IMG/VR virus record: IMGVR_UViG_2541047936_000004 | Direction: 5' to 3' (one strand) | From: a virus | Lineage: Duplodnaviria > Heunggongvirae > Uroviricota > Caudoviricetes | DNA: 21,784 bases | Notes under the pieces: generated by a model | Told to the model about the DNA's origin: nothing | The model's database searches: none | Seen by the model: the letters and a program-made list of their open reading frames with translations, nothing else | Made by a program: the position numbers and the translations under genes | In this document: positions 1 through 21,784 of the stretch, piece after piece | How the letters are laid out: the number at the start of each line of letters is the position of its first letter | How positions within the stretch are numbered: the stretch's first letter is position 1

Positions 1-405
1 ATGGATCAGGTCGTTGTTTTTCAAAAGATGTTTGAGCAAGTGAGAAAAGAGCAAAACTTCTCCTGGTTTTATTCAGAATTAAAACATCACCGTATTGCAC
101 ATTACATTTATTATCTGGCTACGGATAACATCAGAATTATTACTCACGATGATACGGTTTTGTTATTAAGAGGAACCAGGAACCTGTTAAAAGTTAGTAC
201 GACCAAGAACCCTGCTAAAATAAAAGAGGCCGCATTGCTTCATATTTGCGGAAAATCTACATTTCGGGAATACTGTTCAACACTGGCAGGTGCGGGCGTT
301 TTCCGGTGGGTTACTGATGTTAATCATAACAAACGCAGTTACTACGCCATTGATAATACGCTTTTATATATTGAAGATGTAGAAAATAATAAACCATTAA
401 TCTAG
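1..405 (+). CDS. ycgX: Host-side small protein, 134 aa (YcgX-like, DUF1398-type)
   Basis: Complete 134-aa ORF starting at window base 1. Called from its position next to iraM and icdC, which matches the K-12 order icdC-iraM-ycgX, and from the recalled length; the sequence itself was not recalled. Confidence 0.5.
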   Translation: MDQVVVFQKMFEQVRKEQNFSWFYSELKHHRIAHYIYYLATDNIRIITHDDTVLLLRGTRNLLKVSTTKNPAKIKEAALLHICGKSTFREYCSTLAGAGVFRWVTDVNHNKRSYYAIDNTLLYIEDVENNKPLI

Positions 406-614
406 CTAAAGTTGGATACTTAAGAAATGCTTCATAATTCAGTAAGGCATTAGCATAATGGAAATAAAAGTGCAGAGACTATCTCTATGGATGATTAATA
501 CTGTCTTTTTATTGTCACCCATAAATAATCACCAGACTAATACTATCAACTTGATATTTGAAATGTGATCACTTGACTTTTGATACGTTATTTTATAACG
601 GTTAACATATTTAT

Positions 615-655
615 AAAAACAACGGCCGTGCCACACGTCCGTTTCAATACTTAAC
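615..655. repeat. Degenerate second copy of the icd-terminator hairpin element
   Basis: aaaaacaacggccgtgccacacgtccgtttcaatacttaac matches 1481-1520 (aaaacaacgggcgtgttatacgcccgtttcaatatttaac) at most positions, including the hairpin arms and the tttcaata-ttaac flank; the stem has one mismatch. Confidence 0.45.
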
Positions 656-1010
656 GCACATGTATTTTGGTTTAGTCATCATCCGGTTATATGTATTTTA
701 GCCAGGAACAGGTTAAATCATTCCTATATAACTCAAAAATTGAAACCTTATTCTCATGTCATGCTTATATTCATTATTATCGTTATATAAAAAGGCAACC
801 ATAATGTTTAGCAAATTGGCACAAAGTAGCATAAAGGCTATGTTTTAATTACAGGATGTTCAGTCATTTGAATGTATAACATTATAGCTAAACAAATCTA
901 AAACGAAGTCAATAATTTATTGCTTTCACAAAATCTCATTTTGTTTAACATCCATTGAGATTCCTTGCTTTAAATTTTATTTTATATAAGCCATCATTTT
1001 AATTAATTTA

Positions 1011-1028
1011 TTTTTTTGAGGGGGGGGG
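1011..1028 (+). repeat. Homopolymer tracts: T7 followed by G9, about 80 bp upstream of the iraM start
   Basis: Read directly: tttttttga then nine consecutive G at 1020-1028. Confidence 0.9.
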
Positions 1029-1105
1029 TAATATACTCATATGCAAAATCAAGAAATAAACATCCTAATGAACCATATTAAATACCGTGGGATAAGACAT
1101 AACAA

Positions 1106-1429
1106 ATGAAGTGGATAGTAATTGACACGGTAATTCAACCTACATGTGGTATATCTTTTTCAGCCATATGGGGTAATATGAAAATGATCATCTGGTATCA
1201 ATCTACTATATTTCTCCCTCCTGGCAGTATATTTACACCGGTTAAGTCTGGTATTATCCTTAAGGATAAAGAATATCCTATTACTATTTATCACATCGCA
1301 CCATTCAACAAGGATTTATGGAGTTTACTCAAAAGCAGTCAAGAGTGTCCTCCAGGAGAAAGCAAAATAACAAATAAATGTTTACATAATAGTTGCATTA
1401 TAAAAATATGCCCATATGGGCTCAAGTAA
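1106..1429 (+). CDS. iraM: Anti-adaptor protein IraM (stabilises RpoS by inhibiting RssB)
   Basis: 107-aa ORF whose sequence ([22 protein letters not shown]...) and length match my recollection of K-12 IraM; it sits next to the icdC scar as in K-12. Confidence 0.7.
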
Positions 1430-1485
1430 TGGGCTTCATATAAATATGCTCGATATGCTATTAATAATATCCACATAAATAAAAC

Positions 1486-1508
1486 AACGGGCGTGTTATA
1501 CGCCCGTT
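1486..1508. terminator. Rho-independent terminator between convergent icd 3' end and iraM
   Basis: Perfect 8-bp stem AACGGGCG/CGCCCGTT with a 7-nt loop; T-rich run on the minus strand immediately after the hairpin (plus-strand aaataaaa at 1478-1485), 24 nt downstream of the icd stop. Confidence 0.6.
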
Positions 1509-1531
1509 TCAATATTTAACACATGGAGAGA

Positions 1532-1696
1532 TTACATGTTTTCGATGATCGCTTCACCAAACTCTGAACATTTCAGCAGCTTAGCGCCTTCCATCAGACG
1601 TTCGAAGTCATAAGTTACGGTCTTGGCATTGATTGCGCCTTCCATACCTTTAACAATCAGGTCAGCCGCTTCAGTCCAACCCATATGGCGCAGCAG
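1532..1696 (-). pseudogene. icdC: Displaced 3' end of isocitrate dehydrogenase (icdC-like attachment-site scar), last ~53 codons plus stop
   Basis: Minus-strand translation [53 protein letters not shown] matches the Icd C-terminus as I recall it; the match ends abruptly upstream (HGFYIL does not match Icd), and there is no start codon or 5' part. Confidence 0.85.
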
Positions 1697-2396
1697 TATA
1701 TAAAAACCATGAATTCAAGTCATTGATATTTAACGATAAAAATTATTTTATTGTCTTTTTATTAGCCAAAATAAACTTTATTCAACCGTTTGATTTCATT
1801 GACGTTCGTTTTTATTTTGGGGAAAGGTTTTCTCTACCATTTATATCCAAATTACAAGTCTACATTTTATTAACATCTCAATACATGTGAGGCCTTGCAG
1901 ACCTTTGTGAGACCTTATGTGTCTCTGTTTTGTCCCAACTTATGTTAAGAGGCACATAATTAAAAATAAGATAACGATGCCGCCAAGCAGTGCAAAACCT
2001 TGTTTACTCCACGACTGTCTGCCCCATTATCTGCATACATAATTATCCTCCATAACTGAGATAAATGTCGGTTATGAGCGAACAACAGACGTTTAGTTTA
2101 TGATGGCTGTGTCTATACATTAAACATAACATCCATTACCGGCACCGCTTATTAATTGCTATCTGATATTGTCACTAAAAAAATAGGCATTCCCCGATAT
2201 AATAATCACAAAGAAGCTTTTGGTGCTGGCAATCGGTATACCTCATAGTGGACTGCGACTTTCCGGGCACGACAAGGATATATCAATGTATGAGCAGGAA
2301 AATTAGACCGTGGTGCGTCATATGATGACTAAGCACGGATAACAGCTACTTAATTGAAACTATTGATTATATTACAGCCAGTGCCTTATAGGATGG

Positions 2397-3518
2397 TTAG
2401 TCATCAACCGCGACTCCTGCACAATCATGGGCTATTGCCAGCAATTGTTTTTTAATTGCTTTAGCATCTACCGTCATATCTACTGTAGCAAAATGGATCT
2501 TATGTCCCTGAGTGACAACATACTCATTAAGCATATAGCCAACAGCTGGATGAAGTAGAAGACCAGCGGCATTGAGCGAAAGCGGATCCGTCTTGTTCTC
2601 CTGTGTTCTAAGGTAGGTATATAGCTGATAAATATAGCCATTACGTAGTGATTGCTCCCGATGCCAACCCTTTGTCAGAATCGAATTAAATTTGGTATCG
2701 ATAATAATACGCCGCTGGGCAGTCTTGTGTTCCAGAATAATGTCTGACTTCATTGTCGGGAAAATCTCTGCACTACCTGCACTTTGATCGCTCAACGCCC
2801 ATTTCAGCTCTTTCCCTGCAGAGACCTGCCAAGTTGTTTTGGCAAGGTGTACACGATATAAGCCAGCGATACCTTTTTCAAATAGTCTTCTCATCCAGTA
2901 AAGGTTATTTGAGGGCGCAGGTAAAAGATATTGGCCTTGATCTTCGGTCGGCATCAGCAGTTCAAAAGCTAATCGTGCGGCATCGACCATCGGTTTATCT
3001 GCGGCATCATGGCGTCCAAAACGCCACACTGAGGGTAATTCGCGGGGGGCAGGATATCCTCCATTTATCCCCTCACGGCGAAGTGATATTGCCATAAAAT
3101 GGCAATCTGCCGCCAAAGACGGTTTCACTATGATTGAGGCCAGACGTTCTAACGCACAGCGAACATAGCGATTTCGGGGGGTGTTGAGGGTTATGTCTTG
3201 AAAATGGCAGGCAACCTGTCCCCGTTCCAGCAGTTGATGACTGGCAGTATACAGTATGTCAATGCGCCCTCTCACCCGGTTCAGGGCCGCATGACAAGTT
3301 TGGTATCCCATATTTAAATTGCGACGTCGGCGCAGCGTAATCTCATGAAGGAGGATTGTCGCCACCAGGTCGGGGATTTCTGCTGGGTTATCTTCTACTG
3401 CGATCTGATTGCGCCCTAACTGGCGAAACAGATCTGAAGCGTACAGCATCAGCATCCAGATATTTCGCATGGGAATACGTGATGCTGTATGTTGCTCACT
3501 CCCGGTTATTGTCGTCAT
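2397..3518 (-). CDS. mcrC: McrC-family nuclease subunit of a McrBC-type (Type IV) restriction system
   Basis: 373-aa ORF colinear with K-12 McrC: MRNIWMLMLYAS vs VRNIYYMLTYA near the N-terminus, RIIIDTKF vs ILIVDAKYY (PD-D/ExK-type core), YIYQLYTYL vs LYQLMNYL, GLLLHPAV vs GLLIYPHV. Its ATG overlaps the mcrB stop (ATGA). Confidence 0.85.
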   Translation of the reverse strand: MTTITGSEQHTASRIPMRNIWMLMLYASDLFRQLGRNQIAVEDNPAEIPDLVATILLHEITLRRRRNLNMGYQTCHAALNRVRGRIDILYTASHQLLERGQVACHFQDITLNTPRNRYVRCALERLASIIVKPSLAADCHFMAISLRREGINGGYPAPRELPSVWRFGRHDAADKPMVDAARLAFELLMPTEDQGQYLLPAPSNNLYWMRRLFEKGIAGLYRVHLAKTTWQVSAGKELKWALSDQSAGSAEIFPTMKSDIILEHKTAQRRIIIDTKFNSILTKGWHREQSLRNGYIYQLYTYLRTQENKTDPLSLNAAGLLLHPAVGYMLNEYVVTQGHKIHFATVDMTVDAKAIKKQLLAIAHDCAGVAVDD

Positions 3519-5497
3519 TTTGCTAATAACACTTTTCTGGCTTCATCGACTTTATTTGGAGCATCGAACCAATATTCGGCGAGCAAAGGGCAGATCTCTG
3601 TATCAACGACTTGTTCATACCAAGCCTGGGCATCGTTGATTTTTTGGCCGATAGCTGGGGTGACATAGCTGTGACCGATACAAAACTGTGGTCCTAAGGT
3701 AACATCTTTTGCCAGCATATCGTTTAATACCGTCAGTCGAGATTTGATGAATGCTAACATGTCAAAATCAATTGCGTAATTATAATTTACCCAGTTTCTC
3801 CACGCGTCATTAAAAGCTGGCTTTAGATCGATAAACGCGAAACGACGGCGCAGCGCTAGGTCAAGTAGTGCGAGTGAGCGGTCTGCAATATTCATCGTAC
3901 CGATGATATATAGATTCTCAGGAATGTATATTTTTTCATCAGCATTTTTAGGATAGGAAAGAGATAATGCCTCAGTCGGCGTGCGTTTATCTGCTTCCAT
4001 CAACGTGAGTGTTTCACCGAAGATTTGCGCCGGATTGCCACGATTAATCTCTTCAATTATCACCACATATTTCGAGGTAGGATTATTGACTGCAGTTTTG
4101 ATTGCATTTACAAAAGGTCCATCAATTAGCGTCAATTGCCCTTCTTTACCTGGACGCCAGCCTCGAATAAAGTCTTCGTAAGAGAGGTTCGGGTGAAATT
4201 GCACCGCGCTAATACGCTCAGGTGCTTTTTCTCCCATCAAGCAGTACGCCAGACGTCGCGCTAACCAAGTTTTTCCAGTTCCGGGTGGTCCTTGTAATAT
4301 CAGGTTTTTCTTGTCGATCAGGCGCTGAAGTGTGAGTTGGATCTTAGCCTCTTCCAAGAAACAGCCATCCTGCACCAGATGACTGATGTCATAAGGAACG
4401 TGGGTGAGTTTTGGCAACAGCGCACTCTCTTCGACAGTTTCCTCAGTTATCGTCTGGGATTCGTTTTTCTCAAAATTCAGGTATTCATAATTTCCGGACT
4501 CGAGGGACTTTAACTCATCATCATTGCATAGTTTCTGTAGATAAAAGTAGATTGAGCTTGTAACAGTTTTGCTCTCAGGATGCTCTACCTTGAATACGTC
4601 CAAGTAGTTTTCTTCCAACTCCGAAGCAGTGAAATAAGGGCCATTTTTTTTCAGGCATAACGCCTTAATTTTATTCAGTAAAGAGGCTTTCCACGTTCTA
4701 TTTGCCACCTCATCTTTAGACTGGCTAAGATCTGTATTCCACGCTGATAAGGAAAGTTCTGGGAAAGAATGAACCGGATAGTTTGGTTGGGTAAAGACCT
4801 CGTTCAGCGCCCGCATAAGACTCAGGTAACTTTGTCCACTACAGCGACCTTTTGCCCCGTTTTTAATGATCTTAATGTTTAACACTGTCTGAATGTAATA
4901 CTGCGACTGGCTATCTAAAGTGGGGTAGAACCAAGGACGGGTCCAGTACAACCCCATGGTGAGATTCCAACCGACATTCATTACTGTAGAAGCGATGTCA
5001 TATGCGGCAGTGAAGTCTGCAGAGTTAGTATTCTGGTTATCCGCAAAGATCATTGCCTGTGAGAACATTTCCCACAAGCATTCAATGTCATTAGGGTCGC
5101 GTGACTTTTCATAACCAAAGAACCAAGATTTTTGGTTATTCAACAGAGGGATTCCGGCAAAGGAGTCAGGAATCGGTTCGTTCACGCCCAACAAATTCGC
5201 TAGCTTGGCAGCAATAATTTTGCGATTGCTGTCGGTCAAGTTACGATTGAACAAGCCCATAGTAGTAAACGGACAAATGTCTTTTAAGGGAAAGATCTCT
5301 CCCATAATAGATTTGTCCTGCAGATGGGACATTCCTTCCACACCCGAGGCAATTAGATGAATACCTTTGACTAATTCATCTCTACGATTTCGCCAAGTCA
5401 GTAACGCGTTGGCAAAAGCCTCATAAAAACTAGCCCAAGCAAACTTGCCATCATGTTCTGCTGTATCCACGGGAACTCCATTATACTTGTTGAGCAA
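3515..5497 (-). CDS. mcrB: McrB-family GTPase (AAA+) with a long N-terminal region of unknown type
   Basis: 660-aa ORF with a TTG start. Residues ~390-660 align with K-12 McrB: NLILQGPPGTGKTWLARRLAY, VQFHPNLSYEDFIRGWRP, MNIADRSLALLDLALRRRFAFIDL, IGHSY, PLLAEYWFD. The first ~385 residues do not resemble the K-12 McrB N-terminal domain as I recall it. Confidence 0.85.
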   Translation of the reverse strand: MLNKYNGVPVDTAEHDGKFAWASFYEAFANALLTWRNRRDELVKGIHLIASGVEGMSHLQDKSIMGEIFPLKDICPFTTMGLFNRNLTDSNRKIIAAKLANLLGVNEPIPDSFAGIPLLNNQKSWFFGYEKSRDPNDIECLWEMFSQAMIFADNQNTNSADFTAAYDIASTVMNVGWNLTMGLYWTRPWFYPTLDSQSQYYIQTVLNIKIIKNGAKGRCSGQSYLSLMRALNEVFTQPNYPVHSFPELSLSAWNTDLSQSKDEVANRTWKASLLNKIKALCLKKNGPYFTASELEENYLDVFKVEHPESKTVTSSIYFYLQKLCNDDELKSLESGNYEYLNFEKNESQTITEETVEESALLPKLTHVPYDISHLVQDGCFLEEAKIQLTLQRLIDKKNLILQGPPGTGKTWLARRLAYCLMGEKAPERISAVQFHPNLSYEDFIRGWRPGKEGQLTLIDGPFVNAIKTAVNNPTSKYVVIIEEINRGNPAQIFGETLTLMEADKRTPTEALSLSYPKNADEKIYIPENLYIIGTMNIADRSLALLDLALRRRFAFIDLKPAFNDAWRNWVNYNYAIDFDMLAFIKSRLTVLNDMLAKDVTLGPQFCIGHSYVTPAIGQKINDAQAWYEQVVDTEICPLLAEYWFDAPNKVDEARKVLLAK

Positions 5498-5830
5498 TGA
5501 TAATTTATCTGTGTGAGTTTTAACATATTACTATCAGTTATAGAAAAATTTAACTATCCGATACAGAGAGCGGAATGCTGAATTTGACCTGACTTGCTTC
5601 CAACCAATTAAAATCAACTTATTTATCAATTGGTTATTTTGGCACATGGCGGTCATCAAGGCAATATCGCGTTGTCATAAGGTGTCGAGGCTCGGAGGTT
5701 CAAATCCTCTCATACAAAAAATAAATAAAATTAATGACGGTTGGAAATTATTCAATACACTCTCGAAAGTACATCAGCCAACCGCAGCACGTTATTGCAT
5801 ATAACGTTTCTGCGGCATATCACAAAACTA

Positions 5831-6415
5831 TTATTCCATAACAGGGATTGCAGGCCACTCAATATCAGGTGCAGTTGATGTATCAACACGATTCAGCAAC
5901 ACCCGATACTTCTTCCAGGCTTCAAGCAACGAGGTTTCTTCCTCCGTTGCGATTTCCAGATCTGCAGCATCCTGAAGCGGGGCAATATGCTCACTGGCTA
6001 CCTGCATCAGGCTGTTTTTTGTTTCTTCCGCCTCCCGGATCCGGAACAGTTTTTCTGCTTCCGTATCCTTCACCCAGGCTGTGCCGTTCCACTTCTGAAA
6101 CTCCCCTTCCGGGGATAACCAGGTGATATTTTCCGGTAGAGGTCCGAGTTCAGAAATAAATAACGAGTCGCCGGAAGCCACGTCATAGACGGTTTTTCCC
6201 CGATGATCTTCAACGAGATGCCACGATGCCTCATCACTGTTGAAAACAGCCACGAAGCCTACCGGAATATCTGGCGGTGCAATATAGGTACTGTTTGCTG
6301 GCAGACCTGTATGAGGCGGAATATATGCGTCACCTTCACCAATAAATTCATTAGTTCCGGCCAGCAGATTATAAATTTTTATGGTCCGTGGTTGTTCACT
6401 CATTCTGAATGCCAT
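5831..6415 (-). CDS. tfa: Tail fibre assembly protein (lambda Tfa-like)
   Basis: 194-aa ORF nearly identical to my recollection of lambda Tfa ([43 protein letters not shown]...[11 protein letters not shown]); start overlaps the stf stop. Confidence 0.9.
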
Positions 6416-9264
6416 TATGCAAGCCTCACAATGTAGTTAAATGCGATGTTTTTGACGGTGTTTTCCGCGTTACCAGCAGCGTTAACGGTGATGGTGTGTC
6501 CATGTGAGCCAATCGCAACGGAGTGCGTATGAGCACCAATACCGACAGTATGTGCATGTGCGCCTGCGCTTGCAGCAGTGCCGGACAGCGAGTGGGTATG
6601 AGCACCATCTGATGATGTCTTCCCTGCATTACGAGTCTGGCCACTACCGCTTGTTGTGCTCATAATCCCCGCGCTTAGATTTGAAATCGCGGTATAACCA
6701 TTAGGGAAAATGCTCGTGTTCGTGCCACCAAATGCACCGGAACTCTTGTGTTGGTGCGCACCGGCACTATTTGCGGTCCCGCTAATACTATGGGTATGCG
6801 CCCCGGTGTTATTCGTGGATTTGGTTCCGTAATCAAACGACGATGTGGTTTTCGTCCCCAAATCCGTACTGGATGCGCTGGCGCTGTGGGTGTGCGATTT
6901 AATGCCGTCCTGTTCCTGAGACAATACGGCCCGACCACTGGCAGGTTTGCCCTTAATCGTCCAGCCACGCATATCAGGGATCACGCCTGACGGATAAGCG
7001 GCTGCAAGTTTCGGGTAAGCAGATTTGTCAAAAGTCTGCCCCTGCATCAGGGCATAACCAGACGGAACGGTATCTGATGGCCACGGGATTGGTGCGCCGA
7101 CTGGGTAGCTTTCTGGTGGAAGATTTTTCGAGGTATAAACTTCTGCCCAGCCTTCCTCAAAACCATAACCGTCTCTTGAAGAACGGTAGAACAGACCACC
7201 ATTTCTGTAATGCGCCTTCATCTGCAGGGTCCGGCAACTTCCGACTCCGGTATAGAAGTTAACCAGAATATAGCTGTCGCCAGAGCGGGTGACATTGTAA
7301 GCGCCTGATTCGGCATTCCAGGGAACGCCACCATCCGCATCGGCATATGTATCCGTTGCCCTTCTGGCAAAAGCAGCCACATGCGCGGCGGTTAAAGTAA
7401 TATCTTTGGAACCATCAAATGGAACACCGGATATTTTTCTTGCAGTCTGGAGTTTTGTAGCAGTTGCAGCATTACCAGTGGTGTTCTGATTACCCGTAGT
7501 GTTTACACCTGGAAGGTTAATATTTGCAGAACCGTCGAAAACAACTCCACCGATAGATCTTGCCGTCTGCAATTTCGTGGCTGTACTTGCATTACCATTC
7601 AATGAACCAGTTAATCCACCTGTAACAGACAACGGACCTGAAACTGTTCCTCCGGTTGTTGGCAGTGCTCCAATATCTGATGGTGTAGGTTTCTGATGTG
7701 AGCTATACATCGTATAAACAACACCATAGGTAACGCTGGAAGGCTTACTCGCTGAATATGTTGGCGAGGTATAAACAGAAACTGACGCATTTGCAGTACA
7801 ATCCCAATGGATATTTACACTCGTCGCATAATTGCCAATCTCAACGTAAATATCATATGTATCGCCGGATGTGTTGATCCAGGCGAAATTCGTTAATCCG
7901 ACGGCTGTACGCTTCCACAAAGCCCCGGTAATTCCTTTGGGGTTTCCATTGCCTGCTCGTAGAACCAGTTCTGAAATGCCTGCCTGATGTGGGGAACCGA
8001 CGTTGTAACCAGCGCCACCAATCAATGCGATGTAAACGATGGAACTCGCTTGTGGCATGGTAACCGTAGCCAGTTTGAACCACCCAGCCCCGCCAGAGAA
8101 AGACATCGTTACTGAATTTAAAGTACCAATATCTTTCGGCGTTAATGTTATATCCGCAGTCAGTGCTTTTCCGTTAACTTTTCGGTTAGATGGCACCCTG
8201 CTATTCGCATTGTCATTGGCTGCTTTAACTGCTTTTGGCGTTGCGGCCAGCGATTCACTGGTGCTATCAACAGCACTGCTAAGTTTCACAACACCTTTAG
8301 TTGTAAGGCTTGCGTCTTCCATCGCAACTGCACCGGCAATCTCTTCAGCACGATCAGCAGCAGCTTCCGCACGGGTCGCAGCGGATTCAGCAGTAGTTTT
8401 GCTCTGAGATGCCGCCGTCGCACTGCCAGCTGCCTCTGTCGCCTTCGTGGATGCTGTCGTGGCGCTGCCTTTCGCTGCTGATGCCTGTCTGCTCGCCTCA
8501 TCTTTTGAAGCAGACGCAGATGATGCCGATGACGCCGCCGAACTGGCGGACGATGCAGCTGCCATTTTTGAGGATTCTGCACTGGTTTCCGAGGCTTTCG
8601 CGTTCGTTTCGGATGTCTTCGCTGCGGATGCAGACCTCGCTGCTGCGCTGGCCTGTTCAGCGGCTTCGCCAGCCTTCGTTGTGGCTGTTGAAGCAGACGA
8701 TGCGGCGCTTTCTGCCGATTTTCCGGCGGCGGTGGCACTGGCTGAGGCCTGCCCGGCACTTGTTGACGCGGCACTGGCAGACGACGCAGCCGCTGTTTTT
8801 GAGCCTGCCGCAGCCGAGGCGCTCTGTCCCGCTGCCGTTTCAGAAGACCTGGCGTTTGTCTCAGACGTCTTTGCCGCCTTCGCGGAATTGCCTGCCGCCG
8901 TTGCCGAGGAAGCGGCACTACTGGCGCTTGATGATGCGTTCGTTTCTGATGATTTCGCTGCCTCTTTTGAGGCCGCCGCATCCCGGGCTGAGGTGGCTGC
9001 TTCTGACGCCTTCGTGGTCGCGGCGGATGCAGAAGTGGCTGCTGATTGTTGTGACGCTGCCGCATTCGTTTCTGACGTTTTCGCCGCACCGGCACTGGTA
9101 GCTGCCGCGCTTTTTGAGGACTCTGCAGCAGCACTTTTTGCTGCTTCACGGGCCTTTGTCGATGCCGTTCCTGCGCTGGAAGACGCTGACTGAGCCGACG
9201 ACGCGGCCTGTCCGGCTGACGTGCTGGCGGCACGTGCTGAGCCTGCAGCATCGGTTATTACCAC
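6415..9264 (-). CDS. stf: Side tail fibre protein (lambda Stf-like), N-terminally truncated
   Basis: 949-aa ORF. The Ala/Ser-rich periodic region (KTSETNA repeats), the middle [35 protein letters not shown] block and the His-rich C-terminus (GAHTHS...[31 protein letters not shown]) match lambda Stf. Homology begins at the position corresponding to about residue 145 of lambda Stf, and the upstream sequence is J-derived, so the first ATG is internal. Confidence 0.8.
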
Positions 9265-9282
9265 TTCCCGGATCGCTATACG

Positions 9283-10114
9283 CTATTCCGTTAAAGATAA
9301 TGGGCGGAATAATGATTTGACGGTCAAAGTTATGATCATCGCTGATGGTGACTGTAACCGTCCCGTTTGGTGTTTCCGTATTACCCCACGTACCAGCCTG
9401 TTTCGGGAATGATTTGGATACAGCTTTAACGAAGTCACCTCTGACCTGAGTCGCCTCCAGCATGCCCTTAATCGTACAGTTTTCATTTACCGTGACATTG
9501 TTGAGCGTCCCGGCGTTCGCATTCACACTGCCACTGATATCCGCATTTTTAGCGGTCAGCTTTCCGTCCGGTGTCAGGGAAAATGCCGGTGGATTTCCAC
9601 CGCTGGTAATGGTGGGGGCCGTCAGGCGTTTCAGGAACACGTCGTTCATGAATATCTGATCGCCCTGACCAACAAACATCGGTTTTGTGTTGCCATTCGC
9701 AGGATTAACCATCGCAATCCTGTCCGCCGCCAGCAGCACCTGACTCTGCATGCCGTCAGGGGTGTTCTCAATATCCACGATGGCCTCTTTTTCCGGTACA
9801 TGCTGCACGGCGGTGATGGCATACGTGCCGTCGTCGTTCTCACGGATACTCACGCAGCGGAACAGGCGCTGGCGCAACGTCGGCAGCTTCAGCCCCCATA
9901 CGCTGTATTCAGCAACGCCGTCAGGAACACGGCTCACTTTCACCTTCACGCCGTCGGTGACGGACTGAACCTCCACGCTGACCGGACTCCCCTGCCCGTC
10001 AACCAGGCTTATCAGCGTGGTGCCGGAAGATGGCAGCGTGATTTCACGGTCGAGCGTCAGCGTCCGGGTCTGGCTGTTTACCGCCAGCACGCGCCCGCCG
10101 GTGCGGATACCCAA
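9283..10114 (-). pseudogene. J: Remnant of tail tip/host-specificity protein J (C-terminal portion only)
   Basis: Minus-strand ORF contains lambda J C-terminal blocks ([102 protein letters not shown]). About 850 N-terminal codons are absent; the 3' end runs out of frame into stf. Confidence 0.7.
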
Positions 10115-10332
10115 GCTGGAGTGGCGAACGTTTTACCCTTGCTGATGAGGTATTCACTGATTTCGCTGTACCACATGTGGCTGAGTGCATTCTGGGAAAG
10201 ACTGCGTCTCTCGCGCCACGGTTTAAGCACCATGCGAAAGCATTTGCCGTCCTCCAGATAAGGCTGGATCTGCCGACCGATAGCGGTGAAGTTACCGCGA
10301 TGCAATTTGATACCATCTTGTGGGAGGTTCAC
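10115..10332 (-). pseudogene. N-terminal fragment of a NinB/Orf-like recombination protein, truncated at the junction with the J remnant
   Basis: GTG start with a GGAGGT Shine-Dalgarno sequence. The motif WRERRSLSQNALSHMW resembles the lambda NinB block ERNRSLDQNRKLWACL at a similar distance from the N-terminus. The reading frame then runs into J-derived sequence; the exact junction is unresolved. Confidence 0.3.
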
Positions 10333-10880
10333 GCTTCACCTCCGCAGAGATCAAACGCTGGATGCAAAATATCGCAGGTGCATTTCTGCATCTGTGAATG
10401 GAGAAGAGAGGTTGGATTGTATGTGCGCATAAACGTCCCCGTTTAGCGCAGAAGTCACCGGAGTTGTTCAGGCCCCAATGGCATGATTATGGCTGGTTGA
10501 TTATTGGAAATCAAATGTGCTGAAAATTAGTCTGCCAAGTCTTCCTCAGTCGCAACTGGGTAATTCCAAATATCAAAAAAAGCTATAGCCTCCTGCCATT
10601 TGCTCCATAAGTTATCAAGTACTTGTGTAGGTTCCGTACTTTTAAAAACAGAATCAGCCGCATCACCGTTATGAACTTCCTCGTACAGTTCCATTATTAG
10701 CAGATTAACAAAGTACTGTTTCAACATTAATGCCTGATTACCTTCTTTCTGCTGGCTATCCTGCTTGATGATCTCCATCGCCCGTACTAGGCACCTGATG
10801 ATATCCGCTGCATCATTAACGCTCCATGAACCGCCCCGGGAATCCTGGAGACTAAACTTCCTGAGAAAGAGGTAAACAGG

Positions 10881-11207
10881 ATGACTAAAAATACTCGTTT
10901 TTCCCCCGAAGTCCGTCAACGGGCAGTCCGTATGGTTCTGGAAAGTCAGGATGAATATGACTCACAGTGGGCGGCAATTTGTTCCATTGCCCCAAAGATT
11001 GGCTGTACGCCGGAGACTCTGCGTGTCTGGGTTCGCCAGCATGAGCGGGATACCGGGGGCGGTGATGGTGGGCTCACCAGCGCTGAACGTCAGCGTCTGA
11101 AAGAGCTGGAACGTGAAAATCGTGAACTGCGCCGCAGTAACGATATCCTTCGCCAGGCTTCCGCTTATTTTGCGAAGGCGGAGTTCGACCGCCTCTGGAA
11201 AAAATGA
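10881..11207 (+). CDS. IS629 OrfA (helix-turn-helix transposase N-terminal part)
   Basis: 108-aa ORF inside the IS; ends in an A-rich slippery region overlapping the orfB start. Confidence 0.85.
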
Positions 11208-12094
11208 TGCCACTGCTGGATAAGCTGCGTGAGCAGTACGGGGTCGGACCGGTATGCAGCGAACTGCATATTGCCCCGTCAACGTATTACCATTGTCAGC
11301 AACAGCGACATCATCCGGATAAACGCAGTGCCCGTGCGCAGCACGATGACTGGCTGAAGAGAGAGATACAGCGCGTATACGATGAAAATCATCAGGTGTA
11401 CGGTGTGCGTAAAGTCTGGCGTCAGTTGTTACGGGAAGGAATCAGGGTGGCCAGATGTACAGTGGCGCGCCTCATGGCGGTTATGGGACTTGCCGGTGTT
11501 CTCCGGGGTAAAAAGGTCCGTACGACCATCAGCCGGAAAGCCGTTGCCGCAGGCGACCGCGTAAACCGTCAGTTCGTGGCAGAACGACCTGACCAGCTGT
11601 GGGTGGCTGATTTTACTTACGTCAGCACATGGCGGGGCTTCGTCTATGTGGCGTTCATCATTGATGTGTTTGCCGGATACATCGTGGGGTGGCGGGTCTC
11701 ATCGTCCATGGAAACGACATTCGTGCTGGATGCACTGGAGCAGGCGTTATGGGCCCGTCGACCGTCCGGCACGGTCCATCACAGTGATAAAGGTTCTCAG
11801 TATGTATCGCTGGCCTACACACAGCGGCTTAAGGAAGCCGGATTACTGGCATCAACAGGAAGTACAGGCGACTCGTATGACAACGCGATGGCGGAGAGCA
11901 TCAATGGTCTTTACAAAGCGGAGGTAATACACCGTAAGAGCTGGAAAAACCGTGCAGAAGTGGAACTGGCCACACTCACGTGGGTGGACTGGTATAACAA
12001 TCGACGATTGCTGGAAAGGCTGGGCCATACTCCTCCGGCAGAAGCAGAAAAAGCTTATTATGCTTCCATCGGAAACGATGATCTGGCAGCCTGA
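11204..12094 (+). CDS. IS629 OrfB (DDE transposase catalytic part)
   Basis: 296-aa ORF in the -1 frame relative to orfA with an integrase-core-like sequence (HSDKGSQY...DNAMAES); identical copy at 19058-19948 on the minus strand. Confidence 0.85.
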
Positions 12095-12523
12095 GTTCAC
12101 AGATAAAACACTCTCCAGGAAACCCGGGGCGGTTCACCATTCAGATCCGCGCTTATCTTTAGCTGATGAATTGGCTCTCTCAGCGCAAGCCTTTAAAGAC
12201 TCATAAAGGTAAACTCTATTTTGTAGCTGCAGCGCTTTTTTTGACGTGTACCAACTTGCAAGCGCCGACCCCGCTGCGGCTAATGTGCCAAACGCAGAAA
12301 TACCTGCTGCTATTGCACTTAAGTCGGCACTGTCAAAGTTCCACATCATCGTTACACCTTATATAAATACCCCTCAGTAATATCCAATAAGGTATGTGCA
12401 CAATCAATATAATTTTATCCGTATCGGCACATAGCGATTTGAACGCTACTGGTAATGGTATATTTTAGATTATATCGTCCAGTTTACAGCACCCGTATTT
12501 TATGAAATGGACTCGCATATTAC

Positions 12524-12563
12524 CCAAAAAATGCCAGCACTTCCGTCATCGTAGAATGCTGGC
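12524..12563 (-). terminator. Probable rho-independent terminator downstream of the 99-aa ORF and recombinase
   Basis: Hairpin gccagcac(ttc)...(gaa)tgctggc at 12533-12563 (7-bp perfect stem, extendable to ~10 bp with one bulge), followed on the minus strand by a T6 run (plus-strand aaaaaa at 12525-12530). Confidence 0.45.
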
Positions 12564-12607
12564 AGTATTTCTAACTAGTGACTTTATTGGAACAGATTCT
12601 GACGGAA

Positions 12608-12907
12608 TTATGGTAACACTCGACTCCACTTATCATCCAGCCACGGCTGGAATTTTACATGTGCCGTTTCTCTGGCGAGGATTGCTCGCGCTCTGTTGAG
12701 TATCTGGGGATATTCTTGCTCGATAGAAGTAAAGCGGCCGGCTTCGCGGTGCTCCGCAACCTGAAGTAGTGGAGTAACGTTCTGGCAGGCAGTTAACATC
12801 ACATCACCTGCTCGCCATAACCAAGCACGTGCACAAAGTTTGTTATCAGTGAATTGTTTTGTGATTGGGTATTGTTGAACTGCTAGAACGAGAACGCCAG
12901 CATCCAT
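12608..12907 (-). CDS. Hypothetical 99-aa protein
   Basis: ORF between the recombinase gene and the IS-split gene, with a plausible AGGGA ribosome-binding site; no family recognised. Confidence 0.35.
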   Translation of the reverse strand: MDAGVLVLAVQQYPITKQFTDNKLCARAWLWRAGDVMLTACQNVTPLLQVAEHREAGRFTSIEQEYPQILNRARAILARETAHVKFQPWLDDKWSRVLP

Positions 12908-13018
12908 TGGCAGTCCCTATAGTAAAACCATAGCTCAGGACGCTTCGTTCAGGATAGATAATTTTATTGTACTTACCTAACTTTCTTACTATAGCACGGT
13001 TGAAAAAGTGATTATTAC

Positions 13019-14545
13019 TCAAAAATAAACCTCACCATCAACCATATATTTGAGAGTACTTATCGCCTGCTGGGCGGATATTGTTTTCATTAAAGGATAG
13101 TGTTTAAAAACAATGCCATTCATAAAATAGATATCACAGGTTTTATTATCTGTATTGATTATGATTTTTTCGAATGTTTTATAGGCAAGTGTACGACATA
13201 GCTCTCGCCCATTTTTACTGGTTAAGTCAATAGCATGAAAATCACCAAGTGAACTCACCGCTTTACTCTTCAAAGTTTTTAATGATACAGAAGCCCTTCG
13301 TAATTCCTTATCTAATACTCTGATTTTTTCTGCTATAGCGGTAACTTCAGGCGCAACAGATAATGCAGCAATTAAATTATTAATTTTCATCTGGAGCTCA
13401 ATAATTTTCAACTCTAAAGTTTCATTAGCATCTTTCTTGTTTTCAACTGGTTGGATTTTACTACAATTAAAAAGCAACTCATTAATGATATTATAATCAA
13501 CCAAATCTCTCTTTATTGATGGCCTGTCACATCGATGCAGTCTTCTCATCGGACAAACATAATAGCCATGCAAACTTCCAGATACCGCATGAACAATCAT
13601 GGTATTACCACAAGCCTCGCACTTCATAACTGTTCGAAGTAGATTTATCAACATAGGATTTTTGCTACTATTGCTAATACCAAAAGGTGCCAACCGAATT
13701 TCCTGCACAGCGTAAAACAAATCATCTGATATGACTCTGGGATAATAGCCAGCGATTTCACTTATTCCTTTACCTCTTGCACGATATGAAGGTACGCATA
13801 TACCTATCAGAGCTTTATTCGCTAATAATTTTTCAATTACAGAAGGTCCCCATGCACTTTCTTTTCCTGAGAAATTCTTTACAGCATGATCATTTAAATA
13901 CTTGGCTATTGCATTCAATGAGCGCCTTTCCATCCTGAGTTTAAAAATTAGCTCAATAGTTTTCACCCTGTCGGGGTCTGGAACAAAAGCCGTTCTTTTG
14001 TCATCCAATGAGAGCCATCTCGGACAAGACGCCGTCATAATCGTGCCTGACTCCAGTGCATCCTGCCGTTTTTTCTTCCATGATAATTTAACCCGACTTG
14101 ACTTTATCTCGCTTTCTTCATTTGCCCTTTGTGCTATAAGTATGGCTTTTATTAATGAATATGGCTCATTCAATGAGTCAATATTATAGACTGTATTATC
14201 GCAAAGAGTTATAACATCAATACCGTGATTCAAAATCAATTTCAGACGCTCAATCGCCTCACCGACTTTTTCTCTTGAAAGTCTGTCCAGACTTTCAACT
14301 AACAATGTAGTCCCTGGCAATATATAACCATGTTCTATAGCATCTAAAAATTCCGAAAAAGCTCCTGATTGTGCATGCTTTCCATTGAATGCGCTTAACC
14401 CCAAATCTTCATACGTTACGGTATCAAGGTAATAATCACTATTTACCTTTAGCCATTCAGTAATAAGCCTTCTCTGGCGGTTTAATGAATCACCAGACAT
14501 CTGACTTGGTGATGAAAATCGCATATATGCTATGGCTTTTTTCAT
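13019..14545 (-). CDS. ybcK: Large serine recombinase (YbcK-like)
   Basis: 508-aa ORF with an N-terminal resolvase-type motif (AIAYMRFSSPSQ, catalytic Ser context), a long recombinase domain and a Cys-rich segment (CEACGN...YYVCPMRRLHRC). It lies directly downstream of emrE, as ybcK does in K-12 DLP12, and has the same length as I recall for YbcK. Confidence 0.75.
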   Translation of the reverse strand: MKKAIAYMRFSSPSQMSGDSLNRQRRLITEWLKVNSDYYLDTVTYEDLGLSAFNGKHAQSGAFSEFLDAIEHGYILPGTTLLVESLDRLSREKVGEAIERLKLILNHGIDVITLCDNTVYNIDSLNEPYSLIKAILIAQRANEESEIKSSRVKLSWKKKRQDALESGTIMTASCPRWLSLDDKRTAFVPDPDRVKTIELIFKLRMERRSLNAIAKYLNDHAVKNFSGKESAWGPSVIEKLLANKALIGICVPSYRARGKGISEIAGYYPRVISDDLFYAVQEIRLAPFGISNSSKNPMLINLLRTVMKCEACGNTMIVHAVSGSLHGYYVCPMRRLHRCDRPSIKRDLVDYNIINELLFNCSKIQPVENKKDANETLELKIIELQMKINNLIAALSVAPEVTAIAEKIRVLDKELRRASVSLKTLKSKAVSSLGDFHAIDLTSKNGRELCRTLAYKTFEKIIINTDNKTCDIYFMNGIVFKHYPLMKTISAQQAISTLKYMVDGEVYF

Positions 14546-14800
14546 GGTGACACCTGCTAAAGTATGCTTTTATAAACCTTAGTGGTGAGATATGATTTTT
14601 GTTTAATTTTTATTTAAAAAGACAATTAAGGTCACATTATCTTGAATATACAACAATAATCGTATTGCAATTTTCTTACACCATAATCTTGAAAGCACAA
14701 AAGAATGAATAAAAACTAAAGACATTAACAAAAAGCATAAAACGAGGCCCATATAAATATACGAGCCTCCATATTTTAGTCGTTTAAAAACAAATTATTT

Positions 14801-15133
14801 TTAATGTGGTGTGCTTCGTGACAATAAATTAATAACCAACACACCGGCACAAATCAACATCATGCCTATAATGGCTGGCAGGTCCAACCGTTGGCCGAAA
14901 AATCCCCATGATAGTAAGCTAATCAGGACAATACCGACTCCTGACCAGATAGCATAAGCAATCCCTGTAGGAATATAAGCCAGCGTCTGAGCTAATAACC
15001 AGAATGATGCACAATAACAAATAATTGTACCAACAGATGGCCATAACCGTGTAAAACCTTCTGAAAACTTCATTAAGGTTGTACCAATGACCTCTGCAAG
15101 TATTGCACCACCAAGATAAATATAAGGATTCAT
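14801..15133 (-). CDS. emrE: Small multidrug resistance efflux transporter EmrE
   Basis: 110-aa protein MNPYIYLGGAILAEVIGTTLMKFSEGF...LSRSTPH matches EmrE as I recall it. The track ORF extends 18 codons further upstream; I trimmed to the canonical ATG, which has an AGGA upstream. Confidence 0.9.
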   Translation of the reverse strand: MNPYIYLGGAILAEVIGTTLMKFSEGFTRLWPSVGTIICYCASFWLLAQTLAYIPTGIAYAIWSGVGIVLISLLSWGFFGQRLDLPAIIGMMLICAGVLVINLLSRSTPH

Positions 15134-15200
15134 AGCATATTCTTTCCTGTTCAAACTGGAGAGAATTGTACTACAGTTTGAACTCAACTCACCTGTTTCA

Positions 15201-15503
15201 TCATTGTGTACCCATTGATGTTCTTTTATATACCCTCAATACCCGTTTCATCGCGGCACTCTGGCGACACTCCTTAAAAATCAAATTCGTGCTCACCTTT
15301 CCTTCCCATTCTTCTCTGGTAGCGAACCGATAATACACCGTTCGCCAGACCTTACCATCAACGACTAGGATTCCTGCCCGCGCCATTTTAGCCGCAGCCT
15401 GATTTATGCTGGTTACCGTTGCGCCTGTTACCGCGGCAACGTCCTGCGCACAGAATTTCTTATGAGTCCCCAGGTAATGAATAATTGACTCTTTGCCCGT
15501 CAT
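15201..15503 (-). CDS. ren: Lambda Ren-like protein
   Basis: MTGKESIIHYLGTHKKFCAQDVAAVTGATVTSINQAAAKMARAGILVVDGKVWRTVYYRFATREE matches lambda Ren closely; overlaps the P stop. Confidence 0.85.
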   Translation of the reverse strand: MTGKESIIHYLGTHKKFCAQDVAAVTGATVTSINQAAAKMARAGILVVDGKVWRTVYYRFATREEWEGKVSTNLIFKECRQSAAMKRVLRVYKRTSMGTQ

Positions 15504-16201
15504 ACCCTTGCTCCTTTCAGCCCAAACTTAGCTTTGATTTCTGCGATCTTCGCCAGAGCCTGTGCACGATTTAGAGGTCTACCGCCCATGACAGGAAGTT
15601 GTTTTACTGGTTCAGGTATAGCCTCACCACGGTTAATTCGTGCGGTCATACAGGACAGTTCATCGGCAGCCTTGCGCCGTAATTCCGCGTCAGTCAACGC
15701 ATTGGCCCGCATGTTCTGATACAGGTTGGTAACCAGCCAGTAGTGCGCGTTTGATTTCCACGGATAAGACTCTGCATCCGGATACAGCCCGCGCTTCCGG
15801 CAATACTCGTAAACCATATCAACCAGCTCGCTGGCGTTTGGCAGCCCGGCGGTAACGGATGCTTCTTCCCGGCACCAGGCGACAAACTGCCCGGGTGATG
15901 GCAGGAATGGTCGATTCTGCCGACGGGCTACGCGCATTCCAGCGTTAACCTGTTCCATTGTGGTGATCCCGTTTTCCCGAAAAGCCAGCACCCACTGGCG
16001 GCGGATTTCGTTCAGTTCATTCTGGTCACGGTTAGCCAGGCTCGCCGGGAAAGTTGCCAGTAACTGGCTGAACACACCGTTGATGATCTGCGCTACCTGC
16101 TGTACCTGTGGCTTTTCGTCGTACTGTTCCGGCATGTTGTTGGCGATCCGACGCATCTGCTCACGGTCAAAGTTAACCATCTGTGCGGCGATGTTTTTCA
16201 T
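15500..16201 (-). CDS. P: Replication protein P (lambda P-like, DnaB loader)
   Basis: 233-aa ORF essentially colinear with lambda P (MKNIAAQMVNFDREQMRRIANNMPEQYDEK...AKFGLKGA), with the same length. Confidence 0.9.
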   Translation of the reverse strand: MKNIAAQMVNFDREQMRRIANNMPEQYDEKPQVQQVAQIINGVFSQLLATFPASLANRDQNELNEIRRQWVLAFRENGITTMEQVNAGMRVARRQNRPFLPSPGQFVAWCREEASVTAGLPNASELVDMVYEYCRKRGLYPDAESYPWKSNAHYWLVTNLYQNMRANALTDAELRRKAADELSCMTARINRGEAIPEPVKQLPVMGGRPLNRAQALAKIAEIKAKFGLKGARV

Positions 16202-16440
16202 AGATCCACCCCGTAAATCCAGTCAGTGTTTGTCAGGTCGAGTTTTGGTTTGCCGACTGTCACGCCAGCCTGTTGCTTGTTCCGGTTGATTTCGAGCTGG
16301 GTCCACTTGTCGCGGAGTTTGGCCGGACTCAGCACGTTACCGGACCAGAAGTTGTCCTGGCAGGCCCAGCGGAACAGTACACACATGTCGCGGTGGTTAC
16401 GTCCATCACGTTCACGCATCAGACGGATATCGTTACCGGG
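16198..16440 (-). pseudogene. O: Replication protein O, C-terminal fragment only
   Basis: The minus-strand ORF ends ...[56 protein letters not shown], which is the lambda O C-terminus. The N-terminal origin-binding part is absent; the upstream boundary is the exo junction. Confidence 0.8.
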
Positions 16441-17088
16441 ATCGACGTGAGAGCTGTCGAACAGGGGGATGATGCGTGGCACAAATTACGGCTCGGCGTC
16501 ATCACCGCTTCAGAAGTTCACAACGTGATAGCAAAGCCCCGCTCAGGAAAGAAGTGGCCTGACATGAAAATGTCCTACTTCCACACCCTGCTTGCCGAGG
16601 TTTGCACCGGTGTGGCTCCGGAAGTTAACGCTAAAGCACTGGCCTGGGGAAAACAGTACGAGAACGACGCCAGAACCCTGTTTGAGTTCACTTCCGGCGT
16701 AAATGTTATTGAATCCCCGATCATCTATCGCGACGAAAGTATGCGCACCGCCTGCTCTCCCGATGGTTTATGCAGTGACGGCAATGGCCTTGAACTGAAA
16801 TGCCCGTTTACCTCCCGGGATTTCATGAAGTTCCGGCTCGGTGGTTTCGAGGCCATAAAGTCGGCTTACATGGCCCAGGTGCAGTACAGCATGTGGGTGA
16901 CGCGAAAAGATGCCTGGTACTTTGCCAACTATGACCCGCGTATGAAGCGTGAAGGCCTGCATTATGTCGTGGTTGAGCGGGATGAAAAGTACATGGCGAA
17001 TTTTGACGAGATGGTGCCGGAGTTCATCGAAAAAATGGACGAGGCACTGGCTGAAATTGGTTTTGTATTTGGGGAGCAATGGCGATGA
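16430..17088 (+). pseudogene. exo: Lambda exonuclease (Exo/RedA), lacking its start and first ~10 codons
   Basis: [56 protein letters not shown]...[14 protein letters not shown] is colinear with lambda Exo from about residue 10 to the end. The apparent N-terminal 55 codons of the track ORF are antisense O sequence. Confidence 0.85.
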
Positions 17089-17243
17089 CGCATCCTCACG
17101 ATAATATCCGGGTAGGCGCGATCACTTTCGTCTACTCCATTACAAAGCGAGGCTGGGTATTTCCCGGCCTTTCTGTTATCAGAAATCCACTGAAAGCACA
17201 GCGGCTGGCTGAGAAGATAAATAACAAACAGGAGGATATATGA
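17085..17243 (+). CDS. Possible 52-codon small ORF translationally coupled between exo and the DGQHR gene
   Basis: Its ATG overlaps the exo stop (ATGA), its TGA overlaps the DGQHR ATG (ATGA), there are no internal stops, and GGGGAG lies 8 nt upstream. Product [52 protein letters not shown]. Below the track's length threshold. Confidence 0.3.
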
Positions 17244-18304
17244 GTCAGGTTGGTAATCATTCATTCGAATTTCCGGCATCGCAAGGTGTACAGGGTGGTA
17301 CTGTTACACTCTTCCTTACCATACCAGGAAGATCGCTGGCTCGTTTCCTCGCTTCAGATAATTACGGCCATACACTGGAACGCTCTCAGCGAGAAATTAA
17401 TCCAAATCGAGTACGAAAATTTTTAAATTATCTCACTAACGCAGACTCAAGAAATGAGCCTTTTATCATTCCCCCTCTCGTAGGTAACTGTGATTCGAAT
17501 ATAGAATTTGTACCGTTTGGCAACACAAATGTTGGTATAGCCAGAATTCCCCTCGACGCCGAAATAAAACTTTTTGATGGTCAACATCGTGCAGCTGGCA
17601 TTGAGATATTTTGCCGAAGTTCCCCATCAACGCTCATGGTTCCCATGATGCTTACAATGAATCTGCCGCTAAAAACCCGGCAGCAGTTCTTTTCGGACAT
17701 AAATAACAACGTTTCTAAGCCATCAGCGACCATCAATATGGCGTATAACGGCCGGGATGATATTGCTCAGGGAATGATATCCTTCCTGACCCAACATACT
17801 GTATTTGCCGATATAACCGATTTTGAACACAACGTAGTGCCATTAAAAAGTAATATGTGGGTGAGTTTCAAGGCACTCACTGATGCAACGTCAAAGTTCG
17901 CTAGGAACGGCAATCAACAACTTGAAATGGGATATATAGAATCTGTCTGGGAGGCATGGATTACACTAACTCAGATTGACTCAATCCGACATGGTGTACA
18001 CCACGCTACGTACAAGCGCGATTATATTCAGTTCCATGGAGTAATGATTAACGCTTTCGGTTTTGCGGTTCAACAGATGATGGTTAATCATTCCATCGCA
18101 GAAATAACTTCTATGATCGAAAAACTATGTGCAACTACCAGCTCTGCAGAAAGAGAGGATTTTTTTCTGATGGATAACTGGGCGGGGATCTGCACGAAAG
18201 CCAGCCAGGAAAAACTATCTGTTATTGCCAATGTGGCAGCGCAGAAAGCAGCAGCAAACAGACTGATACAAGCTTTTACCAAAGGAAGTCTGGAAACAAC
18301 TTAA
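17240..18304 (+). CDS. DGQHR-domain protein (DndB-like), solitary
   Basis: 354-aa ORF with a strong ribosome-binding site (CAGGAGGA-N5-ATG). It contains the exact motif FDGQHRAAGIE at residues ~112-122 and a downstream QQFFSDINNN block, consistent with the DGQHR/DndB family as I recall it. No dndACDE-like genes are nearby. Confidence 0.7.
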   Translation: MSQVGNHSFEFPASQGVQGGTVTLFLTIPGRSLARFLASDNYGHTLERSQREINPNRVRKFLNYLTNADSRNEPFIIPPLVGNCDSNIEFVPFGNTNVGIARIPLDAEIKLFDGQHRAAGIEIFCRSSPSTLMVPMMLTMNLPLKTRQQFFSDINNNVSKPSATINMAYNGRDDIAQGMISFLTQHTVFADITDFEHNVVPLKSNMWVSFKALTDATSKFARNGNQQLEMGYIESVWEAWITLTQIDSIRHGVHHATYKRDYIQFHGVMINAFGFAVQQMMVNHSIAEITSMIEKLCATTSSAEREDFFLMDNWAGICTKASQEKLSVIANVAAQKAAANRLIQAFTKGSLETT

Positions 18305-18457
18305 TGAATCAACATTGTCTCATATCAGCATGCTGTACGGCGTCTTTAAGGAACGGTGAGCATGAAAAACAAAATCATCATGGAGCTACAGGCTCCTTTT
18401 TTATTATTCGCATTCACCCTCAAGCGTATTAACCAACAATTCAGGGATTAATGAAAG

Positions 18458-18676
18458 ATGGCAGACATCATTGATTCAGCATCAGAAATTGAAGAATTAC
18501 AGCGCAACACAGCAATAAAAATGCGCCGCCTGAACCACCAGGCTATATCTGCCACTCATTGTTGTGAGTGTGGCGATCCGATAGATGAACGAAGACGCCT
18601 GGCCGTTCAGGGTTGTCGGACTTGTGCAAGTTGCCAGGAGGAGATCGAACTTAAGAACAAACAATGGGGACTGTGA
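18458..18676 (+). CDS. TraR/DksA-family C4 zinc-finger protein
   Basis: 72-aa ORF with CxxC-N17-CxxC (CCECGDPIDERRRLAVQGCRTCASC), typical of phage and plasmid TraR-like proteins. Confidence 0.65.
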   Translation: MADIIDSASEIEELQRNTAIKMRRLNHQAISATHCCECGDPIDERRRLAVQGCRTCASCQEEIELKNKQWGL

Positions 18677-18723
18677 TGGCTTCAAAGCAGCAAATTTCAA
18701 CATCGTCCAACTGAGGTGTAAAA

Positions 18724-18963
18724 ATGTTCAGAATCATTTTTCCTAACACCTGGTACGTCGACCACCACGGCACTCCCTGCAAAATCCTGCGTTCTACCCA
18801 CAACAAAGTTCACTACATCCGAAAAGGCAGAACATGTATCGCCAGCATGTTCCGCTTTAATCATGACTTTGAACCTGTGAATAAAGCTGATGCAGATCGG
18901 ATAGCAGAAGAGATCGAAACGGCAGAACACATTAAGAAGTTACGTGCCATACGCAGGAAATAG
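18724..18963 (+). CDS. Hypothetical 79-aa protein
   Basis: ORF in the same orientation as the early-left operon, ending 52 bp before IS629 copy 2; no family recognised. Confidence 0.35.
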   Translation: MFRIIFPNTWYVDHHGTPCKILRSTHNKVHYIRKGRTCIASMFRFNHDFEPVNKADADRIAEEIETAEHIKKLRAIRRK

Positions 18964-19057
18964 AAAAATTGATAAATTCAATACTGCATTACTCAGCATT
19001 AAATTTATCTCTATGTGAACCGCCCCGGGTTTCCTGGAGAGTGTTTTATCTGTGAAC

Positions 19058-19948
19058 TCAGGCTGCCAGATCATCGTTTCCGATGGAAGCATAATAAGCT
19101 TTTTCTGCTTCTGCCGGAGGAGTATGGCCCAGCCTTTCCAGCAATCGTCGATTGTTATACCAGTCCACCCACGTGAGTGTGGCCAGTTCCACTTCTGCAC
19201 GGTTTTTCCAGCTCTTACGGTGTATTACCTCCGCTTTGTAAAGACCATTGATGCTCTCCGCCATCGCGTTGTCATACGAGTCGCCTGTACTTCCTGTTGA
19301 TGCCAGTAATCCGGCTTCCTTAAGCCGCTGTGTGTAGGCCAGCGATACATACTGAGAACCTTTATCACTGTGATGGACCGTGCCGGACGGTCGACGGGCC
19401 CATAACGCCTGCTCCAGTGCATCCAGCACGAATGTCGTTTCCATGGACGATGAGACCCGCCACCCCACGATGTATCCGGCAAACACATCAATGATGAACG
19501 CCACATAGACGAAGCCCCGCCATGTGCTGACGTAAGTAAAATCAGCCACCCACAGCTGGTCAGGTCGTTCTGCCACGAACTGACGGTTTACGCGGTCGCC
19601 TGCGGCAACGGCTTTCCGGCTGATGGTCGTACGGACCTTTTTACCCCGGAGAACACCGGCAAGTCCCATAACCGCCATGAGGCGCGCCACTGTACATCTG
19701 GCCACCCTGATTCCTTCCCGTAACAACTGACGCCAGACTTTACGCACACCGTACACCTGATGATTTTCATCGTATACGCGCTGTATCTCTCTCTTCAGCC
19801 AGTCATCGTGCTGCGCACGGGCACTGCGTTTATCCGGATGATGTCGCTGTTGCTGACAATGGTAATACGTTGACGGGGCAATATGCAGTTCGCTGCATAC
19901 CGGTCCGACCCCGTACTGCTCACGCAGCTTATCCAGCAGTGGCATCAT
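19058..19948 (-). CDS. IS629 OrfB transposase (copy 2)
   Basis: Protein identical to 11204-12094. Confidence 0.85.
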
Positions 19949-20271
19949 TTTTTCCAGAGGCGGTCGAACTCCGCCTTCGCAAAATAAGCGGAAGCCTGGC
20001 GAAGGATATCGTTACTGCGGCGCAGTTCACGATTTTCACGTTCCAGCTCTTTCAGACGCTGACGTTCAGCGCTGGTGAGCCCACCATCACCGCCCCCGGT
20101 ATCCCGCTCATGCTGGCGAACCCAGACACGCAGAGTCTCCGGCGTACAGCCAATCTTTGGGGCAATGGAACAAATTGCCGCCCACTGTGAGTCATATTCA
20201 TCCTGACTTTCCAGAACCATACGGACTGCCCGTTGACGGACTTCGGGGGAAAAACGAGTATTTTTAGTCAT
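19945..20271 (-). CDS. IS629 OrfA (copy 2)
   Basis: Protein identical to 10881-11207. Confidence 0.85.
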
Positions 20272-20415
20272 CCTGTTTACCTCTTTCTCAGGAAGTTTAG
20301 TCTCCAGGATTCCCGGGGCGGTTCACTGACCAGTCAAGAGATGTACCTGCCATGAGCTTAATATCATGTCAGATATATCGGTCACAAACTCCCTCAGCAG
20401 CTAAGAGGAGGACAA

Positions 20416-20652
20416 ATGTCTCGACTAATCACTTTACAGGACTGGGCTAAAGAAGAATTTGGGGACTTAGCACCAAGTGAGCGAGTTCTGAAAAAATACG
20501 CGCAAGGGAAAATGATGGCCCCACCCGCTATAAAAGTTGGTCGCTACTGGATGATTGACCGAAATTCCCGTTTTGTAGGAACGCTTGCAGAACCGCAACT
20601 CCCAATAAACGCAAACCCAAAACTCCAACGGATAATCGCTGATGGCTGCTAG
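20416..20652 (+). CDS. xis: Excisionase (Xis-like)
   Basis: 78-aa ORF immediately upstream of and overlapping int, with a strong ribosome-binding site (AAGAGGAGGA); the LITLQDW...PPAIKVGRYW pattern resembles the lambda Xis family (LTLQEW...PPPVKDGREY). Confidence 0.7.
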   Translation: MSRLITLQDWAKEEFGDLAPSERVLKKYAQGKMMAPPAIKVGRYWMIDRNSRFVGTLAEPQLPINANPKLQRIIADGC

Positions 20653-21784
20653 ACCCCGATCTCACAAAATCTCTATACCCAATTTATATTGCAAATTAGA
20701 TAAGCGAACCGGAAAGGTATATTGGCAATACAAACATCCACTATCCGGTCGTTTTCATAGCTTAGGAACTGATGAGAATGAAGCAAAACAAGTTGCTACT
20801 GAAGCAAATACCATTATTGCTGAACAACGTGCCAGACAAATATTAAGCGTCAATGAGCGTCTGGAAAGAATGAAAGGCAGGCGCTCAGACATTACGGTGA
20901 CAGAATGGCTTGATAAATATATTTCTATCCAGGAGGACAGGCTGCAACATAATGAACTAAGACCCAACTCCTATCGGCAAAAAGGCAAACCCATTCGTCT
21001 TTTCCGTGAGCATTGTGGAATGCAACACCTCAAGGATATTACCGCACTTGATATTGCCGAAATAATTGATGCTGTAAAGGCTGAAGGTCATAACAGGATG
21101 GCGCAAGTCGTGAGAATGGTGTTGATCGACGTCTTCAAAGAAGCACAACACGCAGGACATGTTCCGCCAGGATTTAACCCTGCGCAGGCAACAAAACAAC
21201 CGCGAAATCGAGTAAACCGCCAAAGATTGTCACTGCTCGAATGGCAGGCAATATTTGAAAGCGTAAGCAGACGGCAGCCCTATTTAAAATGCGGCATGCT
21301 ACTTGCTCTTGTTACTGGACAACGTTTAGGCGATATCTGCAATTTGAAATTCTCTGATATATGGGACGACATGTTGCACATTACTCAGGAAAAAACCGGT
21401 TCAAAACTTGCTATTCCGCTTAACCTGAAATGCGATGCTCTGAATATTACCCTTCGTGAAGTTATATCTCAGTGCAGGGATGCTGTTGTTAGTAAATATC
21501 TGGTCCATTACCGTCACACTACCTCTCAAGCAAACAGAGGAGACCAGGTTTCTGCAAATACTCTGACAACGGCTTTTAAAAAGGCCCGGGAAAAATGTGG
21601 CATAAAATGGGAGCAAGGAACTGCGCCCACATTTCATGAGCAGCGATCTCTCTCAGAACGGTTATATCGGGAACAGGGTCTGGATACGCAAAAGTTGTTA
21701 GGCCATAAATCCAGAAAAATGACCGACCGATACAATGATGATCGTGGTAAAGACTGGATTATCGTAGATATCAAAACAGCATAG
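20642..21784 (+). CDS. int: Tyrosine integrase, lambda Int family
   Basis: 380-aa ORF colinear with lambda Int: RPRSH..PNLY near the N-terminus, LALVTGQRLGDICNLKFSDI vs LAVVTGQRVGDLCEMKWSDI, PTFHEQRSLSERLY vs PTFHELRSLSARLY, LLGHKS...RYNDDRG vs LLGHKS...QYRDDRG (catalytic Tyr context). The stop is the last codon of the window. Confidence 0.9.
   Translation: MAARPRSHKISIPNLYCKLDKRTGKVYWQYKHPLSGRFHSLGTDENEAKQVATEANTIIAEQRARQILSVNERLERMKGRRSDITVTEWLDKYISIQEDRLQHNELRPNSYRQKGKPIRLFREHCGMQHLKDITALDIAEIIDAVKAEGHNRMAQVVRMVLIDVFKEAQHAGHVPPGFNPAQATKQPRNRVNRQRLSLLEWQAIFESVSRRQPYLKCGMLLALVTGQRLGDICNLKFSDIWDDMLHITQEKTGSKLAIPLNLKCDALNITLREVISQCRDAVVSKYLVHYRHTTSQANRGDQVSANTLTTAFKKAREKCGIKWEQGTAPTFHEQRSLSERLYREQGLDTQKLLGHKSRKMTDRYNDDRGKDWIIVDIKTA

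Follow-up and report, generated by a model that had tools for sequence, protein, structure and literature searches.

A defective lambdoid prophage of phage 21/Perceval type at icd in Escherichia coli

What kind of element occupies the icd locus in this 21,784-nucleotide stretch of DNA (the window, meaning the whole stretch analysed)? A preliminary description had read it as a mosaic of an e14-like location and DLP12-like early genes, and every feature that it listed is present in the window. We conclude, with a probability of about 90%, that the sequence from position 1699 to the right edge represents a lambdoid prophage, now grounded (defective), of phage 21/Perceval-type descent at icd. It is an ordinary, heavily deleted lambda-like remnant in E. 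coli icd.

The left end of the window is chromosomal. Positions 1-1429 (+) lie outside the prophage and carry ycgX (1-405), ymgL, ymgK, and iraM (1106-1429), with a GC content of 31-35%; the same genes are annotated in K-12 and NCTC9100. Two of them, ycgX and iraM, match phage families (phrog_413 and phrog_4407). Adjoining iraM and ycgX is icdC (1530-1697, -), the displaced original 3' end of icd, annotated by PGAP as a partial isocitrate dehydrogenase; with the 3' end of the functional NCTC9100 icd it shares 92.6% identity. The flank from ycgX to icdC (1-1698) shares 99.8% identity with the K-12 flank abutting e14 (K-12 1211.4-1213.1 kb). The prophage boundary, or attR crossover, lies at about 1698/1699, and identity to K-12 ends at 1698, the exact end of e14 in that strain. 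The earlier placement of a cryptic prophage at icd is confirmed. In the closest genomes (NCTC9100 and Z1323HEC0011), an intact icd lies 113 bp past the int stop at the right edge. Only the attR side falls within the window; attL is outside it.

The icd attB is also used by phage 21, and both ends of the element resemble that phage. Positions 1699-1950 make up an attR arm of phage 21 type, where the phage b region ends, inside a 472-bp match (1479-1950) that also spans icdC and is 90.5% identical to phage 21 (27079-27550) and 92.6% identical to Perceval (27505-27976). The arm holds one exact arm-type dodecamer, CTTTCCCCAAAA (1815-1826, -), which fits the consensus YYTTCCCCAAAA annotated for phage 21 attP. 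At the right end are an intact phage-21-type excisionase gene, xis (20416-20652, +), and an intact gene for a 380-amino-acid tyrosine integrase, int (20642-21784, +). At the amino acid level Int is 99.5% and Xis 100% identical to the phage 21 proteins, compared with 60% and 36% for IntE and XisE of e14, and the xis-int region is 99.5% identical in nucleotides to OL657228.1 (27611-29068). The integration module is that of phage 21, not that of e14.

With Int and Xis undamaged and all but identical to their counterparts in a working phage, and with the attR arm and its arm-type site retained, the element might still be a mobile, excisable island moved by these two proteins; e14 itself excises after SOS induction. 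We regard this as unlikely, as the deletions took pL, N, cII, and the immunity region, an insertion sequence upstream of xis cuts xis and int off from upstream transcription, and the occurrence of the element at different states of decay in about 300 genomes points to long vertical residence.

The early region of the grounded prophage follows the gene order of the same phage group. Inward from xis lie genes for a DUF4222 protein (18724-18963, +; 98.7% amino acid identity to Perceval) and a TraR/DksA zinc-finger protein (18458-18676, +; 100%), the pair matching phrog_54 and phrog_285, then DUF1317 (17085-17243, +; 4e-31) and exo (16435-17088, +). The exo gene lacks its own start, and residues 3-219 of its product are 98.6% identical to Perceval Exo. 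Of O, only the last 79 codons survive (16198-16434, -): over residues 16-94, the ORF shares 96% identity with the O C terminus of Perceval and phage 21 and aligns to positions 237-317 of 318 in phrog_277. The origin of replication is deleted, the phage 21 ori falling in the missing part of O. P (15500-16201, -) is full length, 97.9% identical over all 233 residues to P of phage 21 and Perceval. The preliminary description had called both exo and P remnants, which fails for P and holds for exo only to the extent of about nine missing codons.

Beyond P lie ren (15201-15503, -; 100 amino acids, Ren-like phrog_142, 95% amino acid identity to Perceval RenD) and emrE (14801-15133, -), encoding a 110-amino-acid SMR efflux pump (Multi_Drug_Res, 3e-35) with 99.1% identity to K-12 EmrE and 100% to that of Perceval. 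Beside emrE is the annotated ylcJ (14603-14752, -), followed by intact ybcK (13019-14545, -), which encodes a 508-amino-acid large serine recombinase with Resolvase, Recombinase, and Zn_ribbon_recom domains, 97.2% identical to K-12 YbcK and 98.4% to Perceval YbcK. Next come a small, 99-amino-acid P22AR_C-domain protein (12608-12907, -; Pfam P22_AR_C, 9e-13; phrog_7640 over its full length) and a 169-amino-acid phage gene of phrog_1779 (10528-12349, -; profile match 1e-102), split by an insertion sequence into a 5' part (12137-12349) and a 3' part (10528-10826). The phrog_1779 gene is intact in NCTC9100 (L001, 22528-23037), and a Pfam search of its product gave no match. The region ends in a 75-codon 5' remnant of ninB/ybcN with a ylcH-like upstream region (10078-10515, -), matching NinB/Orf (phrog_72, 1.7e-21) over residues 1-75 only and 92.6% identical in nucleotides to DLP12 ylcH/ybcN.

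In the tail-gene region, an intact 194-amino-acid tail fibre assembly protein, Tfa (5831-6415, -; Caudo_TAP, 7e-44), is 93.8% identical to DLP12 TfaD over residues 50-194; an Rfam IS009 match (5874-6072, 214 bits) lies within tfa. The side tail fibre ORF, stf (6415-9264, -; 949 codons), retains a Collar domain and lacks about 150 N-terminal residues, the tail-attachment domain: residues 10-629 align to positions 149-769 of phrog_3299, a domain scan of the ORF found no phage_tail_N domain, and similarity to ev099 stf ends 474 bp short of the ev099 stf start. The earlier account of a lambda-like Stf/Tfa end agrees with these domains. Its "repeat region" in stf is indeed a long Stf ORF, but the DNA is not notably repetitive, with a single weak 21-bp array of 2.4 copies. 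Adjoining stf is a remnant of J, the central tail fibre (9146-10114, -), with Phage_Tail_Tip and Ig_GpJ_C domains, which matches Perceval 18177-18681 and 16974-17313 and ev099 6443-6963 and 7895-7990. The tail-fibre block of the window is closer to other lambdoid phages (ev099 and mEp332, about 93%) than to Perceval or phage 21, which counts against the proposed descent.

These remnants meet at four junctions, all mapped to the base. At junction A (16434/16435), the 3' end of O is fused to exo minus its first 26 bp; about 5.9 kb is gone, comprising bet, gam, kil, the immunity region, cII, and the 5' part of O with ori (window 12738-16435 corresponds to Perceval 41053-37361, and 16434-17242 to 31438-30630). 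Junction B (10108-10111) joins the 5' part of ninB/ybcN to the middle of J, with about 24 kb gone, including the nin region, Q, lysis, cos, head, and most tail genes (window 10108-10515 corresponds to Perceval 42842-42435, and 9772-10111 to 17313-16974). At junction C (9253-9255), the truncated 3' end of J is fused to the truncated 5' end of stf; about 1.4 kb is lost here, J being short of its final 245 bp, lom missing altogether, and stf short of 474 bp (window 9253 is position 6443 of the ev099 locus and 9255 is 5029, with a 3-bp overlap). Junction D (9772/9773) is a deletion of about 0.9 kb internal to J. Across junction D, however, the order in which the halves of the remnant match Perceval and ev099 is inverted, an arrangement that a plain internal deletion does not explain and that counts against the proposed descent.

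Could tandem integration or a chromosomal rearrangement have placed two independent remnants, a phage-21-type int end and a DLP12-type fragment, next to each other? Several junctions are abrupt, and GC along the window is patchy, from 36% to 58%. We nevertheless consider this origin highly improbable. There is a single int and a single pair of ends, every junction except at the J remnant is a simple deletion relative to phage order, and the order int21-xis-DUF4222-TraR-exo-O-P-ren-emrE-ybcK-ninB occurs in single packaged phages (Perceval, 4A7, 1W, 3W, and D2). Perceval carries int21, xis, DUF4222, TraR, and exo, then O, P, renD, emrE, and ybcK, in one isolated genome. Five blocks of the window (20327-21784, 18324-19015, 16434-17242, 12738-16435, and 10108-10515) match it at 91-99% nucleotide identity in phage order; a sixth, the J remnant (9253-10111), matches Perceval J as two inverted pieces either side of a J-internal gap and is non-collinear. 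An apparently complete prophage (L012) likewise has P, ren, emrE, ylcJ, ybcK, P22AR_C, the phrog_1779 gene, and ninB together with terminase and portal. One known lambdoid phage type thus accounts for the layout of the window, and the combination is a standard one among modules of the lambdoid pool; the idea of an unusual mosaic is not supported.

The mosaic had been framed as an e14 variant that gained DLP12 genes by recombination. It shares the attB and flank of e14 and has a modification-dependent restriction gene at the same end (McrA in e14, McrBC-like here), yet this reading is scarcely tenable: the flank (1-1698) and attB are all that e14 shares with the window, and beyond the divergence of IntE and XisE, no nucleotide similarity to the e14 interior was found at E < 1e-6, and the window has no homologue of PinE, McrA, Lit, CohE, or StfP. 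The absence of Pin noted earlier was supported by tblastn with K-12 PinE, which gave no match; among ten ORFs scanned for domains, the sole Resolvase-domain protein is YbcK. The DLP12 half of the description fared better, since the P, ren, emrE, ylcJ, and ybcK block is 94-98% identical in nucleotides to DLP12. In the isolated phage Perceval, the same block stands in the same order beside a phage-21 int at 96-99% identity. DLP12 is another remnant with this module, and the DLP12-like content here is the ordinary P-ren-emrE-ylcJ-ybcK module of the phage group, not a second element.

Two 1,310-bp IS629/IS1203-group copies interrupt the grounded prophage, copy 1 at 10827-12136 (+) and copy 2 at 19016-20325 (-), 90 bp upstream of xis. 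They are 100% identical and inverted, and both have TGAACCGCCCCGGG ends, orfA/orfB, and an IS3-type ALIL frameshift pseudoknot (11162-11278 and 19874-19990). Copy 1 has a perfect CCA target duplication, its empty site is present in NCTC9100, and its insertion was absent from all 5,426 complete E. coli genomes searched; copy 2 is flanked by ATG and CTG, an imperfect 3-bp duplication, and its insertion also occurs in E. coli Z1323HEC0011. Copy 2 inserted before copy 1, in a separate event. That the identical copies bracket a cargo-rich 9.5-kb composite transposon (10827-20325) which brought emrE, ybcK, and the DGQHR gene into an older prophage can be dismissed, as the identical segment, free of both copies, stands at this position in NCTC9100 and at least 12 other genomes, Z1323HEC0011 has copy 2 only, and copy 1 has its own duplication, the outer flanks (CCA and CTG) differing. 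The O157- or Shigella-type background proposed from these copies was not upheld. Many chromosomes and plasmids of commensal, animal, and clinical E. coli carry copies 100% identical to them, whereas an IS1203-labelled copy on an O157:H7 plasmid reaches only 97.5%; the flank is K-12-like, and the nearest genomes are small non-O157 E. coli. For Shigella the rejection is less firm, the collection searched being one of E. coli genomes without Shigella.

Relative to a Perceval-type phage, the window shows three cargo swaps: a McrBC-like pair for sitABCD, a DGQHR/DndB-like gene in the slot held by orf63/orf61 in Perceval and phage 21, and two small genes for a hydrolase. The McrC homologue (2397-3470, -; 357 amino acids, intact) scores 356 bits against the NCBIfam McrC equivalog (cutoff 338) and 5e-21 against Pfam McrBC. 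The intact, 651-amino-acid McrB-like GTPase (3515-5470, -) has about 370 N-terminal residues unlike EcoKMcrB, with no match in local Pfam, followed by a McrB AAA+ GTPase domain (residues 378-652 against EcoKMcrB structure 6hz4, E of 6e-76); its NCBIfam McrB score of 262 is under the cutoff of 637. Where the identical protein occurs in other assemblies, it carries the newer Pfam identifiers DUF8425 and McrB_lid. This 3.7-kb module occurs in 308 of the 5,426 genomes and in no isolated phage, and it may have been gained after lysogeny. The orphan DGQHR/DndB-like protein (17240-18304, +; 354 amino acids, intact) matches TIGR03187 DGQHR (189 bits) and phrog_7901 (7e-216), and scores 107 against the DndB equivalog cutoff of 328. 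It is 62-65% identical to proteins of Salmonella SPN1S-group and Klebsiella temperate phages, its homologues in annotated phage records likewise adjoin DUF1317, and its gene is found in 284 of the 5,426 genomes.

These cargo genes are more AT-rich than the stf region, as had been seen by eye: GC is 43.4% for the McrB-like gene, 47.3% for mcrC, and 42.9% for the DGQHR gene, against 53.2% for the Stf ORF and 56-58% across 8000-10000, and 10-point differences over more than 1 kb are well outside sampling noise. The separate acquisition proposed on that basis is borne out directly by position, both sets of genes sitting exactly where Perceval and phage 21 have others; the McrBC-like and DGQHR genes fill variable cargo slots of related phages. 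The genes ybcK (36.5%), emrE (40.5%), and int (43.3%), overlooked in that comparison, are equally or more AT-rich than the cargo.

An IS-free form of the element, at 98.6-100% identity and at least 80% coverage, is present in 17 of the 5,426 complete E. coli genomes, including NCTC9100, and less decayed (E94) and more decayed (WCHEC035148) versions have the same two ends. Without the IS copies, the window aligns end to end with this one element, which goes half way to refuting the preliminary reading by its own standard; we found no paper describing the element. Deposited phages each cover at most 40% of the prophage, and the exact progenitor is not among them.

The history of the locus may be reconstructed as follows. 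A phage-21 integrase would have inserted the phage into the 3' end of icd, at the attB also used by e14. The phage-borne copy would have replaced the end of icd, leaving the original as icdC; such replacement is established for phage 21 and e14, and the sequence here agrees with it. Four deletions followed, A (exo start to O 3' end), B (ninB to mid-J), C (from the 3' end of J through lom into the 5' end of stf), and D (inside J), after which the two IS629/IS1203-group copies inserted independently, copy 2 earlier and copy 1 later.

A promoter scan gave a result no better than chance. Without ori, most of O, repressor, N, Q, and the lysis, head, and tail genes, the prophage cannot replicate, lyse, or package, and virus production by it is no longer possible. 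What is left would be a chromosomal island with intact ORFs for a predicted McrBC-like pair, a DGQHR/DndB-like protein, EmrE, YbcK, Ren, P, TraR/DksA, Tfa, Int, and Xis, in which the McrBC-like pair at the attR end is predicted to provide modification-dependent restriction.

The element lies at icd, where phage 21 and e14 use the same attB. The left 1.7 kb of the window is chromosomal flank, comprising ycgX, ymgL, ymgK, iraM, and icdC (a 168-bp fragment of the icd 3' end, 1530-1697), and is 99.8% identical to K-12. Identity with K-12 ends at 1698, the base at which the e14 feature ends in K-12, and prophage DNA runs from 1699 to the right edge, which is the stop codon of the integrase gene. 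Insertion at icd is indicated by the displaced icdC at one end, the phage-type arm DNA inside it, and the 1698/9 boundary, placed as in K-12 e14. A 472-bp stretch (1479-1950), which takes in the first 252 bp of the prophage (1699-1950), matches phage 21 and Perceval at 90-93% identity in the DNA that adjoins their icd-like segment, and one exact arm-type dodecamer, as annotated in phage 21 attP, is present at 1815-1826. attL, expected as a phage-borne icd 3' end joined to chromosomal icd beside int, lies outside the window, past the right edge. In the near-identical elements of the E. coli genomes NCTC9100 and Z1323HEC0011, a 113-bp gap separates int from the end of icd. Since these closest complete genomes have an intact icd 113 bp past the integrase gene, the element occupies the icd attachment site.

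The chromosomal flank has features of its own. Between bluR and icdC (1-1429), its GC content is 31-35%, and ycgX (DUF1398, a family that also includes DLP12 ybcV) and iraM match the phage protein families phrog_413 and phrog_4407. This stretch looks like older phage-derived DNA adjoining the att site.

The integration genes are those of phage 21. Int is 99.5% identical over 380 of 380 amino acids and Xis 100% over 78 of 78, and at the DNA level int-xis matches positions 27611-29068 of phage 21 (OL657228.1) at 99.5% identity. Also shared with this phage are P (97.9% amino acid identity), Exo (98.2%), the C terminus of O (96%), attB in icd, the icd 3' duplicate, the arm-type dodecamers, and the order int, xis, DUF4222, TraR. 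However, phage 21 is complete and viable, is without emrE, ybcK, and the DGQHR gene, and has another tail fiber and no insertion sequence (IS). The best overall match is Perceval (OV696612.1, Bievrevirus), which matches 40% of the prophage at 96.6% nucleotide identity, in blocks that are collinear with the window and 91-99% identical. This single genome holds int21, xis, DUF4222, TraR, exo, bet, gam, cI, O, P, renD, emrE, and ybcK, although Perceval is a complete phage with an stf and tfa unlike those of the window. Its relatives, the isolated lambdoid phages 4A7, 1W, 3W, D2, and Lambda_4C10, likewise match the window in order. The surviving blocks keep the lambda gene order of Perceval and phage 21, apart from two pieces of J in inverted order, and four mapped deletions account for the parts missing from that order. 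The P22AR_C and phrog_1779 genes found here after ybcK also occur in an apparently complete prophage of another assembly (L012). Because Perceval, its relatives, and this prophage show the combination, it is a normal arrangement of lambdoid modules. A preliminary description had read the combination as a mosaic, but it is not unusual, as the same arrangement exists in Perceval and other isolated lambdoid phages. The element belongs to a well-known kind, the phage-21-type lambdoid prophage at icd.

Three slots that hold other genes interrupt the homology with Perceval and phage 21. At 1951-5693, the window has a McrB-like/McrC pair where both phages carry sitABCD, and at 17243-18323, it has a DGQHR/DndB-like gene where both carry orf63/orf61. 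The third slot, 10516-12737, holds a small P22AR_C protein and a phrog_1779 gene; there, Perceval has an alpha/beta hydrolase gene and DLP12 has ybcL/ybcM. These slots are direct evidence for the separate acquisition of mcrBC and the DGQHR gene, which had been proposed from their base composition. The GC profile did show AT-rich cargo (McrBC-like genes, 43-47%; DGQHR gene, 42.9%) compared with stf (53%, and 56-58% over 8-10 kb), but int, ybcK, and emrE are as AT-rich as the cargo genes.

In two related icd elements, a frameshifted remnant of a small recombinase, possibly Pin-like, adjoins the McrB-like gene (L007, 23870-24316; L008, 15151-15598). In the window, tfa abuts the point on the McrB-like side where those two loci hold the remnant, and the shared homology stops at window position 5813.

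The resemblance to DLP12 is genuine but ordinary. Five segments align with K-12 DLP12 at 89.7-97.7% nucleotide identity: ybcK, ylcJ, emrE, and part of ren (12980-15414, 95.8%); ren and part of P (15413-15811, 93.7%); an exo fragment (16809-17114, 97.7%); ylcH/ybcN (10108-10515, 92.6%); and tfaD, matching the 3' part of tfa (89.7%). The DLP12-type early-right module (P, ren, emrE, ylcJ, ybcK) is present at 94-98% nucleotide identity, with EmrE 99% and YbcK 97% identical in amino acids. DLP12, however, sits at argU with IntD, whereas the window element is at icd; the window has no match to IntD, and a tRNA scan of it found no tRNA gene. In addition, ren of DLP12 is split by IS3, and the nin, Q, and lysis region, lost from the window, is still present in DLP12. 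The exo/P (exoD/peaD) joint of DLP12 (L003, 4377/4378, equivalent to window 15811 joined to 16809) arose by another, larger deletion, within which the window's own joint (16434/5) falls. Being larger and different, it argues that DLP12 and the window decayed separately there, a course that sequence alone does not separate from descent of DLP12 through a window-like intermediate. Like the element studied here, DLP12 is a decayed prophage that carries this lambdoid module.

The resemblance to e14 is limited to the insertion site and its surroundings. According to a citing text (PMC12803456) and the phage 21 GenBank annotation, attB in icd is common to phage 21 and e14. The element and e14 share this site, the chromosomal flank, and a modification-dependent restriction gene adjoining icdC, but no prophage DNA. 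With blastn at E below 1e-6, no e14 interior sequence was detected in the window, the chromosomal flank alone matching, and tblastn against the window gave no match for PinE, McrA, Lit, CohE, or StfP; e14 has its own pin invertase, mcrA, lit, and cohE, none of them in the window. The Int/Xis lineage is another one as well (IntE 60% and XisE 36% identical, versus 99.5% and 100% for phage 21 Int and Xis). Based on these searches and identities, we rejected membership in e14.

The window contains two identical 1310-bp insertion sequences in inverted orientation. Copy 1 (10827-12136, plus strand) splits the phrog_1779 gene and is flanked by a CCA duplication, and copy 2 (19016-20325, minus strand) lies 90 bp upstream of xis, flanked by ATG and CTG. 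Their length, IS629-type TGAACCGCCCCGGG ends, orfA/orfB ORFs of 108 and 296 amino acids, and ALIL pseudoknot (121 bits), with the CCA duplication of copy 1, place them in the IS629/IS1203 group of the IS3 family. An O157:H7 plasmid has a copy, labelled IS1203 by PGAP, that shares 97.5% identity with them. The assignment is made at the level of the group, with IS629, IS1203, and IS3411 as candidate names. The empty site of copy 1 is present in NCTC9100; a search of 5,426 complete E. coli genomes did not find the copy 1 junction, which was likewise missing from a one-genome-per-species collection. An 83-amino-acid internal piece of the split gene, used as a query, matched common relatives only. 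Copy 2 is common to the window and Z1323HEC0011. Since copy 1 has its own duplication and an empty site and copy 2 is shared with Z1323HEC0011, the two arrived independently, copy 2 first. No inversion between the inverted copies was seen, the window being collinear with NCTC9100. A composite transposon, or other IS-mediated delivery of the DNA between the copies, is ruled out by the IS-free relatives and the target duplications.

The target duplication of copy 2 is imperfect, with ATG at 19013-19015 and CTG at 20326-20328; the empty site in NCTC9100 reads CTATG-ACCAG across the insertion point. Z1323HEC0011 has the same flanks, so the oddity was inherited.

The insertion sequences had also been taken as a sign of an O157-type or Shigella-type background. 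Among the E. coli chromosomes and plasmids searched, copies 100% identical to the window IS occur in many that are non-O157, while the O157:H7 plasmid copy is 97.5% identical; the genomes closest to the window are E. coli genomes of small size and commensal type. On these matches, the IS lends no support to an O157 background. The preliminary description is partly right and partly wrong. All the features it listed are present, and it holds for the site, the DLP12-type module, the Stf/Tfa tail fiber, the absence of Pin (no PinE match in the window by tblastn), and the AT-rich cargo. It fails for e14, for the mosaic reading of a combination that is not unusual, and for O157. Its e14-like location stands as far as the site at icd; by blastn and tblastn, nothing else in the element appears e14-like. 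In the alignment with K-12, likewise, the e14 locus matched in its chromosomal flank alone and DLP12 in its five segments. The reading of the element as an e14/DLP12 hybrid, attractive but wrong, is corrected here in favor of a phage-21-type lambdoid prophage.

We mapped the decay of this prophage to four junctions. At junction A (16434/5), the final 237 bp of O run into an exo gene that is missing 26 bp at its 5' end, and about 5.9 kb containing bet, gam, kil, the immunity region, cII, and most of O with ori has been lost. At junction B (10108-10111), the first 75 codons of ninB/ybcN are joined to the middle of J, and about 24 kb has been lost, comprising the nin genes, Q, cos, and the lysis, head, and tail genes. 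Junction C (9253-9255) fuses the truncated 3' end of J to stf: J is short of its final 245 bp, lom is gone, and stf has lost the 474 bp at its 5' end that encode its N-terminal domain. Junction D (9772/3) lies within J and removed about 0.9 kb. Intact ORFs remain for P (233 amino acids), Ren, EmrE, YlcJ, YbcK, DUF1317, DGQHR, TraR, DUF4222, Xis, Int, Tfa, McrC, and the McrB-like protein.

Three smaller observations concern the tail genes. The halves of the J remnant (9253-10111, minus strand) match Perceval (18177-18681 and 16974-17313) and the lambdoid phage ev099 in inverted order across 9772/3. A small rearrangement inside J is possible, as a plain internal deletion would not yield inverted order. 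In the identical element of other genomes, a 245-amino-acid hypothetical protein was automatically annotated opposite stf (window 8457-9194, plus strand), and stf was started there at 635 amino acids. The stf frame of the window is a single 949-codon ORF through 8457-9194. Homology to phage stf genes extends over 8207-9255, which makes the annotation on the opposite strand a probable artifact. Finally, the 3' half of tfa contains a full-length match to Rfam IS009 (5874-6072, minus strand; 214 bits versus a gathering score of 117), and the Rfam scan of the window returned solely this match and two IS frameshift pseudoknots.

The IS-free element is present in 17 of 5,426 complete genomes at 98.6-100% identity. 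A less decayed form, in E. coli E94, has cI, O, P, nin, Q, porin, and lysis genes and nohD and is without head or tail genes, and a more decayed form, in WCHEC035148, has IS1 and IS100 insertions. Both keep the same two ends. Our literature search found no paper on this particular element. For the most part, it is a routine example of lambdoid prophage grounding with useful cargo kept. It nevertheless provides a base-resolved decay series at one att site, from phage 21/Perceval through E94 and NCTC9100 to the window, Z1323HEC0011, and WCHEC035148.

We analyzed the McrBC-like pair by domain and structure prediction. The McrB-like ORF (3515-5470, minus strand) and mcrC abut on the same strand with an overlap at 3515-3518. 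McrC scores above the NCBIfam equivalog cutoff (NF007277, 356 bits versus 338), and the McrB-like protein has a GTPase domain clearly homologous to that of EcoKMcrB, residues 378-652 matching the AAA+ GTPase structure 6hz4 at an E of 6e-76. The pair differs from EcoKMcrBC at the N terminus of McrB, where a region of about 370 amino acids replaces the 5mC-reading domain. The EcoKMcrB-type 5mC-binding domain was not detected with NF008457 (262 bits versus a cutoff of 637, profile positions 176-452 alone matched), and the N-terminal 371 amino acids have no match in the local Pfam. The identical protein in other assemblies is assigned the newer Pfam families DUF8425 and McrB_lid, and homologues also PF17726. 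These homologues number more than 283, from varied isolate and metagenome sources, the closest (68%) being in Enterobacter; the protein itself occurs in no isolated phage. As modelled by AlphaFold (pLDDT 86.8), the N-terminal region consists mainly of helices, and helix and strand are mixed in a short segment around 279-330. A fold search with this model against the PDB gave no match at an E of 0.001 or better; below significance, there was a weak, winged-helix-sized similarity to DpnI chains (best E of 0.035, TM-scores of 0.17-0.28, 73-103 columns). When the mcrBC region was scanned for promoters and terminators, the site count was no higher than in shuffled sequence. PADLOC matched the McrB-like protein to generic AAA models only and DGQHR to DndB, with no model match for McrC or YbcK.

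The DGQHR protein (17240-18304) belongs to phrog_7901 and shares 62-65% identity with proteins from Salmonella SPN1S-group and Klebsiella temperate phages, in whose annotated records the gene likewise adjoins a DUF1317 gene. Its DGQHR domain scores 189 bits, and the DndB equivalog scores 107 versus a cutoff of 328. With no other dnd gene in the annotation or in the ORFs covered by the scan, a Dnd phosphorothioation system (DndB with dndACDE) was not found.

The McrBC-like module is found in 308 of the 5,426 complete genomes at at least 99% identity, always on the chromosome, and the DGQHR gene in 284 at the same threshold, with 1 of 286 matches on a plasmid. The two lie at opposite ends of the prophage, and both survive in the differently decayed E94 and WCHEC035148 forms. 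Our tentative interpretation, to which we give somewhat less than even odds, is that the McrB-like/McrC pair near attR is a predicted active modification-dependent restriction system whose specificity would be set by another, uncharacterized reader, DUF8425 and possibly a DpnI_C-like winged helix. Selection for the pair, perhaps together with the DndB-like orphan at the opposite end, would then keep both ends, and icd prophages would have converged on type IV restriction at the same slot. Follow-up value is limited to the McrB homologue with its uncharacterized N terminus and the orphan DGQHR gene, each found in about 5% of the complete E. coli genomes. If the interpretation is true, selection would account for the retention of both ends of this icd prophage in about 300 E. 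coli genomes, the middle decaying in various ways, and unrelated lineages, e14 with McrA and the window element with McrBC-like genes, would have converged at the same slot.

What the first reader, a model, noticed from the sequence alone, without database searches (positions are those of the whole stretch)
1478..1700. Displaced icd 3' end with its native terminator marks the attR side of an icd-integrating prophage
The 165-bp icd tail agrees with the known behaviour of e14 and phage 21-type elements, which integrate in icd and supply a replacement 3' end. This copy encodes Glu where the Icd C-terminus I recall has Asp at two positions (MEGAK and GEAIIENM), which would fit a host-derived versus phage-derived allele difference. 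The homology breakpoint near 1696 locates the att core.
Basis: partly seen in the sequence, partly recalled or inferred. Interest (0 to 1): 0.35.

Follow-up and report, generated by a model that had tools for sequence, protein, structure and literature searches.

The report
Leftover icd gene end beside prophage
This is the well-known "icdC" scar: the original last 164 bases of the E. coli isocitrate dehydrogenase gene, pushed aside when a phage-21-type prophage inserted into the gene and supplied its own replacement end, so it is real but ordinary.

Summary
On the minus strand, window 1532-1695 holds the last 164 nt of icd. It is identical to the K-12 icdC pseudogene and is followed by an intrinsic terminator (stem 1486-1508, U-tract to 1476) and by the chromosomal genes iraM and ycgX. 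At 1695/1696 icd homology stops. The next 205 nt (1696-1900) match the P arm of the phage 21 attP (189/205) and contain an arm-type site. [quoted passage not shown] So this is attR (P-O-B') of a decayed, IS-riddled phage-21-type prophage, not e14. The functional icd lies just outside the window. In near-identical genomes it starts 114 bp past int and carries a phage-type tail.

Two refinements:
The sister genomes' functional tail reads MEGAK...GDAIIKNM.
- Phage 21 attP carries its own copy of the terminator, so the terminator alone does not mark the host copy.

This exact tail ends the intact icd in several genomes with an empty site.

The feature is already known (Hill 1989; phage 21/e14 literature). 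Interest is low.

The parts
1476..1531 (-). icd 3' untranslated region with an intrinsic terminator: stem 1486-1508, loop 1495-1499, U-tract 1476-1485
   Evidence: Terminator scan. RNA fold -22.6 kcal/mol, z = -4.2. Identical to the K-12 icdC flank and to the sequence after intact icd in empty-site genomes.
1532..1695 (-). Displaced icd 3' end (icdC-type pseudogene): 54 codons plus stop, lacking the first base of the Met codon. Encodes (M)LRHMGW...MEGAK...GEAIIENM*
   Evidence: Translation. 164/164 identical to K-12 icdC; 12 differences from K-12 icd and 13 from the functional tail of sister genome E2.
1686..1695 (-). Core block TGCTGCGCCA. It is bounded by the phage arm on one side and by the first attL/attR mismatch on the other, so the crossover must lie here. 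Identity with the phage 21 attP itself runs 16 nt, 1680-1695.
   Evidence: Alignments of attR, attL and attP.
1696..1900 (-). P arm of a phage-21-type attP, including one arm-type site CTTTCCCCAAAA at 1815-1826
   Evidence: 189/205 identical, without gaps, to the phage 21 (OL657228) attP arm; 41% to icd 5' sequence. The arm-site consensus comes from the OL657228 annotation and is matched at 1815-1826.
1696..21784 (.). Body of the decayed lambdoid prophage. Contents: McrBC-type pair, tfa/stf, J fragment, NinB fragment, large serine recombinase, emrE, ren, P, O fragment, exo, DndB-like gene, xis, int, and two IS3-family insertions.
   Evidence: RefSeq annotation of the collinear E2 locus. Window-versus-E2 blast. 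Pfam/PADLOC.
20416..20652 (+). xis, excisionase
   Evidence: 78/78 aa identical to phage 21 Xis.
20642..21784 (+). int, tyrosine integrase of phage 21 type. The window ends at its stop codon; attL and the functional icd lie just beyond.
   Evidence: 378/380 aa identical to phage 21 Int; 60% to e14 IntE. In E2 the icd stop codon is 114 bp past int.

Best explanation
Window 1476-1695 (minus strand) is the resident 3' end of icd with its terminator, separated from the rest of the gene by Campbell-type integration of a phage-21-type lambdoid phage.

The phage attP has the layout P arm - core - its own copy of the last 164 nt of icd plus terminator - P' arm - int. Int-mediated exchange within the core TGCTGCGCCA joined icd's 5' part to the phage-borne tail. 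That junction is attL. It keeps isocitrate dehydrogenase intact and lies just outside the window, next to int. The chromosome's own tail was left behind the P arm as a promoterless, N-terminally truncated pseudogene (attR, P-O-B'), still attached to iraM/ycgX.

Shown here: the sequence identities, the junction, the phage 21 arm and the int/xis identity. Also shown in sister genomes: the layout of attL, and the empty-site allele. Inferred: the integration event itself, and that Int and Xis could still excise the roughly 20-kb remnant.
For: - The tail is 164/164 identical to K-12 icdC, and its downstream flank is identical too.
- A terminator is present and folds well.
- Positions 1696-1900 match the phage 21 attP P arm at 189/205, including an arm-type site.
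- Int is 378/380 and Xis 78/78 identical to phage 21.
- Genome E2 is collinear with the window apart from two IS copies. It has int, then a P' arm 79/79 identical to phage 21, then a terminator, then a phage-type tail fused to intact icd.
- The attL and attR repeats share 217 nt at 92.6% identity.
- A reconstructed empty site (icd 5' part + this tail + iraM flank) occurs as one uninterrupted 100% match in several genomes. At 80% coverage or more it is found in 3016 of 5426 complete E. coli genomes.
- The literature describes the same mechanism for e14 and for phage 21 (PMC6379469 and PMC13626634, both citing Hill et al. 1989; PMC12803456 for the phage 21 site in icd).
Against: - The window stops at the int stop codon, so attL and the functional icd of this particular genome were not seen. 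No genome in the collection carries both IS insertions.
- The attP of this exact prophage is not available. Phage 21 proper has T where the sister genomes' attL has C at core+10, so the 10-nt crossover bound assumes the incoming phage carried that C.
- A phage-21-like tail sits on an intact icd at an empty site in CUVET21-1780. The 'resident' tail displaced here could therefore itself descend from an earlier phage.
Confidence: 0.95

Rival explanations
1. The stretch is the end of the intact, functional icd gene rather than a scar.
For: The tail is identical to the tail that ends the intact icd in empty-site genomes.
Against: Upstream of 1695 the sequence is 92% identical to the phage 21 P arm and only 41% to icd. 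An in-frame stop lies 8 codons upstream, with four more beyond it. Sister genomes have the complete 416-codon icd about 20 kb away, next to int.
Confidence: 0.01
2. The element is e14 itself, as in K-12, and this is K-12-type icdC next to mcrA.
For: The tail and chromosomal flank are identical to K-12 icdC. e14 uses the same site (PMC12803456).
Against: The phage-side flank differs completely from K-12's e14 flank: TATATAC versus TAACTAA and beyond. Int is only 60% identical to IntE but 99% to phage 21 Int. Gene content is lambda-like (exo, P, ren, stf/tfa) with McrBC in place of mcrA.
Confidence: 0.01
3. The displaced tail is not the ancestral bacterial allele. It is the tail supplied by an earlier icd-integrating phage, so the scar records at least two rounds of occupancy.
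For: An empty-site genome carries a phage-21-like tail on intact icd, so phage tails do get left behind. The adjoining iraM-ymgK module is bracketed by two copies of the icd terminator region and is missing from other E. coli. iraM homologues (72.6% nt identity) sit on Stx2 phages. ycgX is a DUF1398 gene with prophage paralogues (PMC3509220).
Against: iraM-less genomes carry the same 'native' form of the terminator next to their tail, which also fits a simple host origin. The tail is the commonest partner of empty sites at 100% identity. No outgroup species could be examined, because the one genome-contig scan returned only Escherichia.
Confidence: 0.2

Closest known systems
icdC (b4519) at the attR end of cryptic prophage e14 in E. 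coli K-12 (Hill, Gray & Brody 1989)
   Same: The 164-nt tail, terminator and chromosomal flank (iraM, ymgK, ymgL, ycgX) are identical. The position relative to the prophage is the same. The logic is the same: the phage supplies a replacement 3' end.
   Different: The neighbouring prophage is not e14. The P-arm sequence differs, Int is 60% identical, and the cargo next to attR is an McrBC-type pair rather than mcrA.
Phage 21 attP / int-xis module (M61865, OL657228) and phage-21-site prophages such as NC-SV
   Same: Int is 378/380 and Xis 78/78 identical. The P arm is 189/205 identical with the arm-type site CTTTCCCCAAAA. The same core lies in icd. In sister genomes the P' arm is 79/79 identical.
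   Different: The prophage body is a decayed mosaic of about 17.5 kb plus two IS copies, lacking head, most tail and lysis genes. Its b-region equivalent holds McrBC, not the sitABCD of phage 21. The sister genomes' phage-supplied tail differs from the phage 21 tail at 10/164 nt.
Integrative elements that insert in the 3' end of a gene and carry a replacement end (for example tRNA-gene integrators such as DLP12 in argU)
   Same: Partial duplication of the target's 3' end forms imperfect attL/attR repeats. The target gene stays functional (PMC6379469).
   Different: The target is a protein-coding gene. The duplicated segment is long (217 nt including the terminator) and differs at synonymous and two non-synonymous sites.

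Membership tests
icdC-type displaced icd 3' end at attR of a phage 21/e14-class prophage | Sequence homologous to the last ~165 bp of icd, ending at the icd stop codon | tested here: met
   164/164 identical to K-12 icdC; 152/164 to K-12 icd. Translation.
icdC-type displaced icd 3' end at attR of a phage 21/e14-class prophage | icd homology ends abruptly at the att core and is replaced by phage (P arm) DNA, not by the icd 5' part | tested here: met
   Breakpoint at 1695/1696. Positions 1696-1900 are 92% identical to the phage 21 P arm and 41% to icd 5' sequence, and contain in-frame stops.
icdC-type displaced icd 3' end at attR of a phage 21/e14-class prophage | The distal side of the fragment continues into the chromosomal flank found after intact icd in empty-site strains | tested here: met
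   The reconstructed attB is found at 100% identity in one piece in several genomes. It is contiguous in 3016 of 5426 genomes.
icdC-type displaced icd 3' end at attR of a phage 21/e14-class prophage | An integrase of the phage 21/e14 group lies at the opposite end of the inserted DNA | tested here: met
   Int at 20642-21784 is 378/380 identical to phage 21 Int. Xis is 78/78.
icdC-type displaced icd 3' end at attR of a phage 21/e14-class prophage | Functional icd at attL is completed by a phage-borne tail in direct repeat with the scar | tested here: inconclusive
   attL lies outside the window. The feature is met in the collinear sister genome E2: an icd of 1251 bp with a phage-type tail, and a 217-nt repeat at 92.6% identity.
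icdC-type displaced icd 3' end at attR of a phage 21/e14-class prophage | Int/Xis-dependent excision restores icd with the scar's tail | not testable with these tools
   This needs induction and junction PCR. It has been reported for e14 (PMC13626634 and PMC6379469, citing Hill 1989).
Rho-independent (intrinsic) terminator | GC-rich hairpin immediately followed by a U-tract, downstream of the stop codon on the coding strand | tested here: met
   9-bp stem with 6 GC pairs, tail GUUUUAUUUA, stem starting 24 nt after the stop codon. Termination activity was not tested.
e14 element | e14 IntE and the e14-specific arm flanking icdC | tested here: not met
   60% Int identity. The phage-side flank is unrelated to K-12's.

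The most novel reading that the evidence does not exclude
The DNA just outside the scar may record an older, different integration. The 0.86-kb iraM-ymgK module (window about 664-1480) is bracketed by two direct copies of the icd terminator region. The copy at 616-663 is diverged and no longer folds. The copy at 1481-1525 is the native form. The two share an identical block, AAAACAACGG, at their left edge. E. coli lacking iraM have a single terminator that joins the ymgL flank directly to the icd tail.

This is the attL/attR pattern expected if a small phage-derived module used the icd terminator, not the phage 21/e14 core, as its attachment site. On that reading the icd 3' region would be a stacked hotspot with two distinct att sites. 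The alternative is that iraM-less strains arose by deletion between the two repeats.
Probability: 0.3. Interest if true: 0.3.

Novelty: already known. Interest (0 to 1): 0.08.

Why it matters
The scar precisely marks one end of a phage-21-type cryptic prophage. It explains why icd stays functional despite insertion inside the gene, and it accounts for the apparent allele differences at the Icd C-terminus. That is useful for annotation, for prophage boundary calling and for reading icd MLST alleles, but it adds nothing new to what has been known for e14 and phage 21 since 1989-1997. The only mildly new material is incidental: the terminator-bracketed iraM module, the McrBC cargo, and a phage-type tail at an empty site.

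Tried and rejected
- Primary papers: I tried to read Hill et al. 1989 (PMC210168), Wang H. et al. 1997 (PMC179457) and Mehta et al. 2004 (PMC331406). None is held. The published overlap and core coordinates could therefore not be quoted. The mechanism is cited through PMC6379469, PMC13626634 and PMC12803456 instead.\n- Outgroup test: I spent the single genome-contig scan on a degenerate terminator pattern, hoping to see the second terminator copy after an intact icd in other species. It returned only E. coli, one Escherichia sp. with a phage-type attL remnant, and two MAG contigs labelled Sutterella and Veillonella that I did not examine. No outgroup test was possible.\n- Remnant icd coding sequence next to the 616-663 terminator copy: low-stringency blast found similarity only across the terminator region itself (43-63 nt). 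No icd coding remnant was detected.\n- Exact source genome: none in the collection has both IS copies. The best is Z1323HEC0011, with one.\n- McrBC cargo in deposited phages: no phage record holds it. Only the tfa/stf part matches lambda-like phages.\n- Rejected readings: intact icd; e14 identity; chance similarity.

Full report
**What is in the sequence**

The window is E. coli chromosome. Its first 2400 nt match 5426 of 5426 complete E. coli genomes somewhere, and 481 genomes over at least 80% of the length. RefSeq annotation of a 100%-identical genome (strain E2, locus L001) reads, in order: ycgX, ymgL, ymgK, iraM, an 'isocitrate/isopropylmalate family dehydrogenase, incomplete, missing N-terminus' pseudogene, then mcrC and prophage genes as far as xis and int, then icd.

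Translating the minus strand of 1532-1702 gives [56 protein letters not shown].

I aligned this stretch with K-12 icdC, K-12 icd and the functional icd of E2:
- Window 1532-1695 and the downstream flank are identical to K-12 icdC (164/164).
- They differ from K-12 functional icd at 12 positions. Two are non-synonymous, giving MDGAK vs MEGAK and GDAIIENM vs GEAIIENM.

The terminator lies on the minus strand. It has a 9-bp stem at 1486-1508, a 5-nt loop and the tail GUUUUAUUUA. It folds at -22.6 kcal/mol with z = -4.2. The finding's coordinates (1478-1700) fit the feature, which I place at 1476-1695.

**It is a scar, not the gene**

Beyond 1695 there is no icd. Translating further upstream in the tail's frame meets a stop 8 codons before LLRHMGW and four more within 1696-1900.

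Window 1696-1900 aligns without gaps to the P arm of the phage 21 attP (OL657228) at 189/205. The alignment runs right up to ...TTTTTATATAC|TGCTGCGCCA. The same stretch is 41% identical to the icd 5' region, which is background level. It contains one exact match, at 1815-1826, to the arm-type consensus YYTTCCCCAAAA given in the phage 21 record.

At the right end of the window, the xis product is 78/78 and the int product 378/380 identical to phage 21. Int is only 60% identical to e14 IntE. So the element is phage-21-type, not e14. By the lambda convention, where int is adjacent to attL (B-O-P'), the junction at 1695/1696 is attR (P-O-B').

**The other end of the element**

The window stops exactly at the int stop codon, so attL is not visible. 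Strain E2 is collinear with the window at 99.93-99.99% identity, apart from two IS insertions that the window has and E2 lacks.

In E2, the following lie after int, in order:
- a P' arm 79/79 identical to phage 21, including three TTCCCCAAAA sites;
- a terminator;
- a tail fused to an intact 1251-bp icd, whose stop codon is 114 bp from int.

That functional tail differs from the scar at 13/164 nt and reads MEGAK...GDAIIKNM. attL and attR share 217 nt at 92.6% identity, made up of the 164-nt tail plus 53 nt that include the terminator.

The left edge of this homology is TGCTGCGCCA (window 1686-1695). The first attL/attR mismatch is the next base. The exchange must therefore have occurred within those 10 nt, provided the incoming phage carried the C seen at attL. 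Phage 21 itself matches the host for 16 nt (1680-1695).

**Is the scar the resident allele?**

I built an empty-site sequence from 400 nt of icd upstream of the core, the window tail and the iraM flank, and searched the 5426 complete genomes with it. It occurs at 100% identity in one uninterrupted piece in several genomes. It occurs at 80% coverage or more in 3016 genomes. So this tail does terminate the intact gene where the site is empty.

One nuance: strain CUVET21-1780 has an empty site (icd contiguous with iraM) but a phage-21-like tail, GDAIIKNM with phage-type synonymous markers. The simplest reading is prophage loss by recombination in the distal part of the 217-nt repeat. Tails are therefore exchanged between phage and host over time, and 'host-derived' means 'resident at the time of integration'.

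A second nuance: the phage 21 attP carries its own near-identical terminator. The terminator does not by itself identify the host copy. The flanks do.

**Mechanism**

Campbell integration by a tyrosine integrase at a core inside icd, with the phage supplying a replacement 3' end and terminator so that isocitrate dehydrogenase stays functional. The displaced end becomes a truncated pseudogene with no start codon of its own.

The same mechanism is described for e14 (PMC6379469 and PMC13626634, both citing Hill et al. 1989). Phage 21 is stated to use an attachment site within icd (PMC12803456, citing Wang H. et al. 1997).

- Shown here: all the sequence relationships.
- Inferred: the historical event.
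- Inferred: intact int, xis and both cores would still allow excision.

**The surrounding prophage**

The prophage is a decayed mosaic:
- a McrC-family protein (2397-3518) and a 660-aa AAA_5 McrB-like ATPase (3515-5497) directly inside attR, where e14 carries mcrA;
- tfa/stf, a J fragment and a NinB fragment;
- a large serine recombinase (13019-14545) and emrE;
- ren, P, an O fragment and exo;
- a DndB-like protein (17240-18304), then xis and int.

No deposited phage carries the McrBC segment. Two 100%-identical IS3-family copies in inverted orientation (about 10828-12136 and 19016-20326) are absent from E2.

**A side observation outside the finding**

A second, diverged copy of the icd terminator region lies at 616-663. 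It is 84% identical to 1481-1523 and no longer folds (z = 0.0).

In E. coli lacking iraM (N1420, DA33135), the ymgL flank runs directly into a single terminator of the native form and then the icd tail. The 0.86-kb iraM-ymgK module is therefore bracketed by imperfect direct repeats of the terminator, with an identical block AAAACAACGG at the left edge of both copies.

A divergent iraM-positive genome keeps a better-preserved second copy. iraM homologues at 72.6% nt identity sit on Stx2 phages. ycgX is a DUF1398 gene with prophage paralogues (PMC3509220).

This fits an older phage-derived insertion at the terminator. It also fits loss of iraM by deletion between the repeats. I could not test outgroups, because the one genome-contig scan was uninformative.

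**Verdict**

The feature is already known and is routinely annotated. Interest is low.

Noticed in passing
window 616-663 versus 1481-1525, with the module at about 664-1480 between them: A second, decayed copy of the icd terminator region (84% identity, no longer folds) lies 865 bp further out. The iraM-ymgK module is therefore bracketed by imperfect direct repeats. E. coli lacking iraM (L009, L010) have one native-form terminator joining the ymgL flank to the icd tail. This could be the att scar of an older insertion, or the substrate for deletion of iraM.
   Followed up: partly
window 2397-5497 (minus strand): A McrC-family protein (373 aa) and a 660-aa AAA_5 McrB-like ATPase with a long N-terminal region sit immediately inside attR. 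This is the position where e14 carries mcrA and phage 21 carries sitABCD. No deposited phage genome matches this segment.
   Followed up: partly
window about 10828-12136 (+) and about 19016-20326 (-): Two 100%-identical IS3-family insertions of about 1.31 kb (ORFs of 108 and 296 aa) lie in inverted orientation. They are absent from otherwise identical genomes such as E2. No genome in the collection has both copies.
   Followed up: partly
L011 (CUVET21-1780) 1640-1960: This genome has an empty icd site (icd contiguous with iraM), yet its functional icd carries a phage-21-like tail (GDAIIKNM with phage-type synonymous sites). The likely cause is prophage loss by recombination in the distal part of the attL/attR repeat, which leaves the phage tail behind.
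   Followed up: partly
window 1020-1028: A G9 homopolymer preceded by T7 lies about 80 bp upstream of the iraM start codon. It is G8 in K-12 and GGGAG in CUVET21-1780, so it is a length-variable tract that might affect iraM expression.
   Followed up: partly
window 1106-1429 (iraM): iraM homologues at 72.6% nt identity over 327 nt are carried by many Stx2-converting lambdoid phages (for example phages 2851 and 1717). This is consistent with a phage-moron origin for iraM.
   Followed up: partly
window 17240-18304 (+): A DndB/DGQHR-domain protein (Pfam DndB E = 4e-46; PADLOC DndB) is encoded alone between exo and xis, with no other dnd genes visible nearby.
   Followed up: no
window 13019-14545 (-) and about 14801-15133 (-): A 508-aa large serine recombinase lies next to emrE inside the prophage. 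In some sister genomes the recombinase is annotated ybcK. From memory, not checked here, ybcK and emrE are also neighbours in the DLP12 prophage of K-12.
   Followed up: no
L012 (RIVM_C037134) 3380-3480: In this iraM-less genome an IS200C sits between icd and ymgL. The icd terminator hairpin has its loop in the reverse-complement orientation (GTTAT instead of ATAAC) with the same stem.
   Followed up: no
L007 (Escherichia sp. MOD1-EC7003) 780-870: An intact icd carries a phage-type tail and terminator, followed by only part of a phage-21-like P' arm and no recognisable integrase ORF. This looks like an attL remnant of a deleted prophage in another Escherichia lineage.
   Followed up: no

Follow-up and report, generated by a model that had tools for sequence, protein, structure and literature searches.

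The spacer at positions 1700 to 2396 of the window (the whole 21,784-nt stretch that was analyzed, Escherichia coli DNA) forms attR, the end remote from int, of a defective prophage of the phage 21 type, ~20 kb in size and integrated in icd. It is very probably a mosaic junction rather than a functional unit, forming the left edge of an accessory-gene slot equivalent to the lambda b region, and the homologies, boundaries, co-occurrence counts, folds and open reading frame (ORF) decay observed along it are presented below in that light. The spacer is composed of five pieces which, from the host junction inward, are an attP arm, a 60-bp hairpin, a decayed small-ORF block, a block carrying an Xer site, and the 3′ flank of an McrC-like gene. 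The features are as follows, with the strand given where one was assigned.

1532-1700 (-): icdC, the displaced host 3′ end of icd (attR scar), from K-12 homology and PGAP
1700-1876: phage-21-type attP arm, int-distal, 24% GC, from homology to phage 21
1783-1795 (-): candidate IHF-consensus match, CAACCGTTTGATT (reverse complement of WATCAANNNNTTR), read from the sequence
1815-1826 (-): putative Int arm-type site, CTTTCCCCAAAA, an exact match to the YYTTCCCCAAAA consensus annotated in the phage 21 attP (OL657228)
1877-1937 (+): conserved 60-bp element, comprising an 18-bp imperfect hairpin (1883-1922, loop ACCU) and the tail CUCUGUUUUGUCCC, from conservation and folding
1938-2095 (-): decayed lambdoid small-ORF block, from homology to phage 21 CPT_21_32 and its leader and to lambda 27372-27533
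2040 to 1960 (-): 26-codon ORF, MYADNGADSRGVNKVLHCLAASLSYF, with Shine-Dalgarno GGAGGA at 2046-2051
2067-2090: short stem-loop, GTCGGT-N12-ACAGAC, where the lambdoid and Xer blocks overlap, from shared sequence
2066-2262: conserved ~190-bp block carrying the Xer site, from homology
2119-2146 (-): putative dif-like XerC/XerD site, GGTGCCGGTAA-TGGATG-TTATGTTTAAT, from comparison with dif
2152-2176 (+): diverged IS1202-family left-end remnant, 5 bp from the XerC arm, identified via the Erwinia homologue
2263-2396: McrC 3′ flank, with one candidate terminator
2294-2338 (-): candidate intrinsic mcrC terminator, a bipartite CCGUG...CACGG hairpin followed by UCUAAUUUU, from folding
2397-3518 (-): McrC-like gene (PF10117, E 5e-21)
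3515-5497 (-): McrB-like AAA_5 ATPase gene (PF07728, E 8e-27)

The int-distal end of a prophage in icd

From its left end the window carries ycgX, iraM, and icdC, followed by the prophage end. Identity to K-12 is 99.8% up to position 1698, where K-12 annotates icdC, and PGAP calls a partial isocitrate dehydrogenase at 1532-1700; the host/prophage junction lies at ~1698-1700. The xis-int region of phage 21 is found at the opposite end of the prophage (20327-21784, + strand, 99.5% identity), which is here reduced to a remnant with IS copies. The flanks of the spacer are those which the first-pass annotation had described, the att scar on the left being the icdC pseudogene and the genes on the right being of the McrC family and of McrB type.

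Directly after its icd′ fragment, phage 21 (M61865, OL657228) has a sequence 89.6% identical to positions 1700-1950, and in phage 4A7 and its relatives the sequence at this place is 92.8% identical. Homology, the icdC and integrase flanks, and an arm-type motif, the properties by which a phage-21-type attP arm or attR is recognized, were all found. Phage 21 itself has three arm-type copies beside int and one at the homologous position in this arm, of which the window site is the homologue; four arm-type copies were reached in none of 200 shuffles. The stretch at 1783-1795, assigned as a candidate IHF-like site by its match to the IHF consensus, is invariant between the window and phage 21. The job of this arm, with its putative Int arm-type and IHF-like sites, would be the assembly of the excisive intasome at attR.

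Phage 21, which integrates in icd, thus shares with the window the attP arm, the position of the arm-type Int motif, and xis/int at the other end, whereas past position 1950 its cargo is a gene for a 252-aa hypothetical protein together with sitABCD and that of the window is the Xer block and the McrBC-like genes. Window positions 1950-5694 stand in place of phage 21 L006 3751-5126, and a 109-bp right flank is common to both. The cryptic prophage e14 of E. coli K-12 occupies the same icd integration site with the same layout, its last cargo gene before icdC being mcrA (type IV restriction), but no similarity to window 1700-1950 was detected in the e14 arm, which lies between mcrA and icdC. An identification of the prophage end as e14 was rejected on these grounds, the e14 arm being unrelated and the K-12 homology ending at 1698. 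An apparent second place of the locus in strain DAM proved to be the same locus split by an IS, and no separate site.

The distribution of the spacer among 5426 E. coli genomes divides it in two. Its first 251 positions, including the attP arm, are present in 1466 genomes with differing cargo behind them, while the whole spacer is found in only 301; the region 1945-2396 is found whole in 305 genomes, and the region 2100-5900 in 289. Conservation together with the McrBC module, the check proposed in the first pass, accordingly holds for the right part of the spacer (1945-2396, in 305 genomes) and fails for the left part, which occurs in its 1466 genomes whatever the cargo. Within the spacer only positions 1950-2396 travel with the McrBC-like genes (289 to 305 genomes). 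Strains ML35, NCTC9100, and RM10410 are among the carriers.

As described previously, the spacer is AT rich (35.9% GC versus 45.9% for the whole window) and devoid of ORFs of at least 60 aa, the longest being a 55-aa TTG-start ORF at 1723-1890 (+). The segment 1700-1876 has 24.3% GC, and the host DNA on the left side is just as AT rich. Twenty ORFs of at least 20 aa overlap 1500-2500, so an ORF of 26 codons is of a size expected by chance. A terminator scan of the minus strand returned solely the native icd terminator (1508-1486).

The hairpin and the small-ORF block beside the attP arm

The imperfect direct repeat reported in the first pass is present, with TGTGAGGCCTT (1886-1896) and TGTGAGACCTT (1906-1916) matching at 10 of 11 positions. 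We estimate that chance would give ~0.2 pairs of this kind, no more than 30 nt apart, in 697 bp, so that the repeat alone is not beyond chance; it lies inside the 60-bp element, which is conserved across many phages. The repeat represents the two arms of a + strand hairpin and is part of the phage backbone, not an McrBC element; the hairpin is present in the 1466 genomes and in phages 21, SfI, SfII, SfV, and 2G7b, which lack McrBC. The element is 83 to 87% identical in SfI, SfII, SfIV, SfV, 2G7b, and others with a different integrase, and the annotation of SfII describes it as a putative rho-independent terminator after int. RNA folding of this region, a check proposed in the first pass, gave a stable hairpin at 1883-1922 on the + strand (-17.2 kcal/mol, z -3.2, versus -11.8 kcal/mol, z -1.4, on the - strand), which belongs to the phage and not to mcrBC. 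The fold is strand specific because the hairpin relies on 4 to 6 G·U pairs.

In the excised or infecting circle the hairpin lies downstream of int, across attP, and in the prophage it is separated from int. In all 20 viral loci where an int gene was found, the element and int share a strand, and in 14 of them the element is directly downstream of int, at 150 to 190 nt past the stop codon of an SfII-type int and at ~490 to 500 nt past that of a 21-type int; phage-form contigs carry it 150 to 500 nt downstream of int, and prophages at the far end. Judged from its sequence and position, the hairpin may act on int-direction transcripts as a terminator or as an RNase III-type processing site. It would then be a positional analogue of lambda tI/sib, a retroregulator described as lying downstream of int on the other side of attP (Schindler & Echols 1981, as cited in PMC5300877), and would insulate the cargo from read-in transcription. 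The geometry resembles that of tI/sib, in that a putative long imperfect int-sense hairpin is located past the int-distal arm and is split from int in the prophage. The position on the int strand and the separation by integration are as in a sib-type retroregulator, but homology to the sib/tI hairpin is missing: the lambda tI hairpin (27579 to 27535) is not homologous to the 60-bp element, the lambda homologue of which lies ~25 nt beyond tI, at 27509 to 27471, and is without a U tail. The U-tract which follows the hairpin in the window is itself non-canonical, consisting of only four U's starting 5 nt past the stem, and the terminator scan selects a weak 5-bp alternative stem (1909-1925) in its stead.

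It is conceivable, if rather doubtful, that the element has no RNA function and is conserved as a recombination linker or as the 3′ end of a small ORF on the other strand. Across 109 viral copies the sequence on each side of it is mosaic, as expected at a module junction, and in phage 21 the complementary strand encodes the C terminus of the small ORF. Compensatory two-sided changes were absent from the hairpin alignment, which performed no better than column shuffles in this respect; diversity in this alignment is low, and its 3′ arm is fixed by the search pattern. Against this reading, the element persists where the small ORF is missing, in phages of the SfII and 2G7b types, it always has the same orientation with respect to int, and the G·U-dependent fold is clearly better on the int-sense strand, with stem stabilities ranging from -17 to -23.5 kcal/mol (z -3.2 to -4.3). 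Furthermore, 93.7% of cells in the alignment pair, as opposed to at most 64% with the register slid, and all five one-sided changes preserve pairing.

The small-ORF block which follows is ~70% identical to phage 21, IHE3034, and p4D31-5 and can be aligned with lambda. A block of this kind sits next to attP in phage 21, lambda, and their relatives, and the window copy has decayed: the conserved start GTG-AAA-GAA-AAG reads GTG-GAG-TAA, and -2 and +2 indels are also present. The 26-codon ORF noted in the first pass does exist at 2040-1960 (-), with GGAGGA (2051-2046), a 5-nt spacer, and ATG. Its ATG is homologous to the start of an ORF of 50 aa in phage 21 and of 53 aa in lambda, after which a different frame is followed, and on this comparison we regard it as a frameshifted, and probably accidental, remnant of the small-ORF block.

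That the 26-codon ORF is instead a genuine small-protein gene, for example, for a toxin or a membrane peptide expressed from the prophage end, is highly improbable. Such a reading could draw on the near-ideal Shine-Dalgarno arrangement, on a start codon homologous to that of an ORF which all 55 viral copies of the phage-21-type block keep open, and on OL657228, in which the parent ORF is annotated as a putative membrane protein. The window frame is, however, not the conserved one, which runs into TAA. Neither a maintained ORF with its translation signals nor a coding substitution pattern was found; among 12 copies, three have TGC changed to the stop codon TGA at codon 18, and six have the weaker GGAAGA in place of GGAGGA. 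No full hydrophobic segment is seen in the peptide, PHROGs and NCBIfam contain no family matching it, and PGAP places no annotation here in the genomes listed. Evidence for coding is weak even for the intact parent ORF, whose distinct codon variants show a weak synonymous excess (synonymous to non-synonymous, 10:17 versus 6:18 and 5:19 in the other frames), with 7, 7, and 11 variable sites at the three codon positions. In a protein search, homologues of the parent formed 47 close clusters, confined to Escherichia and Salmonella and all hypothetical.

The right edge of the small-ORF block overlaps the Xer block in the stem-loop at 2067-2090, a structure found both in phage 21, p4D31-5, and lambda and in KTa005 and Erwinia. 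Comparison of the three lineages shows both partners changed in two of its pairs; its fold is weak (-7.6 kcal/mol, z -1.6).

The Xer block, its IS1202-family relic, and the McrC 3′ flank

The block at 2066-2262 is 79% identical to the defense island of E. coli KTa005/Eco24 and 76% identical to a plasmid of Erwinia billingiae. Its neighbors are unrelated defense or candidate defense genes in the three lineages, namely, an Mrr_cat endonuclease, a PDC-S06/AAA_13 ATPase, and, in the window, the McrBC-like genes. The putative dif-like site within the block matches E. coli dif, the sequence of which was confirmed in K-12, at 18 of the 22 positions in the arms (8 of 11 in the XerC arm and 10 of 11 in the XerD arm) and has a 6-bp spacer, in keeping with the dif-like architecture of an 11-bp arm, a 6- to 8-bp center, and an 11-bp arm. 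The central 6 bp resemble dif and psi. A score of 18/22 is reached by 1.4% of composition-matched random 21.8-kb sequences, and this site is the only one to attain it in the window. The site is conserved in KTa005, Eco24, and Erwinia, and its XerC and XerD arms are no more conserved than their flanks.

On the XerC side, the Erwinia homologue has TGTAGATCCCATATTCTAATGTCACTTTT, which is ~97% identical over 29 to 31 nt to the left end of Klebsiella ISNCY/IS1202-family elements, and these elements likewise lie 5 bp from a dif-like XerC arm. IS1202-family insertion sequences are known to insert 5 bp from the XerC arm and to have TGT ends (PMC10132070), and to target dif-like (pdif/xrs) plasmid sites (PMC10132070; bioRxiv 10.1101/2022.12.17.520857). 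The corresponding window sequence matches that of Erwinia at 15 of 23 positions, starts with TTA rather than TGT, lacks a transposase gene, and is too diverged to be recognized without the Erwinia intermediate. It is a relic and not a member of the IS1202 family, because all that it retains is the 5-bp spacing and, by way of Erwinia, the homology. The possibility that the sequence after the IS1202-type end is the other end of an IS, which would make the whole a MITE, was discarded, there being no similarity beyond the 29- to 31-nt left end. A 38-bp match in strain M171-1 which ends in the XerC arm was considered as an Xer crossover and is in fact an IS3 insertion with an associated deletion.

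The site has the 11-6-11 architecture of dif/pdif sites, and the IS1202-type end in Erwinia is spaced exactly as in ISKpn21, ISKpn65, and ISLad2; it differs from such sites in lying in a chromosomal prophage beside defense genes and in having an XerC arm with only 8 of 11 matches and an IS reduced to a stump. It has the XerC/XerD core in common with ColE1 cer and pSC101 psi. In resolution sites of the cer type the XerC side comprises ~180 bp of conserved accessory sequence, whereas this flank is here an IS end and not a set of accessory-protein sites; no similarity of the block to ColE1-type plasmids in PLSDB was detected at blastn sensitivity. The dif modules of Acinetobacter consist of cargo genes bracketed by pdif sites, and the window resembles them in having a dif-like site which abuts an accessory/defense cassette, but a single site is present instead of a bracketing pair, and the E. 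coli genomes gave no sign that modules have been shuffled.

Only three lineages are known to carry the block. Within the plasmid collection, the Erwinia record alone contained it, the Klebsiella matches being confined to its core, the dif-like/IS-end segment. Species-representative genomes, scanned twice, yielded no diverged copies, a metagenome scan yielded KTa005-type copies only, and a viral scan yielded copies of this same module only.

In our interpretation the ~190-bp block was probably brought in along with the McrBC-like cassette and has since become a relic. There is little to recommend the opposite view, in which the dif-like site is an active XerCD substrate that mobilizes or exchanges defense cassettes or resolves dimers of an excised element. 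It draws on the 18/22 match and the 6-bp spacer, on the block adjoining unrelated defense or candidate defense genes in three lineages, on Klebsiella plasmids in which a toxin-antitoxin pair lies between two dif-like sites, and on the IS1202-family end found exactly 5 bp from the XerC arm in Erwinia, a position which implies that the site was once recognized as an Xer site. Set against it are the three mismatches in the XerC arm and the solitary occurrence of the site, with none at the other edge of the cassette (nothing reaching 15/22 between 2400 and 6000). In E. coli the block occurs in two fixed contexts only, in 305 genomes with McrBC in icd and in 18 records of the KTa005 type, and no sign of cassette swapping at the site was seen. 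The block is also absent from the searched phage collection, among plasmids it occurs in the Erwinia record only, and recombination with chromosomal dif would be deleterious. The more specific proposal, that the site and its ~190-bp flanks form a still-active Xer junction moving defense cassettes among prophage slots, islands, and Enterobacterales plasmids, is very improbable. If it were true, the junction would be an enterobacterial, defense-carrying analogue of the Acinetobacter dif modules, with McrBC-like, Mrr-type endonuclease, and PDC-S06 ATPase cassettes.

An unrecognized small regulatory RNA encoded in the spacer is scarcely credible. The conserved non-coding blocks do contain stem-loops, and a strong GC hairpin (GAGCCCCCGTGAGGGCTC) lies at the end of the Xer block in KTa005 and Erwinia, but this hairpin is absent from the window copy. 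Consensus folds of the Xer block on both strands across the three lineages, with positive covariation terms, lend no support, and the fold of 2180-2400 is no better than shuffles (z -0.2). A permissive Rfam scan of 1-6000 gave no match in 1700-2396 at E up to 1, and the four promoter-like matches in a promoter scan compare with 5.1 expected from shuffles.

To the right of the Xer block, the McrC-like and McrB-like genes overlap at 3515-3518, and both subunits of an McrBC-type system are encoded in one operon; the PGAP names are mcrC for the first and AAA family ATPase or McrB family protein for the second. Neither protein matches the PADLOC McrBC models, McrC giving no hit and the best hits of McrB being type II restriction endonuclease models. 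The candidate mcrC terminator (-12 kcal/mol, z -2.5) is located ~58 nt past the stop codon and is missed by a simple terminator scan because its stem is interrupted. The promoter of the McrBC genes would be expected upstream of mcrB, at ~5500 or farther, and not within the spacer. Of the first-pass proposal, that the spacer could contain a terminator and regulatory sequences for the mcrBC operon or else a small gene, only a plausible mcrC terminator at 2338-2294 (-) is retained, the repeat being a phage-backbone hairpin and the 26-codon ORF a frameshifted relic.

Significance of the spacer

The spacer is largely ordinary, consisting of inherited phage sequence and mobile-element leftovers and not of a new gene or an McrBC control region. 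The main value of the analysis is one of annotation hygiene, as a small ORF with a strong ribosome binding site and a repeat of this kind should not be reported as a gene or an McrBC regulator. The 60-bp hairpin and the small-ORF block near attP are common to lambda-, 21-, and SfII-type phages with three different integrases; the pair marks the border of the accessory/defense slot and may be a sib-like control element or an insulator that is annotated only ad hoc. The only mildly unexpected part is the relic dif-like site with its IS1202-family stump beside unrelated defense genes in three lineages. As a relic the Xer site is a footnote, and if active it would be worth study; it hints that Xer sites, and the insertion sequences which target them, contribute to the traffic of defense cargo in Enterobacterales.

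Position of the spacer at the edge of an icd-integrated prophage

The window represents a segment of the Escherichia coli chromosome: positions 1-1698 share 99.8% identity with K-12 and harbor ycgX, ymgL/ymgK, iraM and the icdC pseudogene. In an identical strain, PGAP annotates, in order, iraM, a partial isocitrate dehydrogenase gene, an unannotated stretch of 697 bp, mcrC, an AAA family ATPase gene and tail-fibre genes. The extent of K-12 identity, this gene order and the presence of phage 21 xis and int at the far end together establish that the window spans a defective prophage of approximately 20 kb integrated in icd, of which the spacer between the icdC att scar and mcrC (1700-2396) is the int-distal end (attR). 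On sequence grounds, the prophage is assigned to the phage 21 type. An e14-type prophage was rejected, the arm of e14, the K-12 prophage at icd, between mcrA and icdC having no similarity to window 1700-1950.

Features of the spacer and of the prophage ends (window coordinates)
1532-1700, minus strand: partial isocitrate dehydrogenase (icdC), PGAP annotation of the identical strain
1700-1876: attP arm, phage 21 homology directly behind the icd' fragment
1883-1922, plus strand: 18-bp imperfect hairpin, computed fold
2119-2146, minus strand: dif-like XerC/XerD site, GGTGCCGGTAA-TGGATG-TTATGTTTAAT, identical to E. coli dif at 18 of 22 arm positions
2152-2176: diverged IS1202-family end, kept in the window and in strain KTa005
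2338-2308, minus strand: bipartite hairpin followed by UCUAAUUUU, candidate mcrC terminator, approximately 58 nt past the mcrC stop codon
20327-21784, plus strand: xis and int, 99.5% identity to phage 21

Several further repeats and insertion elements were observed. The ymgK-iraM segment is flanked by a 43-bp repeat (616-658 and 1481-1523; 84% identity) similar to the hairpin region of the icd terminator; the repeat also occurs in K-12 and may represent an older, second scar of an icd end. A run of nine G residues stands at 1021-1029, approximately 75 nt before the start codon of iraM. The prophage remnant contains two inverted IS3-family copies of approximately 1.31 kb (10826-12136 and 19016-20325), each 97.3% identical to the IS of strain DAM and one just upstream of xis/int. 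The minus strand at 5874-6000, in or beside a tail-fibre-assembly gene (5831-6415), matches Rfam IS009 (RF02111; 131.9 bits, above the gathering score), the 5' end of the match being cut at the edge of the searched stretch.

The first-pass annotation described the spacer as AT-rich and devoid of ORFs over 60 aa, both of which were confirmed (GC content of 35.9% versus 45.9% for the window; no ORF of 60 aa or more). Megablast comparison with 5426 complete E. coli genomes returned a spacer match in 1466, with at least 80% of the spacer present in only 301; the remaining matched genomes share only spacer positions 1 to approximately 237-251 (window 1700-1950; 91-95% identity) and carry different cargo behind the shared part, such as the hypothetical gene and sitABCD of strain IHE3034 and of phage 21 itself. 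Region 1945-2396 was found whole in 305 genomes, and region 2100-5900 (Xer block, McrC, McrB and right flank) in 289. From these co-occurrence counts, the conservation with the McrBC-like genes that had been proposed as a check holds for the right two-thirds of the spacer, which travels with them, but not for the left third, which belongs to the phage backbone.

Window 1950-5694 stands in place of approximately 1.4 kb of phage 21. The slot occupied by the McrBC-like cargo is bounded on its right by a conserved 109-bp block (5694-5799), shared at approximately 82% identity with phage 21 (5126-5234) and IHE3034. Elsewhere, IS3-family insertions have hit the spacer in strains DAM (L003, approximately 6852-7927) and M171-1 (L145, 4068-5230), one at approximately window 1872, just before the hairpin, and the other at approximately 2137, inside the XerC arm, where the McrBC-like genes have been lost as well.

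The attP arm and the hairpin beyond int

The attP arm shares 89.6% identity with phage 21 (M61865 and OL657228) and 92.8% with phages 4A7, 1W and 3W; within 1773-1885, the window and phage 21 differ at hardly any position. The OL657228 annotation lists three tandem Int sites beside int, with the consensus YYTTCCCCAAAA; phage 21 has a fourth exact copy in its other arm, and the window has one at the homologous position (1815-1826), representing a putative Int site. A match to the IHF consensus at 1783-1795 represents a putative IHF site.

The adjoining 60-bp element (1877-1937) has copies of 83-87% identity in SfI, SfII, SfIV, SfV, 2G7b and other phages, those examined having a different integrase; the SfII annotation calls it a putative rho-independent terminator, approximately 130 nt after int and before gtrA. 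Across 109 copies on viral contigs, a 21-type or an SfII-type (tRNA-thrW-integrating) arm stands on the left and any of at least five different sequences on the right, a mosaicism on both sides which marks the element as a module junction. In each of the 20 loci with a detected int, the element shares the strand of int, being located 150-190 nt (SfII type) or approximately 490-500 nt (21 type) past the int stop codon in 14 of these and at the far prophage end in the others.

The imperfect direct repeat reported earlier is present (TGTGAGGCCTT at 1886-1896 and TGTGAGACCTT at 1906-1916), and constitutes the two arms of the hairpin, which look like a direct repeat because each contains the near-palindrome AGGCCU. 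The folding suggested for this region yielded plus-strand energies of -17.2 kcal/mol in the window (z -3.2), -18.9 in SfII (z -4.2) and -23.5 in phage 21 (z -4.3); because four to six of the pairs are G.U, the complementary strand gives a poorer fold (z -1.4 and -2.6). Among 15 distinct sequences, 93.7% of cells pair, compared with at most 64% if the register is shifted. One-sided variation with pairing kept occurs at five pairs; two-sided changes are absent, and the counts do not exceed those of column shuffles. Thermodynamics and register thus support the structure, and covariation does not.

The homologous hairpin of lambda (27509 to 27471) lies approximately 25 nt beyond the tI/sib hairpin (27579 to 27535); the element consequently resembles sib in position but not in homology, being its positional analogue. 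It would be expected to terminate or process int-sense transcripts in the excised phage, and may insulate the cargo in the prophage.

The small-ORF and Xer blocks

At the place homologous to the small-ORF block (1938-2095), phage 21 is annotated with CPT_21_32, a 51-aa putative membrane protein on the minus strand. Just beyond tI/sib, lambda possesses a homologous, unannotated 53-aa ORF (MHAGCGEVVKEKKSAASFDITAIFLLVMQVVVGGTQSFALDCEALCFSGVRQV; 27372-27533, plus strand; 873-1034 of lambda segment L138), whose leader is homologous to the CPT_21_32 block. The parent ORF retains a 78-nt core in frame across 55 viral copies, with 10 synonymous to 17 non-synonymous distinct codon variants, compared with 6:18 and 5:19 in the other frames, a weak coding signal. 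A search of 5.8 billion proteins with this ORF retrieved only 47 close clusters, all called hypothetical, with Escherichia and Salmonella as named sources, and neither it nor the lambda ORF has a PHROGs or NCBIfam family.

In the window copy, the conserved GTG-AAA-GAA-AAG has become GTG-GAG-TAA, with additional -2 and +2 indels. The 26-codon ORF (2040 to 1960, minus strand), with GGAGGA five nucleotides upstream, is present as described and starts at the upstream ATG homologous to that of its relatives, in a different reading frame. As the Shine-Dalgarno sequence is GGAAGA in six of 12 module copies and a TGA occurs at codon 18 in three (DAM, M171-1 and one viral contig), this ORF is considered a decayed remnant and not the small gene that had been suggested. 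Taken alone, both the repeat (1886-1916) and an ORF of this size are no more than chance would give.

The Xer block (2066-2262) has matches of 77-79% in a defence island that other strains of E. coli carry (KTa005 and Eco24; 18 records) and of 76% in an Erwinia billingiae plasmid; scans of species-representative genomes and of metagenomes yielded no further lineage. Its dif-like site is the sole such site in the window, and the 18/22 score, relative to a dif reference checked beside hipA in K-12, is reached by just 1.4% of composition-matched random 21.8-kb sequences. Distant Klebsiella plasmid matches are near-perfect dif-like sites, each with an ISNCY/IS1202-family left end (TGTAGCTCCCATATTCTAATGTCAC) 5 bp from the XerC arm, a published behavior of IS1202-family targeting (PMC10132070). 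In the Erwinia homologue, this IS1202-family end (approximately 97% identity over 29-31 nt; E 3e-10 to 4e-9) again stands 5 bp from the arm, where a transposase gene is absent. Plasmid NZ_CP031793 of Klebsiella pneumoniae carries a DUF1778/GNAT toxin-antitoxin pair between two dif-like sites of the same orientation (L023, 2594-2621 and 3505-3532), the second abutted by an IS1202-family IS and then a TIR-domain gene.

The genes beside the Xer block are unrelated, encoding McrC/McrB-like proteins (window), an Mrr_cat endonuclease (KTa005) and a PDC-S06/AAA_13 ATPase (Erwinia). The other edge of the McrBC-like cassette has no second Xer site, and no cer-type accessory similarity surrounds the existing one. 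That the block forms an active Xer junction for defence cassettes is very improbable, and nothing supports an active role; we read it as an Xer site, probably a relic, which bears an IS stump and arrived with the cargo.

The McrC 3' flank and the makeup of the spacer

The McrC 3' flank (2263-2396) is specific to the McrBC module and, as a whole, does not fold above shuffles. The candidate mcrC terminator (-12 kcal/mol; z -2.5) is the sole spacer element which fits the proposed terminator of the mcrBC operon. The McrB-like protein (3515-5497, minus strand) carries a 380-residue N-terminal region without a Pfam match ahead of its AAA_5 domain, and neither it nor the McrC-like protein matches the PADLOC McrBC models.

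The first-pass annotation is real as a description, yet the spacer is for the most part ordinary. Known kinds of elements make up this mosaic edge of a prophage: the attP arm of phage 21, a conserved hairpin past int, the decayed remnant of a small ORF, a dif-like site that is probably a relic and bears an IS1202-family stump, and the 3' flank of a gene.

What the first reader, a model, noticed from the sequence alone, without database searches (positions are those of the whole stretch)
10527..12349. IS629 insertion with a CCA target duplication splits a gene for a ~169-aa membrane-anchored protein that can be reconstructed in frame
Removing the 1310-bp IS plus one CCA copy joins two minus-strand segments into one ORF: MMWNFDSADLSAIAAGISAFGTLAAAGSALASWYTSKKALQLQNRVYLYESLKACAERANSSAKDKRGSEW followed by SVNDAADIIRCLVRAMEIIKQDSQQKEGNQALMLKQYFVNLLIMELYEEVHNGDAADSVFKSTEPTQVLDNLWSKWQEAIAFFDIWNYPVATEEDLAD. 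The protein has a single N-terminal hydrophobic helix and an acidic C-terminal domain, lies in the late nin-like region, and is of unknown family. Small membrane proteins in this region of lambdoid phages are often exclusion or abortive-infection factors, so the IS may have inactivated such a function.
Basis: partly seen in the sequence, partly recalled or inferred. Interest (0 to 1): 0.45.

Follow-up and report, generated by a model that had tools for sequence, protein, structure and literature searches.

The report
IS629 insertion splits prophage membrane-protein gene
A common mobile element (IS629 type) has jumped into a small gene for a membrane-anchored protein in a decayed lambda-like prophage; the same gene is intact in about 3% of complete E. 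coli genomes, belongs to a catalogued phage family whose function nobody has tested, and the event itself is ordinary.

Summary
A 1310-bp IS629-type element (10827-12136) is flanked by a CCA duplication. Removing it plus one CCA restores a 169-aa minus-strand ORF. The restored 1088-nt locus is 100% identical to E. coli ML35. The uninterrupted gene (WP_000990013.1) is present in 180 of 5426 complete E. coli genomes, including 55989 and O104:H4, and none of them has this junction. The protein is a full-length member of PHROG 1779 (function unknown). It has no Pfam, NCBIfam, PADLOC, PDB or fold match. The family is small: 35 clusters among 1.84 billion proteins, all so far in Enterobacteriaceae lambda-like prophages. 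Close relatives always lie in the early-right operon between the replication genes and ninB, which is the delayed-early nin region, not a late region. Predicted architecture: a short N-terminal stub, a conserved Ala/Ser/Gly-rich transmembrane helix, an acidic all-helical cytoplasmic domain and a conserved acidic C-terminal tail. A conserved promoter-like element upstream, and a terminator downstream in some relatives, suggest a self-transcribed cassette ("moron"). An exclusion or abortive-infection role is plausible but untested. The host prophage is already heavily deleted. This is an ordinary IS insertion in an uncharacterised accessory gene.

The parts
10827..12136 (+). IS629-type insertion sequence (IS3 family), 1310 bp
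   Evidence: Length and ends were read from the sequence. It is 97.6% identical, with no gaps, to an O157:H7 copy that RefSeq labels IS1203. Copies 100% identical to it occur on many E. coli chromosomes and plasmids.
10827..10851 (+). Left terminal inverted repeat
   Evidence: TGAACCGCCCCGGGAATCCTGGAGA matches the reverse complement of the right end at 23 of 25 positions.
12112..12136 (+). Right terminal inverted repeat
10881..11207 (+). IS orfA (108 aa)
   Evidence: ORF listed. Pfam HTH_Tnp_1, E = 1.7e-12.
11204..12094 (+). IS orfB (296 aa, DDE transposase core)
   Evidence: ORF listed. Pfam rve E = 7.7e-28 and HTH_21.
11162..11278 (+). ALIL frameshift-stimulating pseudoknot at the orfA/orfB overlap
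   Evidence: Rfam RF01497, 121.5 bits against a gathering score of 50.
10824..10826 (.). Target-site duplication CCA, left copy
12137..12139 (.). Target-site duplication CCA, right copy. On the minus strand it is codon W71 of the gene.
12137..12349 (-). 5' part of the split gene, codons 1-71: N-terminal stub, transmembrane helix and the start of the cytoplasmic helix. The IS end supplies an immediate TGA stop at 12134-12136.
   Evidence: The 71-aa ORF 12134..12349 is listed.
10527..10823 (-). 3' part of the split gene, codons 72-169 plus the TAA stop
   Evidence: Identical to the ML35 allele.
12355..12360 (-). Shine-Dalgarno-like AAGGTG, 5 nt before the ATG
   Evidence: Read. AGG is invariant in the upstream alignment and remains GG-rich in the other relatives.
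12379..12407 (-). Conserved promoter-like element TTGATT-N17-GATATT. Several spacer bases are also conserved.
   Evidence: Conserved in loci whose proteins are only 50-75% identical and whose synonymous sites are saturated. It matches the sigma-70 consensus at only 8 of 12 positions, so calling it a promoter is inference.
12526..12565 (-). Terminator-like hairpin plus T-run, downstream of the upstream P22AR-C gene
   Evidence: The stem CUGCCAGCAUUC/GAAGUGCUGGCA is followed by UUUUUU. The 81-nt region folds at -20.3 kcal/mol, but the z-score is only -1.6. The hairpin is conserved in phage PhiR26_1.
10486..10514 (-). Second conserved promoter-like element, TTGATT-N17-CATAAT, just after the stop codon. 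It belongs to the ylcH/ybcN module.
   Evidence: Found by the promoter scan on the ML35 locus. Conserved in 7 of 8 loci. This flank is present in about 2957 of 5426 E. coli genomes, whether or not they carry the gene.
10329..10430 (-). ylcH-like 33-codon ORF between the gene and the truncated ybcN
   Evidence: Annotated as a hypothetical protein in ML35, strain 3347558 and 55989.

Best explanation
SHOWN (about 0.95). An IS629-type element inserted by simple transposition between codons 71 and 72 of a 169-aa gene and made a 3-bp CCA duplication. The IS end supplies an immediate stop codon, so at most a 71-residue stub (transmembrane helix plus 38 residues) can be made. The 98-residue C-terminal part is cut off from its start codon. 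The event is recent: the flanks are 100% identical to intact alleles, and the two IS copies in the window are identical to each other. The gene is a member of PHROG 1779, a small Enterobacteriaceae family under purifying selection. Its close relatives always lie in lambda-like prophages, pointing the same way as the early-right operon, after the replication genes and just before ninB.

INFERRED (about 0.3-0.35 for the specific mechanism). The product is a single-pass inner-membrane protein. A roughly 10-residue N-terminal stub faces the periplasm. An Ala/Ser/Gly-rich transmembrane helix, whose small-residue pattern is the most conserved part of the protein, packs against another membrane helix, either its own copies or a host inner-membrane protein. 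An acidic all-helical cytoplasmic domain ends in a conserved T-D/E-E-D-L-x-D tail that docks a partner. The gene is a self-contained cassette with its own promoter-like element, and in some relatives its own terminator. It can therefore be made independently of the early operon. Its most likely job is to interfere at the inner membrane with a competing phage, by superinfection exclusion or abortive infection. In this window that function, if any, is lost. Because the prophage had already lost pR, O, Q, the lysis genes and the head genes, the insertion is probably a neutral step in prophage decay.
For: Insertion anatomy. Intact alleles: the ML35 locus is 100% identical over 1088 nt. 180 of 5426 complete E. 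coli genomes carry the uninterrupted gene. 55989 and O104:H4 carry an identical allele in a fuller prophage. 48 IMG/VR viral contigs carry it, 41 of them with an intact ORF. Two isolated phages, PhiR26_1 and PhiR5_1, carry it. Family: PHROG 1779, E = 1e-102, full length. Rarity: 35 clusters at 50% identity among 1.84e9 proteins. Purifying selection: dN is 0.25-0.5 while dS is saturated. Position: conserved across loci. Topology: acidic residues before the hydrophobic segment and KK/R after it; a continuous helix 10-63 followed by a helical bundle in the AF2 models, core pLDDT 83-93. Transmembrane conservation: residues 11-33 have the lowest entropy of any region apart from the short C-terminal tail, ten columns are 84-100% small residues, and S32 is invariant. 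Tail: conserved in about two thirds of members. Cassette signals: an upstream element conserved across 50-75%-identical relatives; a terminator-like hairpin upstream in this lineage; a clear intrinsic terminator downstream in L069-L073. Hotspot: SNIPE/PD-lambda-1, emrE and ybcK occupy the same ren-ninB interval (PMC13190303).
Against: No homology to any known exclusion, abortive-infection or defence protein was found: PADLOC gave no hit, hhalign to lambda SieB gave probability 0.04% and to HK97 gp15 0.33%. No fold match was found. The gene points the same way as the early operon in every context seen. In distant relatives it is embedded in pL or pR operons with no room for a promoter, once overlapping the upstream gene at ATGA. 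That pattern fits a lytic-cycle early gene equally well. The promoter-like element matches the consensus at only 8 of 12 positions and was not reported by the scanner. A frameshifted and nonsense allele is very widespread, in at least 998 contigs, so lysogens often do without the protein. Membrane topology was not predicted with a dedicated tool, and the AF2 confidence for residues 1-29 is low.
Confidence: 0.35

Rival explanations
1. The protein is a delayed-early lytic-cycle accessory protein, not a lysogen-expressed one. It is transcribed from pR or pL under N antitermination. From the membrane it acts on the host during infection, for example by sequestering or inhibiting a host protein (takeover, anti-defence, protease or division inhibition) or by tethering replication or recombination complexes. 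In a dead prophage the IS insertion has no consequence.
For: The gene always points the same way as the early operon and is tightly packed in it. Distant members lie in the pL operon just after N, or directly after (in one case overlapping) a DNA pol III theta homologue, among exonuclease, methylase and xis/int genes. In this lineage a terminator-like hairpin lies upstream, as expected for a gene that needs antitermination. The gene is frequently pseudogenised in resident prophages.
Against: A sequence element conserved across saturated divergence lies immediately upstream and resembles a promoter. Some relatives have their own terminator. No similarity to any known takeover or anti-defence protein was found.
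Confidence: 0.3
2. The protein is membrane-active. The Ala/Ser/Gly-rich helix oligomerises into a pore, or leaves the membrane as SAR domains do. The protein would then act as a holin/antiholin-like timer or as a membrane-depolarising toxin. Its cost would explain the repeated inactivation by IS insertion, frameshift and nonsense mutation.
For: The transmembrane helix is dominated by small residues and is only weakly hydrophobic (Kyte-Doolittle 1.6 in this allele), a composition like SAR and pinholin segments (established knowledge). Independent inactivating lesions exist: the IS here, and a frameshift plus stop in the allele seen in L012.
Against: The gene is not in the lysis cassette, which lies downstream of Q, more than 2 kb away. 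The charge distribution predicts N-out/C-in, the opposite of SAR endolysins and the T4 RI antiholin. There is only one hydrophobic segment. The intact allele is stably carried in 180 complete genomes and in viable phages. Gene decay is expected anyway in defective prophages.
Confidence: 0.1
3. The reconstructed ORF is not a real gene, and the in-frame joining is a coincidence of an open frame in non-coding prophage DNA.
For: No function is known and no domain matches. The RefSeq locus tag in 55989 has a much higher number than its neighbours, which may mean it was added after the original annotation; that reading is my inference.
Against: The ORF matches PHROG 1779 at full length. Homologues down to about 20-25% identity keep the same length and the same motifs. 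dN is far below the saturated dS. A Shine-Dalgarno-like sequence is conserved. The AF2 core is predicted with confidence.
Confidence: 0.02

Closest known systems
IS629 / IS1203 / IS3411 isoform group (IS3 family)
   Same: 1310 bp. Terminal inverted repeats starting TGAACCGCCCCGGG. OrfA (HTH_Tnp_1) and orfB (rve) overlap, with an ALIL pseudoknot at the overlap. 3-bp target duplication. 97.6% identical to an O157:H7 copy labelled IS1203.
   Different: 32 substitutions separate it from that O157 copy. RefSeq labels the copies identical to this one only as 'IS3 family transposase'. Which isoform name applies could not be settled without ISfinder.
PHROG 1779 (phage protein family, function unknown); RefSeq WP_000990013.1 'hypothetical protein'
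   Same: The reconstructed protein matches the profile over all 169 positions at E = 1e-102. It is identical to WP_000990013.1 of ML35 and 55989.
   Different: In this window the gene is split by the IS. No complete E. coli genome in the collection has this allele.
HK97 gp15 (moron-encoded superinfection exclusion protein)
   Same: It works alike in architecture only. Both are small lambda-like-phage accessory proteins with an N-terminal transmembrane helix and a helical cytoplasmic part. gp15 is annotated as a moron with its own terminator, and this gene has comparable signals.
   Different: No sequence relationship (hhalign probability 0.33%). gp15 has 62 aa against 169 aa here. gp15 sits in the tail-gene region, not the nin region. 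No exclusion phenotype has been tested for this family.
Lambda/P22 SieB (Pfam PF14163)
   Same: Both are membrane proteins encoded in the early region of lambda-like phages. Distant members of this family sit just after N, where lambda has sieB.
   Different: No Pfam hit in any of 31 members. hhalign probability 0.04%. sieB is transcribed opposite to pL in lambda, whereas this gene always points with its operon.
SNIPE / PD-lambda-1 (DUF4041 + GIY-YIG membrane-bound nuclease)
   Same: It occupies the same ren-ninB cargo interval in phage PhiR26_1 and in strain 3347558. It has an N-terminal membrane anchor with its working domains in the cytoplasm (PMC13190303), which is the topology predicted here.
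   Different: It is unrelated in sequence and size (about 500 aa, with a nuclease domain), lies on the opposite strand, and is absent from this window and from ML35. The 169-aa protein has no nuclease or other catalytic motif.

Membership tests
IS629-type element (IS3 family) | About 1.3-kb element bounded by imperfect terminal inverted repeats | tested here: met
   1310 bp; the 25-nt ends match at 23 of 25 positions.
IS629-type element (IS3 family) | Overlapping orfA (HTH) and orfB (DDE/rve) with a programmed -1 frameshift signal | tested here: met
   ORFs 10881-11207 and 11204-12094. HTH_Tnp_1 and rve domains. ALIL pseudoknot at 121.5 bits.
IS629-type element (IS3 family) | 3-bp direct target duplication | tested here: met
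   CCA at 10824-10826 and 12137-12139. Removing one copy restores a sequence 100% identical to ML35.
IS629-type element (IS3 family) | At least 95% nucleotide identity to a named reference copy | tested here: inconclusive
   97.6% identity to a RefSeq O157:H7 copy labelled IS1203. No ISfinder reference was available to choose between the names IS629, IS1203 and IS3411.
PHROG 1779 | Significant full-length match to the family profile | tested here: met
   E = 1.2e-102, residues 1-169 on profile positions 1-169.
SieB superinfection exclusion (PF14163) | Sequence or profile similarity to SieB | tested here: not met
   No Pfam hit for the protein or for 31 relatives. hhalign to lambda SieB gives probability 0.04%.
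HK97 gp15-type exclusion moron | Homology to gp15 | tested here: not met
   hhalign probability 0.33%.
HK97 gp15-type exclusion moron | Own promoter and terminator (moron architecture) | tested here: inconclusive
   The conserved upstream element is promoter-like but matches the consensus at only 8 of 12 positions. A downstream terminator is present only in L069-L073. No transcript data are available.
HK97 gp15-type exclusion moron | Blocks infection by other phages when expressed | not testable with these tools
   This needs plating assays.
Known anti-phage defence systems (PADLOC-DB 2.0) | Match to any defence protein model | tested here: not met
   No family at E <= 1.
Holin / pinholin / SAR-domain lysis proteins | Located in the lysis cassette downstream of Q | tested here: not met
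   The gene lies upstream of ninB, and the holin and lysozyme genes are several genes further on.
Holin / pinholin / SAR-domain lysis proteins | Weakly hydrophobic Gly/Ala/Ser-rich transmembrane segment | tested here: met
   Ten of the transmembrane columns are 84-100% small residues, and the Kyte-Doolittle score is 1.6. This is a resemblance only.
HEPN (weak Foldseek hits to HepT toxins) | Conserved Rx4-6H motif | tested here: not met
   No conserved His anywhere in the family alignment. The Foldseek hits have E >= 1 and TM-scores of about 0.3.

The most novel reading that the evidence does not exclude
PHROG 1779 is a previously unrecognised single-gene, membrane-anchored phage-exclusion or abortive-infection module. 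It has its own regulated promoter and sits in the ren-ninB cargo hotspot of lambda-like prophages. It would work through a conserved small-residue transmembrane helix that engages a host inner-membrane protein used for DNA entry, and through an acidic cytoplasmic domain and tail that bind a phage or host partner. The IS629 insertion here would then be a natural knockout.
Probability: 0.2. Interest if true: 0.5.

Novelty: new member of a known kind. Interest (0 to 1): 0.25.

Why it matters
As it stands, very little. IS629-type insertions into prophage genes are routine in E. coli, and this one lies in a prophage that is already heavily deleted. The value is a by-product. The finding points to a compact, well-defined orphan family: 169 aa, one conserved small-residue transmembrane helix, an all-helical acidic cytoplasmic domain, a conserved acidic C-terminal tail, and a conserved regulatory-looking element upstream. 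The family sits in an interval where a defence gene (SNIPE/PD-lambda-1) was recently characterised. Intact alleles are available in standard strains (ML35, 55989, O104:H4) and in isolated phages (PhiR26_1, PhiR5_1), so its function could be tested cheaply. This window supplies a natural null allele for comparison.

Tried and rejected
(1) Pfam, NCBIfam and PADLOC scans of the reconstructed protein, and a Pfam scan of 31 relatives, gave nothing above noise.

(2) A profile search against PDB sequences gave only E > 5.

(4) Homology to lambda SieB and to HK97 gp15 was rejected by hhalign.

(5) I tested whether the conserved upstream element is an RNA hairpin. RNAalifold gave only -5.5 kcal/mol with a covariation term of -0.3, so this is unsupported.

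(6) The perfect TATAAT at 12469-12474 that I first took for the promoter is not conserved outside close alleles, so I dropped it.

(7) Literature and supplement searches for the accessions, the PHROG identifier and the phage names found nothing. The Brenes & Laub 2025 paper on prophage defence systems is not held.

(8) The source strain could not be identified.

The 98%-identical P0001 was used instead.
Full report
OBSERVATION. Window 10827-12136 is a 1310-bp element. Its 25-nt ends are inverted repeats that match at 23 of 25 positions (TGAACCGCCCCGGG...). It carries an orfA of 108 aa (HTH_Tnp_1) and an overlapping orfB of 296 aa (rve, the DDE core). An ALIL frameshift pseudoknot spans the overlap (Rfam RF01497, 121.5 bits). 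The element is 97.6% identical, with no gaps, to an O157:H7 copy that RefSeq names IS1203. It is 100% identical to copies on many E. coli chromosomes and plasmids. "IS629" is therefore right at the level of the IS629/IS1203/IS3411 isoform group. I could not settle the exact isoform name.

CCA flanks the element on both sides, at 10824-10826 and 12137-12139. Deleting the IS and one CCA gives a 510-nt minus-strand ORF.

The reconstruction is not a chance frame. The restored 1088-nt locus is 100% identical to E. coli ML35, where the ORF is WP_000990013.1. The uninterrupted gene is present in 180 of 5426 complete E. coli genomes, including 55989 and the O104:H4 outbreak lineage. It is also in 48 IMG/VR viral contigs, 41 of which have an intact ORF. 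Two isolated phages, PhiR26_1 and PhiR5_1, carry it. No complete genome in the collection has this IS junction.

CONTEXT. The window is a DLP12-like defective lambda-like prophage. Read on the minus strand it runs as follows:
- integrase (20642 onward, plus strand);
- a second IS629 copy;
- a DndB-like gene and a YqaJ exonuclease;
- replication protein P, ren, emrE and the serine recombinase ybcK;
- a P22AR-C fragment;
- the split gene;
- a 33-codon ylcH-like ORF;
- a ybcN (ninB homologue) truncated after about 84 codons and fused to tail fragments;
- a tail fibre gene, a tail fibre assembly gene and an McrBC-like pair.

pR, cro, cI, O, Q, the lysis genes and the head genes are all absent. E. 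coli 55989 has the same segment inside a much fuller prophage, with cI, cro, ydaT, O, P, ren, emrE, ybcK, P22AR-C, the gene, ylcH, ybcN, ninE, ybcO, rusA, ylcG, quuD, a porin gene and the lysis genes. The gene therefore lies at the start of the delayed-early nin region, not in a late region.

THE PROTEIN FAMILY. The protein matches PHROG 1779 (function unknown) over its full length at E = 1e-102. Pfam, NCBIfam and PADLOC give nothing. A word-indexed search of 5.8 billion proteins found 15 clusters. An exhaustive profile search of 1.84 billion representatives found only 35, nearly all 150-180 aa. A scan of species-representative genomes found it only in Scandinavium, Enterobacter and Phytobacter. 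Named proteins come from Escherichia, E. albertii and Pantoea. Among diverged members dN is 0.25-0.5 while dS is saturated, so the ORF is under purifying selection.

The family alignment shows five features:
- a short N-terminal stub, consensus M-x-W...W;
- a hydrophobic Ala/Ser/Gly-rich segment that ends in an invariant Ser (S32);
- a basic juxtamembrane stretch containing a near-invariant Gln (Q43 of the QLQ in the close relatives);
- conserved R-A-N, W71, A-N-I, K-x-Y-F-x-x-x-L, P-D and W-x5-F-F positions;
- in about two thirds of members, a C-terminal T/S-D-x-D-L-x-D tail.
No conserved His, Cys or acidic cluster suggests catalysis.

The transmembrane segment has the lowest column entropy of any region apart from the short tail. 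Ten of its columns are 84-100% small residues. That is unusual for a plain membrane anchor and points to specific helix-helix packing. Acidic residues precede the segment and Lys/Arg follow it, which predicts N-out/C-in by the positive-inside rule. Residues 71-169 carry a net charge of -11, and the whole protein has pI 4.6.

GENOMIC POSITION AND EXPRESSION SIGNALS. In every close relative examined, the gene points the same way as the early-right operon. It lies downstream of O/P or a DnaB-type helicase and a variable set of small ORFs, with no conserved neighbour. It lies immediately upstream of NinB, or of DUF1367 in one case.

More distant members (18-30% identity) sit in the pL operon just after N. 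Others sit next to a DNA pol III theta homologue, once with overlapping stop and start codons. One sits in a pR operon beside a pyocin-like gene.

Upstream of the nin-region members there is a conserved element, TTG(A/C)(T/C)(T/A)-N17-GATATTA, with several conserved spacer positions. It persists between loci whose proteins are only 50-75% identical. In the window it is at 12379-12407 on the minus strand, followed by AAGGTG and the ATG. It matches the sigma-70 consensus at only 8 of 12 positions, and the scanner did not report it. Calling it a promoter is therefore inference from conservation. An RNA-hairpin reading got little support. The two most divergent nin-region loci, L010 and L011, instead carry TGnTATAAT plus a short GC hairpin before the ATG.

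In this lineage a terminator-like hairpin with a T-run lies between the upstream P22AR-C gene and the element. In L069-L073 a clean intrinsic terminator follows the gene. In the window and most E. coli alleles, the gene is followed instead by a second conserved promoter-like element, TTGATT-N17-CATAAT. That element belongs to the widespread ylcH/ybcN module. Together these signals resemble a self-contained, self-transcribed cassette (a moron), but they do not prove one.

WHAT THE INSERTION DOES. The IS sits between codons 71 and 72. Read on the gene's strand, the IS end begins TGA, so translation stops right after W71. That leaves the stub, the transmembrane helix and 38 cytoplasmic residues. 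The 98-residue C-terminal part has no start codon of its own; a 130-codon hybrid ORF that starts at a TTG inside the IS is only a mechanical ORF.

The flanks are identical to intact alleles, and the two IS copies in the window are identical to each other. The event is therefore recent.

Other lineages have inactivated the gene independently. A frameshift in the transmembrane region plus a stop at codon 50 gives the 83-84-aa fragment annotated in at least 998 contigs.

MECHANISM. Shown: the simple insertion, the null or truncated allele, family membership, the conserved position and purifying selection.

Inferred, at about 0.3-0.35: a single-pass inner-membrane protein whose conserved small-residue helix packs against another membrane helix, and whose acidic cytoplasmic domain and tail bind a partner. 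It would be expressed from its own promoter and would act against competing phage at the membrane.

The main rival, at about 0.3, is a delayed-early lytic accessory protein for host takeover, anti-defence or a replication-associated role. This rival is favoured by the strict co-orientation with the early operon and by the operon-embedded distant members. A pore- or SAR-like membrane-active role, at about 0.1, is suggested only by the helix composition; the position and the predicted topology argue against it.

The ren-ninB interval is a cargo site. It holds emrE and ybcK here, and SNIPE/PD-lambda-1 in PhiR26_1 and strain 3347558. SNIPE was recently shown to be an inner-membrane-anchored nuclease with cytoplasmic domains (PMC13190303).

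VERDICT. This is an ordinary, recent IS629-type insertion into a catalogued but uncharacterised prophage accessory gene, inside a prophage that was already defective. The gene family is a reasonable, cheap target for functional testing, and that is the only reason the score is above the floor.

Noticed in passing
window 19016-20325: A second IS629-type copy is 100% identical to the first and in inverted orientation. Its flanks are ATG and CTG, so it has no matching 3-bp duplication. This suggests an IS-associated deletion or rearrangement between the DndB-like gene and the integrase. The two inverted copies bracket about 6.9 kb (ybcK, emrE, ren, P, exo, the DndB-like gene) and could mediate inversion.
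   Followed up: partly
window 12379-12407 (minus strand); also L003, L004, L005, L007, L012, L069-L073: The element TTGnnn-N17-GATATTA upstream of the gene, including spacer positions (A....CC.T.TT), is conserved between loci whose coding regions have saturated synonymous divergence. It is more conserved than a plain promoter needs to be, so it may also hold an operator. An RNA hairpin was tested and found weak.
   Followed up: partly
window 10486-10514 (minus strand): The promoter-like element TTGATT-N17-CATAAT lies directly after the gene's stop codon and upstream of the ylcH-like ORF and ybcN. It is conserved in 7 of 8 diverged loci. It is part of a flank present in about 2957 of 5426 E. 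coli genomes.
   Followed up: partly
L012-L016 and protein cluster P0020/P0070: A decayed allele of the same gene is widespread. It has a frameshifted transmembrane region and a stop at codon 50, and is annotated as an 83-84-aa C-terminal fragment in at least 998 contigs.
   Followed up: yes
window about 10078-10332 and 9146-10114: The ybcN (ninB homologue) ORF is truncated after about 84 codons and runs straight into tail-tip and tail-fibre fragments. The whole of Q, the lysis genes and the head genes has therefore been deleted. The same junction is present in ML35.
   Followed up: partly
window 2397-5497: An McrC-like gene (373 aa) and a 660-aa AAA_5 McrB-family gene lie next to the tail fibre assembly gene. 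ML35 has an extra IS3-family element inserted just before its McrB-family gene, with a partial hypothetical ORF beside it; the window lacks that insertion and reads one 660-aa ORF there.
   Followed up: no
window 17240-18304: A solitary DndB-like gene (PF14072, E = 4e-46) lies in the early-left part of the prophage remnant, next to a YqaJ exonuclease gene. It may be defence-related cargo.
   Followed up: no
L017, L018, L024-L026: Distant family members lie directly downstream of a phage-encoded DNA pol III theta homologue, seen with two different family proteins (P0052 in Pantoea, P0047). In Pantoea the two genes overlap at ATGA. This could be a functional link or inherited gene order.
   Followed up: no
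L010 and L011, about 45 nt upstream of the gene: In the most divergent nin-region relatives, the upstream element is replaced by TGnTATAAT followed by a CCCCTC...GAGGGG hairpin. The 3' arm of the hairpin overlaps the ribosome-binding site, so it could be a translational or termination control.
   Followed up: no

What the first reader, a model, noticed from the sequence alone, without database searches (positions are those of the whole stretch)
16425..16445. Head-to-head fusion of 5'-truncated exo and an O remnant: the whole immunity and early-control region is deleted
Exo homology begins at about lambda residue 10 on the plus strand, exactly where minus-strand O C-terminal homology ends; the shared segment ggatatcgttaccggg reads as exo DIVTG on one strand and O PGNDIR on the other. 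In lambda, bet, gam, kil, cIII, N, rexAB, cI, cro, cII and the O N-terminus lie between these points. The prophage therefore has no repressor or antiterminator and P has no functional O partner; it resembles the DLP12 remnant arrangement but is located at icd.
Basis: partly seen in the sequence, partly recalled or inferred. Interest (0 to 1): 0.4.

Follow-up and report, generated by a model that had tools for sequence, protein, structure and literature searches.

The report
Deletion scar in icd prophage remnant
A dead lambda-like virus lodged in the E. coli icd gene has lost its whole control and replication-start region through one clean deletion, which is ordinary prophage decay, but this and every related deletion I checked broke at the same short DNA motif (TA, usually TACC), which is not explained.

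Summary
On the minus strand, homology to lambda-type replication gene O ends at window 16435. On the plus strand, homology to exonuclease gene exo starts at 16434. O keeps residues 222-299 and exo keeps residues 10-226. The missing stretch is 7.35 kb in lambda and 5.78 kb in the intact relative phage PhiR47_2. It holds bet, gam, kil, cIII, N, pL, the repressor, pR, cro, cII, the O DNA-binding half and the origin iterons.

The element carries phage 21 int/xis and sits in icd. The junction occurs in 23 of 5,426 complete E. coli genomes, always next to int and icd, and in none of 50,697 phage records. An apparently intact prophage with the same arms sits at icd in strain EC38. K-12 DLP12 has an analogous but wider junction between its exo and P remnants. 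In itself this is routine prophage decay.

The unexpected part: all nine related deletion junctions that I did not select by motif cross over at TA. Most have TACC in a parent sequence, and the same sites recur with different partners. Chance predicts TA in 6-14% of junctions. The mechanism is unknown.

The parts
16434..16435 (.). Deletion junction D1: the 2-bp TA shared by the O parent and the exo parent
16198..16435 (-). O' remnant: C-terminal 78 codons (lambda O residues 222-299) plus stop. The DNA-binding half and the ori iterons are missing
   Evidence: annotated as an incomplete replication protein in NCTC9100
16434..17088 (+). exo' : lambda exonuclease residues 10-226 plus stop, about 97% identical to lambda Exo, YqaJ domain intact. 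The frame stays open upstream into antisense O (ORF 16273-17088)
15500..16201 (-). Replication gene P, full length, left without a functional O or origin
15201..15503 (-). ren
14801..15133 (-). emrE (SMR efflux pump), phage cargo also present in DLP12 and in phages Turner and PhiR47_2
13019..14545 (-). ybcK, large serine recombinase
17085..17243 (+). DUF1317 gene (lambda orf60a homologue). It contains 'site-9' (TA at 17113-17114), which serves as a deletion end in RM10410, XJ34 and K-12 DLP12
17240..18304 (+). DndB-like DGQHR gene, an insertion relative to lambda and PhiR47_2
18458..18963 (+). TraR/DksA zinc-finger gene and DUF4222 gene of the pL-distal arm
19016..20326 (-). IS629-like insertion (1.31 kb) between DUF4222 and xis, absent from NCTC9100
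20416..21784 (+). xis and int of phage 21 type (99.5% identical to phage 21); icd follows beyond the window end
10108..10111 (.). Second deletion junction D2 (TACC): tail-tip J remnant joined to the N-terminal half of ybcN. It removes Q, lysis, cos, head and most tail genes
10828..12136 (+). Second IS629-like insertion, absent from NCTC9100
2397..5497 (-). McrBC-like cargo (McrC plus AAA ATPase) next to the left attachment end
1479..1695 (-). Displaced icd 3' fragment marking the left end of the prophage (92.6% identical to the functional icd 3' end)

Best explanation
The site is the scar of one illegitimate (non-homologous) deletion inside a phage-21-type lambdoid prophage integrated in icd.

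The ancestor resembled phage PhiR47_2, with the order int21-xis-...-exo-bet-gam-kil-...-cI-cro-cII-O-P-ren-emrE-ybcK. A break-and-join between exo codon 9/10 and O codon 221/222, sharing only the dinucleotide TA, removed about 5.8 kb (7.35 kb in lambda coordinates).

A single step took out both early promoters and operators, the repressor, N, cro, cII, kil, bet, gam, the DNA-binding half of O and the replication origin. The result is a prophage that cannot be induced, cannot replicate from its own origin and cannot kill the host from pL or pR. Such a prophage can be kept indefinitely.

A second deletion (J to ybcN, junction at 10108-10111) removed the late genes. Two IS629-like insertions came later.

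Shown: the junction, its parents, its distribution, the gene content lost, and the absence of an IS at the junction.

Inferred: that it was a single event; that the loss 'grounds' the prophage; and that int/xis, P, exo' and the O fragment are now mostly unexpressed passengers, while cargo (emrE, the McrBC-like genes, the DndB-like gene) may be what is retained by selection.
For: - Junction position and 2-bp overlap.
- Collinear flanks with lambda, Turner and PhiR47_2.
- Content of the lambda interval, including ori iterons at 39034-39118, which lie inside the deleted span.
- Intact relatives with the two points 5.8-5.9 kb apart: PhiR47_2 and the EC38 prophage at icd with the same int arm and the same McrBC cargo.
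- A sister remnant at icd (NCTC9087) keeps full exo-bet-gam, so the exo 5' end was present in the lineage.
- 23 of 5,426 genomes carry the junction, all contiguous with int21 and icd.
- No phage record spans it.
- No IS sequence at the junction, and the nearby IS629 copies have unrelated target duplications.
- No repressor or antiterminator domains in the window.
- No sigma-70-like promoter facing exo' near the junction.
Against: A single-step origin is not proven. bet and exo share GCGT(T)ACCG 455 bp apart. A first deletion from O into bet (5-bp overlap CGTTA) followed by bet-exo slippage would give the same sequence. However, that intermediate was not found in 5,426 genomes.

Loss of function of the remaining genes is inferred from missing promoters, not measured. 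PGAP annotates exo' as an intact CDS.

The exact size and content of what was lost is unknown, because the ancestor's immunity region is not preserved.
Confidence: 0.9

Rival explanations
1. The junction is not a random illegitimate event. It is the product of a sequence-selective cleavage-and-rejoining activity that acts at TA, preferably TACC, and repeatedly uses the same sites in lambdoid prophage DNA. One candidate is strand transfer by a type IA topoisomerase. The gene-content consequences are the same as in the best explanation, which this refines rather than replaces.
For: Nine junctions that I did not select through the motif all have TA in the overlap:
- window D1: O|exo, TA
- window D2: J|ybcN, TACC
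- window J-internal: TATCC, probable only
- FORC064: tail fibre|P, TACC
- NCTC9087: tfa|gam-upstream, CTA
- RM10410: O|DUF1317 site, TA
- K-12 DLP12: P|exo, TA then CC
- K-12 DLP12: DUF1317 site|xis side, GGGTA|CCTC
- XJ34: DUF1317 site|intD, TA

A simulation on the intact EC38 prophage gives P(TA in the overlap) = 0.06 for overlaps of 2 bp or more and 0.14 for 4 bp or more. TACC is not over-represented in these sequences.

Sites are re-used with different partners:
- exo codon 9/10 with O, with ybcN (XJ34), with a 19-nt bet stub (L013, L018) and with an unrelated AT-rich partner (L016)
- ybcN nt 222-225 with J, exo and bet
- the DUF1317 site with three partners

IMG/VR searches anchored at two other exo positions found no junctions.

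E. coli Topo I cleaves in vivo at a TA dinucleotide 4 nt downstream of a conserved C, motif TCNTTA (PMC9352719). The O site reads TCGTT|A.
Against: The sample is small and comes from a few related prophage families, and some events may be nested rather than independent.

Only 7 of 16 native sites have C at -4. The CC after TA is not part of the reported Topo I motif, which is AT-rich.

No enzyme was tested. The gyrase position matrix could not be retrieved.

I found no paper describing such a rule. That may mean it is new, or that my sample misleads.
Confidence: 0.4
2. Two-step origin: a first deletion joined O (..ATCGTTA) to the TTACC site inside bet through the 5-bp overlap CGTTA. Replication slippage between the near-repeats GCGTTACCG (bet) and GCGTACCG (exo), 455 bp apart, then removed the bet stub and exo codons 1-9.
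For: The bet-to-exo deletion at exactly these repeats exists in IMG/VR contigs L013 and L018, where a 19-nt bet stub precedes exo codon 10. MLI110 has ybcN joined to the same bet site. XJ34 has ybcN joined to the exo site. These look like the before and after of such a slip.
Against: No complete E. coli genome carries the predicted O|bet intermediate. The final sequence cannot distinguish one step from two.
Confidence: 0.15
3. IS-mediated deletion: the IS629-like elements in the window, or an earlier IS, caused the loss through an adjacent deletion or through recombination between IS copies.
For: Two IS629-like copies lie in the element. In K-12 DLP12 an IS3 sits in renD near the analogous junction.
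Against: No IS sequence lies at or next to the junction. NCTC9100 and 20 other genomes carry the junction without the IS copy between DUF4222 and xis; only Z1323HEC0011 and RM10410 show an IS in the junction-to-icd stretch, so those insertions are later. The IS629 target duplications are unrelated to the junction sequence.
Confidence: 0.02
4. The truncated genes were retained because they are useful. For example, Exo lacking nine residues could act as a nuclease together with the adjacent DndB-like protein, or the O C-terminal fragment could bind and neutralise P.
For: The exo' frame is open, carries all of the YqaJ domain and is called intact by PGAP in most carriers. Three different junctions at this exo site (window, XJ34, L016) each leave an in-frame upstream start. 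The O C-terminal region is the part known from lambda genetics to contact P (my own knowledge, not tested here).
Against: RM10410 has deleted exo' entirely from the same element, and FORC064-type genomes have deleted most of P. No promoter-like site faces exo', and its partner bet is gone. The DGQHR gene is frameshifted in one carrier.
Confidence: 0.08

Closest known systems
DLP12 cryptic prophage of E. coli K-12 (exoD'/peaD' junction, argU site)
   Same: It has the same kind of head-to-head fusion of a 5'-truncated exo with a 5'-truncated replication gene, with the immunity region gone. The same ren-emrE-ybcK module follows, 95.8% identical. The crossover is also TA followed by CC.
   Different: The breakpoints differ and the deletion is wider: P instead of O on one side, and exo nt ~400 instead of codon 10 on the other (window equivalents 15811 | 16809). 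It has a different integrase and site (intD, argU). DLP12 keeps Q and the lysis genes, which this element has lost.
Phage 21 and its relatives PhiR47_2, ev207 and Lambda_2E9 (viable icd-integrating lambdoid phages)
   Same: int/xis are 99.3-99.7% identical. PhiR47_2 also carries exo, O, P, ren, emrE and ybcK in the same order and at 96-97% identity.
   Different: These are complete phages, with 5.8 kb of recombination, immunity and replication-control genes between the two points that are fused here. They lack the DndB-like gene.
Apparently intact prophage at icd in E. coli EC38 and NDM1
   Same: Same site, same int-to-exo arm including the DndB-like gene, and same tail-fibre and McrBC-like cargo end (EC38); the NDM1 stretch examined shows the int-to-exo arm but does not reach the cargo end.
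   Different: The immunity and replication module is different (an O-like and P pair without emrE-ybcK), and the full late region is present. It is therefore a relative, not the direct ancestor.
e14 element (the classical occupant of icd in K-12)
   Same: Same chromosomal attachment gene. It is also a defective lambdoid remnant.
   Different: Different gene content. In this window the element has a phage 21 integrase, emrE-ybcK and McrBC-like cargo, and no e14 hallmark genes (lit, pin, mcrA) are annotated.
Short-homology illegitimate recombination and prophage 'grounding' as reviewed for E. coli cryptic prophages (PMC6379469)
   Same: A deletion with a 2-bp overlap and no IS, leading to an immobile remnant that keeps cargo genes.
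   Different: The literature I could search does not describe a TA/TACC bias or re-use of fixed sites.

Membership tests
Lambdoid (lambda-like) prophage early region | Lambda-type exo, O and P genes in lambda order and orientation | tested here: met
   exo' has a YqaJ domain and is about 97% identical to solved lambda Exo. P matches Phage_lambda_P. O/P/ren DNA is 94-98% identical to lambda, 434 and Turner.
Phage 21 integration group (icd) | Phage 21-type int/xis adjacent to icd, with a displaced icd 3' fragment at the other end | tested here: met
   99.5% identity to phage 21 int/xis. icd adjoins int, and an icd fragment marks the left end, in NCTC9100, FORC064 and Z1323CEC0014. The window holds the icd' copy at 1479-1695.
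Defective (cryptic) prophage | Lack of repressor, antiterminators, replication origin, lysis and head genes | tested here: met
   Pfam scans of all sizeable ORFs found none. The ori iterons lie inside the deleted lambda interval. The annotation of the identical locus lists no such genes. ORFs under about 90 aa were not all scanned.
DLP12 | Integration at argU with intD | tested here: not met
   No tRNA in the window. The integrase is phage 21 type and the site is icd. Only the ren-emrE-ybcK and ybcN pieces are DLP12-like.
DLP12 | The same exo/replication-gene junction as K-12 | tested here: not met
   The K-12 junction maps to window equivalents 15811 | 16809, not 16434/16435.
Microhomology-type illegitimate deletion | Flanks collinear with an intact relative, overlap of a few bp, no mobile-element sequence at the joint | tested here: met
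Microhomology-type illegitimate deletion | Breakpoints and overlap sequence unbiased, as expected if the process has no sequence preference | tested here: not met
   9 of 9 unselected junctions contain TA against 6-14% expected, and sites are re-used.
Topoisomerase I-mediated strand transfer (candidate mechanism only) | Cleavage at T|A with C at -4 (TCNTTA) at both partners | tested here: inconclusive
   TA is present at all sites. C(-4) is present at 7 of 16 native sites, and the O site is a perfect TCGTTA. The downstream CC is not part of the published motif (PMC9352719; site list).
IS-mediated adjacent deletion | IS end at the junction | tested here: not met

The most novel reading that the evidence does not exclude
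Decay of lambdoid prophages in E. coli may not proceed by random microhomology deletions. It may proceed through a sequence-selective break-and-join process centred on TA, most often TACC, that re-uses a small set of hot sites. These include exo codon 9/10, ybcN nt 222-225, a site in bet, a site in the orf60a/DUF1317 gene and others. Old junctions remain hot. The O'/exo' junction in this window would be one product of that process. A type IA topoisomerase, whose in vivo cleavage dinucleotide in E. coli is TA, or another unidentified host or prophage enzyme would be the agent.
Probability: 0.4. Interest if true: 0.7.

Novelty: new member of a known kind. Interest (0 to 1): 0.35.

Why it matters
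This parallels the classical DLP12 remnant. It is useful for annotation, since the O fragment and exo' are remnants rather than a novel gene pair, but it is not surprising.

What could matter more is the pattern that emerged when the junction was compared with its relatives. Every prophage-decay deletion examined crossed over at TA, usually next to CC, and the same sites were used repeatedly with different partners in prophages at three different chromosomal sites. If that holds in a proper census, it points to a specific enzyme behind prophage domestication and illegitimate recombination in E. coli. The question becomes directly testable with deletion-selection assays in topoisomerase or recombinase mutants.

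Tried and rejected
- **Natural adjacency of O and exo:** rejected. No phage record spans the junction, and intact relatives keep the two points 5.8 kb apart.
- **Assembly artefact:** rejected. The junction is in 23 complete genomes plus IMG/VR and metagenome contigs.
- **IS-mediated origin:** rejected.
- **DLP12 identity:** rejected, because the site, integrase and breakpoints all differ.
- **Two-step O-to-bet intermediate:** searched with a synthetic chimeric query and not found. The companion query for a bet|exo slip junction was uninformative, because the tool joins the two native pieces.
- **GTDB representative genomes, scanned for non-native flanks at the exo site:** nothing found.
- **Metagenome scan:** only one more copy of the same junction.
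- **Gyrase hypothesis:** could not be scored, because the published position matrix is cut from the stored supplement.
- **Literature searches** for a described TA/TACC deletion rule or a YbcK function: nothing relevant.
- **Target motifs considered from memory and set aside** because the site sequences do not fit: IS608 TTAC, IS5 YTAR, IS10 GCTNAGC, integron GTT, hix/gix invertase sites, lambda Int core, Cre lox, RusA 5'-CC, and common restriction sites. None of these was tested computationally.
- **Promoter scan near the junction:** nothing facing exo'.

Full report
**1. What is at 16425-16445**

Window 15201-16482 carries, on the minus strand, ren (15201-15503), P (15500-16201) and an ORF ending in the C-terminus of lambda O. 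On the plus strand an ORF runs from 16273 to 17088, and its last 217 codons are lambda exonuclease.

BLAST against 50,697 phage records places O/P homology at window 15500-16435 (95-98% identity). Exo homology runs from 16434 onward (98.7%).

A base-by-base comparison with lambda, phage Turner and the NCTC9087 prophage shows the following:
- The O parent reads ...GGATATCGTTA|GCCCACC.
- The exo parent reads ...CTGCAGCGTA|CCGGGATC.
- The window reads ...GGATATCGTTACCGGGATC.

The two parents share only TA (16434-16435).

In lambda coordinates the exo side keeps positions up to 32002 and the O side keeps positions from 39348. Exo keeps residues 10-226, confirmed against solved structures. O keeps residues 222-299.

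**2. What was lost**

The lambda interval 32003-39349 (7,347 bp) contains bet, gam, kil, cIII, ea10, ral, sieB, N, nutL, oL/pL, rexB, rexA, cI, oR/pR, cro, nutR, cII, the N-terminal 221 codons of O and the four ori iterons at 39034-39118.

In phage PhiR47_2 the two points are 5,783 bp apart. This is a viable phage with the order int21-xis-...-exo-bet-gam-kil-gevAT-cI-cro-cII-O-P-ren-emrE-ybcK, and it matches the window on both sides of the junction at 96-99.7% identity.

Pfam scans of the sizeable ORFs of the window found no repressor, Cro, N or Q domain. The annotation of the identical locus in NCTC9100 lists none. No sigma-70-like promoter faces exo'.

**3. Where the element is and how common the scar is**

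The int/xis pair is 99.5% identical to that of phage 21. In NCTC9100, FORC064 and Z1323CEC0014 the element lies between a displaced icd 3' fragment and the functional icd gene. The window itself starts in ycgX and ends at the end of int.

The 80-nt junction sequence occurs in 23 of 5,426 complete E. coli genomes. A 5.75-kb query running from P through the junction to icd shows that all 23 have it contiguous with int21 and icd. More than 3,000 other genomes match only one half, breaking at 16434/16435.

About 223 further genomes carry the same exo-to-int arm at icd with an intact exo 5' end:
- EC38 has an apparently complete 48-kb prophage there, with the same tail-fibre/McrBC cargo end; the stretch of NDM1 examined, from capsid genes to icd, looks equally intact.
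- NCTC9087 has a different remnant that still keeps exo-bet-gam.

**4. Relation to DLP12**

K-12 DLP12 has ren-emrE-ybcK at 95.8% identity to the window, and also a head-to-head exo'/P' fusion. Its breakpoints map to window equivalents 15811 (in P) and 16809 (in exo), so its deletion brackets the one seen here.

The two junctions are different events, or the DLP12 one erased an earlier one.

Phages Turner and PhiR47_2 show that emrE-ybcK is ordinary cargo of living phages.

**5. Later history of the element**

- A second deletion joins a J remnant to the N-terminal half of ybcN at 10108-10111. It removes Q, lysis, cos, head and tail genes.
- Two IS629-like copies (10828-12136 and 19016-20326) are absent from NCTC9100. 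Z1323HEC0011 carries an IS3-family insertion in the junction-to-icd stretch and may be the source or a close relative.
- Seven genomes have a further deletion from the tail fibre into P.
- RM10410 has deleted exo' from the junction to the DUF1317 gene.
- In Z1323CEC0014 the junction is unchanged, but 2 kb around it differs at 2.7%. The differences reach to within 12 bp on the O side and 41 bp on the exo side, while the outer flanks are near-identical. This fits allele replacement from other lambdoid prophages on each arm, stopping where homology ends.

**6. Mechanism of the scar**

No IS sequence lies at the joint, the flanks are collinear with intact relatives, and the overlap is 2 bp. This is an illegitimate deletion.

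One alternative is a two-step path: O to the TTACC site in bet through CGTTA, then slippage between GCGTTACCG in bet and GCGTACCG in exo. It is suggested by contigs that carry a 19-nt bet stub before exo codon 10. The predicted intermediate is absent from 5,426 genomes.

Functionally, the deletion removes everything needed for induction, replication and pL/pR-driven killing in one step. That explains why such a remnant is stable. This part is inference.

**7. An unexpected regularity**

A BLAST row for strain XJ34 showed ybcN next to exo. I looked at it and found DLP12 there has ybcN joined to exo at exactly the same exo position as in the window (...CATCTTT[TACC]GGGATC). The ybcN breakpoint is in turn the same TACC at which the window's second deletion starts.

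Following this up produced the events below.

Junctions I did not select through the motif:

| Event | Overlap or joint |
|---|---|
| window O\|exo | TA |
| window J\|ybcN | TACC |
| window J-internal (left parent only 85% similar, so probable) | TATCC |
| FORC064 tail fibre\|P | TACC |
| NCTC9087 tfa\|gam-upstream | CTA, left parent CCTACCGG |
| RM10410 O\|DUF1317 site | TA |
| K-12 P\|exo | CTCG[TA]CCTCC |
| K-12 DUF1317 site\|xis side | GGG[TA]CCTCAC |
| XJ34 DUF1317 site\|intD | TA, TACC on the other strand |

Junctions found through searches anchored at these sites:

| Event | Overlap or joint |
|---|---|
| XJ34 ybcN\|exo | TACC |
| MLI110 ybcN\|bet (prophage at the lambda site) | TTACC |
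| L013/L018 bet stub\|exo | TACC |
| L016 unrelated AT-rich DNA\|exo | |

A simulation of random deletion joints on the intact EC38 prophage gives TA in the overlap in 5.7% of joints with 2 bp or more, and in 14% with 4 bp or more. Nine of nine is far outside that. TACC is not over-represented in these sequences.

In IMG/VR, an anchor at the exo codon-10 site returned three junction types. Anchors at two other exo positions returned none, and the DLP12 exo site returned only the K-12 type.

Truncated ybcN is rare: 44 of 2,956 records. Even so, the ybcN junctions I examined (window D2, XJ34, MLI110) all break at nt 222-225, and a 39-nt ybcN fragment in strain Z226-6 starts at nt 223.

**8. What might cause it**

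I could not identify the agent. E. coli topoisomerase I is reported to cleave in vivo at a TA dinucleotide 4 nt downstream of a conserved C, with core motif TCNTTA (PMC9352719). The O site (TCGTT|A) fits exactly, and 7 of 16 native sites have C at -4. The CC that usually follows TA is not part of that motif, so this remains only a candidate.

The gyrase matrix could not be retrieved. From memory, the sites do not match any transposase, invertase, integron or integrase target that I know. The events occurred in prophages with three different integrases (argU, lambda att and icd), which argues for a host factor or a shared phage factor.

The sample is small and drawn from related elements, and some events may be nested. 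I rate the reality of a sequence-selective process at about 0.4.

**9. Verdict**

The object is an ordinary, previously undescribed member of a well-known kind: a cryptic lambdoid prophage disarmed by deletion of its immunity/early region, analogous to DLP12. Taken alone it deserves low interest. The TA/TACC regularity and site re-use seen across its relatives are unexplained, and they are the reason for a moderate overall score.

Noticed in passing
window 10108-10111 (also L017, L021): Second deletion junction. A J (tail tip) remnant is joined to the N-terminal half of ybcN through a 4-bp TACC overlap. The same ybcN position (K-12 ybcN nt 222-225) is a breakpoint in XJ34 (joined to exo) and in MLI110 (joined to bet), where the other half of ybcN is kept.
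   Followed up: yes
window 16434-35, 10108-11, ~9757-9772, 17113-14; L005 2573 and 2877/8; L008 9001-04; L002 18814; L010 ~6002 and ~6680; L012 ~5050; L024 12886-87: All nine unselected prophage deletion junctions examined cross over at TA, usually TACC on one strand, and several sites are re-used with different partners. Chance expectation for TA is 6-14%. The mechanism is unknown; Topo I (TA cleavage, TCNTTA motif) is a weak candidate.
   Followed up: partly
window 10828-12136 and 19016-20326: Two IS629-like insertions (1.31 kb, ends TGAACCGCCCCGGG..., ORFs of 108 and 296 aa) that are absent from the otherwise identical NCTC9100 locus. The first interrupts a 510-nt hypothetical gene. The second lies between DUF4222 and xis.
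   Followed up: partly
L007 (Z1323CEC0014), window equivalents 15250-17250: The same junction is flanked by a 2-kb patch that differs at 2.7%, reaching to 12 bp (O side) and 41 bp (exo side) from the joint, while the outer flanks are near-identical. This suggests separate allele replacements on each arm from other lambdoid prophages, each ending where homology ends.
   Followed up: partly
L024 (RM10410) 12886-12887; L008 (FORC064) 9001-9004: Further decay of the same element. RM10410 deleted exo' from the old junction TA to a TA in the DUF1317 gene, and its int is broken by ISVsa5 and an IS3-family element. Seven genomes deleted from the tail fibre (window 6543) into P (window 16103) through TACC.
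   Followed up: yes
window 17240-18304 and 2397-5497: Two cargo modules. The first is a DndB-like DGQHR gene inserted between the orf60a homologue and the TraR-like gene; it is absent from lambda and PhiR47_2, present in the EC38/NDM1 icd prophages, and frameshifted in Z1323CEC0014. The second is a McrBC-like pair (McrC plus a 660-aa AAA ATPase) at the attL end. Both may be defence genes that explain why the remnant is retained.
   Followed up: partly
window 16273-17088 and 16198-16482: Both truncated genes remain inside open frames that read through the junction into antisense sequence of the other gene (271-aa and 94-aa ORFs). PGAP annotates exo' as an intact 219-aa protein starting at a non-canonical ATC at 16429. 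XJ34 and IMG/VR contig L016 give exo different new N-termini at the same codon-10 boundary.
   Followed up: partly
L003 (phage Turner), L006 (phage PhiR47_2): Viable lambdoid phages carry ren-emrE-ylcJ-ybcK just as DLP12 does. The K-12 'host' multidrug pump gene emrE is therefore circulating phage cargo.
   Followed up: no
window 9255-9465 and 6618-8207: The tail-fibre/J region is mosaic relative to EC38. Identity drops to 85-89%, lom and about 1.6 kb are missing, and an unmatched 210-nt stretch begins ...GCATCGGT|TATTACCAC. The 949-aa tail-fibre ORF here is split differently in NCTC9100, which differs by a few indels.
   Followed up: no
strain Z226-6 (NZ_CP159641.1 781984-782022): An isolated 39-nt fragment of ybcN that starts exactly at the TACC breakpoint (nt 223-261). 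This would be another use of the same site. I did not inspect it.
   Followed up: no

Follow-up and report, generated by a model that had tools for sequence, protein, structure and literature searches.

In bacteriophage lambda, the short gene orf60a (lambdap39; J02459 31169-31351) lies directly after the exonuclease gene exo (31348-32028) and overlaps it by four bases. Ribosome profiling has been cited as evidence for its translation (PMC8614690, PMC6213356), its mRNA is present at about the level of N mRNA (PMC4195576), and it was listed as non-essential by CRISPRi (PMC10695390). Deletion of orf60a from lambda, and with stronger effect from the Stx phage Phi24B, increased lysogenization and host survival and delayed prophage induction; adsorption of Phi24B was lowered as well, and one-step growth was unchanged (PMC6213356). 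The authors of the deletion study regarded cis effects as possible; complementation failed because the overexpressed protein was insoluble (PMC6213356). When the exo-xis region was provided in multicopy on a plasmid, a frameshift in orf60a removed its effect on spontaneous induction (PMC4195576). The modelled fold of Orf60a, consisting of a sheet and a helix, has been likened to the DNA-binding domains of lambda Int (N-terminal), Tn916 Int, AtERF1, and CedA (PMC8614690). According to this literature, lambda Orf60a has a mild prolytic regulatory effect, possibly exerted via DNA binding.

A second described relative is gp35 of Shigella phage SfI (YP_009147481.1, "DUF1317 family protein"), whose record notes similarity to Sap12 of VT2-Sakai. 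Its gene has 52 codons and shares an ATGA overlap with a downstream gene of DNA-modification type. It is flanked by exo on the left and by TraR/DksA-like and DUF4222 genes, followed by xis and int, on the right. Upstream, SfI, an intact phage, also carries gam, bet, kil, and cIII. More generally, termination-reinitiation coupling at ATGA overlaps occurs in bacterial and phage operons, and the mosaic joints of lambdoid phages lie at gene boundaries.

The 52-codon ORF between exo and the DGQHR gene

The window, i.e., the whole stretch of 21,784 nucleotides analyzed here (IMG/VR record IMGVR_UViG_2541047936_000004), is a defective lambdoid prophage at icd. Its gene order begins with an McrBC-like pair and tail-fibre fragments, followed on the minus strand by ybcK, emrE, ren, P, and a fragment of O, and then on the plus strand by exo without its first 9 codons, orf60a, the DGQHR gene, a TraR-like gene, a DUF4222 gene, xis, and int (Table 1). 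No bet, gam, kil, cIII, N, or pL was found in the window prophage. An IS of 1,311 bp occurs on either side of the segment (10827-12137 and 19015-20325); the two copies are identical and inverted relative to each other, and both are missing from the otherwise identical NCTC9100 locus. Homology to lambda DNA begins at the first position of the truncated exo, whose product is 98% identical to residues 10 to 226 of lambda Exo (BLASTP; homology starts at residue 10), matches Pfam YqaJ, and is named "lambda exonuclease family protein" in RefSeq.

Table 1. Features at and around orf60a in the window
Feature	Position	Strand	Remarks
5'-truncated lambda exo, YqaJ-type exonuclease	16434..17088	+	Stop TGA 17086-17088
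SD-like GGGGAG inside exo	17071..17076	+	8 nt 5' of the ORF ATG; read from sequence
orf60a / DUF1317 gene	17085..17243	+	52 sense codons, stop TGA 17241-17243
Lambda tL3 homologue, Rho-independent terminator	17149..17181	+	ORF codons 22-33; terminator scan
SD AGGAGG for DGQHR	17230..17235	+	4 nt 5' of ATG 17240; read from sequence
DGQHR / DndB-like gene, 354 aa, slot cargo	17240..18304	+	Pfam, TIGR03187, PADLOC, phrog_7901
Mosaic cassette holding DGQHR	17243..18323	+	Homology gap in blastn and three-way alignment
Terminator-like hairpin	18382-18396		5' of TraR/DksA-type gene; terminator scan
TraR/DksA-type zinc-finger gene, lambda orf73 homologue	18458..18676	+	TIGR02419; RefSeq "TraR/DksA family transcriptional regulator"

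The initial annotation had pointed to an ORF of 52 codons that exactly bridges exo and the DGQHR gene with an ATGA overlap at either end, and inspection of the sequence confirmed this layout. The 3' end of exo reads GAG CAA TGG CGA TGA; within the ATGA at 17085-17088, the ORF begins with its ATG (17085-17087) and shares three bases with the exo stop codon. At the opposite end, the ATGA at 17240-17243 combines the stop codon of the ORF with the overlapping ATG of the DGQHR gene (17240-17242). The AGGAGG preceding this start is encoded within codons 49 to 51 (CAG GAG GAT, Q-E-D), and the final codons, CAG GAG GAT ATA TGA, thereby double as SD, spacer, and start of the cargo gene. The program-made listing opened the ORF in the same frame at an ATG at 17079, which would yield 54 aa. 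This upstream start was dropped on three grounds: its spacing from GGGGAG is 2 nt, versus 8 nt for the ATG at 17085; lambda and RefSeq/PGAP annotate the start equivalent to 17085; and the upstream extension is absent in divergent relatives. The GGGGAG site itself is identical in lambda and SfI.

Overlaps of this kind had been said to be hard to obtain by chance. Among ORFs of more than 6 codons in the window, this is the only one that shares 4 nt with an ORF of ≥100 aa on both its 5' and its 3' side. When its interior was shuffled with the geometry held fixed, the frame was open in 5.9% of 100,000 trials, and a naive estimate of our own for the whole layout, which adds the A before the exo TGA, the matching frame, and the A after the DGQHR ATG, came to ~1e-3. 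Whatever such estimates for the layout say, it is homology that decides whether the ORF is a gene.

The translated ORF matched the Pfam family DUF1317 (PF07026) with 107.1 bits against a cutoff of 22.3 (E = 3.8e-31), residues 1 to 49 aligning with positions 1 to 49 of the 60-position profile, and phrog_1998 with E = 6.2e-32; searches of NCBIfam and PADLOC gave no match for it. It is 88% identical to lambda Orf60a (residues 1 to 50), which like the ORF is encoded directly after exo, and 89% identical to SfI gp35. Many E. coli genomes in RefSeq carry an identical ORF, annotated as "DUF1317 family protein" (WP_000149533.1), between neighbors named "lambda exonuclease family protein" and "DGQHR domain-containing protein." Using the 159 nt alone as megablast query, homologues of ≥90% identity were found in 3,262 of 5,426 complete E. 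coli genomes (~60%), where they are routinely annotated. The ORF had initially been called unannotated, which is true only of the length-filtered track on which that statement was based: since a Pfam family, a PHROG, a RefSeq entry assigned by PGAP, and a literature of its own exist, the description does not hold beyond it. We regard the ORF, with high confidence, as orf60a (DUF1317) of a lambdoid prophage, here defective, integrated at icd. The gene is already known, having been named, annotated, and studied, and is ordinary rather than new.

Coding status and predicted fold

Related loci were taken from one-genome-per-species contigs (57 loci) and from 80 viral contigs, and dN/dS was calculated by the Nei-Gojobori method over a 47-codon core of 71 distinct sequences. 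The median dN/dS was 0.21 in the frame of orf60a, versus 0.97 and 2.0 in the two shifted frames, and fell below 0.5 in 97.6% of usable pairs. All 71 distinct sequences were open in this frame, while each other frame had stops in most of them. The comparisons proposed in the initial annotation, with related prophages and with the lambda sequence downstream of exo, thus turned out in favor of the ORF: the former carried neither frameshifts nor stops and conserved the amino acid sequence, and the latter contains orf60a with the same ATGA start overlap. Judged from these substitution patterns, the ORF is a real protein-coding gene under purifying selection. The chance that it is merely a fortuitous open frame in the exo-DGQHR spacer, or that an antisense ORF of 105 aa (16962-17279) is the true gene, appears negligible. 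The ORF is indeed short, a small fraction of shuffled interiors stayed open within the same geometry, and the antisense ORF does exist; however, the Pfam and PHROG matches are strong, the low dN/dS is confined to the frame of orf60a, and translation of the gene has been reported for lambda (PMC6213356, PMC8614690). The antisense ORF is already refuted as a gene, being interrupted by stops in 32 of the 71 relatives.

A HMMER profile search among 1.84 billion proteins yielded 107 representatives at 50% identity. Most DUF1317 matches were stand-alone proteins of 50 to 70 aa, and those with names came essentially all from Enterobacteriaceae; stray Vibrio, Bacillus, and Pseudomonas names among them are probably due to contamination. 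A few matches carried HTH-like extensions, in which a match to Sigma70_r4_2 stayed below threshold, and several of the longer ones look like frameshift or read-through artefacts. Neither distant relatives nor informative domain fusions were found by this profile search of 1.84 billion representatives. The family comprises a protein of ~50 aa confined to lambdoid prophages of Enterobacteriaceae.

An AF2 model of the ORF protein (pLDDT 88.7) exhibited strands at residues 8-10, 13-18, and 23-25 and a helix at residues 35-51, and thus agrees with the three-stranded sheet and single helix described for lambda Orf60a (PMC8614690), both being predictions. The same arrangement of a small, three-stranded antiparallel sheet packed against one helix characterizes beta-sheet DNA-binding domains such as the lambda Int N-terminal domain, Tn916 Int, the AtERF1 GCC-box domain, and CedA, and the conserved Arg, Tyr, and Trp residues of the ORF family sit on the predicted strands. 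In contrast to members of that group, the ORF protein has no detectable sequence relationship to them and no significant Foldseek match: Foldseek returned nothing below E = 4.4 in the PDB and nothing below 0.1 in BFVD, and PDB sequence-profile searches gave no hits for the ORF profile, the DGQHR protein, or the tgt-like protein of SfI. The likeness is therefore best taken as resemblance, not membership, and DNA binding by Orf60a stays a published lead. Controller (C) proteins of R-M systems also differ, since they have an HTH fold, whereas the ORF protein is predicted to consist of a sheet and one helix. C proteins moreover precede an R-M operon, whereas the genes downstream of DUF1317 are orphan modification genes, beside which no paired restriction gene was identified.

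Junctions and downstream cargo

The window was compared by local blastn with four sequences (L001, L002, L103, and L120) and by three-way DNA alignment with lambda and SfI. Both approaches revealed near-identity to the two phages from position 16434 to 17242/17243, where homology to lambda, SfI, and other phages was lost, before it returned at 18324. The slot between these points is occupied by orf63 and orf61 in lambda, by a tgt/DpdA-like gene (250-aa product; phrog_887) and small ORFs in SfI, and by the DGQHR gene in the window. Since the ATGs of lambda orf63, the SfI tgt-like gene, and the DGQHR gene fall into the same alignment column, the joint of the cassette coincides exactly with the start codon of the downstream gene. 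While orf60a forms the left flank of the slot, its right flank takes in the orf73 homologue; a terminator has been predicted between orf61 and orf73 (PMC4195576), and the terminator scan detected a hairpin in front of the corresponding gene of the window. At the exo/orf60a junction, window and lambda DNA are identical around GGGGAGCAATGGCGATGACG, and on this alignment the 5' ATGA overlap with exo is inherited from lambda.

The three loci differ in detail at the 3' junction. In lambda, whose orf60a resembles the window copy in its upstream SD, the tL3 hairpin inside the ORF, and the predicted fold, a C follows the ATG of orf63 (DUF1382), so that orf60a continues for 8 more codons (AVCTKHLLLS) to a total of 60 and overlaps orf63 by 28 nt. 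The ORFs of the window and SfI, in contrast, stop at ATGA, the next base being A. SfI shares its flanks with the window and differs in the cargo and in being intact, whereas the window prophage is defective. The cargo of the window matched Pfam DndB (E = 3.8e-46), PADLOC DndB, and TIGR03187 (188.8 bits against a cutoff of 58.85), but its score against the DndB equivalog (106.9) was well below the cutoff of 328.

To judge how general this arrangement is, we surveyed 39 species-level enterobacterial loci. A 4-nt overlap was present at the 3' junction in 35 of them, in the form of ATGA except for TTGA in two, even though 15 or more unrelated families are represented among the downstream genes. 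The upstream ORF overlapped DUF1317 at the 5' junction in 27 of 39 loci (by 4 nt in 19, 1 nt in 5, and 8 nt in 3). Core SD motifs were located within -16 to -4 of the DUF1317 start in 27 of the 39 loci and within the same distance of the downstream start in 29, and the C-terminal tails of the DUF1317 proteins (QEDI, RESV, and QEAA) track SD and spacer. The window thus resembles ATGA-coupled operons and lambdoid mosaic joints in general in its 4-nt overlaps, its SD inside the upstream ORF, and its joints at start codons. Compared to ATGA-coupled operons in general, it is set apart by one small gene being overlapped at both ends and by retention of the 3' overlap in 35 of 39 species across the many downstream families. 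The layout had initially been regarded as typical of translational coupling, and the two overlaps, the SDs inside the preceding coding sequences, and their conservation across the family fit that assessment; we infer from the sequence that exo, orf60a, and the cargo gene would be translationally coupled in an intact phage. With 4 nt, the distance from AGGAGG to the ATG of the DGQHR gene is short, which counts against coupling at that junction.

Using Pfam and PHROG, the gene directly 3' of DUF1317 was classified as DNA-modification associated in 29 of the 39 loci. DNA methyltransferases were encoded in 22 loci (C5+Dam/D12 fusions, MT-A70, Dam, D12, N6_N4, and two PHROG methyltransferase families), DGQHR/DndB-like proteins in 4, tgt/DpdA-like proteins in 2, and a PAPS-reductase-like protein in 1. 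The upstream genes vary and include exo/YqaJ, SSB, Gp157, PerC-like, and abc2-like genes as well as unknowns. No description of an association between DUF1317 and a DNA-modification slot was found in the literature retrieved.

This preponderance of modification genes, combined with variable upstream genes and, weakly, the rare DUF1317 members fused to HTH-like segments, might indicate that DUF1317 serves the DNA-modification enzymes of phages as a dedicated partner, for example a regulator, a targeting factor, or a controller-like protein. We consider this unlikely for several reasons. Identical DUF1317 sequences precede a DGQHR gene (L038), C5+Dam genes (L039 and L047), and another methyltransferase gene (L040). 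Conversely, when 80 DGQHR loci were surveyed from the other side, DUF1317 was located upstream of DGQHR in only ~13 of 39 distinct phage contexts, whereas in others DGQHR is preceded by PerC-like, HTH-repeat, or YqaJ genes; an obligate pairing of DGQHR with DUF1317 was ruled out by this survey. Lambda and Stx phages keep orf60a without a modification gene and still show phenotypes upon its deletion (PMC6213356). Finally, a positional account, in which DUF1317 is the conserved neighbor of a recombination hotspot where the recombination module ends, fits equally well. Most simply, orf60a is read as a conserved gene bordering a cassette-exchange hotspot on the left, where selection for cargo expression preserves the start-codon joint.

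The embedded tL3 terminator and expression of the operon

The terminator scan placed a homologue of lambda tL3 inside the ORF. It consists of a 9-bp GC-rich stem with a 5-nt loop (17149-17171), followed by TCTGTTATCA, and its RNA is predicted to fold with -19.3 kcal/mol (z = -4.1). In phage O276, the same position within orf60a is annotated as "tL3 Rho-independent transcription terminator." The hairpin was detected throughout the lambda-like clade, including members with only ~70% identity, and between the window and three relatives (L024, L025, and L029) the stem was nearly unchanged despite a dS of ~1.8 to 2.2, with one change improving the pairing. As a family-wide feature, tL3 was rejected: it was found only in the clade of ≥69% identity and is absent from the divergent clade.

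Since tL3 lies inside the ORF, expression past codon 30 needs readthrough. In the intact lambda phage, readthrough is supplied by N antitermination, and a closely following ribosome might contribute to it too. Neither the terminator nor the loss of the operon promoter had been noticed in the initial annotation, and both bear on coupling in this prophage. Unless antiterminated, tL3 would stop transcription before the DGQHR gene, and N is absent from the window prophage. A consensus scan of the plus strand from 15900 to 17240 revealed no sigma-70-like site. Because pL, N, gam, bet, and the 5' end of exo have been lost and no upstream promoter was predicted, expression is expected to be weak or absent, and the orf60a copy of the window, although intact, is probably poorly expressed or silent and kept by recent descent.

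The position of tL3 raises the question of whether the main role of orf60a is exerted at the RNA level, translation of the ORF serving to suppress tL3 and to bring ribosomes to the SD-ATGA start of the cargo, with the peptide being secondary. Such a role would account for a terminator within the ORF whose stem is kept where synonymous sites are otherwise saturated, and for the SD and start of the cargo gene being built into the ORF end in most loci. It is nonetheless quite improbable as the main role, since the amino acid sequence is under purifying selection, the most conserved segment of 11 residues falls outside both tL3 and SD, and the divergent clade retains the protein without a tL3-like hairpin. 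An RNA-level role would be compatible with a role of the peptide; the two are not mutually exclusive.

In an intact phage, orf60a, as a protein-coding flank of the cassette slot, would be among the genes transcribed early from pL, with N antitermination needed to pass tL3. Ribosomes ending translation of exo would reinitiate on orf60a, and those ending orf60a would reinitiate on the cargo gene; by such serial reinitiation, the products of exo, orf60a, and the cargo gene would be made in linked amounts. As a more speculative extension, which we put forward tentatively and consider possible rather than probable, the DUF1317 gene may, beyond closing the recombination module, act as a conserved docking leader for a hypervariable DNA-modification slot of enterobacterial lambdoid prophages. 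Its C-terminal codons, which contain a portable SD-ATG(A), would allow any incoming methyltransferase, DpdA-like, or DndB-like gene to be reached by reinitiating ribosomes; in the lambda clade, translation across tL3 would gate transcription into the slot; and the small protein might act on DNA together with whichever modification enzyme follows.

As originally stated, the finding is a rediscovery of lambda orf60a, and what our analysis adds is modest and contextual. A length filter is sufficient to hide a gene present in ~60% of complete E. coli genomes. What novelty remains lies in the slot for DNA-modification genes, in the tL3 embedded in the ORF, and in the conserved SD-ATGA junction at which cargo would dock; these are worth noting as parts of a possible mechanism. 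A terminator located inside a translated mini-gene that is overlapped at both ends is a neat, naturally occurring system in which to study how translation and termination influence each other. The slot after orf60a is a precise site of cassette exchange, filled mostly by DNA-modification genes; as such, it could serve to locate anti-restriction or epigenetic cargo of phages and may offer a handle on the function of Orf60a.

The cassette slot downstream of orf60a

The gene directly following the DUF1317 gene orf60a was found to occupy a precise mosaic cassette, whose left joint coincided with the start codon of this cargo gene and whose right joint lay 20 nt past its stop codon. At the slot where the window carries its DGQHR gene, lambda contains orf63 and orf61, whereas a tgt/DpdA-like gene is present in Shigella phage SfI and a PAPS-reductase-like gene in the compared locus L103. 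We surveyed the downstream neighbours of DUF1317 in genome contigs of 39 enterobacterial species (loci L021 and L024-L061). In 29/39 species, the immediately adjacent gene was associated with DNA modification (22 DNA methyltransferases, 4 DGQHR, 2 tgt/DpdA-like, and 1 PAPS-reductase-like), and an ATGA or TTGA overlap joined it to DUF1317 in 35 of the 39.

The window DGQHR protein passed the generic DGQHR domain model, and its DndB equivalog score of 106.9 bits was far below the 328-bit cutoff. Neither dndACDE nor dpdA was found near the gene, making it an orphan. It is located in a phage early operon.

Features discussed in the text (window positions unless another locus is named)
Feature	Position	Remarks
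McrC gene and AAA-ATPase (McrB-like) gene	2397-5497	Within prophage remnant, adjoining tail-fibre genes
Two IS3-family elements	10827-12137; 19015-20325	1,311 bp each; inverted orientation
IS-flanked segment	12138-19014	Contains ybcK-emrE-ren-P-exo-orf60a-DGQHR
Rearrangement joint	16198-16440	Minus-strand O-gene fragment abuts exo
Homologue of lambda intrinsic terminator tL3	17149-17181	Embedded in orf60a codons 22-33
DGQHR gene	17240-18304 (+)	
Mosaic cassette	17243-18323	Flanks 16434-17242 and 18324-18953
Longer DUF1317 entries examined	L120 3001-3348	Also proteins P0119, P0164, P0126, P0153
HTH-extended DUF1317 members	L060 2619-2912	Also proteins P0184, P0146, P0150, P0141

The DUF1317 family

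The tL3 homologue within orf60a was retained across the lambda-like clade, including where synonymous sites were saturated, and was missing from the divergent DUF1317 clade. Longer database proteins labelled DUF1317 were rejected as true domain architectures, being mostly frameshift or read-through fusions, such as the 115-aa orf60a-orf63 fusion of L120, Bet-DUF1317 chimeras, and scrambled exo-DUF1317 chimeras. A few divergent members, one of them from Serratia, carried an additional C- or N-terminal HTH-like segment of ∼45 aa, for which the sole domain match was a sub-threshold hit to Sigma70_r4_2. Similar HTH-repeat proteins were encoded upstream of DGQHR in phages without DUF1317 (L180, L184, and L211).

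Lambda-type orf60a with flanks identical to those of lambda also occurred in non-enteric genome assemblies (L006-L020, L022, and L023), including Shewanella, Bradyrhizobium, Paenibacillus, Kitasatospora, and Leeuwenhoekiella. These lambda-identical copies often lay on contigs that had low coverage and measured about 48.4-48.5 kb, which suggests contamination with, or spike-in of, lambda DNA.

The prophage remnant

The two IS3-family copies, which we take to be IS629-like, were 100% identical, and each contained ORFs of 108 and 296 aa. Neither was present in the otherwise identical NCTC9100 locus. At the rearrangement joint, exo lacked its first 9 codons, and bet, gam, kil, cIII, N, and pL were all missing. 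The P-ren-emrE-ybcK block resembles the K-12 DLP12 arrangement; despite this likeness, the element is located at icd. The McrC and McrB-like genes likely constitute a prophage-borne type IV restriction module.

Follow-up and report, generated by a model that had tools for sequence, protein, structure and literature searches.

A stand-alone DGQHR-domain protein carried by a defective prophage of Escherichia coli is a member of the Enterobacterales phage family PHROG 7901, and its gene is a cassette carried as cargo in the early operons of temperate phages; among temperate enterobacterial phages, a distinct DGQHR clade moves through these operons by itself as a precise cassette. The gene lies in a 21,784-nucleotide stretch of viral DNA, all of which was analyzed (the window). 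DndB, with which the protein shares a superfamily, is an ATP-modulated DNA-binding regulator of phosphorothioation encoded in the dndBCDE operon, and to our knowledge DndB-type proteins have so far been known only as accessories of phosphorothioation systems. We regard the DGQHR gene as a modest lead for anti-restriction biology and not as part of a Dnd system.

The gene is an intact ORF with an ATG start, and its product scores 716.8 bits against PHROG 7901, which is annotated "unknown function." The gene and the signals around it are as follows.

17079..17243, plus strand: DUF1317 ORF (54 aa, PHROG 1998); its stop codon and the start of DGQHR share ATGA.
17230..17235, plus strand: AGGAGG Shine-Dalgarno sequence, 4 bases before the ATG of the DGQHR gene.
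17240..18304, plus strand: stand-alone DGQHR-domain (DndB-superfamily) protein, intact 354-aa ORF; RefSeq WP_000084449.1, "DGQHR domain-containing protein"; PHROG 7901.
17244..18323, plus strand: swapped accessory cassette; homology to prophages with other alleles ends at 17243 and resumes at 18324.
17576..17590, plus strand: codons of the DGQHR pentapeptide (residues 113 to 117), invariant in the family.
18382..18406, plus strand: terminator-like hairpin with a T-run, downstream of the DGQHR gene, in DNA common to all alleles of the slot.

A first-pass annotation had described a strong ribosome-binding site and coupling to the upstream ORF, and both are borne out by the AGGAGG sequence and by the overlap with the DUF1317 stop; from this overlap we conclude that the two genes are translationally coupled. 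The choice of ATG is supported by the N termini, which are colinear in 33 homologues. A search for sigma-70-like promoters found none upstream of the gene, its single plus-strand match being inside the ORF, and the hairpin belongs outside the cassette because its DNA is common to all slot alleles. An independent moron, equipped with a promoter and a terminator, was rejected on these two grounds. The gene is carried by 283 of 5,426 complete E. coli genomes (∼5%) and is therefore genetically easy to test; our literature searches found no study of WP_000084449.1 or of phage-borne DGQHR proteins and no paper that mentions WP_000084449.

The exact DGQHR motif noted earlier is at residues 113 to 117, and the profile match is genuine. 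The protein scores 188.8 bits against TIGR03187, the NCBIfam DGQHR domain (cutoff, 58.85; E value, 1.5e-55), and 158.2 bits against Pfam PF14072 (DndB; cutoff, 29.1), its sole Pfam match; the PADLOC DndB model gives 126 bits, and no other PADLOC model, those of PD-lambda systems included, matches. With scores so far above the DGQHR/DndB cutoffs, the objection that the match is spurious fails, and by sequence comparison the motif match is far beyond chance. The DGQHR domain has three signature motifs, a QR pair, the DGQHR pentapeptide, and FxxxN (PMC4619093), represented here by Q50-R51, D113-G-Q-H-R117, and F150/F151...N155, all of which are invariant in 34 family members. By analogy, the pentapeptide is the counterpart of the GxxR nucleotide-binding box of ParB (PMC10164549, PMC4619093).

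Structure prediction, proposed as a check on the assignment, agrees with it. The AF2 model (pLDDT, 81.4) has a predicted ParB/sulfiredoxin-type nucleotide-binding fold in the N-terminal domain (approximately residues 1 to 170) and a predicted all-helical C-terminal domain; residues 157 to 168 form the most conserved segment yet are modeled with low confidence. The list of structural matches is about the same as that published for DpdB (PMC10164549). At the sequence level, no link to ParB was detected by PDB searches or by hhalign: neither the single protein nor a profile of 34 sequences had a meaningful match in the PDB, and profile-profile comparison with the ParB-like proteins encoded beside some homologues gave a probability of 0.5% and an E value of 0.11.

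Judged by the equivalog model, the DGQHR protein is no DndB orthologue. Against TIGR03233, with a cutoff of 328 bits, it scores 106.9 bits and its phage relatives score 110 to 206 bits, and the positive control, a DndB encoded beside dndCDE in Salmonella Infantis, scores 466.7 bits. The protein is 25% identical to real DndB over 281 residues (E value, 1e-23). This homology is one reason to consider a DndB mimic that counters the phosphorothioate (PT) defense of a Dnd or Ssp host, with the host's dnd promoter, Dnd proteins, or PT-DNA as possible targets. Phages do co-opt homologues of Dnd modules against Dnd, as with the fusion of a DndC-like PAPS-reductase domain to Dam that acts as an anti-Dnd factor (bioRxiv 10.1101/2021.05.05.442762), and other anti-Dnd proteins, such as JSS1_004 (PMC12345140), are known. 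We nevertheless find such a mimic very unlikely, given that no locus ties the family to dnd or ssp genes, that the family falls far below the DndB equivalog cutoff, and that repression of host dndBCDE would bring no obvious gain to an infecting phage. Action on PT-DNA or against Dnd or Ssp had been suggested by the first-pass annotation; we found no such link, and the recurring neighbors of the family are DNA methyltransferases and an HTH protein.

The element that carries the gene is a defective (decayed) lambdoid prophage, which occupies the icd site of E. coli. Its plus-strand order is exo' (truncated), DUF1317, DGQHR, TraR/DksA, DUF4222, IS3 (on the minus strand), xis, and int, in agreement with the placement of the gene between exo and xis, in a lambda-type accessory region, that had been proposed. 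The features that define this setting are listed below.

16198..16435, minus strand: C-terminal fragment of replication gene O; the junction with exo' at ∼16435 is a deletion mark.
16436..17088, plus strand: lambda-type exonuclease gene exo', without approximately its first 10 codons.
18458..18676, plus strand: TraR/DksA-type zinc-finger gene, a downstream neighbor kept in all slot alleles.
18724..18963, plus strand: DUF4222 gene, a conserved downstream neighbor.
19058..20271, minus strand: IS3-family element that separates DUF4222 from xis; its orfA/orfB pair has an ALIL frameshift pseudoknot.
20416..20652, plus strand: excisionase gene xis of the icd-site prophage.
20642..21784 (window end), plus strand: integrase gene int of the icd-site prophage.

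The deletion marked by the exo'/O' junction has removed pL, N, the immunity region, gam, and bet from this copy of the early-left operon. The IS3-family element is missing at the corresponding point in strain FORC 064. The remaining large ORFs of the window are those of DUF1398, McrC, an AAA_5 ATPase, IS3, and a serine recombinase, together with tail-fiber genes, emrE, ren, and P. A McrBC-like type IV system is present in the same prophage remnant. No dndA-, dndC-, dndD-, or dndE-like gene is found among the window ORFs, which confirms that the protein is solitary here. Expression of the window copy is doubtful because its operon has lost pL, and the copy, its ORF intact, may be silent. The early-left expression expected for the gene accordingly does not stand for this copy (the DNA from pL to bet is deleted); it is plausible for near-identical copies, differing by 1 or 2 residues, which lie downstream of cI-rexAB-kilR-gam.

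The cassette is exact: it measures 1,080 bp, and its boundaries coincide with the DGQHR ORF, leaving no noncoding DNA able to hold a cognate site. Elsewhere among E. coli prophages, this slot is filled either by a Dam methyltransferase cassette or by DUF1382 with a ZapA-like gene (small lambda ORFs). This precision bears on the idea that the gene encodes a partition-type ParB or is a fragment of a decayed dnd cluster, an idea that draws on the ParB/Srx fold and the Pfam family name only and that retains next to no credibility. The protein matches neither ParBc (PF02195) nor TIGR00180 nor an HTH profile, the window has no ParA-like ORF, and the element is an integrated prophage. As for a dnd fragment, the full-length ORF aligns colinearly with 247 homologues, the cassette begins and ends with it, and none of the loci surveyed has dnd neighbors. 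Both versions were therefore set aside as effectively refuted.

To survey the neighborhoods, we collected ∼100 related loci from phages, prophages, and genomes; a scan of genome contigs with narrow peptide patterns gave 15 loci. Phage early genes surround DGQHR at these loci, and none has dnd genes, so the objection that the gene is a piece of a dnd cluster fails here as well. Relatives are flanked by recombination genes on one side and xis/int on the other in SPN1S-type prophages of Salmonella, in prophages of Klebsiella and Serratia, and in others. Among relatives with 62 to 74% identity, the genes after DGQHR encode an HTH protein and methyltransferases, the latter from four families (MT-A70, Dam PF05869, N6_N4, and C5). 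A DNA methyltransferase gene is found at most two genes downstream in ∼10 of the 31 dereplicated lineages, often with overlapping stop and start codons; about two-thirds of the lineages lack an adjacent methyltransferase or HTH gene. Within one lineage, whose DGQHR proteins are at least 95% identical, the methyltransferase family varies and DGQHR with an HTH protein (c3 or c27) stays constant. All 20 c3 loci in IMG/VR have DGQHR directly upstream, one of them as a deletion remnant, and the GenBank phage collection yielded no match to c3. The C-terminal extensions of long homologues (430 to 540 aa) are unrelated to c3 and c27 (best E value, 0.17) and have no Pfam domain.

More distant loci extend the pattern. 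A Vibrio prophage homologue (33% identical) is followed by a methyltransferase and then by int, and a Pseudoalteromonas phage homologue sits amid PAPS-reductase genes and a C5 methylase. Distant homologues also occur in 83-kb Vibrio phages, with no integrase seen in the stretches inspected, which favors a function benefiting the phage. Neither the window copy nor any other E. coli copy adjoins a methyltransferase or HTH gene: TraR/DksA and DUF4222 lie downstream in the window, and the DGQHR-HTH-methyltransferase arrangement is found only in the 62 to 74% relatives. Since methyltransferases fill the slot without DGQHR, the association may reflect a shared "anti-restriction hotspot" and not a partnership, and the methyltransferase-linked counts are not independent because those lineages are related prophages.

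Taken together, it is quite possible, and we tentatively propose, that the protein is an early-expressed, nucleotide-gated DNA-binding protein serving a phage DNA modification or anti-restriction program. Characterized relatives (DndB, DpdB, ParB, KorB, and HerB) bind nucleotide and DNA, from which we infer that the DGQHR protein does likewise; its fold and relatives suggest that it would, probably as a dimer, bind a nucleoside triphosphate that gates its attachment to DNA. An intact phage would make it early, from pL, during infection or induction, and the protein would then serve the phage's DNA modification or anti-restriction. It could assist or control DNA modifiers, given that relatives adjoin an HTH protein and an interchangeable DNA methyltransferase, or it could interfere with a modification-based defense of the host. 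The E. coli allele has no adjacent partner and so would act alone or with host enzymes.

A more specific form of this proposal, which we hold to be unlikely, is that DGQHR, the HTH protein, and the swappable methyltransferase make up an undescribed phage anti-restriction module, a split version of ParB-methyltransferase fusions in which the DGQHR protein would be a nucleotide-gated clamp that loads, spreads, or activates the methyltransferase encoded behind it. Incoming or replicating phage DNA would then gain protective methylation fast enough to outrun host restriction, and the orphan E. coli allele would work with a host enzyme such as Dam or as a stand-alone shield.

The protein could instead be a nucleotide-gated transcription regulator or host reprogrammer unrelated to restriction, binding specific sites of the phage or host chromosome early after induction or infection, a possibility that we rate as somewhat unlikely. 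DndB itself offers a precedent, being a repressor that binds its own promoter (PMC4507180, PMC12707154), and so does HerB (YfjB) from the leading region of the F plasmid: expressed early, this orphan ParB-like protein binds sites on the chromosome and reprograms transcription in the host (PMC13370423); KorB on RK2 is a like case, and a regulator would need no neighboring partner in the E. coli allele. However, the protein has no recognizable HTH domain (PF14072 is all that Pfam finds), the cassette lacks noncoding DNA for a cognate site, and a regulator would leave the recurrent, tightly coupled methyltransferase and HTH neighbors unexplained.

Quite improbable, in our judgment, is a prophage defense or exclusion factor that would work like DUF262/GmrSD/SspE proteins, as a nucleotide-dependent sensor or nuclease directed at the modified or foreign DNA of superinfecting phages. 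The protein does resemble viral GmrSD-N-like proteins, DndB is among the PADLOC defense-system proteins, the McrBC-like system resides in the same remnant, and a conserved segment, T-D-F-E-H-N-V-V-P (residues 193 to 201), has a superficial likeness to the (D/E)HxxP nuclease motif (PMC4619093, PMC10164549). This segment, however, is spaced E196-H197-x3-P201 and not E-H-x2-P, and its His is Asn in homologues P0117 and P0120 and Lys in real DndB; an HNH-type nuclease built on it was rejected on both counts. Profiles for DUF262, DUF1524, and HNH do not match the protein, nor do PADLOC models other than DndB, PD-lambda among them. Expression in a lysogen is not expected because no upstream sigma-70-like promoter was found, and this, like the distant homologues in the 83-kb Vibrio phages, where no integrase was seen in the stretches inspected, weakens the exclusion function that had been entertained for the gene.

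The alternation of the slot with Dam, and the swappable methyltransferases of the relatives, suggest a wider role for nucleotide-gated ParB-fold proteins in phage DNA modification or restriction escape. If the DGQHR protein does help methyltransferases, it would give a mechanistic reading for many ParB-methyltransferase fusions on phages and plasmids; if it does not, the gene would be an ordinary uncharacterized phage accessory gene.

Several known systems are close enough to compare. DpdB, a distant DndB relative of the DGQQR/DUF262 type, has a comparable accessory role in 7-deazaguanine systems: it is a ParB-like ATPase that DpdA needs for preQ0 insertion into DNA. Its motif is DGQQR versus DGQHR in the window protein, no sequence-level match was seen, and no TGT-like dpdA gene was found among the Pfam-annotated neighbors or clustered neighbor sets of family members. 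ParB, KorB, and HerB are CTP-gated DNA clamps; HerB (YfjB) and KorB combine a canonical ParB CTP-binding domain with an HTH, and the DGQHR protein matches neither by sequence. DUF262/GmrSD, SspE, and BrxU have a related N-terminal nucleotide-binding domain with a DGQQR/DGQHR-type motif (PMC4619093), to which the structural similarity is weak, but they carry a DUF1524/HNH nuclease domain, whereas the DGQHR protein has neither the domain nor its motif. The ParB-methyltransferase fusions of phages and plasmid leading regions unite a nucleotide-binding module of the ParB fold with a DNA methyltransferase, in parts of mobile elements that are expressed early (PMC12704722, PMC7736820). Relatives of our gene show this combination as neighboring genes, frequently separated by an HTH gene; here the ParB-fold component is of the DGQHR subtype, and the window copy from E. 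coli lacks a methyltransferase altogether. DndB shares with the DGQHR protein PF14072, the DGQHR domain, and the QR, DGQHR, and FxxxN motifs, and the two are colinear over ∼280 residues. Real DndB is adjoined by dndC, dndD, and dndE; the phage family never is, and its members travel in phage early operons as one-gene cassettes. Binding of ATP and GTP is known for a bacterial DndB-like protein (PMC12704722), and nucleotide-modulated DNA binding is probably, by analogy, a property that the DGQHR protein shares with DndB.

Judged by its profile matches, the DGQHR motif in this protein is more than a chance pentapeptide. The protein scores 188.8 bits against TIGR03187 (NCBIfam, DGQHR domain; cutoff, 58.85; E value, 1.5e-55), 158.2 bits against PF14072 (Pfam, DndB; cutoff, 29.1), and 126 bits against the PADLOC DndB model. 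The gene is already catalogued: RefSeq holds an identical protein (WP_000084449.1, "DGQHR domain-containing protein"), the PHROGs entry phrog_7901 ("unknown function") matches its full length at 716.8 bits, and some phage records label it "putative DNA-sulfur modification protein." Our literature search found no paper dealing with it. New here are the definition of a phage-borne orphan DGQHR clade, its exact cassette behavior in the lambdoid exo-xis slot, where it alternates with Dam, and, in relatives, its wiring to a helix-turn-helix (HTH) protein and interchangeable methyltransferases. We regard the gene as a cheap, testable lead and not as a surprise. The features of the window are as follows.

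2397-5497 (-): McrC homolog (373 aa, PF10117) and 660-aa AAA_5 ATPase, a McrBC-like type IV restriction pair
5874-6072 (-): match to Rfam family IS009 (214 bits) within a tail fiber assembly gene
10881-12094 (+): IS3-family copy with an ALIL frameshift pseudoknot (Rfam, 121.5 bits)
13019-16201 (-): large serine recombinase (508 aa), emrE, ren, and full-length lambda P
17230-17235 (+): Shine-Dalgarno sequence AGGAGG, with the ATG four bases further on
17240-18304 (+): DGQHR gene, an intact 354-aa ORF
17576-17590 (+): codons for DGQHR, residues 113-117
18304-18432 (+): 42-aa ORF that begins at the DGQHR stop codon
18382-18396: terminator-like hairpin
19058-20271 (-): second IS3-family copy, inverted relative to the first, with the same pseudoknot match

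The first-pass annotation had reported an exact motif in a 354-aa protein, a strong ribosome-binding site, and tight upstream coupling; all three hold, the last through an ATGA overlap with the stop codon of a 54-aa DUF1317 ORF. The 42-aa ORF spans the hairpin, lies mostly within DNA common to all slot alleles, and shows no sign of being a real gene.

At an E value of ≤1e-5, a 90%-clustered collection contains 247 homologs of ∼355 aa across Enterobacterales, all named "DGQHR domain-containing protein." A profile search against 1.84 billion representatives found 831 clusters at ≤1e-3, 79 at ≤1e-30, and about a dozen close full-length clusters; thus, the family is a small clade within a large superfamily. 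Among 34 aligned sequences (52 to 73% identity to the query), the invariant or near-invariant segments are ERSQRE (residues 47-52), PPLVGNC (78-84), FDGQHR (112-117), RQQFFSDINNNVSKP (147-161), TDFEHNVVP (193-201), SFKA (209-212), and YKxDYIQFHxVMINAFG (258-274). The published domain signature comprises a QR pair, DGQHR, and FxxxN (PMC4619093).

Sequence and profile searches gave no match in the PDB. AlphaFold2, run on the alignment, gave a model (mean pLDDT, 81.4; pTM, 0.63) whose N-terminal half mixes alpha and beta elements and whose C-terminal half is helical; loop 157-168, strongly conserved, is modeled with low confidence. Fold matches were to PadC (8.1), SbnI (6.1), sulfiredoxin (6.1), SerK (5.9), KorB (5.5), pNOB8 ParB (5.3), Atu1540 (5.2), and BrxU and SspE (4.3), and the predicted N-terminal domain is accordingly of the ParB/Srx type; viral structure matches were other DndB-like and GmrSD-N-like proteins, with low TM-scores. 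The published list for DpdB is nearly identical, its DGQQR motif has been interpreted as equivalent to the GxxR nucleotide-binding box of ParB, and its ATPase activity has been demonstrated (PMC10164549); binding of both ATP and GTP is documented for a bacterial DndB-like protein (PMC12704722). Together, the fold matches, the DpdB parallel, and this nucleotide-binding relative make a ParB/Srx nucleotide-binding domain a well-supported prediction, and we infer that the protein binds nucleotide and DNA. Such a protein could be purely a transcription regulator or host reprogrammer, with parallels in DndB at its promoter, KorB, and the orphan ParB-like HerB of F (PMC13370423); we consider this reading rather unlikely.

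The window consists of a defective lambdoid Escherichia coli prophage located at icd, the e14 site. Strain FORC 064, in which int adjoins icd, matches the 1,885 bp surrounding the gene at 100% identity. The plus-strand order is exo', DUF1317, DGQHR, TraR/DksA, DUF4222, IS3 (minus strand), xis, and int; the IS3 copy between DUF4222 and xis is missing in FORC 064. Homology to lambda ren-P-O stops at ∼16435, where a reversed O C-terminal fragment joins exo at about codon 10, and the existing annotation likewise gives a partial gene. The sequence thus marks ∼16435 as a deletion junction at which pL, N, the immunity region (cI/cro), gam, and bet were lost. A long ORF at 16273-17088 reads through this junction and was rejected as an artifact. 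The placement between exo and xis proposed earlier is right, with the qualifications that exo is truncated and that everything from pL through bet is deleted. No sigma-70-like promoter was found upstream of the DGQHR gene. With neither this nor an early-left head, the window copy has no evident route to early-left expression and is probably transcriptionally orphaned, contrary to the suggestion that it is expressed with the early-left genes. Near-identical copies in other E. coli strains (1 or 2 residue differences) lie downstream of cI-rexA-rexB-kilR-gam, where pL-driven expression is plausible.

The other large ORFs of the window are DUF1398, iraM, McrC and the AAA_5 ATPase, tail fiber genes, two IS3 copies, the serine recombinase, emrE, ren, and P; as first noted, none is dnd-like. 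The McrBC-like pair adjoins the tail fiber genes at the outer end of the icd-site remnant. K-12 e14 carries mcrA at the corresponding end, so this position would be a candidate hotspot for restriction genes that depend on modification. The recombinase-emrE-ren-P set, which we take to be the module known from DLP12, makes the remnant a mosaic.

The slot flanks were matched in 3,668 of 5,426 complete E. coli genomes and the DGQHR gene in only 283 (5.2%). Homology to prophages with other slot alleles ends at 17243 and restarts at 18324, so the swapped DNA is 1,080 bp (the ORF plus 20 bp); the hairpin lies outside this cassette, in DNA common to all alleles. Other cargo consists of a phage Dam methyltransferase with a small ORF or DUF1382 with a ZapA-like ORF.

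We clustered ORFs around homologs from IMG/VR, GenBank phages, and species-representative genomes. The gene belongs to the early operon and precedes xis/int, apart from distant Xenorhabdus/Buttiauxella homologs (loci L098-L104, ∼40% identity), which sit outside lambdoid prophages in other putative mobile islands; read by eye, their neighbors resemble conjugative-element lipoprotein and transglycosylase genes (Xenorhabdus) and an ArdB/KlcA-type antirestriction gene (Buttiauxella). An MT-A70 methyltransferase follows directly in the closest relatives of the E. coli protein (73 to 74%) and in SPN1S-type phages (65%; 4-bp overlap in SPN1S). In a large Klebsiella/Citrobacter/Enterobacter-type lineage, the next gene encodes HTH protein c3 (154 aa, no Pfam match) or c27 (179 aa, Sigma70_r4/GcrA-like repeats), both matching phrog_323, and then comes Dam (PF05869), MT-A70, or N6_N4 plus C5. 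Among IMG/VR loci, c3 (≥90% identity) occurs 20 times, each time immediately behind DGQHR, which in one locus survives only as a deletion remnant (L115, 2098-3004, a RecT-like gene fused to the last ∼85 DGQHR codons); there, c3 and the N6_N4 plus C5 methyltransferases are still intact. In all 20, a methyltransferase begins at the identical overlapping position. At IMG/VR loci L109-L126 (∼1937-5660 each), its type varies among Dam, MT-A70, and N6_N4 plus C5, but its start always overlaps the c3 stop, so that methyltransferases are swapped at a precise recombination boundary. One 25-locus lineage likewise keeps DGQHR and the HTH protein constant while the methyltransferase family varies. Distant cases fit the pattern: Vibrio prophage Va_PF430-3_p42 encodes a 539-aa homolog (33% identity) followed in order by a 500-aa methyltransferase and int, and a Pseudoalteromonas phage homolog is surrounded by PAPS-reductase genes and a C5 methylase.

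Several observations count against a strict partnership. A methyltransferase lies within two genes in ∼10 of 31 lineages (dereplicated at 95% identity), counts that are not independent because the loci are related prophages; the E. coli allele has none nearby, nor do about two-thirds of the lineages, and Dam fills the slot without DGQHR in other E. coli prophages. Some unlinked lineages have a ParB-like gene upstream instead. At loci L077, L079, L082-L085, L089, L090, and L095, this gene is canonical (HTH_ParB, DGHHR/EGHRR motif) and immediately upstream, with no methyltransferase downstream, placing two different ParB-fold genes in tandem.

We tentatively favor a nucleotide-gated early DNA-binding protein serving a phage DNA-modification or antirestriction program. 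Produced early, at infection or induction, it would bind DNA under nucleotide control and could assist or control DNA-modifying enzymes or, alternatively, interfere with a host modification-based defense. Fusions of ParB to methyltransferases occur frequently in phages and in the leading regions of plasmids (PMC12704722, PMC7736820). A Vibrio phage PAPS-reductase-Dam fusion has anti-Dnd activity (bioRxiv 10.1101/2021.05.05.442762), an analogous precedent for phages borrowing Dnd-module homologs beside methylases; a specific anti-Dnd/Ssp mimic has no supporting context here and is very unlikely. A DUF262-type nuclease acting in defense or exclusion is also improbable, if less so: the HNH/DUF1524 domain is absent, the His is not conserved, the gene has no promoter of its own that we could find, and homologs occur near ligase and RdgC genes in 83-kb Vibrio crassostreae phages whose inspected stretches lack an integrase.

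Comparison with DndB places the protein outside that group. Against TIGR03233, the DndB equivalog model, it reaches 106.9 bits (cutoff, 328) and phage relatives reach 110 to 206, whereas a positive control, the DndB adjoining dndC-dndD-dndE in Salmonella Infantis SARB27, scores 466.7; the two proteins share 25% identity over 281 residues (E value, 1e-23). No dnd genes were found at ∼100 homolog loci, where the neighbors are phage early genes, recombination genes, xis, and int. Neither of the outcomes named at the outset as refuting it, a spurious profile match or residence in dnd clusters, was observed, so the original description of an orphan DndB-like protein stands. A partition ParB or dnd fragment is effectively refuted. 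By sequence, the protein belongs to a paralogous clade; it is not DndB, nor has it strayed from a Dnd system. In phosphorothioation, DndB acts as a brake; DpdA depends on DpdB, and no stable DpdA/DpdB complex is formed (PMC10164549). The DGQHR protein has the same domain as both and probably works by the same basic chemistry, but it falls outside each by the membership tests applied.

Follow-up and report, generated by a model that had tools for sequence, protein, structure and literature searches.

Insertion sequence IS629, which includes the near-identical IS1203, belongs to the IS3 family and is present in multiple copies in Escherichia coli O157:H7 and Shigella; copies with a nucleotide identity of at least 95% are counted as isoforms in ISfinder. 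In the IS3 family, one end of the element attacks the DNA flanking its opposite end, resulting in a figure-eight structure and then a circle, in which a few (about three) bases of donor flank lie between the joined ends, and integration of this circle nicks only the 3′ ends and thus leaves short 5′ flaps of donor DNA (PMC7780238; bioRxiv 10.1101/2023.06.07.543989). Target site duplications of IS629 have been surveyed in E. coli O157:H7, where they were identical at 21 of 47 sites, while the flanks were not identical at the remaining 26 (Rump et al. 2011, PMC3271280). Since only these 21 sites showed identical duplications, non-identical flanks are common for IS629.

The window, i.e., the whole stretch of 21,784 nucleotides that was analyzed here, carries two inverted copies of such an element (Table 1). 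Copy 2, on which the current study is focused, is inserted between the DUF4222 gene and xis, into a spacer of 139 bp, with IRR as its left and IRL as its right end. It shares with IS629 the length of 1,310 bp, the TGAACCGCCCCGGG ends, the −1 frameshift between orfA and orfB, and the ALIL pseudoknot. Both terminal inverted repeats start with TGAACCGCCCCGGG, which is followed by either AAT or TTT and then by CCTGGAGA; imperfect terminal repeats of about 25 bp starting with 5′-TG are, together with the length, characters of IS629, as is a direct duplication of 3 bp (in some cases 4 bp) of the target. The assignment to the IS3 family is based on the overlap of orfA and orfB in the −1 frame in combination with a frameshift-stimulating structure, namely, the pseudoknot located between the two genes, and OrfB scored 313 bits with the NCBIfam model for IS3 family transposases. 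Copies annotated as IS629 in Stx phages are 98.0 to 98.1% identical to copy 2 over all 1,310 bp. Judged from these characters, the element is an intact IS629 isoform with about 2% divergence from the copies of O157, from which it also differs in one mismatched base in the duplication of copy 2. An identical copy in NZ_CP148385.1 has been annotated by PGAP as IS3 family transposase, with a programmed frameshift noted. Copy 2 represents an ordinary, previously annotated kind of IS629-type insertion. Rereading confirmed its coordinates, orientation, identity, and flanks as described in an earlier note on this DNA, as well as the distance of 90 bp (positions 20326-20415) between the end of the IS and xis.

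Table 1. Features at and around the two IS629-type insertions (positions refer to the window)
Feature	Position	Strand	Description
Copy 1 duplication CCA	10824-10826 and 12137-12139		Clean, perfect
IS629 isoform, copy 1	10827-12136	+	Exact reverse complement of copy 2, 100% identical
Truncated replication gene O	16198-16434	−	Directly abuts exo
exo	16429-17088	+	Adjoins truncated O
DUF4222 gene	18724-18963	+	Last upstream gene; stop codon 52 bp left of the IS
Palindrome	18971-19009		AT-rich, 16 pairs; ends 6 bp left of the insertion point
Left copy of target duplication, ATG	19013-19015	+	Equals the uninterrupted target
IS629 isoform, copy 2	19016-20325	−	1,310 bp, intact; ends TGAACCGCCCCGGG...CCCGGGGCGGTTCA
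Copy 2 orfB	19058-19948	−	296 aa; Pfam HTH_21 and rve (DDE integrase core)
ALIL pseudoknot (Rfam RF01497)	19874-19990	−	121.5 bits versus gathering score of 50
Copy 2 orfA	19945-20271	−	108 aa; Pfam HTH_Tnp_1
Right copy of target duplication, CTG	20326-20328	+	Base 20326, touching IRL, is C; target has A
xis (excisionase)	20416-20652	+	Pfam Exc; ATG at 20416
int (lambda-type tyrosine integrase)	20642-21784	+	Pfam Arm-DNA-bind_1 and Phage_integrase

Copy 2 is flanked by ATG on the left and CTG on the right side, and the window accordingly reads ...CTCTATG-IS-CTGACCAG... (in a longer form, ...TTATCTCTATG-IS-CTGACCAGTCAAG...). The unbroken site of IS-free relatives was directly read in three strains, i.e., FORC 064, O157:H7 NE92, and LF82, and has the sequence ...CTCTATGACCAG... 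(longer form, ...TTATCTCTATGACCAGTCAAG...). Two test queries for the unbroken site matched 1,619 and 1,612 of 5,426 complete E. coli genomes, with a match counted at 80% or more of the query, and the IS-free matches to positions 18300-21784 in many complete genomes cover 2,172 bp, which corresponds to 3,485 − 1,310 − 3. The net gain in length at the copy 2 site is exactly 1,310 + 3 bp. In comparison with IS-free FORC 064, the left flank of the window is identical over 2,913 bp, and the right flank contains one difference (position 20831) in 1,456 bp. The flanks of copy 2 are native neighbors, because they are contiguous in the IS-free relatives and the gain amounts to exactly 1,310 + 3 bp. Three extra bases are thus present relative to the unbroken site, as in a regular 3-bp duplication, but its two copies read ATG and CTG. 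The best explanation of the locus as a whole, to which we assign a probability of about 90%, is therefore that copy 2 is a simple insertion without any loss of adjacent DNA and with an imperfect 3-bp duplication. The comparison with related prophages had already been proposed in the earlier note, with the proviso that contiguous flanks and a misread 3-bp duplication might come to light. The flanks are indeed contiguous with a gain of 3 bp, which in substance is the outcome named in the note as refuting its view, but nothing had been misread, and the duplication is truly imperfect.

The C at position 20326 is real, because identical junctions are present in GCA_000461215.1 and NZ_CP148385.1. 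The window originates from the former assembly, whose scaffold KE702336.1 shows 100% identity to it over the 19,651 bp compared and contains the same ATG and CTG junctions. The latter is the independently sequenced complete genome of strain Z1323HEC0011, the only complete E. coli genome with the IS at the copy 2 site, and it shares both junctions including the C. Natural variation of the target, with C already present before the insertion, was considered as well and rejected: the variant of the unbroken site with C had no exact match in the 5,426 complete E. coli genomes, and the base in question is A in all three directly read lineages (FORC 064, NE92, and LF82).

Copy 1, which forms a perfect 1,310-bp repeat with copy 2 that is far above chance, is located 6,879 bp away, measured between the IS ends of the two copies; the repeat finder reported arms of 1,311 nucleotides, as one flanking base matches fortuitously. 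It interrupts the gene of a 169-aa hypothetical protein (window positions 10527-12349), whose N-terminal fragment of 71 aa stops at a TGA made by the tip of the element. The same gene is intact in NZ_CP148385.1 (locus L002, positions 13541-14050), which lacks copy 1 and reads ...CGCTCCATTCAG... with a single CCA at this site, while only one base differs from the window in the 9,648 bp compared (positions 12137-21784). The copy 1 site is also unbroken in many other genomes, where the matches cover 1,988 bp (3,301 − 1,310 − 3). The two copies are hence separate insertions into an already contiguous prophage. Copy 2 is probably older than copy 1 by parsimony, because the independent strain has the same copy 2 junctions without copy 1. 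The short contigs L009 to L012 from other samples encode the same truncated protein, which indicates that copy 1 is also present outside the source genome. The prophage of Z1323HEC0011 furthermore lacks window segments 6542-9255 and 9850-10103, both from the tail-fiber region, and these gaps represent deletion polymorphisms in otherwise identical prophages.

The non-identity of ATG and CTG had been taken in the earlier note as a sign of an adjacent deletion or rearrangement, i.e., of an IS-mediated event that took one flank of copy 2 after a normal insertion. This explanation has precedents, e.g., the low number of identical duplications in O157:H7 (21/47; PMC3271280) and the IS629 copies L004 and L006 of related prophages, which lack a duplication and adjoin real rearrangements. 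Such an event would however be recognizable by flanks that are not neighbors in IS-free relatives, whereas both flanks of copy 2 are contiguous in the latter with just three extra bases in the window, and they match the IS-free relative over the entire 2,913 bp on the left and, bar one base, over the 1,456 bp on the right. The proposed deletion is thereby refuted, and we consider this scenario extremely unlikely. Homologous recombination, in the form of an inversion involving copies 1 and 2 or of a flank swap with a third IS629 copy, would be conceivable given two perfect 1,310-bp inverted repeats at a distance of 6.9 kb and the frequent IS-IS exchange among E. coli prophages. It is nevertheless very unlikely, as copy 1 retains CCA on either side, so that no inversion between the copies, by which each would have traded one flank, has taken place, as NZ_CP148385.1 carries the copy 2 junctions even without copy 1, and as a flank swap would have imported foreign sequence instead of a single base, while native neighbors are present on both sides of copy 2. 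A joint arrival of the two IS copies with the intervening 6.9 kb as a composite transposon might be suggested by the inverted IS pair that encloses emrE, a serine recombinase, and other genes. This idea can practically be dismissed in view of the differing outer flanks, the 3-bp duplication that each copy has of its own, the location of the intervening segment at the same place in IS-free prophages, and the presence of copy 2 plus cargo without copy 1 in NZ_CP148385.1; neither an outer duplication nor a joint presence and absence of the two copies was thus observed. The earlier note had reached the same view of inversion and composite insertion from the flanks, the outer ones of which differ. 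Its suggestion that the two copies are substrates for an inversion holds true in principle, since the perfect inverted copies could recombine and thereby invert positions 12137-19015, but there is no sign that this has occurred here: the gene order is the same as in the window in both assemblies with copy 2, and the short contigs are not capable of revealing inverted isomers.

In the orientation of the IS, the insertion reads CAG-IRL...IRR-CAT, and the mismatch resides in the base that touches IRL. The formally simplest explanation would be a perfect ATG/ATG duplication that was changed later by an unrelated point mutation from A to C at position 20326, and every genome known with the insertion already has the C, so that the ancestral state is not observed. 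A later random mutation is nonetheless unlikely because the window and the flanks of IS-free FORC 064 differ at merely one of the 4,369 bases compared, which corresponds to an expectation of about 0.0014 random substitutions in the six bases of the duplication. In addition, an intermediate with ATG on both sides of the IS was found neither in complete E. coli genomes nor in metagenome contigs, species-representative genomes, or viral contigs. We therefore infer that the mismatch arose during the insertion and not afterwards. The likeliest source of the C would then be a base of the donor site, with an error of gap repair as the alternative. With low probability, the single base may instead have been acquired by co-conversion from a third, CTG-flanked copy; under this explanation, the CAG/CTG-flanked copy expected is the same as under the donor model.

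Our tentative proposal for the donor-site origin, which we regard as possible rather than probable, is that the C beside IRL stems from the 3-bp spacer of the circle junction, which was retained as a 5′ flap CAG-IRL and ligated untrimmed. As a member of the IS3 family, IS629 moves by copy-out/paste-in via a circular intermediate, and the ATG target was cut at the usual stagger of 3 bp. The flap 5′-CAG-IRL would then pair with the first two target bases, one of which is the base to be ligated, so that a mispair would form only beside the IS. If this flap were ligated instead of trimmed, the daughter chromosome derived from that strand would read CAG-IRL...IRR-CAT. The alternative step, a misincorporation during the filling of the 3-nucleotide gap, would lead to the same sequence. 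A CAG flank in the required orientation was not present at the 15 other insertion sites sampled, no CAG-flanked donor copy was detected among 10 further loci that encode an identical OrfB, and nothing relevant on imperfect duplications of IS3-family elements was found in the literature searched.

The rarity of this arrangement became apparent from 16 distinct insertion sites of the isoform group that were read. Eleven of them, i.e., copy 1 and 10 other sampled sites, have perfect 3-bp duplications and four have none, at least two of which (L004 and L006) adjoin real rearrangements; a match at two of the three duplication bases is confined to copy 2 (n = 16 sites). The 26 O157:H7 sites of Rump et al. 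2011 (PMC3271280) likewise represent IS629 insertions with non-identical flanks, but the cause at copy 2 is not a rearrangement, as its flanks are native and two of three bases match. A two-of-three match with native neighboring flanks is the less common case.

Searches of species-representative genomes and viral contigs for the copy 2 junction returned nothing, and metagenomes yielded a single hit, contig L013 (ENA ORCM01015465.1, positions 1-2230), which originates from a gut metagenome, has a low coverage of about 3x, and contains the same junction of the IS with CTGACCAG. Its IS diverges by about 2.5% from the copy in the window and resembles the isoform of CFT073, and an istB gene of the IS21 type flanks it on the left. 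The right flank of 85 bp contains five differences, one of which is the variant of LF82, whereas the other four are present in no complete E. coli genome and in none of the other collections searched. Contig L013 may therefore be an assembly path through a repeat, or a chimera, with read errors at the contig end. It could also represent a second independent insertion at the same position and with the same C; if so, a chance donor base would become less likely, and a deterministic cause would be needed.

The prophage into which the IS was inserted is a degraded lambdoid prophage at icd with an integration of the phage 21/e14 type and an internal deletion like that of DLP12. In related records, icd is located about 110 bp past int, and the far attachment site is marked by a duplicate of the icd 3′ end at window positions 1479-1695, with an identity of 92.6%; an integrase beside icd and a diverged icd duplicate at the far end are exactly the characters of a phage 21/e14-type integration. 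Neither N nor cI nor cro is present between the truncated gene O and exo, and no repressor, cro, N, or pL region is left in the prophage. The whole immunity region (pL, N, cI, and cro) is thus deleted. Gene O is followed on the minus strand by P, ren, emrE, and a ybcK-type serine recombinase gene. DLP12 of E. coli K-12, which is located at argU, has the layout int-xis-exo′-P′-ren-emrE-ybcK. The order of truncated replication gene/exo, P, ren, emrE, and ybcK-type recombinase is the same in both prophages, both lack immunity and pL, and the junction of O and exo is much like exoD-peaD in DLP12. Unlike DLP12, the prophage studied here resides at icd with a phage 21/e14-type integrase, and its segment from exo to xis contains additional DGQHR, TraR, and DUF4222 genes.

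Several further properties of these prophages were observed. A restriction system consisting of the McrC gene and the gene of a 660-aa McrB-like AAA ATPase (window positions 2397-5497) is located at the prophage end far from int, beside a tail fiber assembly gene. Positions 17240-18304 encode a 354-aa protein of the DGQHR/DndB family among remnants of early-left genes, and this gene may be related to defense. As a further deletion polymorphism, FORC 064 lacks the equivalent of positions 6544-16102, so that the remainder of a tail gene is fused to a fragment of P. O157:H7 NE92 (locus L007, positions 1-60) has an internal deletion in which everything from O to DUF4222 is gone, and the palindrome upstream of xis directly adjoins, with its left edge, the truncated replication gene to which it is fused.

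The transposase genes of copy 2 are antisense to DUF4222, xis, and int, and the insertion had been expected in the earlier note to cut xis and int off from early-left read-through transcription. The genes upstream are indeed on the same strand as xis and int, but the pL/N/immunity region from which such transcription would have come is gone. A pL operon, i.e., pL together with N and a repressor region preceding exo in the same direction, is absent, and a crude scan found no promoter-like site upstream of exo. Moreover, a terminator-like hairpin is already present at positions 18382-18396 after the DGQHR gene, and no promoter-like site is split by the IS. A crude consensus scan revealed no promoter-like site in the unbroken DUF4222-xis spacer, for which reason a promoter split by copy 2 was rejected as a candidate effect, and none that faces outward from IRL toward xis. 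Any remaining read-through would be blocked by copy 2, although nothing indicates that it was of importance in this prophage. The palindrome to the left of the IS has a predicted RNA folding energy of −8.4 kcal/mol (z = −2.3) and is followed by a T-rich run on the minus strand.

Insertions of the same IS group have also hit this prophage region in AR_0369 and CFT073, where the transposase is antisense to xis-int as in copy 2. The IS of AR_0369 is located 17 bp upstream of the copy 2 site and has a perfect GCA duplication, whereas that of CFT073 is located inside xis with a perfect GAT duplication (both in window orientation). A third insertion is found in the phage 21-type int record AF017626, whose IS belongs to the same group and is 98.4% identical. 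All three differ in position from copy 2 and are separate events. Copy 2 and the insertions of AR_0369 and CFT073 amount to three events among about 1,600 genomes with the locus, which are too few for a hotspot. The insertion of AR_0369 falls within the right arm of the palindrome at 18971-19009. Insertion targeted to sequences resembling the IS ends has been described for IS911, and the right flank of copy 2 with TGACC resembles the IS tip TGAACC; in CFT073, the IS is followed by GAT-TGACCG. This candidate was dropped, as the best resemblance to the IS tip in the vicinity of the target did not exceed that in shuffled sequence (12 sites).

Rereading of the locus changes the picture of this prophage insofar as the surroundings of xis-int are native, no DNA was lost beside the IS, and the two IS copies are separate and recent. 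The imperfection of one base in the duplication is the sole point of wider interest, and it would caution against reading every non-identical flank of an IS as a rearrangement. If the carry-over of a donor base were true, the paste-in step could import flanking bases, and imperfect duplications would be natural footprints that record the donor copy of an IS3-family element.
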